A stretch of DNA of 64,000 bases from Phoronis australis. Its lineage: Eukaryota; Animalia; Phoronida. Position 1 is the first letter of the stretch; every line of letters begins with the position of its first letter. The position numbers and the translations under genes were made by a program. The notes below the pieces were generated by a model. The model saw only the letters and a program-made list of their open reading frames with translations. It was not told the DNA's origin and searched no databases. Below are positions 1 through 64,000 of the stretch, piece after piece. The stretch is from positions 1,773,742 to 1,837,741 of the forward strand of contig NMRA01000006.1 in assembly GCA_002633005.1 (NCBI GenBank), read 5' to 3'.

Positions 1-322
1 GTCGCTAACCGTTATAAAAACAGTCTTATGTTATTCCTTACACAGGTTAGAAATGTTCTCTGTGCTCGGGTAGAACTGGCAATTTGTTATAGTTTCTGAT
101 CAAGCTCATGAAGTTTCAAGTCATGGCCTGAACATTTCAGTTGATAAATCTGAAGTTCGAAATGGTGACACGTTGGATATATCATAAATGAATAACCAAT
201 CAGTTTTGTGTCTGACATATGACAAAAAGGCAATATCATTTTGAAAGCGTAAATATGGCCTGGGGAAGAAAGGTGTTTTTGACACAAGAACATGGTTTAG
301 AGTTGCTTTAAAATCCCGTGAA

Positions 323-466
323 ACCGTGGTCCTTTCTTATGTGAAGAGATCCCATGCAACCGTGGTCCTTGTTTGTGTGAAGAGACCCTTTGCAACCGTT
401 GTTCTTTCTTGTGTGAAGAGATCGCGTTCTACCGCAGCCCTAGTTTGTGTGAAGAGATGGCGTGCG
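323..466. repeat. Minisatellite, 4 x 36 bp
   Basis: Units start at 323, 359, 395 and 431 and share ACCG...TGTGAAGAGA; contiguous, no spacers. Confidence 0.85.
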
Positions 467-1342
467 TCATCCAGTCGGTGGTTACGATTTTTTGTTGGTC
501 GTGTATTGGTTCAGTTCACTTGAATATTAATCTTTCACGATCAGGGGAATGTAAGAGTGCCAAGCTTATTCTGTAGTGCTGTTTGTTTTGGTCAAAATGT
601 CAGTTTGTTATGGTATAAAGTCATTAATTTTGGACATTTTTACACTGTAATCATATGAGTAAACACCCAAGGCATTCAAGTTACGAAACTCAAAAATGTG
701 CATGAGCCAAAAGGACCATTTCACGTCTTCTTGATGAAGGATTGAGTATTTCCCCGCCTGAGTATGTCCAGGTGCTGCAGAAAATGACTGTTTGTTACTT
801 AAAGGAAAACGAGCTGCATACTTGGTCATTTTGGAATCTAAAATTATCGTGAGATGGACGCACGTGTAGACACAGGAAGTTGTGATCATGTAGATTGATA
901 GTGGACATCAATCCAATCATGGGTATTTAAAAGTGAAGATTTACAAATTTCCGAGGTTGACATTAAGCCGAACGTGTGTTTGGTGAATGAGAAACATAAA
1001 GGCTCTTGGAAATTTTTCAAAAAAATTGTTTTACAATGGATAGTTTTCCTTATGAAGGTATTCTCATAATTTGTACCTCCTTTTGTTTACATTTTTAGTG
1101 ATCAGTCCTCTAAGTTTCTTGGAAAGCGTTAAAAATTATTGAATTCCTGCTGTTAGTTAAAATTTCTCCAACAATTGGTAGCAATATGTTGTCTCTGATA
1201 TTTAGTATTCAAGGGTTCTGTTGTACTCTTAAAAGTTCTGCTGATTGATTCATTCGCTGTTGTAAAGCAGGGTTTTCGTAGAAACTGTTCTTATTTTAGT
1301 TATAACAATAAAATGAAAAACATCACCTATGTGTTATTTCAG

Positions 1343-4300
1343 ATGGCGAGTCCAGGCCACCTGTCAAAAAGGAAGGCCCGATGGACGTTTTCCTGCGTAC
1401 TAGCCCGAGAAAGTCGACACAACCCACCAAGCCCACAGCGGCTAGTGCTACTCCTATCAAGAAGAAAGAGATCAGTGCTGCAGATTTCTTTGGGACTTCA
1501 AGTGTGAAACGAGAAGAAAAGAAACCAACAACGTTAAAGAAGAAGGTGATATTGCTGAGATTTCTAGCTGTGATATTTCCTCTTGTGTAGCACCTGGTGT
1601 TTTATTCATGTGATATTGCAGATATTTCTAGCAGTGATATATTATTTTGTATAATGTTTTATATTTATTTGTGACTTTTTAGATTTTTAGCCGTGACTTT
1701 CTGGTGTTCATTTTTATGCGCCCACATATTTATATGTGGACGCATTATGCCGTCATCTCTGTCCATCCGGGCAGCGTCCGTCCGTACGGCGTCCGGCCGG
1801 CGTCTGCTGTTCTAACTCCAAAACCGTTTGACGTATGTTCAGGAAATTTTGAACATGTGTTCCTTTCATGGATGGGACGGCATGAGCAAACTTTCGGACG
1901 GATTTTAGTTTTTTACGCTTACCTCTATATCTTCAAAGGTCTTCAGCGTATTTTCATACAGTTTTGCATGTAGGCATCTATTAGTAAGATGACGCTATGC
2001 TTCCGTTTTCGGATAGATTCGACATAATTTGTGCCACCCAGTGGCCATTTTTACTGTTTTTGAGTCTGTTTTTAGGCATCCACCGCTCTATCAACCAAAC
2101 CGCTCTAAGGATGATTGTGGAAATTGGCATGTATGTTCTTACTATGAAGAGGACGGCTGACGATGATTTTCCGACTATTTCGATGATTGTGGCGCCTCCT
2201 AGTGGCAGCTTTTATCTCCTAAACCGTCAGTAGAATCTTGACTGAATTTAGTAAGTGCATTTGTATGATGTTGACAAAGGACGACGATGACTCTCGGAGG
2301 GATTTGACTACTGGTGTGCCCCCTGGTGGCAATTTTATTTGTTTACATTAACCTCTGTTTGTTCAAAGGTCCTCAACGTATTTTCAAAAAATTTGGCGTA
2401 CAGGCTTCTGTTAGTGTGGTGACGCTATCTTTGTGTTATCAGATGGATTCGACTTAGTTTGCGTCACCTAGTGGCCATTCGTACTGTTTTGAGTCTGTTT
2501 TTTGGCGTCCACCCCTCTATCAACCAAATCGCTTTCATGGCATGTATGTTTTTACTATGAAGTGGACGGCTGACTATGATTTTTCGATGACTTCAGCTAT
2601 TGTGGCGCCTCCTGGTGGCAGTTTCATTTTTTTTGTGCCCATGGCTGTATCTCTTAAACCATTTGCAGGATCTTTACTAAATTTAAAAAGTGTATTTATA
2701 TGATGTTGACAAAGAACAACGACGACTTTCGGACGGATCTGTCTACTGGTGTGCCCCTGGTGGCAATTTTAGATTTTACGTTTGCCTCTGTCTTCAAGGG
2801 TTGTCAACGGATTTTCATAAAATTTCGAATACAGGCGTCTGTTGGTGAGATGATGCTATCCTCCCGTTTTTGGATGGAATCGAGGTATTTTGCGCCACCT
2901 AGAGGCCATTTTTGCTGTTTTCAAGTCTGTTTTTTGGCGTCCACCCCTCTATTAAGCAAATCATTCTAAGGATGGTTTGAAAATTGGCGTTTATGTTCTC
3001 AGTGTGAAGAGGACGGTTGACGATGACGACTTTAACTACTATGGCATCACCAATTTGTTTTACACCGCTGCTGTATCTCCTAAACCTACCGCTGGATATT
3101 TATTAAATTTAGTAGGTGTATTGATATGAAGCTAACAACAGACAATGACGACTTTCAGGTGGATCCATTGAACACTGTTCCCCCTAGTGGCAATTTCATT
3201 TTATTCTGTTTTATTTTGTTTCTCTGAAGTTCTGTGACAGATTTCTATGAAATTTGGTGAATAGCTTTCTAGTAATTAGCTATGACACGTTCCCATTTTC
3301 GGATGGATTGTACGTTTTTGCGCCATCTATTGGCCATTTTTATGACACAAATAAATAACCCTAAAAGCACACCATTTGCAATGCATTCGTGGGTGCATTT
3401 CAACGTTCCGCATTGCTCTTGTTTATATTTTTATTGTATCAGTTGCGATATGACTGAAATTTCTCGAAGTGATGTACTGCTTTTGTAGCACTTAATGATC
3501 TGTTTGTTGTGATAGTTTTGTGATTTCCATCATTGATAGAATCCCTGGTATTTATGTAACCCTTAATACATTATCATCGGTTATGTAACTGAGGTTTCAC
3601 GTCATCATTTTTAACAACTGTTTGCAGACTGACGTGGAAGATGACGTTGAGGAGATTCATGATGACGACGATTTCCAAAAGACACTAGAACAGTTGAATG
3701 AAACAGATGTCTTAAAAGACACTCCAATTAAGAAGGTGCATATTTTAAAGTATCCCGCTGAATCTGCAGAGCCACTTCCATGGCAAGTGATAAAGGCATG
3801 CACCACTGCCTTTGCTAGTACTGTATCAGCTAACAAAGTCTTCTCTAGGGTCCATGTCTGGCCAAACAATTCTATGATGTAACACAGTTTTCTCTCCGAA
3901 ACTCGCAATAAATTTTATAGCCTTTAACTACTGTGAACAAGGGGAAGGGGACATGGGTTTATTGACGAAAAAATGAAAATGCAGAGTAGCAAATGTTTAA
4001 AGTTTCCAGCAAAACATTCCGTTCAAAATTAGGTTAAAGTAGCTCTTCGGGATAAGATTATGTTTTGTGGGAGAAGATCGTATATGAAGCTATTGCAATA
4101 AAATGCATCTCCACAAGTTCATTTATTGTGAGAACATTTAATTCAGTGAAGTGTGTTCATCTTTTGGGGTACTGCTATGATTTGATCTGTCATTGTCATT
4201 AGAGTTTTGACCAGACATAACAGAGCCTTTGCTATTCCTCCCATTAGCCTTATTGCTGTGGATAATTTGTTTGAGTTATCCAATGAGGTGGGTCCAGCTA

Positions 4301-7300
4301 GGCTAGATGTCAACAGTTCATACTCTAATGATGAAAACACATCAGCCCACGTGACATAACTTGTTCTGGTAATAGACTGGGTGTGACTAGATAGCCACAA
4401 GTTAGTCTCTAGGTCAGTCTCGACTGTCTTCACCCAGCAGGATAATTCTGGTTTTGTTGTTGTGTTTGCGAGTCTGGCAACTCAATAGTTTCTCTGCCTT
4501 TAAAAGCTGAAATTGTGGTTGTTTTAGAGAAAAGGTGAGGATGAACTCATCATTGAAGATACTCCTGACAGGAAAAGGCCCAAACGAAGTTGTACAACTC
4601 CTGTAAAGATAATCGCCGAAACCCCAAAAGTGTCACCTAAAGTAAGTTTATGAGTATTGTGTCGAAAGTTATGTTCATTAGAATACTTGGTAACCCATTT
4701 TGGTTGTGTTAGTGAAGAAGGTCATTTCATTTGATGTGGATTGTTAGGACAATAAGATAAGACTGACAATTCTTCTTAAAGTCACGTGGGGGAGAAAAGT
4801 GGTTTTCTTAGAATGGCTCCTGCGTAGATTCGGTCCACGAATCTTAGCGGTTGCAACCAAACGCTTTACTGACTGAGCTAAACATCGCTCGATAAATGAC
4901 GAGGTAATTGGAAGCGTATTTAACCAGGCTTGATTTCGGTAAATGCCTGACAGACGACAGCAATAATTGGTGTGTTCAATTTCACACTTGCGGAATTACT
5001 TCTACGATAGCCATTTCACAGGCAAAAGTCAAATAAAACAACTGGTGTAATGTAGGTAACATACTGTTTGTGAGTTTCAGCTATGCGGGTTGTATTAACC
5101 ATGTTTTGGAACCTGGAAATCTTTGTAGAGCTAAATGTCCTGACTATCATATGTTATGGGGTGTTGTTTATTCACAGCATAAGTGATTCAAAGGATTAAC
5201 CCGGATGCATTCAGTATTTATTCAGTATTTAAAGTGTCTAAAAATTGTTTTTAATCTTGTAGAAAACCCCTGTCAAGTCAAAGCAGAAGACACCAGTCAA
5301 GACAGATCCTAAAGATAAACAACCAACGCCTGTGAAGACTTTGTCTGTGCAGTCGCCTGCCAAGCGTACCAGTGTCAAATCGGAGGAAACGGTGTCCAAA
5401 CAGACCCCCTCTAAATCTCATGATCCTGCGGTAAGTTGCGTCAGTGTTGATGTGCTTTTCAAAACACGTACACTCGATTCGTTTTCGAGCGAGCAAACAT
5501 TATGATGTCAATAGTTCTCGGTGATTTGCCTGTTGTACTTGATGTGTAGTATAGTACAGGACAAAAGGAAACGGACAAAATACCATTTTCTCCTCATGAC
5601 TCATGACGGCTAATTATGGTAGCAGCAAAAATGACTGGTAATGACTTTCATATCGGCAAAATTCTACTTACAGAATGACTTAGCTACCTTTCTACCTTTT
5701 CTGTTAATTTTTGATCATGAGGGAAGACACCGGGTTTTCCCGCGTTTCGCACTAATTTTTTTGTTTTAGTTGTCTGGTTAGTGGCTGGATGTAGTTTTCT
5801 TTGTGTGTGTGGGTGATCAGTTACTTATCTATGATGTTTTCTTCATGATTACCCTTTATGGATCTTCCCTGAATATGTCTCGTGAGAGACAAAGTGCGGG
5901 ACAGCTGAATTGTTTATATTCTCGTTATGTGATTTGAATATGAAGCCTGTAATATTTACTTTTTGTGCTTTCCTAACTGCTATGAGCCTGGGTCATCGTT
6001 TTCATCAACTAGCACCTGATGCGAGATCAGCCTACTGCCAATTAGAACATTTATTTAATAAGGCCATTAAAAACAAATGGAACGTCATGCTCAACAAAAC
6101 TCATCTCAACATTTCAAAGCATATTCTGACTCTCAAACTCCTCTCCCTGTGTCAGTTTGTAAATTTTGATAATGTAGGAGGGTCCTATAGCAGGTAATGT
6201 GTTGTTACGTGTTCAGGTCCACATTCTGTGTTGCCAGGTACCCACAGACAGTGTGGAAAAACCAAAAGGAAGTGCCTACAGGGGATACTTGACTCGAGGA
6301 GGTCCCACGGCCTTGGGGTCAAAAGAGATACCCACAGTAAGTTTGTGTAATTTGAATGTTGGATTCTACCTGACAAGTAAGCCACTGGGTGGCATTGTTA
6401 CATGCCTGCATCATATAGTTCACGGCAACAAATGGAAAAGTGTCCATTTTCTTAAAGGAGACGGGCAAACTTGAAAACTTAATTCACAAAGAGCCTGTCG
6501 ATCGCTAACCGGTCTCTCGTGTTTTTAGCTCAGTTGTTTTGTGCAGTGGGCCAACCATGAGGCCTTCACACATCTGATTCACCACAAATGATATCGGACC
6601 ACCTGCACGTTTTTTGTATTATCCTGACAATGATCATATTATCTATTGCTTACGGTGTATATGACACTTTTGACTATTGAATTTATTTGTAACTTAGACC
6701 AAGAGTTCTGTATAGAATATATGTTGTTGCAACAACTCGTTAATAAGCTTTTTGTAATGCGTCATTAATAAAACTGTCACAAGCATAACATTAATCACCA
6801 GGTTTTGAAAATAGTTTAGTATTGCTTGCTTCAACTAGTAAATTAATCTTTTTGTCAGGGTCAGGAAAATTGTATGGAAGGTCTAACTTTTGTCATCACT
6901 GGTGTTCTCGACTCGATTGAGCGAGATGAAGCTCGCAGTCAGATTGAGCGATACGGAGGTAAGGTGACAGGATCCATTAGCAAAAAGACCAGCTATGTTG
7001 TCGTCGGTCGGGAGGCCGGTGAGAGCAAGTTAGCTAAAGCAAAACAGTTTGGTACCAAGGAAATCGACGAAGATGGCCTGTTTGAGTTGATCAAGACTCT
7101 ACCTGGGAAAAAATCAAAATACGAGATTCAAGCAGAGGAGGCTGCCGCCAAGGTATACTGCATTCCACTCTATTTAGCTGACTAAAAAAACAAATACTAA
7201 ATAAGGCCTTCTGCTTTCGTAAAATTGGTCTCATAATTCTCCTTACGATGGTAGGGTTCTATTTCAGTTAGCAACTCAAGTGACAGGCAATGTGTAGACT

Positions 7301-10300
7301 TCCCATTTTGGAATTTGCAGTTTTGGGGTTCACCAATGCTTACAAATTCTGAAGTATTTTCTTAATGAGTGGCTGGTGGTTTGGATGTTTTTGTTGATAA
7401 CGGAAATAAAATCCTTTCACGGAATGGAATATTACTAGACTGATTTTATAGGGATAAAAGGCCTAATTTGAACCTCATTTTTAGCCAGCTAAACAGAGTG
7501 AAATACATCTTTGATTTGAGTGGTTAATTTACTCTTTGTTTCTGGAATGACTTAAAAAACATATTTTACAATCTGATAGTTTTGAGCGAATACTGGAGAA
7601 TGAAAATGCTTAACCTTAATCCCCTAAGATTTAGTATGTTGCATTTCTGGAAACAAACGTGGAAGACCGCATTATGTCTGGCACCTGACACGTTATGTTG
7701 CAAAATGAATTTGTGACATTGGGACTTAATGGCTGTTCAGTAGTTGTCCAAATCAAGTTTTTGACGAAAGACTAGTTCATGTGAGCTTGAATATGGAGAA
7801 AAAAAGAAAAGTTCTCATACTTCTGTCACGGTGTTTTTGGGACTTGCTGTATCAACCTCCATGTATTTTGCACTGTCGTACAGTCATCTGTTTGAAACTA
7901 ACTGATTGAAATGTCTAAATCGCACTTTTTGCAAACAGGAGAAAGCATCAAAACCTGCTACATCAAAATATTTCAACACAAATTCGAGTAAAGTCAAATC
8001 TGAAGACAAGACCCAGAAAACGGAGACTGTGTCATCCTCTAGTCAGGCAACAAAATCACCTGGTGCTGCCTTCGGTGGAGCTGATGAGGAGGCACTGTTG
8101 TGGGTGGATAAGTTCAAGCCGCAGTCGATGAAGCAGATCATCGGTCAACAGGGAGACAAAAGTAATGCCAAGAAACTGCTACGCTGGCTCACCAGTTGGC
8201 ATGCCAATAATTGGGGTCAAAAGGCAAAAGCCAAAGGTTAGTTTTGTTGTAGATTTTGAAACGGCTGTAGCCATTTTCTGTCATGTGCAAACCATACAAT
8301 TTTCGTGGTTCCCCTCCCCCAAAATGTACAGGAAATATTTGGTATTTCCTGTCATAAGTTGATCTTAGATCACATGTGTTTGTATGGCATCAGTGATGTG
8401 GTTTGTCTTTAGTACATCAGTGTGGCAAAATAAAACAAAATTGTTTTCAAACAATCCTTCGTGTATTTTGTTTCGTTTGAAACTGGCAAAGACTGTTAAT
8501 TTTTGTGTCATATTTTCAACTATTTGAAAAACCATCCAAGCGGCTATAAACTGCCTTTTGTCAAAAAATTAACTTTGGATTTGGGCACTTACAATTATTA
8601 ATGTTGTCTTAACATGGTCTTTTCTCAGATAAGACTTGATTTCTGGACATGGTCAGAACTGACACTTTTCTATTGCTTGAAATTGGGCTTGATAATGAGC
8701 TTTGTCTCCAGCATTACCAAAATATCAGTTCTTCCCTTTCCCAGAAATCATTCCTCGTCCTAGTAAAGAACATGTTGTGACCATTTTTATTGGGGAAGTA
8801 CCCTTAATAGAAAGCTAGTTTCTTTGACATTCAAAAACTGTTATATTGCCAGCAAATAAAGCATTGAATTTGTTTTCTTTTCACATCTGCATGATGTCAA
8901 AGCATGTGCTAGCAACAAACCTTGACCCCATCCCAAAAAAGTGTATTTGTGTACCTGAAAATGATCATAGTTTTATACAAACCTTCAGTTGATTTTTATC
9001 GGTTTTTCACGGTGACGTCATATTTACCTGTACTCACGAAATTAACTTTTTGAAAATGACATCATAACCAACTACACCAGCTCCACCTTATGGTTAATCA
9101 TTATCAACAGAATGCTGAGTGTCCTCGTGGAAGTATTAATGCATGCCGTCTTTCTGCATTAAGTTCAAGAGGTATTGCTTTTTCACACTTGGTCGGTATC
9201 GGGGGGGAAAGCGAGAAGCCACGTTCACATGATGAGCAAACCAGAATGTGCTCTATCTTATCTTAGTGGAAATTTCTGGAAATAGTCTGCCTCTGTTGGT
9301 CACTTGGCAACACAAGTTGAAAATCTCCTTTGAATTAGTTAGCATTAGACATGGGTGACTTGGTGGAAGTGCATCCTCTCAACTGGTTTCATTGAGAATG
9401 GAATTGCCAAATTGTTTCTGTATGGATAGTTTTAGGTCATATGTCTTCTAAGTGCTCAGATCGAGAAATCTTTGAAAAATGTTTTCTATGTAAAATTTGC
9501 CTGCGTTGGAGGTGCGTGTGAGACTTTTAATGTTGGTTCCCTGTTCACCCTAATCCACTTCTTCTCATTTCGTTGACCCGTGCCAGCAACCAGACGTAAA
9601 CCCTTGTTGTAGAATCTCATCCTTCAACCCTGGTTGTTGAAATCTACACCCTTGGAGATCACTTTTTTACTTGATATCACTTTGATTGAATAGTCGAAAC
9701 AAAGTCTATTCTTATTGGACTCTTCAGCAAATTTTTTTACATTTAGTCTTTCAGTACATAGTTTTGGATGTTGGTTTATTTGCATCATGTTCTTGCTGTT
9801 ATGTCTGCCTATATACAGTGCATGCGAAAACTTGGACAAAATGACAGAAAAGTAACTGTTATGATGACATTGTAAGTGGATTTGCTTGGCGGGTTTCCTA
9901 AATACTAGCGGAATTCAGTTTGTGAGGTTGGTCTGATTGGTTATTATCCGTTATGTTAGGGAAATGTAATTTTTATCATTTTGTTTTTGGCGTGTACTGC
10001 ATATTACAGACATCTCAGTTTTGTCTTCTGGCATCCGCTTCTCTCTATTATATGAACTGCTGTGGAGATCCATTGTATTTCTCTTTAAGTGTACGCTAAA
10101 ATAGAGCTGCTCAACTGGCACAACAATATAACACCGAGCTGGGCAATCAGCCAATTACCATGATCTTTTCAGATAGCCAGGCAGCAATAAAAGCCCTAAG
10201 GAAACCAAGGGCCTACTCTCCTTGTGTTAATGCTTGTCTTAATGTTTTTAACAAGCTTGCAATTGAAAGAACCGTCAATGTGCACTGGGTCAGGGCCCAT

Positions 10301-13300
10301 GTGGGAATTGATGGCAATGAGAATGCAGACAAACTCGCAAAGATAGGAGCAAGCATTCTGCACTTTGTGCCTGAACCTGCTATCCGTGTATCCTACGAAT
10401 GCTGCAAGATGAGTGTATGGAACTGGGTACATACCCAGTCAGCAGCCCAGTGGGCATCACTTAACTCTTGCAGAGAGACCAAGGAGAATTTTCCCAACCT
10501 GATCAAACCAAAAGGTTCAAAAAATTTGAGTCTATACAGATTGGGCGTAAGACAGGTCATTCAAATTTTGGCGGGCCTCTGTAACCTAGCCCCGACACAG
10601 ACATATTACTGGGCATATGGGGAGCCCAGTGTGTCCCGAGTGTGGTACTGACGTAGAATCCCCTAAACACCTGGTAGAGTCTTGCCCAGCTTTTTATATA
10701 GGCAACCTACTGGATGGCACTGTTACATGCTTACAACGACTTACAGTGGATGGCAACAAATGGAAATATCTGTCCGTTTCCTTAAAGGAGACTGGTAGAT
10801 TTGAAAACTTCCTTCACGAAGAACCAAAATGGGGCTCTCGTGCTTAAGCTCAGGTGTTTTGTGCAATGGGCCAAACCATGGGGCCTGCGCACGTCTGATG
10901 CACCGCAAATGACATCAGGCCACCTGCACTGTTTTGTTTTAAGATAGTGAAGGAGGTATATTGCTGTGATTGGGTCCTGTGGATGTTGGCTATAACGTTT
11001 ATGCTAGAGTTTTATGATTATTGACAAACAGTTGCCACTGTACACATTGTGTCCGTTACTCTGTAATGGTGTTGTGAGAAAAGGAATGAAATGCAGTGTG
11101 AGTGTGTCTACTTGTTAATAAACACGATTAATGGAACTATAACATTAACATTGTGCATAAAAAAATTAAAAGTTCAAATTTCTGTCAGCTCTCATTGTGC
11201 AATTATGTAGTAGTCTTTTGTCAAAAATGAATAAGTAAGTGAAGTCATAGTTACAAGATAATTGCCATTACGTAATTTATGCTGGTCAGCAGACAGTGGC
11301 CTGTGCTTGATTCTAAAATTTCAATCGAGGTATACTGAATTTTTTTTAAGTAAAGGCTAAAAGTTGAAGTATAACCCTTGTGAACAAAACCATACAAGTT
11401 ATGGCTGGATGAGGTGATGTGATTTTCAACACTAAGGAATTCTAAAGCGTGCTGTTTGTAATTTTAGAATGTTTTCTTTTACCTTTAGCCTATTAACAAG
11501 GAGTGGTCTAAACAGCTGTTTATCTTCTATTGAGATAACAAATGACTGAGGTAAATTGTTTTAGCACCTCAGGTATTGGCCTCGTGGCTTAGTTGGTTAA
11601 AGCGCCTGTCTAGTACTATGAGTTGGCTAGATTAGGAAACAGGAGATCGCGTGTTCGAATCACGCCGAGGCCTACTTTTTATTTTTGAATTTTCCCGTGT
11701 TTTTCATTGAGGAATCTAGTTGACAATAATTATGTTAACGTATTATGCTCATAGAGGTCACTTTCATCATGGTTAGCAGTAAATGTTTTTTTTATATTAT
11801 TCGATGGACGTAGCAATTTACGCGAAAAAATCAAATGTTCAGTTTGCGATTCTGAAAGCACATCTAGGGATAGTGCCCTTAATCGTGCAAAGTCAAATAT
11901 TTTAAATAGTGTAGTACATAATTTCAATTATTAAAATACCTGCATCCATAAAATGTTGACCCATGTTAAAATCACTATTTTACCACTTGGAGTCATTAAT
12001 TGCAAAGGAAATCCCAGTCTTGATTTGTGGTAAAAAAAATTTATCTAGTATTTAGGCCTGACCATGCGAGTCATTTTGGGGAATTTTTCCAGAGTATTTT
12101 CCGGTAAATTTTTGTCGAGTGAGCAAAAGTAATCTACAATTTCTTTCATTTGTGCAAAACACTTGTAAAGTAACGGGAAAAATACAAAATGGCTGTCACA
12201 AATGAGCCATATGTATAATTGCAGTTTGTCATGGTTAGATATATCATATCAAGAGGGATGAATTTACCCAATATTTTGTTCTAATAATCAGCTTTTCAAA
12301 TTCCCCTTGCTTGACATATTCTATTCAAGCAAGACTGTACTTGCCTCTGTACATTACATTCTTATTGGAAGACATTTTCTCAACTGATCAGATTTTCCTA
12401 TTCCTCAGGTTATTTAGATAACAAATGAGAATGAGATGTTCTTGGATTGAATAATGATAAATCATCCATTGATACGAGTTTTTGTGCCCCCACAAAAAAT
12501 TATGGTCGCGTAGTCACGATCCCAATCGTATTCTGTTGTCTTTCTTTGTCAGTTGATTGTCCATTCATAATTATCAAAGCAGCTTGACAGATAATGACAA
12601 AACTTGACACTGAGTTGTAAGATGCACATGTATCAGTTGATTATCGCACAGATATAACTGCAGCAGGACCCCCTGTTGGCCATTTCAGTTTGAGTGTACA
12701 ATGTTATTGAATTCGCTGGGTTTTGATGGAACTTAATTCTAGGACTGAGATGTGATGGCACCAATTGTTTATCGGACAGATTGGACCACCATTGCACCCT
12801 GTGTTGGCCATTTTGTTTTTTAACAGATTTGTTGTTTTTTGGTGTTGTTGAGGACTGAGATGTGATGGCACCAATTGTTTATCGGACAGATTGGACCACC
12901 ATTGCACCCTGTGTTGGCCATTTTAGTTTTTAACAGATTTGTTGTTTTTTTGGTGTTGTTGAAATTTTTTTGACTGGTCCATTACAGAAGGGTGTACATC
13001 TGCAATGTGCAGTACCACTCTATTTCCAGCTTTGATATCATAGTGGCAAAATGAGTATGTTATACCGTATTACATCAATTTAACAAACACCCTTAGAAGC
13101 ATACTTGTAGTGGTGTAGTTGTGCATTTCAATGCCTTGCATTGATCGTTTTTCTTGCCCATCCTAAATTAAGGATTAGTGTGAATCCATCTAGCACCCGT
13201 TTCATGAAGAGTGACTTACGACTTCAGACAGAAATTTAGCCTTATGCTTCCACAATTTCTGATTAAAAGTTTACTCAAGTAATTATGACTTATGAGCGCA

Positions 13301-16300
13301 TCACAGTCTAAAATAATTTTTAAAAATTCTCTTTGTTACTAGCAGTTATGTGCATATTCTCGGAGACTTTGTACTTTTGCTTAGTGAAGCTTGATTATTT
13401 TTCAAAAATAATTGCATGGAGCACAAGAGCACTTTTCATGAAACAGGCCCCTGGTCTCACTAAGTTTCTGGCGTGTGATACTTGAATGTCTCGTTTTTAT
13501 TTCAGCGTGGGGCACTAAGGACGAGTGGGGGGTTTCCTGTAAGGCTGCTCTACTGTCAGGGCCCCCTGGTGTTGGCAAAACAACTACAGCCACCCTGGTG
13601 TGCAAGGTTGGTATTGTTCACTACAAAAATTGATTGATCTATTACTTGGAGCTTGTTTCTTGTGTCTGTAGCCAAAAATTTATTTTTTTTTTTTGGCTTT
13701 TAGTGTGCTCCCGAGCATGCTACGGATTTCTCTTTTTTAGCTTCAAGTTGTAAATAGTTTTTCTGACGTTCAGCCTTAGCCTGATTTTGTGAAACAAGCT
13801 GAAACATCCGTAGACTGATTTTTAAGCTAAAGACAATAGATTGTTCAAGAAATAGCCCCCTGGAGTTTTGTCATTGCAGTAGCACAGTCACTGATTGGGA
13901 CGATCTGTGGATTGTAAATCAAGAAAAAGCAAAAATTGTTTGTGCTTTCGTCGTCATATTACTTGCTACTTCAGCTATCTACTATTGGTTTTCAGGAGGC
14001 AGGTTTCTCGTTTGTTGAACTTAATGCTTCGGACACTCGCTCTAAGAAGAGTCTTCAACAAGAGGTGGCGCTTTCTGTGGACAACCACACACTAGTTGAC
14101 TTTTTTGGAAGTAAGCAAATTTGGGAAATGAAAGAATGTTGTGCTTAGTGAATTTAATCATTATTGCACGAGTTTAGAATGTGTTGTTTTGCTTTTACCA
14201 AGTTTATTGTAATGTTGTAAAACGCAGTTAGTAATTGTTGTCATAAATTCAAATCAGTTCCTGGTGACAAACCTGTATGTTGCATTTTATGGCATACGAA
14301 GGCTACGTGACCTTGGAAACAGAAAATTCTTTTAAAATACCGCGATCATGACTTTTTGGGTGATATCACTTTTTGAAAATACGTGAATATGATTATGGTT
14401 ACATGTAAAAATGCCTCAATTTAGGAAAGTTTCTTCAGCTTGATAACATAATTTGTAGTTGGCGTAAAAGGTGAAATTTCTATTATTTTGACTTAAAGTA
14501 ATGACTTCATTTGAAATTGGTCATTAGTCCAATTTTAAGGAATTACTATATTCTCAATTTTGGAAATAAGGAATTTTTACTGATCTGTAGGTGTGCTCTC
14601 GTTCAGTTGACGTTACAACTGATGAAATGTCCCATTTTCAGAACAAAAACAAAGTTCAGATGTTGGTCAGAAGCATTGTCTGATAATGGATGAAATCGAT
14701 GGCATGGCAGGAAATGAAGACCGCGGAGGCCTGGCAGTAAGTGACGTGATCTATTGTAGTGTGTTGCATCATCTTGTCTGTATTAGACGTCTGGTTCTTT
14801 TAAAAACAATTGGCTATAGCCAGTAGTCAGGAATTAGCCTTGGTTCACTTGGAGAGCTTTTCAGTTTCAGGTTTAGACGTTTATCTGTGACTTTTTGTGT
14901 GAAAATCAATTTCACAGAAGATAAAGACATTGTCATTAATCACAGGCTTAGACAGCAACTAGTTGTCCAATTTCCTTAATTTTGAAGCATACGTGTGAGC
15001 CTCAAATTAGACATTTGATGAAACATTTTCTTTCCAGGAAGTTGTGAATTTGATCAAAACCTCCAAGATACCCATCATCTGTATGTGCAATGATCGTAAC
15101 AACCCCAAGATGAGGACGTTATCCAACTACTGCTTTGATCTGCGCTTTCAGAAGCCCAGAGTGGAACAGATTAAGGTAACCCCTCTTCTAAGTACTAGTC
15201 ACCCGTTTTCGATGTTTTAAAGCATTTCTATGAGAGCAATGATTTTATTCTTTACATCTCTGGGAAATGTGGGCAGTGCATGTTAGTGCCAACATTCTTT
15301 CTTGCCCATTTTAGTCACTACAGACTATAAAAACTAAAATCCCTTATTGAAAATTGAACTTGTTTATTGTATGAACGACGAAAATTGCTTAACTACAGCA
15401 GGAGAAAAGAGAAATTGCTACTGTTGTTCCTTTATTGATACATCCCAACCTCTAGTGGTGATCCTCAGCATCACAATGGTAGACTTAATTTGAGTACACC
15501 ACTTCACAATAGAGCAATTAATATCTAAGTGATCTCAATAACTCCAAAGAATGTATCATTTCCAACAGGGTGCTATGATGTCTCTGGCGTTCAAAGCTGG
15601 TATTAAAGTTACGCCACCTATTTTAAACGAAATTATCCTTGGTGCGAACCAAGATGTTCGACAGGTAAGTATCACAGAAGATACATTTATTGTTGTAAGG
15701 GATTACAATCAGCCAAGAATGAGTGAAGTTGCTGCAATTTGGTGAAGTTTTGGTGCTTTGATAAAGTACATGTTGCTTGCAGTCGTTTTCTTGCCTAAGA
15801 CAAGCATAGGTCGCTGAAGTCCGTACAACATAGACAATTGTGTTGTTAAGGTATACATTTATTAAACAAGTGTAGAATGCATGCTGAGGTTATCCGTTGC
15901 TATATTTTAGGGCTGAGAATGAGTTTTGTGTCAATGATAATTAAATTTTTGTAGAATACAGCCCTGTTTGTACGTTTGATGTCAACTGTGGAGGCCATTT
16001 TGTTAATGCACCACCAAAAATTAAAACAAATTTCGACGTTCGAAATTTAGTTCGGTTTGTTTTGGTACAAGTGAGTTCAGCTTTTTTATTAATTTCTGTT
16101 GTGTTTTGTTGCTTGTAATTTCAAATTGGTTTGTTTTTTCATTGAATATTGTGTCTCGCCACTCATTATAATCTTTCCATCCTACCAGGTGATCCATAAC
16201 TTGGAGATGTGGTCAGCTGGTGGTAAAGCACTGACATTTGATCAGGCTAAACAGGATGCGGAGAAAGCGAAGAAAGACATCAAGATAGTAAGTGCACGAT

Positions 16301-19300
16301 CTATGGCTAACTTCAATTGCAAGAAAAGATGTTGGGAATTTACATCCAGGACAACTTATATCAAGAAATGTAGTCAATGTTCAAGGTCATTAGAATAGGA
16401 TATAGAAACTTTTGGTTCACCAATCAACATACGATGTTCACTTATTTAGCACACAGTGTGGCCGAAAAGTGAAATTCTATTTTGTCAGATTTCTGTGCAG
16501 ATGTCTTAAAACAACATTTGGTAAAGTGTCAATTATTAGTAGCAAAGTAATCAGCAGTAAGAGCAGTTTGACACCCACCACCAATCTTCCACTAGTCACC
16601 AAATGTATTGTATTTCTCAGGGTCCGTTTGACGTCTGTCGCAAAGTGTTTGCTGCGGGCGAAGAGACAGCTCACATGACCTTGATTGATAAATCAGACTT
16701 GTTCTTCAACGACTACTCCATTGGACCATTATTTGTTCAAGAAAACTATGCCAGTGTCTCTCCATACGCCGCTAAGTATGTACAGTAAATCAGACATTGG
16801 CTGTATTGTAACTTGTGATATGATTGCTGAACTTAATTTAGTTATGTCAATTACTTCAATTGTAGCAAATCATTTCAACTTTTAACTAGCTTATTGTAAC
16901 TATAACCATGAGTTGCTATAAGCCTGCATTGTGTCTAAAAAAAAAATTTCGAATTGCACCATCTTGCACTGTAGCACCGATCTCGGGAATCTTTCATTAC
17001 TCAGATGAGAAGTGGATTTTGGGTTTGGGAAGAAAGGAGATGATTTGTATATGCTTACAACCATGTCTGGCAGATAAAATGAACTCGTGTGCCCCCCTCC
17101 CCTCACGTACTGCCATGACTTGCCATCTTGTTTAACCTGGTCTCAAGCAGCAATAACTGCAAATTCTTTCCGAGTTCAGAAATCAGCTCCAACTTGAATA
17201 TTGAAAAGGTTGAGACAGTGAATGGACTCGGTCAAAAGTTTCTTTCTAATACAGAAAGTGGGTTTACATCAACTTAGCTTGATACGTGATTCAAAACAGG
17301 TGTGTTCCAAGAGTAATTAGGAAAATACTGCTTCCCCATCGCAACCAGTTAAGAGCTGTCGTAGCAGGTTATGACAGGTCCTTATTGTAAATTCTTCTTT
17401 AAGAATTTAATTATACAGTGCGAAGACAGTTGGCTACAGTCACTACTGAAATGAGAATTGTTTTTAGTTGAGCTTTTGTCATCATTGATTTTTGTTGTAA
17501 TTGTGTTAAAGGGATGTTATCGTTTCTACGACCGAAAAATACATTTTTGGGATTAGTGTTGGATGCGACAGACATTTTGAATTTTTTAGCTTTGACCAGA
17601 GCTACAAAACAACGAAATCTGTTGTGTTTTGGGAATTTTATTACAAATTGCCAATTCTGTCCGTTGTCTGCCAGACATTCGCTGAAATCATGGCTAGTGT
17701 CTACCTGTTACATATGCATAAATAGTCTACTATGTATCGAATGTTGTTTAGTTCCACCAGCAGAGCATTTGACTCCAACCGCGGGGGTTCCAGGCTCTAA
17801 TTGACGCTGGGGCTAATCTGAGATGAGGAAATATTCTCGTCAATAATGTCACTTTATTACTTTTGTAGGGGGGATGTAAAGAAACACCTTGATCTACTCA
17901 GTCAAGCTGCAGACAGTATCGCAGAAGGAGATCTTGTGGAGCGTATTATTAGGAGTTCTCAAAACTGGAGTTTACTTCCTACCCAGGTATTGCACAGCCT
18001 GTTTTATGAACCTTTGGCTTTGACTTCGAATGCTATTGTTTAAGCTTGTCGTAGCCCGGTGGCACCAAAAATTTCCGCGCGTGACCTAGTCCAGTTTGGC
18101 CTGGCTTAGCTTGTTCATGCATAAATACAAAATCTGCTTAAAATTAAACCAAAACTCAATTTTAACTGATCTTTGTCATTTTCTTGATGTTCACAAAATG
18201 GTGGATCTGAATTGAAAGTTTCATGTATCATGCTTCTGGTTTTTAGACGGGACAAATTGCCATTTAGGGTCTATTTCCTAAGGTAGCTCAAACTACTTCC
18301 CAGAAGCCATAGAATTTGCAGCACATAGGTGATGTCATTTAATAAATTTGTACAGGCTGAAAAGTGATTCTGTGTTAACTAATCAAATGTATACTAGCAA
18401 GGAGTTGTTCCTCACACACTCAATTTGATACATTAGAAAGTGTCAAAAATTCAGATTATCAAAATATACTAGCCACTCAGAATGGCTGGTGATTTTTTTC
18501 AAGCAAGACAAGATTGGCCAAATTTCGAAACACCTTCAAGTGTATCTTCTACAACTTGTTAATCACTGGCAATAGACGTACAGGAATATGCTGATCCTTT
18601 AATGAACGTGAAGATATTTTATCGTGAAATCCCGTAGTGTGTCATCCCAGAGTGTGTTTCCATTGTCAGGCCCTTTGTCTGGATAACAAACTTGTGTCAA
18701 TACAGGTGATGATGTTGCTTTTGTGTTGTTTTCAGGCCATCTATGCCAGTGTGTTACCTGGTGAAATCATGCGTGGAGCCATGCATGGTATGATTGCCTT
18801 TCCAGGCTGGCTTGGCAAAAACTCGTCGAGGAATAAGACAGATCGCATCATTCAGGAACTGCGAGGTCACATGACTTTGAAGTAAGCCATCCACTAAGTT
18901 CAAGCCTCAAAGGAACCTAAGATAGTCGCCATAAATACGTGTTTGTGTGATTTAATGATAGATAGTTAATAACATTTATTAACCAAGGCTTGGTAGCACA
19001 TGGTTTGGAATGATGTGTGGACCTTTGTGAGAACCATGTATAAATCTGCAGTAAATAACATTTCAAAGTCAGATGTGGACTTTTGTGTAAAGATTATTAG
19101 AATGTGGTTAGTTTTTTTTCTTTGATTGTTATTTGAAGTCTGCATTTTACCTTTACATACACTTTTCAAAGTAATAATAATAATAATCTCATGATGGAAT
19201 TAAAGCGACTAAATAACACGATCTTATCATAAGCTTATCATGCTCTTTCTTTGTTGTAAGCATGATCAATAATTTTCTTTTCAGGGTAAGTGCTGACAAG

Positions 19301-22300
19301 CAAGCTCTTAACCTGGACTACTTGCCCCGTTTGCGACGTTGTTTAACGGAGCCACTGATTCAACAAGAGAATGAGGGTATTCCCGAGGTTATCGACCTGA
19401 TCGAGGAGTATGATCTAGTGAAAGAAGACTTCGACAACATCCTGGAGGTGACACAGTGGCCTGGCCGCAGTGAGCCCATGAAACAGATTAACTCCAAGGT
19501 ATTGTTAGTTTTTAGAGCGTTGAAGGTTGTATGACATTCACAAGATAAACGGTCTTCCTCATGACTCGTATCTATCAAGAGAGTGAAAGGGAGTTTTTTT
19601 TACACGTGGAATGGCACTTTTGCATCTTGTCAGCGCAAAACTGGCATTCGAAGCTCACTGTGAGTTTGATTTTGTACTTTTAGACTGTACAGTTGTGAAT
19701 CATGAAACCAGTCCTGAATTTGTGAACTTGATAAGCACTGGGATTCAGGAAACAATTGGGGAACTTAGTGGAGATTGTGGGAGAGTTCATGGCAACCATA
19801 GGAGGAACAAAAATTTTTTGTGATACTTAAAACTAAAACAAGAGCAATGCGGAGCGTTGAAATGAGCCCACAAATGCATCGCAAATGATGTGCTTTTAGG
19901 GTTATTTATTTGTATCATAAAAATGGCCACTAGATGGCGCAAAAACTTACCACCCATCCAAAAACGGGATCGTGCCATATTTCATAAAATCTGTCAAGGA
20001 ACTTCAGAGAAACAAAGGAAAACAGAAAATGAAATTGCCACTTGTGGGCACAGCATCCGTTCGATCCTCCTGACAGTCATCGTCTGTTATCTTCACATAA
20101 ATTCACTTACTAAATTTAATGAAGATCCTGCAGTGTGCTTTGGAGATACAGTTATGAGCGAAAAACAAAACAAAACTACAACTAGGAGGCGCCACAATAG
20201 TCGGATGCCATCATCAAACGTCCTCTTCACACTGAAAACATATAGGCCAATTTTCAAAACCATCCCCAGAATGATTTGGTTGATCGAGGGGTGGACGCCA
20301 AAAACAAGATTTGAAAACAGCAAAAATGGCCACTAGGTGGCGCAAAATACCTCGATTCCATCCAAAAACAGGATGATAGCGTCATCTCACCAATAGATGC
20401 CTATATTCAAAATTTTATGAAAATCTGTTAAGGATACAGACTGGTAAACATAAAAAATGAAATTGCCACTAGGGGGCACACCAAAAATCAGCTCTGAAAG
20501 TCGTCGTCGTCCGTGGTCAACATCATATAGATACACTTGCTAAATTAAGTAGATCCTGAAAACGGTTTAGGAGATACACCGATAATCACAAAAAAAACAA
20601 AATTGCCACTAGGAGACGCCACAGTAGTCGAACTCGTCAGAAAATCATCGTCAGCCATCCACTTTAACATACATGCCAATTTTCACAATTATCCTGATGG
20701 CAGTTTGGTTGATAGACGAGTGGACGCCAAAAAATATACTCAAAAACAGCAAAAGTGGCCACTAGGTGGCGCAAACTAGGTCGAATTCATCTGAAAACGA
20801 TGAGATAGCATCACCTCATTAACAGATGCCTATATGCCAAATTTTACGTTGAGGACCTTTGAACATACAAAGGTAAACGTAAAACAATGAAATTGCCACT
20901 AGGTGGCACACCAGTAGTCAGATCCGTTGTTGTCGTCCATTGTCAACATCATATAAATACACTTCTAAATTTAGTAAAGATCCTTCGAACAGTTTAGAAG
21001 ATACAGCCATAGGCGCAAAAAAATGCCACTAGGAGGCGCCACAGTAGTCGAAATCGTCGGAAAATCATCGTTAGCCGTCTACTTCATAGTCAGAACATAC
21101 GTGCCAATTTTCATAATCATCCTTTGAGAGGTTTGGTTGATAGAGGGGTGGATGCAAAAAAACAGACTCAAAAACAGTAAAAATGGCCACTAGGTGACGC
21201 AAACTGTGTTGAATCCATTCAAAAACGATATGATAGCGTCATCTCACTAATAGGTGCTAATATACCAAATTTTATGAAAATTCGTTCAGGACTTTTGAAG
21301 ATACAGAGGTAAACGTGAAAAACTAAAATTGCCACTAGGGGGCACACCTGTAGTTGGATCTGCTTTAAAGTTCGCTCATGCAGTCCCATCCACGGAAGGA
21401 ACACGTGCAAAATTTTATGAAGATACGTAGAGGCGTTTTATAGATGGAGCAGCGGATGCCGGACAGACTGACGGAGATGGCGGCATAATGCGTCCACATA
21501 TAAATATGTATGCACTTACCTGAATTGTGAAATCAGTAATTTTCCGTGTGAGTTGTGGCGCGACACCCCGCCCCCCCTTCACCTGCCTCAGCAACTATTC
21601 TTGTTTCATGCATGCAGATCTTTTCTTGATGCCAAGTCTACATCTTTTGCAATGTTTCATTTTGATAAAATAAGCTGGTTTCATGAACTTTATACACACA
21701 TTGCTAGTGTTAATGCAATGCCTTAATCCATTATCCGTTGTGAATAAAGATTTAGAGGAATATTCTTGAGGGGGACTCTTGCTATTGTAATTCGCATTGT
21801 ATGGTTCTTCATTCTGACATTTGACATGTACTCCAAGCTCGTGAATCGTATTACAACAGTGCGTGGTTTAATTTTTCTGTTACAATTTACTGTGTAGGTT
21901 AAAGCAGCGTTCACTAGGACCTATAATAAGGGCGTCCACCACATACCATATGCTCAGGGGACGTCAGTCAAAAAAGGTGGTCGCGGAGGAGCATCCAATA
22001 ACGATGACCTACTTGGAGAGGAAGGTGAGACAGTGACCAATGATAGTGACCAGGAGGATGACGATATTTCAAAAGACATGTCTATCAAGGTGAGTGCTTT
22101 CCTTTGAACTGGCTGTCTGCTTCCAGTTCTAGTATCAAACTGCGCCGTACGTTGTCATAGCGATAAGTTCGATATCACAGGTTCAGTCAGTGGAAAATGT
22201 AAGCGAAGTTTCAGGGAAGCTTCGGTAAACCAAAGTTCCCCTAATGGGAATGTGACCTTTGTCACATATCTGTACGTCTGCTACAAATGCGTACACGTTC

Positions 22301-22708
22301 ACACATAAGTGTGTTCACTTGTCACATTGATTTAAAAGACGACTGTCAACTCATAAAATGCTGTCCAGCTCTGTATCACTTTATACACTGTAGCAGTGCA
22401 TTTCATTTCACCCATGAACAAGTCCAAAAAAGATGTTGTTTCTCGAATTGTATAACTTAATTAGAGCTCGTGCTGGTTAGCATTTTGTAACGGGTGTATT
22501 TAAAATACAGTGGGGTATTATCTGCTGGTTTTCTCGCATTTTGTTTTTGCAGTTAACCCACATATGATTTACATGCTAATCAGTTGACTTTGCTTAACTT
22601 GTACTTAGATGGGCGCTTCTGTTTCAGGCTATAACCAAGCCGCGTGGTAAAGACAAAGGTACCGCTACTACTTCTAAAGGCAAAGGGCGGGGAAAAGGCA
22701 AGTCATAG
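1343..22708 (+). CDS. RFC1: Replication factor C subunit 1 (clamp-loader large subunit), 5'-partial, 19 coding exons in window (~943 aa)
   Basis: GT-AG exons joined in frame: 1343-1545, 3628-3735, 4528-4641, 5263-5430, 6238-6336, 6859-7152, 7939-8236, 13506-13606, 13996-14110, 14642-14736, 15038-15175, 15569-15664, 16189-16287, 16621-16775, 17869-17986, 18736-18881, 19285-19498, 21898-22089, 22628-22708 (TAG). Motifs: GPTALGSKEIP, BRCT ([37 protein letters not shown]), LWVDKFKP, Walker A GPPGVGKT, ELNASDTRSKK, Walker B LIMDEIDGMAGNEDRGG, IICMCND, FPGWLGKNS, VKAAFTRTYNK, basic C-terminus. The first exon shown begins mid-codon, so earlier exons lie upstream. AATAAA near 23337 and 24115. Confidence 0.96.
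1711..3424 (+). mobile_element. Non-autonomous Helentron/DINE-1-like element (HINE) with internal tandem array, copy 1
   Basis: 5' TTTTT, then subterminal IR ATGCGCCCAC (1716-1725) with a local hairpin partner ATGTGGACGCAT and a GTCC microsatellite. Internal ~145-bp monomers form a ~430-bp higher-order period. 3' subTIR GTGGGTGCAT (3389-3398) and end CTCTTGTTT. A homologous inverted copy lies at 19836-21512. Confidence 0.75.
4815..4890 (-). mobile_element. tRNA-derived SINE head / pseudo-tRNA
   Basis: Minus strand reads TTTAGCTCAGTCAGTAAAGCG...GATTCGTGGACCGAATCTACGC: degenerate A and B boxes with imperfect stems. Confidence 0.4.
6381..6608 (+). mobile_element. 5'-truncated 3' end of the LINE family seen at 10090-10929
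   Basis: Aligns by eye with ~10705-10929 (GGCAACAAATGGAAA, CTTAAAGGAGAC, TTTTGTGCA.TGGGCCAA, CAAATGA.ATC, CCACCTGCAC). Confidence 0.75.
10090..10929 (+). mobile_element. Non-LTR retrotransposon 3' fragment with RNase H and Cys/His zinc knuckle (I/LOA/R1-like group), frameshifted
   Basis: ORF 10160-10651 has IFSDSQAAIKAL and VHWVRAHVGIDGNENADKLAK (RNase H). ORF 10617-10847 has CPECGTDVESPKHLVESCPAF. Confidence 0.85.
11578..11673 (+). tRNA. tRNA-Thr(AGT) with a 22-nt intron (11616-11637), inside an RFC1 intron
   Basis: Acceptor GGCCTCG/CGAGGCC, D arm GCTT-AGTTGGTTA-AAGC, anticodon stem CCTGT/ACAGG, anticodon AGT at 11612-11614, T arm GCGTG-TTCGAAT-CACGC. Intron at the canonical 37/38 position. 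The spliced sequence closely resembles metazoan tRNA-Thr(AGT). Confidence 0.92.
11676..11686 (+). terminator. RNA polymerase III terminator of the tRNA-Thr gene
   Basis: TTTTTATTTTT starting 2 nt after the discriminator base. Confidence 0.75.
12741..12961. repeat. Near-perfect 110-bp tandem duplication, probably inside an interspersed element spanning ~12480-13030
   Basis: AGGACTGAGATGTGATGGCACCAATTG...GGTGTTGTTG at 12741 and 12851. Confidence 0.9.
19836..21512 (-). mobile_element. Non-autonomous Helentron/DINE-1-like element, copy 2 (inverted relative to copy 1)
   Basis: Begins AAACAAGAGCAATGCGGAGCGTTGAAATG (reverse complement of the copy 1 end) and ends GCATAATGCGTCCACATATAAATATG (reverse complement of the copy 1 start). 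Same internal array. Confidence 0.8.
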
Positions 22709-25700
22709 CGATCGTGACCAAAAAAATAAGCCGACAAATAGTCCTGTGCTTCATAGCAAGTGTAAAGTATATGAAAAGATTTTCAGTGGTTCCATATTCC
22801 CTCTTGATGTTCTGGTCATTTTCTCATTTAATTGTATTAAGCCATATTTTATGGTGCCATCTAAGATGAATGTATCACAGTGGTAGGTTCCTTCTCTTGT
22901 GATGTAACCACCAGGGGTCTCTGTTCCAAGATAAGTGACTTCAGACTTGAGTCAGTAATTTAGTCATGTATTCCAAATACTTTTGCAAAATAATGAAATC
23001 TCACTTTTGCAAAAATGAAGTCTCTGAGTATATACACATAACTTCCAGTTGTTGAGGTAATTTGTGTAAATTAGTTGGAGCTTAAGTTGTTACTTAGTAT
23101 TTGCCAAAGGTTGTATTCGATATGTTGCTGGCAAGGTAAGGTATTACCATACTTGTAGGGCTTAATGGCCATGCAAATGTAGATCTGCCTGTAAATGTGC
23201 AAGGAATACAAGTTGACACTTAATAATCAGGGGGAGAGCTTGTAATTCTTACCGTTTCGGTTGGACATTTACCCGAAGAACTGGTCTCAGTTAACTCTCA
23301 TGCACGCACAAATGTTGGCCATTTTACAAGAGCCTAATAAAAACAATACCTGAATTATAGACAATGCACTGTTTGTTAATACAGGTGAACAAGTTTTTTG
23401 GGTTTTGGTAGCTAACATTCTCTGCAAATTAGTATTCAGAAAGAAATGGGCAAAAGGAACGAATGTTTCAATTGGGATCGGGCGTAAAACTGAGCACGGG
23501 TACTTTTAAAAAGTAAAATTGTGAAGATTTAGAGGTGGACATTTAAGTTAATGTGGGTGTTAACCCAGGCGGGTACAGTACAATCTCAGAATGCAACGAA
23601 GACTATTTACAATCATGGCGCAATTTTCGCAACCTATCTTGTTGCCTTTGTTGTAGCAGTGTTGCCGTCATTGATGCCACGCGTGTTCAGAACAGGAACC
23701 GTTTTCTTAAGTTCAACCTTGACCCTAAGAGACAGGTTGGCATCTAGTTATGTGCCCAGTGTAGTGATTTGAGAAAGGCAACATGACAAGTGTTGAAGAT
23801 TTCACTAGAGTAAAATTAATATTCTTGGTCTTTTCGAGTGAAATCCATGTAAAATACAGTATAACCTGCACAAGTCGAATCCAGATTTTATGAGATGTGG
23901 ATAGTACTTGTACAAGTTATTGTAATTACCATAAAGCCAAGATTTTAGTTCTTTCTTTATTTGACCGTCCGTCACGTGCGAGTGGTACTTGGTTACAAAG
24001 TGCTTTCTGCTGGCCATAAAACTTTGACGATTACAATGGCTAAATAGCTTTGTCCGCTTTTTGTACTACAGTTTACACGTGGGATTGTTTGTAACATGTT
24101 AACAAAGTTGTAAAATAAAACTGTATTGTCACACATTATCAACTAGTTGATACATCCATCTTGTTACTCCGTTGTCTACTATAAAAATGCATCATGTTGT
24201 GCAGTTAAGCAACAGACACTTTCCCCATCGGCGTTGCTAGGAGACCACTGTGTGCCAGAGGTTAATTATGTATGGAGTTTAGGGTCAAACAGTGTTTTAA
24301 CTTAAGAAAATGCCAATGATTTGAGATAAGTATTTTCTTTCTAATATAATACCTCAATGGTCTTGTTTCAAAAGTGTGAAAATAGATAAATACCTACGAC
24401 AGTAAGCTTTATGATTTCGCCTAAGTAGATTATTTTGAGTAAGTGCTTCTTGCATACATCTAGTCGAGCATACTCGTATTTAAAGACCAGACTTTGTACA
24501 CAAACGCGTGGTACCTTTCGCCGGTATACCACAGGACACATGCTCTTATGGTCTGAGAATGGCTATCAGTTACAAAGCCAACTTCAAGGGTTTAAAAACT
24601 GACCTCATGTAGCTGCATTTTCTGGGACCCGTTAGAAAACTGGTACTTAAAATTGATATGGGCCAATACTGGTGAACTGGCGTGTAACCCAGATGCAATC
24701 TGTTGAATATTTCTCAACCTTGCCTTCAGATATGAAGCTTAATTATCAACATCATACCTCTATGGTGTTGCTTCGTCAATCATTGACGTACTAACCATCT
24801 GAATTCTTCGCTTAAATATAAATGAAAAGGGGCAATTCTTGATGAAGTGTCAGGCAAGTCTTAGGCATCACTTGACCACACTGTGAAACTTGGGAAATAC
24901 TTTGTGCCATTTTATAAGTTTTATGGATGGCAAAAGTTACCAAATATGTTTTGTCATTTTTTAATGAAGACATTTGACCTTGGGTTTTGTGTCAATAGGA
25001 TTTTCCACCTTCTCAATATTTGTCACAAATGTTTCACTGTAGCATTAAAGAACATCAGTTGAAAGTCTGTATTATATATTCATTTATTGAAAAACACGTG
25101 TAGAAACATACTTAGAAAAATACAAATATTAATAAAGTAAAGTATGCCAAAAATTAAGTACAATGTGAATGCTGGACCATGTGCTCAGTTACATTCCAAT
25201 AGGGCCGTACTGGATTACACGGCAATAGAACTCTTTGCCCCGGAGATAAGAAAGCATCTGTCTTCGTTTTGGGAATCTGGCACATTTTCGTGTCTCTCAT
25301 TGATGTTGGGAAGGCAAAGAATTTCACATCGCGCATCCACGAGTAAACGGGTATTTGTCCAGTTTATCAAACATTCTCATGTCGGAGTTGCAGCCCACAG
25401 CACAGCAGTAATACTTCGTTGGTATTGTAAGGACAAATAGAGTAATGCAACTGAGAAAAGCTTGCACAGAATCAGACAACAAATAACTTGTGAAACTCCA
25501 ATGGCCAGAAAATGAGGCAGCAAATGTGCCTGACAGATCCTTGCAGTATTGTGTGTAAGTACAGCAAGATTCGAGTGTCGCTGTGTTATCCGAGACAGCC
25601 CTATTATAAGCATTACCCTCGAGTTGTCAAAGGGTGGGTCCAGTGTTAGTACGTACAGCTCACAACATTGTAAATGCATATCTTGTTACATGCCAACGAT

Positions 25701-26287
25701 ATTTCAGAACACAGTAAAATAGACCTCCAATTGTTAATATGTACATCTTGCTACATAGTAAAATATACCTCACTTAATTTTAAATGTACACCTCGCAATA
25801 TAACATTCATCGCACAACTGTAAAATACATTTAAATACAATAAAAAACGTGGTACATTCCTTGATCCTCTGAAGAGCATATCCTTAATAGTGATAAACAG
25901 ACATCACTGTAACAGTTGTGCAGTAGACAAATTCTGCTCATGCTACATTGCAAATTTACAGCCCTTCATCAGAATTTTTTTTGAATGTTTATTATGAAAT
26001 AGTACAATAAATACACAGACCCAGAAAGCGCCAAGAGGCATTGTATCAAAATTATATGTGGCTAATTATAAAACCAGTGGTACATTTTATACTACATGGT
26101 AGATGTTGACGTGCATCTTGGTAAGAGTACAAATATAGTATAAGATGCAGTGTTTGCACTGACACAACTTAGTTATGCTCATAAACAGACATTGGGAATT
26201 GGATAATTTCACCAATTCAAGAATCAAATTGACTGTACATGGGGGCATACCTCAGTGGCTTTAGTAAAATCGCTACTGTGAAGTGTT

Positions 26288-29200
26288 TTAGTCAGTCCAA
26301 GCCTCGTAACAAGAAGAATATGTATCATCATTGCCGTCTTCAAGCAGTGCATCAGAAAGATCACGTAAACTAACATTACTCATTTCAACATCAGGGCGAG
26401 CCCGAAGCTCAGAAACTTCACGAACTTGCGAGCGTGAATAACTTGAAGAGAACGAATTCTCAACTTCAAGACGAGAACCGTAACCCATTTTGTTTCCTCG
26501 AGGATTCAATTTCACGTCCACTTTGTTGTGAAGACTATTGGAATTCTCATGTTCACCATCGTTGACACAAATGGACTCAATGCTGCGAGAATTGCTATAG
26601 TTTTCCATAAAGCTCTCAGATTCGAGACCAGAATCATCTTCGACTTTGTCAGCATGGGAGGAATCGACATCCACTTTGTTGTGAAGATGACTGGAATTTT
26701 CTTGTTCACTATTTTCAGCGGAAATGGAGTTGATCATGCCAGAACGGTTACAGCTTTCCATAAAGCTCTTAGATTCGACACCAGAATCATCTTCAACTTC
26801 GTCAGCATGGGAGGAATCGACATCCACTTTGTTATGAAGACTGCAGTCCCTTTGTTCACTGTGCTCAACCAAACTGGACTCGAGGCTTCCAGATAAGCTG
26901 TCCACATTTGATAACCCATCGCTTTGCTTCAAAAAATCACCGTCTTCAACTGGAACTTCAAGTGTGCTGTTAAGAAATGAATTGATAAGACCAGATTTTA
27001 CAAATGGGTCAGGTTGACAATCCATAAATCCTTTGTCTGGACAATAAAAACTGGTTTCAGATGAAAGGGTCGAGGTCATGACTGACTCAGTGCAACTACC
27101 ATGTAAACTGCTTCCGAGTTGAATCATCACAGTCACCTTGTCACCATTCTTCAGCCCAAGTGACTGAATAGAGGTCAGGTCATCGTCCATGATTTCTTCC
27201 GTACGACAAACACTTAAGTAAAACTCAGTGTCGGGTTCAAGGAACTGTGGATATTGAATGAGCAGTTTCCAGGAAATGTACAACTTCAGCTCTTTGACAG
27301 TGACCTCAGGTGGGACTTGAATAACATGGGTTGGCTGCAAGTCATCACTGATTAGTAGGGTGACTGTAAGCTCCACAAGACTGACTGTAGGAAAAACAAA
27401 TACAGTGACGTTGCTGGCTTTATTTATGCCATAATCATGGACAAGATTCTCGTCTTCCAAGGTTTTGCCAGCATAGATCAAGACATGGTCCTCTAGAGTG
27501 ATGTCCATGACTTCGCATATTTCTTGCTTAAGAGACAAGACCGTGTCGTTCCAGCGAACATAGCAGTCCATGGACCGTTCATTTCCCATGTATCGAACAC
27601 TGATCAGTATCATTCCGGGCATGACAAGAGTCATTGTCATTCCTGTTTTTAACAAACTAGACCTCTTATCAATTTCCAACAGCATTTGTTCATCTGGTAG
27701 CCTTTTGCCACGGTAGAACAGCTCACACATCGCAGAAGATACATTTCTAGTATGGGAGATGGACTGATTCAGATCCCCAATCTTCAGTGACCCAGTAACT
27801 GGTAGAGTGATGTTGGCATTTGAGGTTGTATCTCTGATACGCAGCAGGAAGTAATCTCTTCTGACACAGCAGGAAATTGTAGAACCTTCCGTGATGCCAC
27901 AGTCCGTCACGGAATGCCCCTCTTTACATTCTTCCCCATTAAACACGAGGTACAACTGGTAGTACGGAACATTTTGAGGGTGACTGAGTCTGAGCTTCGC
28001 TTTCAGTTTTTTGATGTCATCCCTGCCAGAAACTTTTAAACAAACTTTTGGCTCTGAGTCCTCGTCAAAAAGAACAACCTCTACACTAAACAGGCCTGGC
28101 TCGGGAAAAACAAATTTAGGCATGACTGAAAAAGAAACCTCTGAGATAGCCCCACATGCATTAACAATTGGTTCCTCATCAGAAACTAATGTGTTTTGAT
28201 ATGTCAGTGCCTGTTCCCCAACATCAATACCACAAACCGTGTCAACAAATTCCTTTATCTTCACCATGCTTTCTTCTCTTGACATTGACATTTCAATGGG
28301 CTCGCAGGTGAAACCCGTAATGGCAACTTTGACTAGCACTTTGTTGGAATCTTCTGTCTGCACTGCGCTCTCCTCTGGTACAGCAACAGCTCTCTCGTTG
28401 GTTAAATCTGAAAGATAACTGCATGTAAATCTAGTCGTGGAAACAGCAGAAATGCTTAGTAACACACTAAAGAGATAAAAAACAAATCTTTTACAAGACA
28501 TCAGGCCAACTGCTAACTCCAGTTTTTGTAGAGTGAGCAGATGAGAGACTGTCGCTCCTTGGGCGTAATGCTAGTCCATCACAGGTTACTTACCAGCCAC
28601 GGGTAGTAGTCATTACAGAGGAGTAATAAAGTGATGTGCTCCAGGACTCAATAAATATGCATGTCCTGAACACATCCACTAGGACAAGAAACTAGAAGAA
28701 CACAGCATTTATCCACCTTCACTCTTATCAGGCTTCTATTGTGAGTCAGCATGCGTGAATAATTGGCTGATAAGCCACCTAAGGAACTACTTTTGGCTGA
28801 ATGGATGACCAGGCCAAAAAATGATAATTAGCCAAGACCTTGCAGCATGGAATAGTTAATACCTTCACGGCAATTTTGAAAGAGTGGGCATCTTCTGCTA
28901 GTCGTTCGCCGTAAGTTTTTAAAAAAACTTGGTTTACCGACCTCTGATTTTCTGGATTATGCAAACATTAAAATTCAAATTTGCAATGTTTTCAGTTCCA
29001 CCATCATTATGCTATGGAAACAAGCAAAAATTGGCAACAATCCATACAAGCAACAAAGAATATCTCGTAAAATCAAATAGCCTTGGTGGAAAGCTGTATA
29101 CTGTATTGACCCTAATAAACGCCAAGGGAGCTTAGAAAAATTCATTTCATGGAGGGGACGCTTATTGTAGCCTAAGGTAGTTGAAACCCGGTTTCCAAAA

Positions 29201-32200
29201 CGGGTAAAATCGGAAGCTAGGATTCATCAAATTTACGCTCTGTGATGTATGTGTAGCCTATGACAGTCTTTCTACAAAACTGTAGTGTATTGCTGTCAAA
29301 CTCCGTTGTTAAATTACGATCATTTTTAAAAAAAATGTGATGAAATCCCAGGGCAAAAACTTGCCAACTGATACGTCGCTGAATCGCGATCGTCGATAGG
29401 AAAACTTGTATTCTTGAATAAAAATACAGTTTCGACTCAACAAACTACCTGAAATCCTCCTTATGTTTTACAATTTATTAAGTGGAGTCTAGATTAATTG
29501 CGATTAAGTCCAAATCTGCGCTACATCGTACCCCACAACACGAGAATAATCTCTGGATGAACACACATGTTGTTGCCACGTGACGTTTGTTTTGAAGTTT
29601 GTCTGGCGTATGAGAGTGAGTGAGCGAGTGCGTGCGGGTCATCAACAACAGACTTTGTTACAAAAGGCGGAGGATTATGCAAGAAAATGGCGTTTATTAG
29701 ATTGTTTTTCGCTTTAACGGCTGCAACGTGCAAGGTGAGTGCCGGTTAACTCACAAATTTTGTGTGCACAGGCCAACGGTCGTTAGCTCAACCATGGAGT
29801 ATAACATTAATAATCCTAGGCTCGATCTACATGGGTGACGAGCTGAACTATTCGGGCTGTGTGAAATTTCTGGGTCTAATGGAGACACTGACGCAGTGGT
29901 ACCTATAGTTTGCCAGCTCACTGTATCAAGACTATCGTCAAAATCCAAATTCGTTTTATCGTGTCCGTCAATAATAATGGCATGCTAGTTTCTTAATGTT
30001 TGTACTTCAGGAACATAACGATCCCGTGTTTTGTATATTACATACGCGCACACCGCAGATCACATCTCGGAAATTTCCGATTTGACGGATGACAATGGAA
30101 TGAGCACAATGAAATTAAACAATGTTGTTTTACAGCTTGTAAGATTCATAATAAATGCATTTTGAATATTGCAATACATGTGTTCCAAAATCTAAATAAC
30201 CTATAGAGTAGTTCTATATTATCCTAACTTGGGTCCTATATTTTTGTTTTCGTGCGCGCCGAATGAAAGTAATTGTGAGTGTTGCTGTGCTCCTAAATCT
30301 CTTATTCTGGGCCAATTTGAAAAATTCTAAGTTGTACCAACATTTTCTCTCTCTCCTCTTTTCAAATATTACACTCAAAACTACGTAAAACGCTCTCCAT
30401 AAAAATTACGGTCATCTAGGCTAGATTGTAATCAGCTGATCGTATCCGCATGACCAAAGCCAATTATCCTCGCTCGTGACTCGATGACTAGAGCAACTAG
30501 GCGGGATCCCTTTGATCGTGAGCTGAGCGCGACACAGCCAAGGTGGATAAATACAGTCTAGTTCAATCAGCCAAACCCCACTGTTTTCCCTGATTGACGG
30601 GGTTTGGGGCAATCTTATTTAGTGGGAATGTTCATGGCATGTCTGCAGCAAGCAGGTACTACAATTGAATTCACAACTGAACATATACATTGAGAGTACA
30701 CCACTAAGCCACATAGGCACTGTCAGCACTTGCAGTGGTAAATACATTTTTGCCATCTGCATCAGGAGTCTATTTCATCATGGACAACAGATTTGCAACA
30801 TTCGATATTTTCCTATGAAGTTCCAAGAAGGGGTGCCACTTTCTTCCAATGCTCAACTCAGTTTTCAGTTAGTGAGCAGATGACGTACTTGTCTAAGTTC
30901 ACCAGTTGACACCAATTAATATTCAAGTTGTGGCCAATAGCGAACTATAGCATTTGTGGTTGGGCTTCAGTGCAAGATCAGAAATTTTGTGCATTTAGAA
31001 TATATAGAGGTGGAAGTTTATCTACTACAGTTTATATAGTTTCAAAGAAATTTTTTGACTTTACACGGTGTTTCATGCAGATTGTAAACCAAGACATAAA
31101 ATTACAAAACGTAAAATCTCACTTATTTTATCTTTTTTCTTACAAAACATATGAAGGACCAAAAATCAAATGGCTTGCCACAGCTATTAGACAAAATTTG
31201 AAAAATTGTGGGGATTCACAGGCCCTTGAAAAAATGTTCAATCGGTTATCGATATTGTCTATAACTGGTGAGATTTTTGGGCGTACACACTGGGGGCATT
31301 TTTGGGAAATTCTCTTCACTCACAAATGACACAAAGTATATACTAGAAATAATCTTGTCTCAGGGTAGCACAGGCATCAATAAACCAAAATGCAGACTTA
31401 CCATTCACTTCAATTGATCGGATTTTGAATCTTGTAAGACCGTTCGACATTTCTTCCGTCACAACGTCTACAAAATAAGAATTGAAAATTTAAATATAAA
31501 CAACTAAAAAGTAGATATTTCAATTAAAAAATAATTGAAAGAGACAGGCTTCAGGTATTTAAAAGTTCGTAGTTCATATGATTTCGTGTTTGTCTGACAG
31601 TACAATACTATGCACTCATTATGGTCACAGCATTCAGTTACAAGCAAGTCATGAACCAGCATGCAAACATGTCCCAGCACCACCACCAGGTGGAGTGATA
31701 TCATTACTAGTATTTGGAGACTATCACACTATGTGACCTACTAGACTCCAGAACTGCAACCTTGGGGTTCTCCTGTGAACTTAGGGGCCAGTCACATCCC
31801 TCCATTACAGCAATGGGAGTAATAGTGTTCAAGCTCGGTGTAGTTGCCCAGGTTTCACAACTCCGTCGTAGTGGTACCCTATGCCGTGGGGGAACTTTAT
31901 CATGGATTGGGTCGGTAGGAACGGCCCGCTTGGTATTGTCAGGACAACGTGGGAATTTTAATTGGTGACACATGTGTCGAAAAGCCACTTTTCCTGTTGC
32001 CAGGTATTGCATTGGTCCATCATGTGAACCTGAAGGTGACGTACATACCTGACATTGTGAAAGACTCAGTCCGTCCCTCATTCTCTGAAATCACCAACAG
32101 CTGAGCAAGATGACCTTGTTTCGTTGTAATCATTGCTTGTATCAAACTTCTGTAGGCGTGATTCCCTTTTTTGCAAATGATGTTGTAAAATTCAGTGTTC

Positions 32201-34347
32201 TGTTCATGTCTTCCCAAATGCTTCTGAAATAGGAACGAGGTGAAATGTTGTAACAGTTATCTGCACTGTAATGTTAGAGAACACCTTTTGTATTTTAAGA
32301 TTAACTTTGAATGTTTAGAAAACCTGCAAAAGTGGGCAGAATCAAGTCAAAGGTTCAAAGTTTTAACTATACAGTTGTGACGTGGATAGTACCCTATTTA
32401 ATACCAAAAATAATGTACTAAAATCAAAAAAATATATGCAGGATTCCCCCACCACCCCCAAAACCATGTATCATGTGTCATCTCCAGAGTAAAGAATTGC
32501 ATGGATTTAACTAGAGAATAGTTTACGTGACACGCGATTGCGCTCTCGTGTCACGCCAGCTATTAAAGCGTCCTCACGTTTGCGCAGTACATTTCTACAC
32601 AAAACCAGATAAGTGCTGGTGAGTTCTTTTGTTTGTCTATTTTCTGGCGCATACGTGTATTAGCCGTTATTATTAGTTATCATTCGTTGTTTATATAGAG
32701 TTCAATTCACAGTATTTGTATATTCATTTTGTATGTTTCAGACGGACATTCGTCTTGCTTAATAAAGCATCGTTAGAAAAACCCAAGGGTTATTGTCTAT
32801 GTCCGTCAGCACTGGAAATGCCGTCAATTCCGTGCCCATACCCGGGATGTTCATATACAACCGGAGAAAACGACGTGGGCCTGGCCATCGAATTACTAAA
32901 AATACACGGCCTCATTCACACAGCACCACAGACCCCGTGTGCCGGTGCCGCCAAAGTGGAAAGAGTCAGCCGCCCACAGATAACTGCAGAAATCAGCGCC
33001 GCAGACTGGCAATACTTCACAACAAGATGGGACGAATATGTCCAGGCCACTGGTATTTCAGGGACAACAGAAGTGCTACAACTATTAGAATGTTGTGACG
33101 AGAAACTACGCAAAGATTTGACACGAAACACAATTGGGAACCTCACATCAAAGAGCACTGACCAGGTCTTGGCTTCCATCAGGAAACTCGCCGTCCNAAA
33201 CTTAACTTCGATGCTATCGGAGTTATCCGCAGAGGTCAATGCCCATGCTTGCCAACAGCGGATGGTGACTGCACAGTTTTAAAATACTTATATTAATATT
33301 TTGTTATACTATTTATTATTTTGGCAGTATAAGTATTTTGTTTCAATTTATCCATGTAATTGGCGGATTCTTTACATTAAAATAATCATTGAACATGTGG
33401 TGTACACAAAACGAGTACCTGTCATACCACAGATCAGCTGTTAGCCTACTCAAGTCAGTTTTTAAAACGTCATCTTCCAGCACCTTCATCGACCCAACGT
33501 GGCAATCGGATAAATCCTTGCTATTTTTTATTACAAGGCCAAAAACACATGGGCAAATGACCAAAGGTCAAATTCATGCCGTCTTGCGATAACTTTGCAA
33601 AACTAGTTTTGTGACTAACTCGTTCCGAAGCTGATGGGAACACTGACACTTAACTTTGTGGTTAAACATAGAAGCTTTGATAGTGGGAAAGAGCCTAACA
33701 ATCACCTCTTAAACTATTATTATCATAAAAATTAACAACATATTTATTGTGTTGTATCAGTTAACATATTCTGGGACACTAATTAAAACACATCAGCACA
33801 ACTGAATAACATCAGGAAGACTGTTTGCTTAAGGCTGAGCGAGCATTGACAAAGTGGAAAAGAAAGTCTGAAACAGGGCTAAACATTCACAACTTGCACA
33901 CATTGGTGACTGTGGTGCATTGTTGTTTAGGACACAATGCTTTGTTTTCAGATCAATTTTAACACCGCAAACACGAAAGCACCCATGTTCAAAATGTACA
34001 GAAGCAGTATCTTTCAAGGTGGAGTCAAAAGACATTATCAGCTCACACTATACAGAGACCAGAGTGAGGAACCAACACAGTAAGCATGAAGACTGCTGAA
34101 GGGCTAACTTCTATCAAGTGGAGACACTGTGGCATAACAATAGTGACTCAAAGAAAGTGTCACACAGATGAGATTTTCTTCAATGATTTTGTTCACACTG
34201 CAACTTTTTCTTTACCTCAATTCTTTCCTTGTCATTTTCTGAAATAGCTTGATTCATCCAAAGGTGCGGAGTAATGTCCGCTGCATTTGTGTCCTGCAGA
34301 AGTGTCACGTAATTTTGCTGGATGCGCTGCTTGTATTTTGCATCCAT
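26288..34347 (-). CDS. CARD + 5x ubiquitin-like domain protein, paralog A (~830 aa)
   Basis: Exons 34347-34216 (MDAKYKQRIQQNYVTLLQDTNAADITPHLWMNQAISENDKERIE), 32223-32049 (KHLGRHEQNTEFYNIICKKGNHAYRSLIQAMITTKQGHLAQLL...), 31467-31402 and 28407-26288. All GT-AG, phases 0/1/1, 2493 nt in frame. Exons 1-2 fit the CARD pattern (L..I..N...L, HL.....I...D.E.I, KG..A...L..A.....Q.HLA.LL). UBL array ~28339-27116, e.g. HVLIYAGKTLEDENLVHDYGINKAS vs ubiquitin [24 protein letters not shown]. Acceptor at 34375 and a probable 5'UTR donor (GTGAGT) at ~36753. AATAAA on the minus strand at ~25083-25088. A scaffold gap (33197) lies in intron 1. Confidence 0.85.
26460..26865 (-). repeat. Coding tandem repeat with 153-nt (51-aa) period, ~2.5 copies, in the paralog A tail
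   Basis: CCACTTTGTT anchors at 26518, 26671 and 26824. Protein unit LHNKVDVDSSHAD(E/K)VEDDSG(V/L)ES(K/E)SFME. Confidence 0.9.
32468..33196 (+). mobile_element. Ty3/Gypsy-like LTR retrotransposon 5' part (putative LTR plus gag start), cut by a scaffold gap
   Basis: ORF from ATG 32818: MPSIPCPYPGCSYTT...LLKIH...KVERVSRPQI...DWQYFTTRWDEYVQATGI...QLLECCDEKLRKDL, a pattern typical of invertebrate Gypsy gag N-termini. AATAAA at 32761. LTR boundaries are approximate. N at 33197. Confidence 0.7.
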
Positions 34348-35955
34348 AATTGTTGCTGCGTATGGTGCCGCTCACCTAGAATATGAATTTTTCGTTACTT
34401 TTGTTCATCAATCAACAGATTATCAGCCCACATCCTCCCCATCGCTACGAAGTATTGCTGCTGTTAAATAAAACTCTTATTCAGTCGTAAAACGGCATTA
34501 AATATGAGCATTCTTTAAAAAGGAGTTTTCGATTTAGGCTACTTGTCGTTATGAAATTAGTCTCACAATGTTCCTTAGCCAAACTAATAAGTGTGATTTG
34601 TGAGCTTGAAAAGATTTAGTAGTGATCAATATTTTTTAAATCTTGATTTGAAGCAGTGACGAACTCTCGCTTCTTCCTGAGCCCATGACACTTCATCACT
34701 AAGCAAGGAACAAGACACCGACAATTTTATAACAGTAAGTGGCCTAAATCAAAACTAGTTTTTTTAACAGAAAGCACGGGTTTAATGCCTGGCCACTATA
34801 AGTCAGTCACAAGTTTTCCAACCAAAACAAAAAAATGTTAGTTGGCCCTTTGGCTGCACAGCAGGGCCTGTTTTTGGGGTACCAAAAGGTTGTGGTTTAG
34901 TAAGCACATGAATAATGGTACTTTTGAACAACTTATATCTGGGGACAGTCAGCCACTGTAATCACCGCAACCTAGTGCTGCATTTCTAAAAACTGACTGA
35001 TGGGTTTGTGGTAAACAAGAGTAAAGCTTTAAAAATACCCTTCACTTCTTTTTAGTTAAAAACTGCATAAAAGGAATGTGACTGTAAACCAATCTAGTTA
35101 AAAGCTATCATCAAGTGGTATTCTTTCAACATATTTATAATCAAACATGTTCAAAATAAACATAATTAATGGAGGAACTTTCAAAATAACATTGCGGTAA
35201 TGCATAAACAAAATGGCCACCCACAGATGAACAGCGATGAACATCACTTCTCATGAATTTCCACAAACAAATACAAATACATGCAGGACTGTACTTAAAA
35301 ATATGTTCCTATTTTGGAAATATCAATTCATTGATGAAACTAAACTGGTTAAAGTAAAAGGAAAATGTGATTTTTAACTCTTAAGAATAGTTCATCAAAC
35401 ACGTGTATTAATCATAAATTCATGTAACTTTATTTTAAGTCAGTACAAAATATAAAACTGCCAATAGGGGCAAGTATTAGCCAACTATTGATCCCAACAA
35501 GCAGGAGAGCTGGGGTTTACAGCAAATGGTTTTAAAAAATAGGAAAAGAGACACAGGACACAGGTGATTCCAGTATTCTTTGCCAGAGGGAAGTCTCTGT
35601 AGAAATATAGCTTTGTATCCTAAAAATTATCTTCTTGAATTTGAAAAGCTGAATCAGTTTCCTCAGGAAAATCTATACATATGGTAAAACCTCACGGATA
35701 TTGCCGTTATTCAGTGAAAACTGGTTCTTGGCAGCCATTTTGAAGAGGGACCCATTTAAGCCACTTTTACACACCATCTCTACTACAGCCAGTTGAGATG
35801 ATATGGTGCAGTCTCATACAAAGACTGACCGAAAAACAGACATTGCTTTACATGAGGAAGTGTGTATGGTGTCAGATTTTATTTGGCCAGTTTTTTACTC
35901 TCTAGTGTCACATCGTTCCAATTCAATGCATTTGTATACAGTCAGTTATGTCTCA

Positions 35956-36529
35956 GTAAACAATGACCATCGTCTCTAACTTTCCCAAGTAGAGACGATG
36001 AAACTCCTATACTATAGGTGCTTCATACGATATGGAAACCTTTCCGGCAAATTATGCCTCACACTGACTAAAACATCAAAGTCACGTTGTTATAAATACT
36101 TTTTGCGCCTTAGAAGCCGCCGATGTATTTAATTTCTTCCAACTCGACGAAATACTCCCGTTATCAAACTTTTTCTTTGAGCAGTCCCTCGATCGTTCAG
36201 TTCCCAAAATCGGTAACTTGCCATTTTTAACACTGCGCGCGGCAGGGGGCGTGCACAGTGTTAAAAATGGTGAGTTACCGATTTTGGGAACTGAACGATC
36301 GAGGGACTGCTCGAAGAACGGGAATATTTGTTTGAGTTGGAAGAAATTAAAAACATTGATGGCCTCCTAAGGTATCCCTCTATGCGCAAAAGTTATTTAT
36401 AACAATGTGACTTTGATGTTTTAGTCAGTGTGAGGCAAAATTTGCCGAAAAGCTTCCAGCGTATGAAGTGCCTATAGGAGCTTCATCGTCTCTACTTGGG
36501 AGAGCTAGAAACGATGGTCATTGTCTAGT
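35956..36529. mobile_element. Foldback/MITE: ~280-bp inverted arms around a ~10-nt loop
   Basis: ACAATGACCATCGT...GGTAACTTGCCATTTTTAACACTG pairs with CAGTGTTAAAAATGGTGAGTTACC...ACGATGGTCATTGT; centre at ~36245. Confidence 0.9.
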
Positions 36530-36934
36530 ATATAGAGACCCGAATAAGCGCCGTATAGACCGGAAAACGAGTCTGAAAAAAATAATCGTATAGATACTGG
36601 ATATTCGGAACACGAGAGTAGGCGACTGCATGATTGTGCCCATCAACAATCTAACCACGAGTGCTGGGACCGCCCTAGACAGGACCTCCTTGCGTCAGAT
36701 GAGCTGGTCCATTTCAGAGTTGGCCTCACTGTCTAGAACCTGTAAATACTCACTTTGACTTAGCTTTAGGCCTACTGCTGGTACAGACCGTGTTACGTGT
36801 CCAAGTCCGACTATCTGAACTGTTTTTGTACTTTTAGGTCACAATTTCGAAAACTTCGACAACAGAGAACATTACATACCATAAAATAAAGTCAAATGAC
36901 TTCAGCTTTACGTCTGTTGACCAGTTGCCCAGTT

Positions 36935-37050
36935 GGAAACTTCTGGGAAAAACCTATACAGCTTTGTACCAAGGCTAGGAAAAACCTAGGGAAAAACCTA
37001 GCCATGCTTCCGGGCTTTTGTTCTGCTAAGTGGGAATTTTCTCCACGTGC
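36935..37050 (-). promoter_or_regulatory. Cluster of NF-kB/Rel-like sites upstream of the putative non-coding first exon of paralog A
   Basis: GGGAAAAACC 36945-36954, AGGAAAAACC 36977-36986, GGGAAAAACC 36989-36998, GGGAATTTTC 37032-37041 and an E-box CACGTG at 37044-37049. About 200-300 bp upstream of a minus-strand GTGAGT donor at ~36753. Confidence 0.45.
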
Positions 37051-37086
37051 TCGCAGTGTCTCCTAGCGGCAAAAAAGGAGTATATG

Positions 37087-37489
37087 CTGTGCGTAAACTT
37101 CGAACTTGAATTTTCATTTGGCCAATCAGGTGAAATTTTTTGTTCAGTGTAAACAAAGACGTTAACAAGACCAGAGATCGTTAACGTCTTTGGTGTAAAG
37201 ACTTTTTTTAAATTATTGGCCTTATGGTCATCCATTTTCTCCTTTAGCGTAACTTGTGTCAAATAATTGGAGGGAATGGTTAGTAAATCAATTATTGTTT
37301 GGTGAATAAGTTCGCCAATTGGTTAAAATTTACGTTATGTTATTATCATGTAATTTGATTTAGTGCAGTGCAAATTTTTAGCAACGTGAACGCGATTATT
37401 TGAGTGAACTTGTAGAGTTTCTTCGTGTATTCCAAGTTCACGCAAACACGATTGAGATTAAGCAAGACGTGTTCCAAGTTTACGCACAG
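37087..37489. mobile_element. MITE with TIR CTGTGCGTAAACTT(C/G)GAAC; second copy at ~52090-52575
   Basis: Termini CTGTGCGTAAACTTCGAAC and GTTCCAAGTTTACGCACAG. Internal blocks (TTCATTTGGCCAATCAGG, CTCCTTTAGCGTAACTTGTGTCAA, CATGTAATTTGATTTAGTGCAGT) are shared with 52090-52575. Confidence 0.7.
37154..37192. mobile_element. 39-bp micro-insertion with 13-bp TIRs and a 7-bp TSD (P-element-like termini)
   Basis: GTGTAAA | CAAAGACGTTAAC-AAGACCAGAGATC-GTTAACGTCTTTG | GTGTAAA. The other MITE copy has a single GTGTAAA (empty site) at ~52150. Confidence 0.75.
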
Positions 37490-37959
37490 TCCTATAAATT
37501 TGCTGGTGAGATGTCCGCGGTTTTGAAAACAAATACTTTTTACCTCTGACATACCATGAACCATTGAAAGAAGATATGACGCTTTTACCAAAGATACTGT
37601 ATAATATTTTTGCCATCACTACAAAATAAGTCTGTAAAGCCTGGAAAGTAGACGGTTTCAAAAAAGTGATTTTAAGTTCGCATCTGATACACAACCAATG
37701 ATCTTTAAGTTTATCAGAGCAAAAAACTCCGAACCCTTGTGTCCCGCACATTCTCTTATTATAATCAAGATAAAATTTAATGGTTGTCCCCATCCACAAG
37801 TCAGACATAGTAAAATCTTTGTCCGTTTATTTTGTCGATCTAGCCTACCTATTTACGTTAAAACTTGGTGAATACATGATGTCATTAGTTTTAGTTCCAA
37901 ATAAACCAAAACTCAAACTGTTACCAAAATTTTAAAGTTGTGTTTGAACATGAAAACAA

Positions 37960-38270
37960 TTTAGAAATTGATAATCTTCCAAGAGTATTCTTTTTGTACA
38001 ATGAAAGTTTTACACGTTTTCGATTTGCGAACCACAGACTGCAGTAGAAACTGGTCGTCACATAAATGTGATATATAAAGACAGAGTGTGTACATTATGC
38101 TCTGGAAATTGTGTCAAGGATGGATATCACTTTTTGTTAGTTTGTGACCTTTTTTTCCGCAGAGCTGAGTTTCTAAGTGTGAGCCTCTGGACAAGTCCCT
38201 CTCTGCTTGAATGTCATAGACTGTTATGTAATCTTGATGCCTCAGTTGTGAAATATTTATAGTACGCATC
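37960..38270 (+). mobile_element. LINE ORF2 C-terminal fragment
   Basis: RFRFANHRLAVETGRH...RVCTLCSGNCVKDGYHFLLVC, a Cys/His knuckle typical of non-LTR element 3' ends. Confidence 0.7.
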
Positions 38271-38493
38271 CAAAAAACGCAACGCTGAGCTTGTGTAGTG
38301 CTGACTAGTGTGCATAGCACCGCACTGATCTTGTTTGTTTGTTTGTTGTAGTTTGGGCCGATGGCCATGTATACAAATAAAGAAGAAGAAGATAATTGAA
38401 AACTGCTCCCTAGACACTTTTTATCCCCAGTGGTTGCTCATACATGTATTTTATACATCTTGCCGCTACTCATTTACAAAATTTGGCGCACTT

Positions 38494-38760
38494 TCACTCA
38501 AACAAGAAAGACTTGCAAAACACACGCCTTGGGTTGCTTCGGAGAATGCGCTTAGTTGATGACCAGTGACGTCTTTTCGTTGTTTCGTAATGCATGGTTA
38601 TCAGTGATAACCCAGCAACCCTTTCCTCAGACATACACGTAGTAGCCCTCAAATGTGTCTTCACAAGCCTGAGCAAAGAAAGTGATCTCTCTGCCTCACA
38701 GGACCCAGTAGGGGATAGCTCCCTGACGTTTGGGAAGATGTCACCGTCTGCATGCGTGTT
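38494..38760 (-). mobile_element. hAT transposase C-terminal dimerization-domain remnant
   Basis: DIFPNVREL..TGSCEAERSLSLLRLVKTHLRAT..MSEERVAGLSLITMH matches the hAT dimerization motif (S...ERSFS.L..IKT.LR..M...RL..L). Confidence 0.75.
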
Positions 38761-38769
38761 TAAGTGTGG

Positions 38770-39047
38770 CATGCGCGCACCCAGCCTAAAATATAGGGGG
38801 GGCTCGAATTTTTCGGTATGCAGACCTTTTACTGAAAAAATAAACGAGGACTAAAAAAGGGCCACCAGGTTCAGGCCTACGAATTGTGCATCCGTGCCGA
38901 ATTCCTGTGGACTTTGTAGACATTTGTCTCGTTTTGCTCGGACTTTTTGTTTCGTTGAGGCGGACCTTTTTGCCCAATTCGCTAAATTGGGGGGGGGGGG
39001 CGTTCAAGACCCCCTCCCCCCCACCCTCCCCCCAGGGTGCGCCCATG
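38770..39047. mobile_element. Small MITE with G/C-tract subterminal regions
   Basis: Imperfect TIRs CATGCGCGCACCC and GGGTGCGCCCATG; no clear TSD. Confidence 0.5.
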
Positions 39048-40224
39048 GAGTTTTTGTATATTTTTTCACTCTTCCTGTAGTAGTATTTTAGAAATCCAGC
39101 TGATAAGTTTATTTTCACAAAATGTGCTATAAAACGCGCTCCTTTAGTTTAATAAGTCAAAACTTAATGTCGCCAGTGACCTTTTTGAAGATTGGATAAA
39201 TTTCATTATTTTAAGAGAAACGGGATATGTGCGCTATGATACTGTTCTGTCGACAGAGGGGCGGGGGTAAAAAAGTATACATGGCATATCTTGTGGATCG
39301 CACGCATACAGTATGTTTCATGGGTTGTGTGGGAGCCCGTTACTCAATTGTCGAAATGCATAATGCGAAAATCTGAAAAAATAAATGCATTTTATTAGAA
39401 AGATATCTGCGACCGCCCTGCGGTTGGTGAGAGGGGGAGAGTTTCCACCAGACCTCGCCGAAATGAATTGTTCTTCGCTACATCACCTTCGAAGGCTAGA
39501 AACTGGATGACAAGGAAAAACTGTTCATGTACATGCATGTATGTACAAGTACTTACGCCCACTCTCCTATACCCGAAATAACGGGTGTCATAAATTGGCG
39601 TAAGGGCACAAGTTCCACTCATTAGGTCAGGGAGTTTTGCACATGTATATCTTAACGTGGCTGTTTTGGGGTCTTTATTTAAATTATTACTTTTTTAATG
39701 CTAAACTGATCCGATCTCAACATCCATGCTGTACCGAGCGTTACTTTTAATAACAGAAATGAATTTGATTTTCATTATGTATTCGAAATTGAAAATTTAT
39801 GATTTTGTTGTGGTAGCGTTTGCATCAAACGAATTTTCAGGTACGCGTATAATTATCTTATTTTCCAAATCATACAATTTTTAACTTTAATCCATGCCAT
39901 TTTTAGCTTAGTTCTTGTTTATTTATCAATATTTTTGTTTTAGATTGAAATGATAACAGAACAAAACCCTTTTACCAAATACCAATAAAAGTTCTAAACT
40001 AAAGTACTGACTTCTTGTTTTTATTCATTAGTATCTAATGTAGTATCTAGAATAAAAACAATGACATAAAAATGTTTATTAAGGAAACCGACTTCGTTTG
40101 GGAAATTAGAACAAATTTTTATCAAAGTAAATAGATTAAACCAGTTGTTTTTTTACGTTTTTCTTATTCTGAGACCATTACATATGTATAAATTAAATAA
40201 AACTATTATTTTTTTAAATACATT

Positions 40225-41373
40225 TTATTTCTAAATACACTAATATTTACAAACAATAACATCTTTGCGAATCAAACACAGGCACACACACACGCACACA
40301 CATATCTAAAATATAGAAATTCACGGTTGGTCTAAAATAAATAGGCATTGATGGTTTCCCAAAAGGCAGTTTTGCGGGGTTGTATATTCCTTACTTTACA
40401 ACAATTATACAAGAAACATTGAAATTGTGAATATCTAGGAATAATCTGGTTTCTAGAACATTTATGGATGAAATACTGGCAAATAGTTAATAAGGTATTG
40501 ATATCTTCAAAATTACATGTAAAATATGCTGTCAAAATAACATTTCTATCTAAGATTAAATCGTGTTGTGCAGTTACGTAAATTAAAAGTTTCTGAATTT
40601 CACACCACAAAGTTTTCACAGTACCACATTCCACAAACACATGGTTAAAAGTCTCAACAGTTCCACAAGATGCACACTTGTCATCACTGACTAAGTTCAT
40701 CTTTTTCAAAATAAGTTGTGTAAACACTTTTCTATGAATATAGAAGTACTTAAAGGTTTTAACATAAGGAGGTAACAAGAGTTTGAGTGGAAGAACGTAA
40801 ATTTGTTTAATTCGTTGTCAAGAATAAATGTCAGTTAAGCTGTACTCTATATCAGGAGGCAAAACAATTTTGGAAAGCCAATATTTCTAGAAAACACATT
40901 AGTAATTTGACTTGACTGGGGATGTATGCATTTTGAATCCAATTTGAAAGCTTAAATCTATTTTTCAAAACCTCCCATGTTAGAAATTTATTTTCAAAAT
41001 TCAAAAGATCCTTCACAAAAGTAATACCAGCCTCAAAAAAACTATTAAAGAATACAGTCCTCCTATTAATCAATATGTTTTTGTTATTCCACACTACTTG
41101 GTTTACAATTGTTATGTCCTTATGTAAATGAGCACTAATTTCCTCCCAAGCAATCAAGATGTCAAGATAGAAGGTATCAATATTTGCAAGAGACAGCAAT
41201 TTACAATCATAATTTGATTTAAAGATCAAAATACCTCCATATGTTTTTAAAACATACCCTGGAAACGCTTTGAAAATTTCATTGTTTCCATCTAAGCAAC
41301 GGGTAACCCATTTAACTAATAATGACTTGTACATAATATTTATATCAGGAACTGACAAACCACCATATTTCAT
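40225..41373 (-). mobile_element. L1/Tx1-clade LINE ORF2 3' fragment
   Basis: GGLSVPDINIMYKSLLVKWV, VVWNNKNILINRRTVFFNSFFEAGITFVKDL and CASCGTVETFNHVFVECG. Interrupted between two ORFs; ends in a minus-strand AATAAA and A-rich tract near 40225. Confidence 0.8.
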
Positions 41374-41555
41374 GGGTATTTACAACCACATATTTTTATT
41401 TAAAAAGGAACACACTCCTTTTTTAAAGTGACGAAGAAAAATAGAAAACTAGTTTCAAGTTGACAATGCATAGTATTTTATACCACAATATTAGCCTCAA
41501 ATGGCAGATACAACCGTGTAATAACCCATAAAGTTATCTCACTAGTGAGATAACG

Positions 41556-41640
41556 ATTTGGGAGAAACCGAGGACGGGGTCGAACCCGGGACCCTAATAT
41601 GGCTGGTCGCCGACTTTACCACTACACCACGCAGCGACTG
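41556..41640 (-). mobile_element. tRNA-like head (SINE or part of a larger element)
   Basis: Minus strand has A box TGGTGTAGTGGTAAAG and B box GGGTTCGACCCC; acceptor and anticodon stems do not close properly. Confidence 0.5.
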
Positions 41641-42815
41641 ACGTCATCAAGAGTGAAAATAGAATACTTAAATGAGCACGCACAATAATCGCACGTTCAA
41701 CAAACCGCATTGTACCGTACTTATACGCTACGAAAAATAAGACACATAATTTCCATTAAAATGATATCTTAATTCAATGAAATATTTCTCTCATGTCCTC
41801 TCACTTGTAAATCACCGATCTCCAGTTTGAATGCGGGTATCGTGTCGTCAGGATCTTTGGCTTGAGAATTATATTCAGTTACCAGTGGTAACCTACTTTA
41901 GCAGACGATAATTTCCCGGTCGAAGCTTAGCGTGAAAAAACGTGTTTTAAGCTATAATAGTTGGTAAACCTTAATTTACAAATTCAGTTTATTTCTATCA
42001 TATTTAAGTTTTTAATTGGTTTTGAGTAAAAGCATTATTTGACAAAAATAGCCCGGCTTTTCTTAAAAGGTCACGACCTCTGACCCCGGGCCTCTGACAT
42101 AGAAAGTAGTTACAAAGCCGTGGAGAGTCAGAAAAGGTAAATCGATTCATTGCAATGTTTCTCGCTTAGTATGTAGATTTTGGAGAATTATCACCCTCGG
42201 GGCTAGCGCACCTCGGGCGATAACTCTCCAAAATCCACTCGGGCTCTAGATAACGGGGGATAACGACTTCGCCATGTAATAATCTATATTTATCTATAAT
42301 GTACAAAATTCTTATCACCCACACGTAGCTAGAAATGAACTATCTAATTCTATAGTTAATACGTAAGTTCTATGTCTAATCATAGATTATAGGCTATGGT
42401 CTATTGTTTTGTACATGTTGTCCGTCAATAATGACTCCCATTTGTATGTCAAATACCGCTGTCATACTCCATTCAAGTTTTGGGTAGTCCTCTGTGCAGA
42501 CTGATATTGTATATTTGGAACAGAAAGTGTGCAGACGGATACTTTTAAATACTTATTATCGATAAAAGACAAATAAAATAACTTTTACAACCATTTATCC
42601 TTTTTCCTACATCGGAAACTGAGCTTGTAGCATAACCAAGAGAAAAAACACTGTATATGGTCTAATCAGAATGCATCAGTACTCGGAAGCCTACGGTCTT
42701 TCATTGGCGTCGGCTTACGGTTTCTTCGTCCTTTGCATCTCCCAGACATTGATCTCCGTGAAGTCTACAGTACACCTTGCAGCTTTGAATTTTTCTGTAC
42801 GAGAAATGTGAACCT

Positions 42816-45800
42816 TCAGAACTGAGAAGTATTTTTTTCTTTGCCTGCTTTGTCTTCTTTCAGTGCGTCAGAGAGGTCATCCAAACTGACGTTACTCGTA
42901 ACAATATTAGAGCGGTAAACGTCGGAGAATTGTGAACTGGACGTTGGAGAGGTAAAATTATTCCATTCTTGGCTAGAATCGGCTTTTACGTTTTCTTCCA
43001 AATGCTTGGACACGCCTTCTATGTTTTCGTTATTGTTTGTGGAACTGACATTTAAACCAGCTTGCACCGTTTTTCCTATTCGACTGGAATCGAACCCGAG
43101 TTTGTTTTGAAGGCAATTGAAATCTGTTTCCTTCTTGTCTTGGCAAGGATTTAATCCGCCTTGTTCATTTTTTGCGGGGAGTCCGTGTGATCCGAGACTT
43201 TGCAACACGTTGTCTAAATGATCATCGCAAATAGTGGAATTAAGTGAAACGGTCTTCATGGTATCGCTCGAAACATCTGGTGTGTGGTCAGAGTCGTCAT
43301 CGAATCCAGCATCTGTATCTACTGACGAGAGAGGTTCATCCGTGTCTGAATGGATCCCGCTCTGTTGGCTTATACCAGATTCGTCATCTGACAGATACTT
43401 AAGTAAACCTTTGTCAGGCAAATACTGACTATCACACTGACTGGGCGCAGGCGAGATATTCATGTTGAAAAATGAGTCTGAATCGCTTTCAAGTTGAATA
43501 ATGACGGTGAGTTTGTCTCCGGTTTTCAACCCATGCGACTGAATAGTCGTCTGACTACCCTCAACGGTTTTCTCTGTACGACAAACGGTAATGTAGAATC
43601 GTGAATCTGGAACGAGGACATCTGGATAAAGGGTGAGAAGTTTCCTGGAAATGTCCATTTTCAAATCTGTGACGGTGGCTTCGGGTGAGACCTTCAGCAC
43701 ATGAGTGGGCTGTAGGTCGTCGCTGATTAGAATGGTGATGGAAAGCTCCACCAGGTGGTCCGATGGAATGACTAATACGACGGCATCGCTGTTCTTATTT
43801 ATTCCGTATTGGTGGATAAGACCTTCATCTTCCAACGTCTTGCCAGCGTAAACCAAGACATGATTCTCCCGCGTAATGTTCATTAATTCACATATTTCTT
43901 GTTTAAAAGACGAGATTTTGTCGTCCCAGTGAACGTAACAGTCCATATACTGATCGTTCTTTACATTATGAACTTTGATCAGTATCATTCCCGGCATGAC
44001 CAACCATAGCTTCATTCCAGTTTTGGACAAGCTATCAAACCTGTCGGTTTCTAAGAGAGTTTGTTCGACTGGCAATCTTTTGCCGCGATAGAAGAGCTCA
44101 CACATGGTGGCAGCCACGTTTCGTGTTTGGGATATGGAGGAAAGAAGGTCCCCTATCTTCAAAGAACCAGTTACTGTTAAATTGAAGTAGGTGTTAGAGC
44201 TGGTATCTGTAATTCCCAGGAGGAAGTAATCTTTTCTAATTTGGCAGTAAATAGTGCATCCTTCAGTAATGCCGCATTCCGTCACGGTATGTTCGTCCCT
44301 GCATTCTTTGCCCTTAAACATCAGGAATAACTGGTAGTACGGGACATTTTGAGGGTGACAGAGTTTGATCTTGGCTTTTAATTTCTTTATGTCGTCGTCA
44401 GCAGACAATTTTAGTTGTATAGGCTGGGATGCTTCGTCTGCAAGAACAACCTCGATGCTTAATTGCTCTGGTTCTGTGAAAATAAATCTGGGCACTACCC
44501 ATAAGGAAATCTCAGTACCGGAGCCACGGCAGGCATTGACGATGGTTTCAGTGTCTTGAATCGTCACGTTCTGATACGTCAGTACTTGGTCGTTTACATC
44601 AAAGCCGCAAACCGTCTCCACAAGCTCTTTTATCTTCACCACCTTGTCTAATCCAGACAGTGACCCTAGAATTGGCGCACATTTGAAACCCATCACTTCA
44701 ATTTTGACCTGGACGTTGTTGGGGTCTTTGGCTTGTAGCGCATTGTCGTCATTGTCAGCGTCTATTCTGTGGGACTCTTGATCAACGCATAAATCTATAA
44801 GAAAGTGTCAACAAATGAAATGCATGTGTGTCAGGTTCTTCAATGTTCACTGAATGTTAATAAATAGTCAGTGAGGGCTTGTCATTATTATCATGTGAAT
44901 GATAAGTTTCAGCTTGAAACATATTATATTATGGAGTAAGACGGTTGTTCCACAAACGTGATTAAGGTTGGAGATAACCAATCCAAACTTGTCAACCGCG
45001 CGTTGGTCCTGCAGCCGGCCACATGCAATCGGAAACCCTAAAAGGTAGGCCTTTATCGTTTTCACGGATGACACGCGCATGGTTGTTATTATTGGTGAAT
45101 TGGGTAGACATGATTGATTATGAAACAGCTTTGTTGTGGTTTTATTGTCAATTTCGCCGTTGTTTCCCAAGCATTCCCTGAAATCAATGTAGGCGACTTT
45201 ATCAGTTAAGTTCGCATAAAATACTGTGCCAGTTATCAAGTGGATTTACTCCGCCAGCAGAGTGTTTTGACTGCGAATGTGAAGATTCCAGGTTCAAACT
45301 CTTCCTGAGGCTGATATAGATCACTTTTCTTGCCGCGTTTCAGTTCTGGAGAGAGTGTTTGCCCGGCCGGGCTTTACAAAATCAATCTTTGGTCCCAATC
45401 CTTGCAAAGGTGTCACAGCATCGAGCGCTTTGTCAAATTTTATTGAACCAACACGTACATTTCATAATTTATTTGGTTCTTTCTCGTATCAATTAAAAAC
45501 TAAACCGGTTACCTTTTACGATTATAATTTTTGAATTCGACAAATTGAACTCAGTGCCCTCTGTTGACAGGTGCTAGATAACGGTCAAGTAATTTCTGCC
45601 AAAGGCAAATACAACTTTTCTTGTTTGGCTTAGCTGCGACTGTGTTCGGTGTATGGCAAGGCTTTAATTAACATTCATCATCGTTTACGGACTTACTTTC
45701 AGTAGATCTGATTTGAAATCTGATGTCGCCGTTCTCCATTTCTTCTGGTATCACATCTGGAAGATGAAAATTGATATCTCAAAAATTCTTTCAAGAACAA

Positions 45801-48131
45801 TGACAGATAAAATAAGTGAAATTTAGATACAATTTCTTTTACATAAGCTGTTGTATATGTCTGTCTCGTTAATATCTGAATTGCGTTGTTTTTTAGTGAA
45901 AAAGTCATTCAGGTTGACATTGATAACCATTTGACTTCGGGGCACAGTGCTGAAAATTCTGTGCCAAGCAACGCTCGACTAAAATTCGGGACCTGCGTGA
46001 ATGAGCGGGATAGATTAAGTCTCTATCCTTGCGTTACGGGGTAGAGTTCAGTAAAGCTAGGACCTCGTTAAAAAGCAAGACTGCACGAGCAAGCAGTGGT
46101 GTTCATTACAACAACCTTTAACAGTCGTGAAAGAGTTGCGCCGTCCTTCCTCTTCTGTAATCAATAACAGCTTGGCAAGATGACCTTGTTCTGTTAAAGC
46201 CATGGCTTGTACCAACGTTTTGAATGCGTGATTTCCCTTTGTAAGAATGGCTTTGTATAGTTCGATGTTTTGTTCCTGTCTCGCAGCATGTTTCTGAAAA
46301 GTGCGTATACCGTATAAACGAGTATTTAGGCTCATACGAGGTTATATGTGAAGATATGTCTATATCCGAATCATAGGCAAATAAGAAGGAGTAATTTGAG
46401 CATGCGGTTGAAGCTTATTTTATCCACTAAAACACGTAGACGTTGACGTGAATTCATAATAAGGAATGGAGCAAATTCCATGACTGCGCCTTTAAATTCC
46501 AGAACTCCAGTCCTGGACCAGCCTTACTCCAAACCCGTGGTACAAATCCCCATCCGCACCCCTTAAGCGAAAAATGTTCTATACCCGGTAGCCACACTCC
46601 AGTCCTTCCAGTGGGGACCATGGTTCCATGGCCGCATCACTGATCTGGTTCCCAGGGTTGAAGTTTTGGAGTTTCGTCATCGTGCACGGAGCGTTTTAGG
46701 AGCGTGTTTGAGTTGCGGGTCTGTGGAGTTTGGACGGTGCCAGTAAGGTATCTGCTAATTTATTTTGGCGGGAAATTATAGGGGCGATCGTGGAAATGCT
46801 TCCCTCCTGATAAAAACTAATGAAACGTGAAAAGAACGGAACCGCATGTAGCAGAAATAGCCGCCTTCACCTTGAAGTGAAGCTTACGTACATGAACGTT
46901 TATAAAAATATCGATTGCAAACATAAATATTCATTGACACAAATAGTTGAAAAAGTGCACAGTACCAGATGTGTGCCTGAAAAGCATTTGTCAACAATTT
47001 TCAGAGACAAGCTTACATATAATACCGGGCGAGTTCTGTTTACATTTGCCAATTAGTATGCATCAATATGCCGGTAAAATATGACAAATGCAGTTGTTGT
47101 TGCAACTCGTTTTTCTTAAGCCAAAGTTAAAATTTGCTGAAAGGTTGTCGCTCAAATCTTTAAAACAATTCTCAAAATATAAGGTGTGTTACAGCGGCAA
47201 TAAAACCACCTGACTCTGCCGAAGAGACTAAATTTTGATTTAGACTTCTTACAGTTGTAAAATTGATCTCGACTTCTTCCTTACTCAGATGACAAGTGAT
47301 TTTTGGTTTTACAAGGAACTGGTTATTCGTTATTGAAAGGACATGCTGTGACAAGCCAACTTGTGGAGCATGGTCTCGAGTTACAAAGAACTCGGTTACG
47401 TTCCGAGCTCAGAAGCCGCACCTATTTTCCTATTTAGACTAAGCAACAATTTCAGACCGATTTTCGGTAATTAGTTGCAAAGGACACAAGTACGACAGTC
47501 GTACACGAAAGTAGTATTTGAAGATTGTAGACAGGACTTTTAGTCTTTTAAGACGAATGATGCAGTCTGGCTGGTGTATAGAAAGTAGTGACTCAAGACT
47601 AAACTTTATTGCTGTGGTGGAAATTTTGTTGATAGAACAGGGAGGTGTCTGATGGTGTGGCTCCACTGTTTTCTCCCCGTCATTCTGTCACTTCTGACCA
47701 TGATCGGCCTGTGAAGGGCATTTGGGAAAATGAGTCGCGAAAAGGGTGCCATAGTGAGACAGGAACTCGGCCGAGAACATGCTTTTTGGTAACTTTACTG
47801 AAACTCTACTGAATCCAAGTGGTGTAAGAGGGCTTAAATGTTTATAATGAAATTGTGTGAACTGACAAATCTTTGCGGCATTGGTGACTGCCTGTAGACA
47901 AAGTGTGAAGGCTTGAGCAATGGAAATGCAAACAATCAAACAACTCCAAAAATCAACTGGCTTTATTTCTAGAGTGCCCACGTTGTGCTAATTTTTTACC
48001 TCAATTTTCTCCTTGTCGTTGTCAGAAATAGCTTTGTTCGCCCATAAGTGTGCAACAAGGTCTATGGCATTGGTGCTGCGCTCAAGTTCTACGTAGTTTT
48101 CCTTTATGACGTCTTTGTACCTTTGATCCAT
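42816..48131 (-). CDS. CARD + 5x ubiquitin-like domain protein, paralog B (~782 aa)
   Basis: Exons 48131-48000 (MDQRYKDVIKENYVELERSTNAIDLVAHLWANKAISDNDKEKIE), 46293-46116 (KHAARQEQNIELYKAILTKGNHAFKTLVQAMALTEQGHLAKLL...), 45756-45697 and 44794-42816. GT-AG, same phases 0/1/1 as paralog A, 2349 nt in frame. UBL array ~44715-43491 is colinear with paralog A (HPQNVPYYQL, VTGSLKIGDL, MCELFYRGKRLP, YAGKTLEDE, LISDDLQPTHV). Acceptor at 48163 and 5'UTR donor GTAAGT at 49219. Confidence 0.87.
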
Positions 48132-49220
48132 TGCTCACCAATTACATCGATCCTTTTTCTAACCTAAAAAGTAGTATATTCTGTTGAGATTCTTGTACGT
48201 TTGAAAAGAATGAAATGAGCAGCATAAAATGCAAGAAACTTCCCTTTCCAGTCATTGCTTCAATAATGATACCTGACTGACGTCACCTATATTAGTAAAC
48301 TGGTCCCAGTAGGATTTTAAAAGATTTGTCTCCTTCAAAGAATCTTACAACCAGCGGTATATTAACAGACAGTTATTTTTCGCATTCCTCAAATAAACAC
48401 CCACGTAATGAAAGTAAACACGTTTGAAGTTTGTGCTATTCAGACCCAGACATATTCGATTATATTCTATGGGTTTGCCATTGGAAAAATGCAGAGACGA
48501 CGACAAGATGGAAACATTAAAAGGAACCCACTTGTTGGGTGTTTCTATAGAAAAAGACATTTTCTTAGAAGGGTTTCTAACATAATCTTTATGCAACCAT
48601 TTCAAATCCTAGAAAATGTTTTTAAAGAATTAAAATCGAAGAAAAACCCTTTGGAACGTAATCACTTAAACACAACAAACCTCAATAAAATCCAAAAACC
48701 TTCTGTTGCAGAACTGTTGTAGGTGAACCTTTCGTAAAAAGTGATTGAGACGCACTTCAAGCTCGAAAACAAAGGAGCAGGTATCTTGAGTCCAAAGTTT
48801 CAATTGATAAGTTATTGTTCATATGCCCAAACAAAGAAATCACTTCCTCTTTCGTTTTCCGCCGAGGAACTTGAACGAGACATTGCAAGTTCACTGATGA
48901 TGAAAGTTGCATTAAGAGCCCAATCATAGAGCTTTTTGATTTCATCCTTGGCATGGAACCAGTATTGGCATTCGGTAACCACGAAAACACGGAATTTTCA
49001 AAAACAAAAGCATATTTTGAAGGAGTACTGAAATTTCAGGTTGTAGAGCTAGGAGTAGGCCTATATGGGACCTAGCTTTTAGCACTGAGACTTGAATGAA
49101 AAAAACTTTGCTGAGCTGACCCACTGAAATTTAATAACCCAAGGCCTTGTGATCCTAAAAACCTTACTATCCTACGTTAACTTGCATTTGTATTCCACAA
49201 AATTATGGAATTGACTTACC

Positions 49221-49560
49221 GTAAAATGAAACTGCCGAACTGACCTCTTTGCCTGTATCTCTTTGGGAAATTCCCACTTCTGATTGTGGAAAGATTGCTT
49301 TTGTCAACAGGTGGCGAGATCGTCAAGGCCTCGAGTTGGCTCACCAAAAAATGCCAACCCACATGTGCCCGTTATCATGGAAAACAAAGCGAAAAAATTC
49401 CAGGACACAAATTTTCTGTTCAAGAATTTAATTGTCTGCAGGACCAAAAATATACTTAAAACCAAAGTATTAATCGCGCCAGGATCTATAATTATCGCGT
49501 GAGGATCAAAATTTAACACGCCGGACAAAAAATTTATCAGGTCAGGAAAATTTCACAACA
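49221..49560 (-). promoter_or_regulatory. kB and IRF-like sites around the putative non-coding first exon of paralog B
   Basis: Near-palindromic GGGAAATTCCC at 49265-49275, AAAATGAAACTG (IRF-core-like) at 49223-49234 and GGAAAATTTC at ~49545, all next to the donor at 49219. Confidence 0.45.
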
Positions 49561-52089
49561 GTCGCATTATCGTGGCAGTGGAGTTGAATTTCTGTCGCCT
49601 CTTCTATGTATTGCAACAGAAACCAATAAACAGCTTGGAGACACTCTACTTGAACACGACTTAGTATGGTGGCACTTAATAGTTAGGCTGCGGCCTAGGG
49701 GTAGGCCTGGCTTGGGGGCATATTTTAGTTAGGTGTTGTATGTAGGCCAAGTGAATGTGGCTTTTTTGTTTTTGTGAACATGTTGAGAATGAAAAAAAGA
49801 CCACTTGCTCGGCTGTAGCTGCACTCTTCTTTAAGATGGCAGCCCCCAGTACCGTTGCAAATGTGCATTGCCGGGTAGCAACTGAGAAATTGGTAGCCCT
49901 CAAAGAAGTTAAATTTGCAAAAAAAACTAGTTGGAACCGATAGGGAATTTGCTTTAGGAATCTAATGTTGGCTTTAGCCGAGCATCGACAGGGAAGTGGA
50001 GGTTTTGGGGTGAAAAGTGCTGATTTTGCGTTTTTTGCCCCTATTTTTCTTAGTTTAGCTTGGTTTTCAGTGGGAGTGAAAGGGTCAAAAATACAAGAGA
50101 TAATAAAGTTTCTGTGCTCATCTATAAGGCTTGTGATGTGAAATTACTCTCTGAAACTTTTCTTTCTTTGCACTGCAGTTTTTGACAGCATGAAGAAAAG
50201 GCGAAGAGTCCTTTGACGTGTGTTCTGATAGGCAAACACCTGTGAGAACTGTTCCGTGCCTCCTATGAGACAGCGGATTGTCATTGTCACGTGATCTCCT
50301 GGCATGAACTTTTCTCCTGGTAAGAAATTGTATGTCCAAGCGTGTGAATTTTCTGTCCTGGCGTGATAAATTTTCGGCCCTGGAGTGACAAAACATAGGA
50401 CCGTTACGGCGTGGTAAATTTTGATTTTTGAGTACATTTTTGACGAACGACATTCATTCTTTTGATACATGGGAAGTTACAAGGGACGCAAAAGAAGCTC
50501 CCGTGCAAGCATGTCAAATTAAACCCTTTTAGTCTTTTAAACGTCTAAAATGAAAAAAAAAAAATCGGAACCACAATATTTTATGGACGATTTTGTTCTC
50601 ATTTATCCAATAGAAAGAGTTAGTTAATTTTGCTGATTTTTAGTTTACTTTGTGAGGAACATTCCAACAATGTCTTGTTCCAAATATGTAAGTGATCTAC
50701 ATGTAGTCGCAGTTAATATCTTTCTATAGTAGGAGGGAACCCTGTTTTTGTGATTTCTCGCAAAATGATTTCATCTGCTAGGGCACATTTAATATTTTTC
50801 CTTAGAGTAGAGGCCTTGTGCAGCTTAATCCATTGTTGTGTCAGTGGCTCCTTTGGTTTGTTTTGGGTGATCTTTCCCCCACACGCTTGCTGATTTAACA
50901 ACGGAACGTAAGAACACTTGCGAGACACTTGCAGCGAAGTCTTGGTTTCTGGAACAGAAAGAATGAGTAACGCTCACAATTTAACATTGCAGCCTCGTCG
51001 CCGTCCAATCACTTTAGCAGCGATAATTTTACTAGTATGAGCTTGGAAGACCTCGAGCTTACTTCATTATTTCAACACTCGGTTAATTTTTCGTGATCCT
51101 GCATACTCCACTAACTCGCCGCAAGAAACTTGCACCATGGACCACTACGCGCTCTCTGGGTTTTTAAGCAGGTATTTTGCAAGAGGAAGGTTCCTTATCA
51201 TGGTCGGCAGATTGGAGATAAGAGAGAAGTCTGATGACTCTTTCAGTGGCTTAATTAAAATATTTTGACTGTCCTTTTAAAGACCAAAATTTTGAAAATC
51301 ATTGCCATTTTACACACATTTTCCACGTGTCCATACAAATCGGTCCCGAAAGAGCTCTATCACTGGTAACAACGAAAACATTTACTCCACACCAACTAGG
51401 CCCACCGGAGACAGTACCTAAAAGAGCACATTTATAAGCCTATATGGTAGGGACGTGTCGCAAAGTGTTTTTTCGCTCTCTCAAGTAGATCTTGATGGGT
51501 ATTTTCTCTGCCCTCTCAAGTAAGTTCGTCATCATGGTTTTCCCCTCGCGAATAACATTCTTGGTAAGTACTTTGACTTTGTGGGACCGGTGGGATCGTC
51601 TTGGGTTGATGTTAGAGTGAAAGAAGCGGCTGCGGGACACAGTCGTCGAAAGTCTGCTTCGTGAAACGACTGAGTCAAGCGGTCTTGCGCTCCACGCAAC
51701 TATTTTCGAAAAGTATTTAATTATCTCACAAACTCTCTGAGAATGTACTCATAGCTAGTAGTTATTTGGAGGTGCTAAAAATTTCATGACTAAACCTTTA
51801 TTCAGTAATTGCGAATTAAGTGGAACACAATTACCAGCTGTTTTTAGTCTTACGTCACTTCTCATGTTGGGCCCGGGCTCTTCCTTATAGGCCCTCGTCG
51901 TTTCAGTGGATCGTCCCTAGTGACTCGTATACTGATGCGGCCCCTCAGGGATCACAAAAGGCACAAAATCACGCATGTTCAAAAAAAAAAAACAAAGAAA
52001 AACGCTGACTACTATGCACGTACCTAGCGCACGCACTGAAACTGACCAGCGAGGTGAACCGTTGGAATCCTGCTTAATCTCAAGATTGC

Positions 52090-52575
52090 GTATGCGTGAA
52101 CTTGGAACTGAATATTCATTTGGCCAATCAGGGGAATTTTTTTTGTTCAGTGTAAAAAATTTTGTAATTATTTGGCCTAATGATCACCCATTAACTCCTT
52201 TAGCGTAACTTGTGTCAATGACTCGGAGGGACATGTGAATTGTTAATGAATTTATTCTTTGGTGAACAAGATCGCCGATAATAGAAAAAGGATTGGTTAA
52301 AATTTACGTTATTTTATCAACATGTAATTTGATTTAGTGCAGTTCAAATTTTATGAACGTAAACGAGATTGTTTTACTGAGTGAACGTGTCAAGTTTCCA
52401 GGCATGCGTTCCGTAGCGCTAGGACCTTCGCCACGACCTAGCTAAAATCTGGAAAAGTCACGTGCTCTCTTTTGAAATACACGGCAATATCTCACGTAAT
52501 CTCGCGAAGTCTTGCTTTTTAGCGAGGTCCTAGCGTTACTGAACGGGAGCCTGGTGTATTCCAAGTTCGGCGCAC
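52090..52575. mobile_element. Second copy of the 37087-37489 MITE, with a nested 157-bp TIR element at 52398-52554
   Basis: Colinear homology with 37090-37440. Nested TIRs CCAGGCATGCGTTCCGTAGCGCTAGGACCT and AGGTCCTAGCGTTACTGAACGGGAGCCTGG are absent from the other copy. Confidence 0.7.
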
Positions 52576-52930
52576 CTTCCGCGTACCATTTCATGCGACC
52601 GAAAGAAGGCGCTGCCGTTAGTGAATAAACATCAGGAAAACGAAAAAGAAGGAAGTTAATATCAATATTTTTGGGACTTTTAATTAGTTTATGGTGGAAA
52701 TAGGCAGCATAAACTCGATGAAGGTGGAATAGACAAATGAGAAATATTTAGGTCGGGTTGACCTTATTTTTGATCTTGACCTCTTTTTGATCAGTAAACA
52801 AAGATGGTTGCTTGTTGGAGGCTTAGTCATGGTTCTTAGCTCTACTTCCTTGGAGTCAAGTGTCTTTCCACTTTCTAAGAGATAAGGCAAGGTATGTATT
52901 TTGTTCTTTCACTCAGCTTGTGAATAAGAA

Positions 52931-55363
52931 AAAGGAAGAGCTACAATTGTTGTGAACCAGGAAACAGTGTGTTAATCAAGAAAATGTGGTTAATTTCCTT
53001 TTCTGCCAGTTTTCTAACTTTTCTGGCATTGGCTTTTCTCGTGGTACATGAATACATGGTACACGGCACTGTGCTAGCGGTCCCTGATTTAGAGAATCAG
53101 TTTCAGTGATCCATTGATTAACGGGTGCGTTCTTCCAGTGCAGTGATATATACATCTTAATTACTGTTTGGGACTCTTATACCCAAAAAGACATTGCAGT
53201 TGTAGAGAAAGTACAGAGGAGAGTAGGCAATGACCGTCGCCTCTGTTGGCCCGACCAGAGGCGATGCAGCTCCTATAGGCGCTCCATATGCCGGAAGCTA
53301 CCCTAAAATGGTCCACCCTCAGCCACAGACGCAAAATCTGTTAGCTAAATATGTTTTACAAATATTATAAGAAGTCGGTGATCATTAACTCTGATGTTGC
53401 GCTCATCGCAGATCTTACTATCTTGGGCATCTGTACCAGAAGGTCATCCAACTATAGTATTCCAATAAATGAGACAGATTACAGGAAAACGATATTCTTT
53501 CCTAGAACAGTCACGGACTGGAATAGCTTGCCAGGCTGCATTACATCAGTCCCTTCTCTTGATATCTTTGTCAGCAAGCTATCTGCCTTTCTGAAGTAAC
53601 ATAGTGGAGTGCCTCCATTTGGAGCACCTGCTTAGTGACTGCCTTATCTGTTAGTGATCTAGCTATGTTAACCGACCTCTGAAGTGACCACTATGCATAT
53701 ATATTCTTTTAAATCTGTTATAGTTGTTCTCGTTTTTGTTGATCTTCATTGTTATACAGTGACATAATACTCTGTTATACAGTGACATAATACTCTGGAG
53801 AGAGTGTGGTCACTTAAACCAAGTAGAAGAAGAATGTTAACGCTAGCCTGCCAGCTAGTTGTATGAAGATTATCGTCATTATACAACAAGGCCTAGGTAC
53901 CACTGACGCTGTGTGTTCAGCACTGGCAGACCTCGAAATTGCACAAAACCAGGGTACTTCTGCTCATCACATTGCCGTGAAACTTGTATCAACATGTAGA
54001 GCTAAAGACCGGACGGGGTGCATGCAAAATCTGTGAATCAACCCACACTCACCTTGCTCATTATAGCCGTTTAAGTGAAACGTCATTTTCTTGCCTAATT
54101 CTTCGCCTTTTGTAAAGTCTTTTGTTGTTTTAAAGTAGTACGCTCANAAAGGAAGAGCTACAATTGTTGTGAACCAGGAAACAGTGTGTTAATCAAGAAA
54201 ATGTGGTTAATTTCCTTTTCTGCCAGTTTTCTAACTTTTCTGGCATTGGCTTTTCTCGTGGTACATGAATACCTGGTACACGGCACTGTGCTAGCGGTCC
54301 CTGATTTAGAGAATCAGTTTCAGTGATCCATTGATTAACGGGTGCGTTCTTCCAGTGCAGTGATATATACATCTTAATTACTGTTTGGGACTCTTATACC
54401 CAAAAAGACATTGCAGTTGTAGAGAAAGTACAGAGGAGAGTAGGCAATGACCGTCGCCTCTGTTGGCCCGACCAGAGGCGATGCAGCTCCTATAGGCGCT
54501 CCATATGCCGGAAGCTACCCTAAAATGGTCCACCCTCAGCCACAGACGCAAAATCTGTTAGCTAAATATGTTTTACAAATATTATAAGAAGTCGGTGATC
54601 ATTAACTCTGATGTTGCGCTCATCGCAGATCTTACTATCTTGGGCATCTGTACCAGAAGGTCATCCAACTATAGTATTCCAATAAATGAGACAGATTACA
54701 GGAAAACGATATTCTTTCCTAGAACAGTCACGGACTGGAATAGCTTGCCAGGCTGCATTACATCAGTCCCTTCTCTTGATATCTTTGTCAGCAAGCTATC
54801 TGCCTTTCTGAAGTAACATAGTGGAGTGCCTCCATTTGGAGCACCTGCTTAGTGACTGCCTTATCTGTTAGTGATCTAGCTATGTTAACCGACCTCTGAA
54901 GTGACCACTATGCATATATATTCTTTTAAATCTGTTATAGTTGTTCTCGTTTTTGTTGATCTTCATTGTTATACAGTGACATAATACTCTGTTATACAGT
55001 GACATAATACTCTGGAGAGAGTGTGGTCACTTAAACCAAGTAGAAGAAGAATGTTAACGCTAGCCTGCCAGCTAGTTGTATGAAGATTATCGTCATTATA
55101 CAACAAGGCCTAGGTACCACTGACGCTGTGTGTTCAGCACTGGCAGACCTCGAAATTGCACAAAACCAGGGTACTTCTGCTCATCACATTGCCGTGAAAC
55201 TTGTATCAACATGTAGAGCTAAAGACCGGACGGGGTGCATGCAAAATCTGTGAATCAACCCACACTCACCTTGCTCATTATAGCCGTTTAAGTGAAACGT
55301 CATTTTCTTGCCTAATTCTTCGCCTTTTGTAAAGTCTTTTGTTGTTTTAAAGTAGTACGCTCA
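52931..55363. repeat. Near-identical ~1.2-kb direct duplication split by a single N (probable assembly overlap)
   Basis: 52931-54146 is repeated at 54148-55363 with N at 54147. I saw one substitution (GAATACATGG vs GAATACCTGG). Identical 82-aa ORFs at 53351 and 54568. Confidence 0.92.
53130..53833 (+). mobile_element. CR1/L2-type LINE 3' end (duplicated at ~54347-55050)
   Basis: WDSYTQKDIAVVEKVQRR...LKWSTLSHRRK...MFYK...FFPRTVTDWNSLP, ending in an AGAAGAAGAA tail. Confidence 0.75.
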
Positions 55364-55719
55364 TGCCACGTCCACGCGCCATTTCCTAAAATTTTGCGAC
55401 ATCTCAGGAAATGATGATAGCTTCACAGCAGTAAAGTTGGTTCTGAAATTTGGTTTACTGGTATTAAAATACTAAGAACATGTAACTAAATGAAACCAGT
55501 TCCGATAATTTGTTGAGACATATACGCAACCTCGTGGAAAAAGGAGGTTAAACGCCAATTTTTCCAACACCGGTAAACAATTTAGTTCACTTAAGTAAGA
55601 GTGTAGTTTTTAATGACATTAATTTTGTGTCAGATTTTATCTGGTTAATGTTTTACCCACATCGGCGCTTAGCTTTATATTTAGCATACACCTTTGCGCC
55701 AAGGCTATCTTAACACATG

Positions 55720-55890
55720 CCGACGGCAGGTATTGAACATGGGACCCAGTGTTACCGTAGAGTCAAGCATCTAAACCGTTCAGGCAATTGCCACTTGGCA
55801 GGTGATTTAGTATAGAAAATTCTACTTGCCGTTGGCAGGTGTTGAACCTAGGCTGCTGGCGTGAGAGTCGACCATACGAGCTGTTCAGCC
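55720..55890 (-). mobile_element. Two adjacent degenerate tRNA-like SINE heads
   Basis: GCCG..GGCAGGT.TTGAAC (B-box complement) at ~55720 and ~55829. Confidence 0.35.
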
Positions 55891-56099
55891 AATAGATTTG
55901 CAACTTGGCAAATAATTCAGAGAGAGCGCGTGACTCGTTACAACACAGTGACAGTGACTCCTGCACTGGACTGAAGTGAACCCAGAGGTCTTGCTCTTTG
56001 AGGATAAAGGGTAGTAGTCGAATAGGTGGGTCCCTGATTTAAGATTGATTTGAGAACCAGTTACTACCACAAAGGTGGGACCTGTCTCAGTGTGATATC

Positions 56100-57560
56100 G
56101 AAAAATAGAGAAGCTTGTAGCTCTCTATCTGATGCTAAGACAGGCTTGAATGTTCTGAGAACGTGTTATGTGTGACAGGGCTTTAACAGCTTAACCAATA
56201 ACTGCTCACTTAGGCCTACCAGTGGTTTGTGATTCACATCTTGGCTTGCTTTGCAGCTGTTGTCAGCTCCTCGGCAGTTTGGGTAACTATGTATGTCCTT
56301 TCACATTTCGTATAGTGCTTCTGACTGAGGTTGAACTAACTAACATATATTTGTAAGTCACCTCTTGTACAATTTCGGGGGGGGGGCTATGTCCTTGCTC
56401 TCATTTTATTTTAATTTTTATCAGTTTGATGTCCAGCTGTTTTGATGATTGGCAGCTATCAAATGTCAGAGCACCAATCACTGACATGGCACACAGCAAG
56501 TTTGGTTTGTCCAGGCATTACATTCTTGCATTTATCATACTCTCTTTCAGCAAGGCAGTTGTCGGATATAAGGTGCCCACATTTTGAGAGCCAGTTTGAT
56601 GTCCGTTGTTCAGTGGAGAAAACTGATTATCAAAATGTGGACCCATCATCACCGACTGTTACATTGCCTTTGTCATGCTATAATCTAAGTCATTCAATGA
56701 CAAGTTCATCATTGGTAGATCTACCTGGAAGATTGTCACCTTCCCCAGATTTTAGTATGGATGTTGAAAGGAATAGATTACTAGTAGAGGAATTTAGATT
56801 CTGAGCTTGGCTATTCTAAACAGATGCAAATATACACTTGACCTGTCTCGGGCTTTGTCAAGTTTGAGTGTATGTGAGTGCACGTGCTTGGCTCTTCTTA
56901 CTTCTTCACTTCTTCAATTGAGCATGTTTACAAAGGATAAAAGTATCAAACTGAAATCGAGGCTGGTGACCTTATCAATTAACTCTTACATGGCTACTTG
57001 TCTTGTCACATTGGCATTTAGCTTTAGATAGTAGCAAAGTATTGGTCTGTCGTTGCTGATGGCACTAGGGTTTTGAGTTCAAGTCAATCTTACCAATGAT
57101 TTCAAAGCTATATACCATTTTGCCGATGATGTTTCTTGAAGAATAGGCGAATGTGCTTCTACCTGATTGTAGTTCAGGTTCTGTAGTAAGTGCCCTTTGG
57201 TAAGAATTCTTGCAGTGTGTGGTAAAGTGTTTTGTGGAGAGTAGTGAGGGTTACCCTTCTGTGGTAAAGGTTGAGCTCAATGACAGTGAACATCCCTGTT
57301 GCTTCTCGGAGTTCACTGTAACTAGGCACTCTGGAAACTGTCTGCCAAATATTAATTGTATTGTTTGTTAGCTTGTAAGTGATTGTTGCTGAGAAGTAGA
57401 CTAATTCCCCCACTGTGCCACCACACTGTTGATGTTTGATGTTGTTCACTGTTTTAGATGGTGGCAGGTGTTATCACCCCTGGATTGGCAGTTCCAGTAC
57501 TGCTCTGCTCTCTGGCGGTAGCAGTTCTGTTGATAACAGTACTACTTCTCTGTGCAGAAA
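56100..57560 (-). mobile_element. Heavily degraded LINE reverse-transcriptase region
   Basis: Scattered RT-like peptides on the minus strand (e.g. DRPILLLS, HVSDWC) with many stops; boundaries approximate. Confidence 0.35.
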
Positions 57561-58336
57561 AGGAAAAGGGGTAAGTACCCAATGGGCTGAAGGGAAGACT
57601 TAAAGTGGAGCATTCTACTGCCTTATCTCTGTGATTATTTGGTCAAATTAGTCAAGAACACAACATATAGCAACGATGTGAATACGAAGTAGGTTGAAAA
57701 TTGTCAAATGTTTTTAAGAATGAGATTTGTGTTGAAAATGATCCGCCTTAAATCATTCAACCGTGTCCAGTAAGGATCCTGATGTGGTGTTGGAGAATAC
57801 CACTACATGAATCGGTCTGTGCTAGCCCGCGAGGTACGTCATCAGTGCAAAGGTCATTTGCAGAAGTTTTTGTTTTCACATTTACAAGTTTTCAATGGAT
57901 ACAACTGCACTTTGTTTAGCGTAGATTATGTTAAAATAGCATTGTTGTTTAGATTCTGCTATACATTAGCATAGTTAAGAACATGCAAATACATCTCATA
58001 GTTTGTTCCAGCTTTTAGTAAGCTGTTGCACTCTGGATTTCAGCTAAACTACGCAGTGCCTTTCACATGATTTTTTGGTCATAACTTATGTGCATAATCT
58101 ATGTGATATTGGACCTCCTTTAATAGGACCATCCCAGATTACTCTCCTTTGTACTGTAGATAAGAAAACACGTTGCCTCCATTGGTTTCGTTTTGGAATG
58201 TCAGAGGTTTGATAGTCAATTCTCATCTAAGTTTAGAAACTTTGATTTTAGCGTCCTTTAGTAGAGTTCAACGCTGAGGTTAACACCAACTGCGACCTAA
58301 CTAGGCCTACAATTCCTCGATTTTGGGGCCAGGTAT

Positions 58337-58637
58337 CGGCCCTATTCTCGTCTGAAAATATTATAAAATCAGGTGAAATTCCCCTCATGAGGCCCAAAAA
58401 TTCCCCTCAAGGGATTGAAGATTTCCCTCGAGGTTCGAGTCACTTGCAACTCACACAAGTGTCAATTTGAATGAGTGGAAAATGTTAGTTTTGACTACTT
58501 GAGGGAAAGGCTATGAGGGCTTGTAACAGGTTGGAGGTGCTATTGGTGGTGATCGAAATGTAGAATTCGCCCCTTACCCCTAAAAATTCCCCTCTCAGAA
58601 GGCACAGGCACTTTTCCCCTCAGATGAACGAGGGCCC
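58337..58637. mobile_element. MITE-like element with repeated subterminal AATTCCCCTC motifs
   Basis: Imperfect TIRs GGCCCTATTCTCGTCTGA and TCAGATGAACGAGGGCC; several TTCCCCTC copies. Confidence 0.45.
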
Positions 58638-59284
58638 TAACTATTTCCAAGGAAGACAAATGGGTAATTAGGTAGCCAAAATCAGGAAAACACGCGAGTT
58701 GTGTCGCGGTGCTATTGCATACTTCCCCGTTTTCTTGTTGACTGCATGTTGTGGCGTACTGCATCCCAAGAAAAAAAGCTGCTGTTGAGATGTTATCAAG
58801 TGCTTTGACAGTGATTTTGCCCTCGTTCGGCTCCTACCAAAACCAGATGATCAGATGACATTGATAGGCATGCGCCGTGGCCTGGTGCAGCCAGTCTTCG
58901 TGCTGAAAATTTTGATTTCCATCTGTTTAATTCTGGTTAAATTTTTCTCAGCAAGTGCATGTCGACTCATGTCTTACCTGGTCGCCAAAGACAGTTTGAG
59001 GTGGGATTGACGAGCCCTGTTCACTATCTTCCATTTATGAACACTGATTTCTGATTATTATTATCTTTGAAGTTACTTGTAAGCATATTTGAACTGTGTA
59101 GGATCATTGCTTTGCTATTTAAAAATCCTCATTTTCAGTGTCAGTTTGGTCTTCCGTGAAAGTTGACAAAAGCTCCTTAAAAATGTGTAACTGTTACAAG
59201 TGGTTTCATCTACTTTCACTTTTTCCCTACAGCAGTCTGACAGTCACTCTTTGTAGTGTCCAGGTTACATGGGTGGGTCACATC

Positions 59285-59480
59285 TACCGTAATCGTTCGG
59301 GTTAACGCCCATGCTCAGTTAACCGCCCACCCCTACTTTAGGTGGATTTTCGATTTAACCGCCCACTGCTCAGTTAAGCGCCCCCCTACGATTTTTGAAG
59401 ATTTCCAGTTAAGCGCCCACCTCTCGGTTAAGCGCCCATCCCGGACTTTTAAAGAATGAAGATTTAGCGCCCTGTGCTAA
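59285..59480 (+). mobile_element. DNA-transposon terminus (TACCGTA... type) with TTAA(C/G)CGCCC subrepeats; related copy at ~61991-62183
   Basis: TACCGTAATCGTTCGGGTTAACGCCC vs TACCGTAAACGTTCGGGTTAATGCCC. Confidence 0.55.
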
Positions 59481-60469
59481 GGAAACGGTGATTCCCTGAC
59501 TTTTACAAAAAGATCGATNTCCCTTTGCTTTCATGTGTCAACAGGATCTTCCGTGGGTATGAATAGTCTCAAATTTTTATGCTTGTCTTGCAAACAATCT
59601 ACCTTACATTTCCGTCATTGTTGATTCTGCATTGTGCAGATGCTTTTTAAGCCTGGGCGTCTTGTGCTCAAATGTTTAGAATACTATTTTTGTCCTTTGT
59701 CAATTCATGGGGTTGTCGATTCCTCCATGAGCAACAACTATGTATATTTTCAATGTGTGAGATCTGCAATCTTGCGCGCAATGCACAATTTCCTGTTCAC
59801 CAGCGGTGTGTGCCACGTTAACGTTTACTTCTAACATACACGTCTGCTGAATATTGCTTGTGTCTTACGAGCTTAAATTTTGCAGTTGCACTTCCTGAAT
59901 TAATTACAAAATTACTCACGACATCAAGAATTCTACTTCAGGAAGACATTGAATGGTTTTTCATGTATGAAATGTTTTCTTTTATACCGCTAAGCAAAGT
60001 ATATTCCAGAATTTCCTATCGGAATACACTAACTGGAAGCTGAAATTATAACACGTGTGTCAAGTTGCACCGGCACAAATGACGGGGCTCAATTTGCTCA
60101 AGCTCAAAACTGGGCAGCAGATCATGCAAGGAATTTTAGCAAGTTTTAGTTTGATGTCGGTCAGATATGGCTATGTATATCTGATTTCTATTTTCAAGAC
60201 AAGGAATTTATGAATATTAGGAACTTCCCACCGATCTATTTTTGAGATATCCAGCTTCATTTACTGCACATGTTCTGTGCTCCTAGTTGTGTTTTCAAGT
60301 AGTTTTTTAAAAGATTTTGGTAATTGTTGTGATTTGTGTATGAGGTGAGCTGTTATCAAGGTTTTTGACCTATTTTCTTCATTCAAGATTGGCTATGTGA
60401 GGAATATTTCAGTGGCCTTGTGGCTCTGCTGATTGCATTGCACTATCGTGAATGCAGTTCACCTTTTTT

Positions 60470-60850
60470 GCCCTTTTCTAGTTTCGTCTTGCGATGGAAT
60501 AGATTTTTCATTGGTTTCCGATATGATGATTTCATCTTAACAACTTTTTTCTAATTTCATTTTTGTAACGTTTTTCTAGTTTTATATTACTAGTTTCATC
60601 TCAGTAAAGTTGTTCTTAAGTTCATCATAGTAGCAATTTTTTGTTTCATCTTAATAACGTTTTAATTGTTTCATCTTACTTGTGTTTTTCTAGTTTCATC
60701 TCAGTAAAGTTTTCTTCTTCATCATAGTAACATTTCTCTAGTTTCATCTTACTAGTATTTTTCTAGTTGCATCTCACTCAAGTTGTTCTTGTTCATCACA
60801 GTAGCATTTCTCTAGTTCTGTTCTTGGTAGCGTTTTTCTAGTTTCATGTT
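60470..60850. repeat. Degenerate AT-rich minisatellite (~25-bp unit)
   Basis: Recurrent TTTCTAGTTTCATCT(T/C)AGTA. Confidence 0.7.
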
Positions 60851-63800
60851 ACATGTAGTCAGACAACATACCAACGGTCATGAGTCAATGTTTCAATTGC
60901 AAGATGAAGATGGTATTTCTGTTCTCATTGTATCTTTTTGTATCATATCGCGACCCCAAAATGGAGTTGAATCTGGAGTATCTGGTCTATGTAACACTGT
61001 TGATAAGATAAAGCAAGAAAAACACACCTGGTTTGGGCTTGGCTTTAGGGAAGAGATTATAATCATGATTGGAAGGGCAGTGAGTGTGACCCACTTTTCA
61101 CTTGTGACTCATTGTTGTGTTCTGCCTTGCTCAGGTTACTTATGAACCTTTTTTCATAATGTTCGTCTACTTTCTTAGGCCTACCTGTAGCAGTAGCGCT
61201 GTGAATTTAGTTTCTCAGTACAACATGTGAAAGAATCACTCTTGAGCTGCTAAACGCTGGGTCTGGGTAGTCCAGTACATCCAGAGTTAGCAAAATTCTG
61301 GTCCAGGAAGACTTATGGTTATAATGAACCTTGGTGAAATGTTTAAATTTTGCTAACTTCAAAACATCATATCTCAGAAAGGACAAATCAGATTCATATG
61401 AAACATTCATATGCCGTGGTTTATGCATTGTTCTCCACACAGTGTCAGGGATTACATTTATAATGTTTCACTTTTGCATGAGGTGCTATCAAAAATAAGG
61501 CTTTTACTATTTTTATCAAAAAAACTAAAAAAATTGCATCAATGAAAACAAAATAAAAATTTAGAAACCTTTAACTGAGTCTGTAACAATGTTTTAGAGA
61601 TTTCAGTGCTAACATTTGTTTCAAATGAAAATTGGTCACGTTTGTGCTAGTATTATTGTTTTGCTGTGACTGAAATTTTCTTTCTACTGAATTTTTACTA
61701 AAAATGCGCGATCACGTGACTACGTTACTGGCAGATTAGTATAAAGTCAAAAATCTAATTCTATGGCATTGTGTTTACTTTCAAGGGAGTTAAATTCGGA
61801 ATCCATAGTTATGTAGGTATTTGGATATATGATCAGACTTGTTGACAGCTGTTTTATGTTGTGCACCACTGTGTCTTGAGTTCTGTTTCACTATAAGCTC
61901 TATCTTTAGGCCCTTTTCAACTACTGTGTGTAACTTAAAGTGAGTCAAAATGTTCTTTTGAAATGAAAGTTTAAGATGTTTTTCCAAACTTACCGTAAAC
62001 GTTCGGGTTAATGCCCTGTGCGGTTAAATTGGCAAACCCAAAAATCCGGGGTGGGCGGTTAACCAGACATGGGCGCTTAAACGTGAAATTTCAAGAAATC
62101 GGGGGGGGNGGGGGGGGGGGGGCGGTTAACTGAACATGGGCTCTTATTACAACAAATAACCGCCCTGGGCGGTTAATCTTACCTCAAGATCCCATTCCCC
62201 ACACGTAGTTGGAACGCGTAGCACTTTTCTGAGCTTTCGCCATGTCACCAAATGACGGTAAAACTGTCATAACTGCGGATGATCTCAACAAAGGTTCTGT
62301 TGCCCTCAGATTAATTATTTCAGTTAAATTTACAAAATTACTGAGTAATAGCCCGTGCCGTCCTGCCGTCTTGTTAGAGCTGTTCCTGTAGAGCGCAGAC
62401 GTGGTGATAGAACAAAGTGCGCGTGTGCAAGCTTCTCGTGCTGTGTAGGTCACAGCAGAGTCACGAGTTAGTTGTCAAGTTCTGAGTTAGAGAGCATTTT
62501 TTAATTATTTGTAATTAAAGTTTGAAAAACTAATTCAGGTGTTTTGTTTTTGCGTTTGGGATGTTTGTGTTCGAGACTCCGTGATTCAATGACATTTTCA
62601 ACGTAAGGTTCTACGGCTGTTTTATTTTGACCGTCCGACGGAGGTTGGCAGACATAAGCCAATCGTCAATCAAAAGTTACAGCAAAGACATTACTCAAAA
62701 AAGTGCTTAAGATTTTAATGTTAAAAAATACTAACACTATGAATGGGATGAGTCTAATGAAACTGTATAGTAGATTCTGAGAAAGAAGTATTTCATACAC
62801 AAGTACCTGCGTCAGTAAAAATAATTCGAATACGAAGCCCCCATTATTTGGGTAACCTGTTACCAGCACCAGTGGTTTGTTCCAACGAGCAAAGCGTCCT
62901 TACTGAGTCGGTGTTGTTGGAAACAGGACTCGGCGCTAGGCATAACGAGCTGAAGATCGCATTGGCGACCTGAATTTTGAAAAAACGAGCCGAGATTTTG
63001 GTCATCTTCTATTTAATCGTAATATATTTGCGACCTGAAATTTCCAATGTACGGGCCATGGCATACATATGTGATAAAACGTCACAAAGCAGCGATGTTT
63101 CTATTCATTGTTAAACGATAAACTTACCAAATTTTGTGGTGGAAAAACATTTTTATTTTACATGCAAGATTTCCAGATTATCCTATTATATAACCTACAA
63201 TATCGTACTGCGACACTGTTTGGTCCCACTGTTTGCGCGTAATGTCCCCGCAAACGATCGCGATTTGGAAGTGTCGGCAAGTAATCGGCCGGTTCAATAT
63301 GCGTCTCGTTTTTTATGGCAAAAGACAGCGGCAAACAGATTCTCAAGACCTTCTGTCCGAGGTTGGGCACGCGCATATGAGTCACCTGTCAATCACATGT
63401 GCAGTCAAGGTAACTTGCACTCCAGAGCGTGGGAACTCACACGCGCGCACCACACCAAAGTGGCACATCAAAAGAGAATAGCTACAGCGGCTTGACTGTA
63501 GGTTTAAGCTGACCAGGTGTTTATTTGACACTGAACTTGGGCCTCCTGCTCTTTAAAAAAAAACAACGTACCCCAAAACTGCAACGCGAAGTCACAGTTC
63601 TGATAATTCGCAGCTCGATGATCCCTAGGCCCCAGGGGTTCTCCGCCTCCAACTGCTGCCAATTGACCTATCGCAAGCTCCACCCCTTTGCGTAATGTCA
63701 ACTAACAAACGATAAGTTTTACCTGGCAACATGTTGTTTGTCGGGTAAAACGGCGGGTTGGAAATGAAGGTGCGTCAATAATGCTGCGTTCTAAATGGTC

Positions 63801-64000
63801 AGTTAATCCATCTCTCAAAATCCTGGCAATAGGTAAATTTTCAGGCAGCCTATGGCGTGGATATTTCAGACTCGAATGGGAAGGATTTTGTTCCGGTGTC
63901 GAGCTAATGAAGAAACAAAATTATTCTGGAGGGCTAAAAAGGCAGGTAGAAACAATATTCACAAAGATAAGGGAATTCTTCAAAATCCGAGAGCTTCCCA

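Follow-up and report, generated by a model that had tools for sequence, protein, structure and literature searches.

Two neighbouring genes and their transcripts

The window, a stretch of 64,000 nucleotides from a Phoronis australis contig (NMRA01000006.1), contains two neighbouring minus-strand genes, denoted A and B, each with four coding exons. Positions are counted from the first letter of the window.

34216..34347 (minus strand), gene A coding exon 1: 132 nt from the ATG; CARD-like domain, first half
32049..32223 (minus strand), gene A exon 2: 175 nt; CARD-like domain, second half
31402..31467 (minus strand), gene A exon 3: 66 nt; conserved 22-aa linker segment
26288..28407 (minus strand), gene A terminal exon: 2120 nt to the stop; strand-specific RNA depth of about 2–12
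48000..48131 (minus strand), gene B coding exon 1: 132 nt from the ATG; CARD-like domain, first half
46116..46293 (minus strand), gene B exon 2: 178 nt; CARD-like domain, second half
45697..45756 (minus strand), gene B exon 3: 60 nt; conserved linker segment
42816..44794 (minus strand), gene B terminal exon: 1979 nt to the stop; strand-specific RNA depth

The two long open reading frames (737 and 626 aa) are terminal exons only, and three small upstream exons splice in frame to each, as a sequence-only reading of the locus had proposed; its exon sizes (132/175/66 nt in A, 132/178/60 nt in B), coordinates and intron phases (0/1/1 in both genes) were all reproduced. All six introns have GT-AG ends, and the spliced proteins of 830 aa (A) and 782 aa (B) contain no internal stops. 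In both genes, an in-frame stop lies within 10 codons 5' of the ATG and an AG acceptor lies 28 or 32 nt 5' of it (position 34375 in gene A), which places the CARD-like domain at the N-terminus and makes an additional non-coding 5' exon likely. The 737-aa frame begins like a signal peptide, but this reading was dismissed: the stretch is most probably intron 3 of gene A read in frame, given the acceptor at 28407 and the corresponding junction, found in reads, of the paralogous gene B. The kappa-B-like sites 5' of both genes are not above chance, and the window-wide counts are likewise within chance. Homology between first exons bearing kappa-B sites was set aside as unproven, since equally good alignments occur in 90 of 1956 and 51 of 1958 control windows.

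Both genes are expressed. For gene B, three raw-read runs from one study were sampled at approximately 18–19% of each run. Intron 1 is exact in nine reads from all three runs, and intron 3 in seven reads from two of the three. Intron 2 is covered by three reads from one run at a shifted position; these reads skip a net 362 nt, in frame, where 359 nt was predicted. This shift is read as an allele difference, though that is not proven. Three further gene B joints exist beyond those listed. In gene A, the exon 2–exon 3 junction (intron 2) is exact in 14 reads from all three runs, while the 15 joints listed include neither intron 1 nor intron 3, with 23 more existing. The proposal that transcripts join the CARD exons to the exon of the ubiquitin-like domains (UBLs) thus holds for gene B, where reads span all three introns and two are exact, and for gene A extends to intron 2 among the joints listed.

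The two proteins are 49% identical, with 53–70% identity for single UBL units and 59% for the exon 3 linker segment. The dN/dS between them is 0.32 in the CARD and 0.16 in the UBLs, with dS of about 1–1.5; purifying selection on both copies, suggested earlier from their intactness, is now a measurement. At the DNA level, only the exons align, apart from one 56-nt inverted match. Together with a dS of 1.46 over the CARD-to-UBL5 region, this rules out a haplotype or assembly duplication. The window holds two copies of this gene family.

A CARD-like head and five predicted ubiquitin-fold units

The N-terminus is likely a CARD-like domain, as predicted from profiles and a language model. Exon 1 of gene A matches Pfam CARD_2 (E = 0.014, profile 1–42) and CARD (E = 0.098, profile 2–39), and exon 2 matches CARD (E = 0.056, profile 46–82). 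Exon 1 and then exon 2 are therefore collinear with the first and second halves of one Pfam family among 24,736. The halves were scanned separately, and their 13.1 and 13.9 bits can be set against the PF00619 cut-off of 23.9 only as a rough sum. Exon 2 of gene B gives a stronger CARD match (E = 9.3e-4, 19.6 bits, profile 43–82), also below the cut-off alone; neither half reaches it by itself in either gene. Exon 1 of gene B, which is 59% identical to that of gene A, gave no Pfam match when scanned alone. In the ESM Atlas, the best match of gene B exon 2 (0.92, with 204 of 256 features in common) is a cluster with a CARD on 28% of its members, and the second (0.84) has a CARD on 90%; recognition was 2533, and all ten named best matches fall within one family or clan. 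Neither CARD half brought up a solved CARD when searched by sequence against the PDB, and the exon-2 search found no CARD-bearing relative. The CARD-like domain put forward in the sequence-only reading is upheld by the collinear half-matches and the ESM Atlas neighbours. From the CARD alone we infer an immune role.

The terminal exons encode the UBL array and an acidic, serine-rich tail.

27107..28348 (minus strand), gene A five-UBL array: residues ~145–558; Pfam ubiquitin E = 7.7e-29, UBL profile; unit boundaries transferred from the gene B model
43482..44723 (minus strand), gene B five-UBL array: residues ~148–561; AlphaFold2 model, Foldseek and VIA-align matches to ubiquitin
26291..27106 (minus strand), gene A acidic Ser-rich tail: three 51-aa repeats (family D11); C-terminal motif at 26336–26380 common to gene B
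42819..43481 (minus strand), gene B acidic Ser-rich tail: ends in the C-terminal motif at 42852–42896 common to gene A

Each protein is predicted to contain five ubiquitin-fold domains. The AlphaFold2 model of the gene B array comprises five head-to-tail beta-grasp units (beta-beta-alpha-beta-beta) with a mean pLDDT of 81.5, in agreement with the fold assignment made from sequence; the alignment feeding the model consisted of UBL proteins, with unit 5 poorly placed in it. Single-sequence folding reached a pLDDT of only 33. In the predicted gene B structure, unit 2 superimposes on ubiquitin (Z = 14.6–14.7, rmsd 0.9–1.4 over 75–77 residues) and unit 4 on ISG15 (Z = 14.4, rmsd 2.3 over 79 residues), and the best structural matches of the array are linear tetra-ubiquitin and ISG15. 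UBL5 scores weakly by sequence (0.1 and 4.9 bits with the UBL profile). Pfam detected no enzyme families in the terminal exons, no protease in any exon, and no OAS or USP7 family. The tails are 220–270 aa long with 17–20% Asp plus Glu and 17–20% Ser, which bears out the acidic low-complexity tail first noticed in the sequence.

The array had been described as a built-in pseudo-polyubiquitin chain, and this description stands in part. Its spacing is chain-like: from unit 2 to unit 5, the L69-equivalent and the next I3-equivalent are separated by 8–11 residues, compared with 10 in an M1-linked linear chain, although the linker between units 1 and 2 is 8 residues longer than in a linear chain. 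The array geometry thus resembles an M1 chain and not the K63 type on which RIG-I is scaffolded. The surface resembles ubiquitin far less. Identity is 12–28% between the units and ubiquitin and 8–28% among the units, in most of which the Leu8/Arg42/Ile44/His68/Val70 and Leu73 surface of ubiquitin is missing. UBL4 is the only unit whose 8/44/70 triad, around Ile44, is fully hydrophobic in both copies (Met/Ile/Phe in A, Val/Val/Leu in B), with unit 5 ambiguous in the alignment; the four UBLs without a hydrophobic patch require some other explanation. No Gly-Gly occurs anywhere in protein A or in the UBL region of B, whose single Gly-Gly (residue 669) lies in the tail. Units unlike ubiquitin and each other that are nevertheless retained between the paralogues fit five specialised modules.

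Searches for relatives point to an unusual layout. With the UBL region, none of 5446 candidates from 5.8 billion proteins (361–1152 aa) reached E ≤ 1e-5, none of 37 candidates from an exon-2 alignment search reached E ≤ 0.01, and none of 448 pattern matches in metagenome contigs gave a relative. A phmmer search against 1.84 billion representatives returned 690 matches; the best 150 of these are all at most 33% identical, and a two-sequence CARD profile detected no CARD among them (best E = 0.34). Pfam scans, which left out 61 matches with canonical polyubiquitin junctions, found death-fold families in 0 of 51 matches at E ≤ 1e-6, 0 of 8 rescanned at 1e-3, and 0 of 38 at 1e-12, a threshold too strict for a divergent CARD. 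In the ESM Atlas, the UBL region, a query without the CARD, had no CARD among the 10 matches listed, with weak recognition (2095). In the literature searched, no CARD plus multi-UBL architecture was found, although domain tables in supplements could still list it; the nearest match to a CARD-UBL fusion concerns only the interaction of the RIG-I CARD with ubiquitin. The earlier statement that no protein with a CARD-(UBL)5 layout is described therefore agrees with the sequence and literature searches, and by sequence the combination of a CARD with five UBLs looks like a new domain architecture in an apparently lineage-restricted family.

Candidate functions of the fused proteins

We tentatively favour, at somewhat less than even probability, a reading in which genes A and B encode non-enzymatic regulators that dock on CARD complexes and probably dampen them. 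The single CARD would bind a CARD partner homotypically, such as a caspase prodomain, an NLR, a RIG-I-like receptor or an adaptor. Since it carries a 45-kDa UBL rod and lacks an effector, the protein could cap or sequester the growing CARD assembly, for which CARD-only proteins and FAT10 offer precedents. Each UBL would be a specialised docking module in its own right, so that the array would not be a faithful ubiquitin chain, and the two old paralogues may serve different partners. A UBL with an unstructured tail can drive proteasomal turnover, and UBL4, with its hydrophobic Ile44-type patch, together with the long disordered tail would provide a possible route to the proteasome; however, only one of five UBL4 patch positions is identical between the paralogues, which is weak conservation for a surface binding the conserved proteasome. 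A feedback inhibitor, the second option of the sequence-only reading, fits at least as well as activation, and the sequence does not fix the direction.

A neutral scaffold or adaptor is unlikely, yet the best placed of the alternatives. In it, the CARD would bring in a complex and each UBL, like the five UBLs of USP7, would have its own downstream partner, such as a kinase, ligase or deubiquitinase, and the signal would be relayed rather than blocked. Five mutually dissimilar, separately conserved units would suit it, as would conserved surfaces other than the Ile44 face, such as the 33–40 loop of UBL2 (7 of 7 positions identical between paralogues). The USP7 array is among the top structural matches of the array, and 8 of the 51 scanned matches combine a divergent multi-UBL array with a kinase, as one of the eight rescanned does with a COR domain, suggesting that such arrays recur in signalling proteins. 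Nevertheless, the units are structurally nearer to ubiquitin (21–22% identity) than to the USP7 UBLs (8–10%), and the scaffold overlaps with the favoured damper, differing mainly in the sign of the effect.

Rather improbable, in our estimate, is that the rod serves as bait that cannot be cut. Deubiquitinases of microbes, or their effectors that bind ubiquitin, would be caught on an Ile44 face that changes fast, and their capture would free or cluster the CARD for signalling or death. The targets would be microbial proteins with affinity for ubiquitin, linear chains or ISG15-like modifiers, for which the linear-chain-like spacing and the structural matches to linear tetra-ubiquitin and ISG15 would be apt; since the array lacks Gly-Gly, deubiquitinases could bind it without cutting. 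In UBL2–4, the Ile44 face is the most variable non-core surface between the paralogues, with 5 of 15 positions identical against 96 of 147 other non-core positions (p = 0.023), in a post hoc test on 15 positions of one alignment in which relaxed and positive selection are indistinguishable. Across all five units, however, the six-position patch is identical at 15 of 30 positions against 160 of 269 non-core positions. No orthologue was found in the searches above, as is often the case with arms-race genes; against this, the overall dN/dS is low (0.16), the window holds just two copies, and an autoinhibition or cleavage site would be hypothetical. If the bait reading were true, it would be an integrated decoy of a kind undescribed for the animal ubiquitin system in the literature searched.

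We assign a similarly small probability to an OASL-like activator, whose array would mimic polyubiquitin and stabilise its own or a partner's CARD oligomers, turning signalling on without an E3 ligase. According to PMC4107945, RIG-I CARD tetramers are stabilised by chains of at least four ubiquitins and not by mono-ubiquitin, and five units would give the needed valency; the two UBLs of OASL are reported (PMC6019448) to mimic K63 chains acting on CARD signalling. The head-to-tail geometry here is nonetheless M1-like, the units are not copies of each other and mostly lack ubiquitin's binding surface, and there is a single CARD where RIG-I has two in tandem. Being expressed constitutively, a self-activator would also need a brake, and none was found.

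The least probable reading is that the N-terminal head does not function as a CARD or that the protein acts outside immunity and cell death: the sub-threshold Pfam halves and the lack of a CARD relative in the exon-2 and PDB searches would allow it, but the collinear half-matches to one family, the ESM Atlas result and the head dN/dS of 0.32 oppose it.

Comparison with known systems

Each part of the architecture has a counterpart. Linear (M1) polyubiquitin provides the best sequence and structure matches, and the spacing of units 2–5 agrees with it to within two residues; polyubiquitin precursors, however, consist of near-identical repeats, whereas the units here are dissimilar and have no LRGG junction. 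The USP7 HUBL region also has five different UBLs followed by a C-terminal tail and is among the top 15 Foldseek matches, but USP7 has a protease domain and no CARD. FAT10 and ISG15 are two-unit modifiers with a Gly-Gly end. They share head-to-tail UBLs diverged from ubiquitin with the proteins described here, and ISG15 is a close structural match; in contrast, genes A and B encode five units, no Gly-Gly terminus to the array and extra domains on either side. FAT10 is reported to bind the RIG-I 2CARD non-covalently and to dampen it (PMC4800306).

OASL likewise carries tandem non-conjugated UBLs inside a larger protein, and the chicken OASL di-UBL is a Foldseek match. It combines an OAS-like domain with two UBLs and has no CARD, whereas here a CARD accompanies five UBLs and the 146 residues ahead of them are the CARD-like head and linker, not an OAS domain. 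The lineage-restricted death-fold and TRADD-N adaptors of marine invertebrates show comparable shuffling, including combinations with ubiquitin-system domains; the available text of PMC8195603 and PMC2575513 describes no CARD with a multi-UBL array. The significance of the fusion is limited by the apparent lineage restriction of the family, by the frequency with which invertebrates shuffle death folds and by the wide occurrence of multi-UBL arrays on their own.

The CARD-only proteins (COP/CARD16, INCA/CARD17 and ICEBERG/CARD18), described as competitive inhibitors in PMC3775265, resemble genes A and B in having one CARD, no catalytic or sensor domain, and tandem lineage-restricted paralogues. 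Here, however, the CARD is not solitary but bears five UBLs and the acidic tail, a join seen in RNA for gene B, and any homology of these heads to caspase-1 CARDs would be conjectural. CARD assemblies are known to be tuned in trans, upwards by K63 chains and OASL and downwards by FAT10. Genes A and B place a CARD-like domain and a five-UBL rod in one chain, selected in two old copies, and may thus constitute a natural experiment on whether a ubiquitin-chain look-alike written into a gene can activate or silence a death-fold complex, or act as bait.

Gene models, transcripts and surroundings of the paralogues

Genes A and B, the tandem paralogues on the minus strand, were modeled by reading splice signals off the sequence and translating the resulting models. 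Each comprises four exons, of 132, 175, 66, and 2120 nt in gene A and 132, 178, 60, and 1979 nt in gene B, with phases 0/1/1, GT-AG boundaries in all six introns, and no internal stops, which reproduces the small exons of the sequence-only reading. The proteins, of 830 aa (A) and 782 aa (B), share 49% identity, and tblastn with either detected no third copy in the window. In both genes an in-frame stop sits just 5' of the start codon and an acceptor precedes that codon by 28 or 32 nt, so the head domain is at the N-terminus and each gene probably starts with a non-coding exon. The genes lie among the following features:

26288-28570, minus strand: long ORF of gene A (ORF reading)
42816-44807, minus strand: long ORF of gene B (ORF reading)
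about 6847-19531, plus strand: RFC1 exons (BRCT, AAA lid, RFC1 C-terminal domains), left neighbour, convergent with gene A
10100-10651, plus strand: RNase H fragment, retroelement remnant (Pfam)
40332-41379, minus strand: zf-RVT fragment and adjacent ORF, retroelement remnant between genes A and B (Pfam)
32677-33282, plus strand: 201-aa ORF with an N, inside gene A intron 1, counted among the retroelement remnants, gag-like by eye, no convincing Pfam match
about 1700-3430 and 19830-21520: element of ~430-bp tandem units, present twice in inverted orientation (repeat comparison), probably a transposon
52931-55300: exact direct duplication, spaced by 1217 bp and with an N at 54147; may be an artefact of assembly
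35957-36527: nested inverted repeats of the kind typical of small non-autonomous transposons, located 5' of exon 1 of gene A

RFC1 is a housekeeping gene and tells nothing of the function of A and B. A naive ORF call on gene A would wrongly predict a secreted 737-aa protein, whose signal-peptide-like start would be the end of intron 3 read in frame as a hydrophobic stretch (28408-28501, minus strand).

Transcription was examined in about 18-19% of each of three stranded raw-read runs from one study labelled P. australis. First mates over the exons fall almost only on the plus strand, as expected of a minus-strand transcript. In gene B, reads skip intron 1 exactly (9 reads, all three runs) and intron 3 exactly (7 reads, two of three runs), while three reads from one run skip intron 2 with a net length 3 nt greater than predicted, keeping the frame, most simply an allele difference. 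In gene B the CARD exons are thus spliced to the UBL exon, as had been proposed. For gene A, 14 reads drawn from all three runs skip intron 2 exactly, and introns 1 and 3 are absent among the 15 joints listed for these runs, beside which there are 23 more. The exons are without coverage in a fourth record set, of contigs.

A perfect palindromic site of the NF-kB type (49265-49275) sits on the 5' side of gene B, ~45 nt before a GT donor at 49219; three one-mismatch sites (36945-37041), adjoining a short repeat, precede the gene A donor at 36879. Such sites are not enriched over chance across the window, and the two upstream pieces are not significantly alike.

The head, the array and their conservation

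Each exon half of the head was scanned separately against Pfam. Exon 1 of gene A matches CARD at positions 2-39 (E 0.098) and CARD_2 at 1-42 (E 0.014), and its exon 2 matches CARD at 46-82 (E 0.056); exon 2 of gene B matches CARD at 43-82 (E 9.3e-4) and adjoins CARD clusters in the ESM Atlas (0.92 and 0.84); exon 1 of gene B has no Pfam match. One family in the correct order across both halves is unlikely to have arisen by chance. However, no piece reaches Pfam's curated cut-off, and PDB sequence searches with the head pieces did not find a solved CARD. The proposed CARD is a likely, not a proven, assignment.

Pfam detects three ubiquitin stretches in each gene, and a profile built from the UBL units of similarity-search matches places five per protein (units 2 and 4 strong, 1 and 3 moderate, 5 weak). 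For gene B, AlphaFold2 with a 38-row alignment likewise predicts the five anticipated beta-grasp units at a mean pLDDT of 81.5, with a pTM of 0.51 that does not resolve their mutual orientation. In structure searches the array comes closest to linear tetra-ubiquitin, then to the UBLs of USP7, to di-ubiquitin, to ISG15, and to the di-UBL of OASL; unit 2 fits ubiquitin to ~1 A, and a viral structure library gave nothing beyond generic ubiquitin-like matches. The idea of a built-in pseudo-polyubiquitin chain stands in part. The spacing from L69 to the next I3 equivalent is 8-11 residues in units 2-5, against 10 in linear ubiquitin (the gap between units 1 and 2 is 18 residues). However, the units share only 12-28% identity with ubiquitin and 8-28% with one another, and neither array contains Gly-Gly. 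As for positions 8/42/44/68/70, unit 4 alone has hydrophobic residues at 8, 44, and 70 in A as well as in B, and unit 5 is ambiguous.

By the counting method, dN/dS between A and B is 0.32 (0.13-0.63) in the CARD and 0.16 (0.09-0.22) in the array; the two taken together with linkers give 0.19 (0.12-0.27). These values are in keeping with the suggested purifying selection. A dS of about 1-1.5 and introns that do not align rule out alleles; A and B are old, maintained duplicates. The third exon (31402-31467 in A; 45697-45756 in B) is conserved like the domains (59% identity, dN/dS 0.13), has no family match, and may be a binding motif. Both tails are acidic, as first described, as well as Ser-rich, and align poorly. 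The A tail carries a 51-aa repeat three times, and the B tail has a motif related to it; close to both C-termini lies a conserved motif of 15 residues that could form an amphipathic helix.

Candidate modes of action

With a CARD but without an enzyme or any recognised sensor domain, the protein most likely acts by docking; every functional step from here on is one that we infer. We tentatively favor a damper of CARD signalling, in which the CARD would join a CARD complex and the bulky UBL rod would cap or sequester it, while unit 4 and the disordered tail may connect the protein to the proteasome. Precedents appear in parts of reports on CARD-only proteins (PMC3775265) and on FAT10 acting on RIG-I (PMC4800306). 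A relaying scaffold, which would likewise dock through its CARD, is unlikely. More doubtful is an OASL-like activator, for which parts of PMC4107945 and PMC6019448 are cited. At positions 8/42/44/68/70 of units 2-4, A equals B in 5/15 cases versus 96/147 at other non-core positions (p=0.023, post hoc), and at a six-position patch across all five units in 15/30 versus 160/269; the post hoc test speaks against a conserved mimic recognised by conserved host ubiquitin receptors. This low identity on the Ile44 face is also the only hint of a bait sensor, a similarly doubtful reading. A head with no true CARD role, its pieces being below the cut-off yet collinear, is the least probable.

Relatives of the architecture

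Protein, representative-set, exon-2, and metagenome-contig searches found no orthologues. Among the 690 representatives, the top 150 are either polyubiquitin or divergent multi-UBL arrays, none above 33% identity; such arrays are common and reach about 20 units. No death-fold family was seen among these 150 (61 lay outside the Pfam scan), and a C-terminal kinase follows in 8 of the 51 Pfam-scanned array matches. The search proteins P0020, P0027, P0028, P0032, P0041, P0044, P0061, P0097, and P0012 combine ~6-15 divergent UBLs with a C-terminal protein kinase (these 8) or with a COR domain (1). A literature search, with supplements and most subscription papers outside its scope, found nothing on a CARD with a UBL array, so that the initial claim of no characterised CARD-(UBL)5 protein holds there and among the relatives scanned. 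Parts of PMC2575513, PMC3308963, PMC12909245, PMC6652118, and PMC8195603 present shuffling of death-fold and adaptor domains, including with ubiquitin-system domains, as common in marine invertebrates, and do not describe this combination. The CARD with five UBLs is a real, new domain architecture inside the known class of death-fold regulators.
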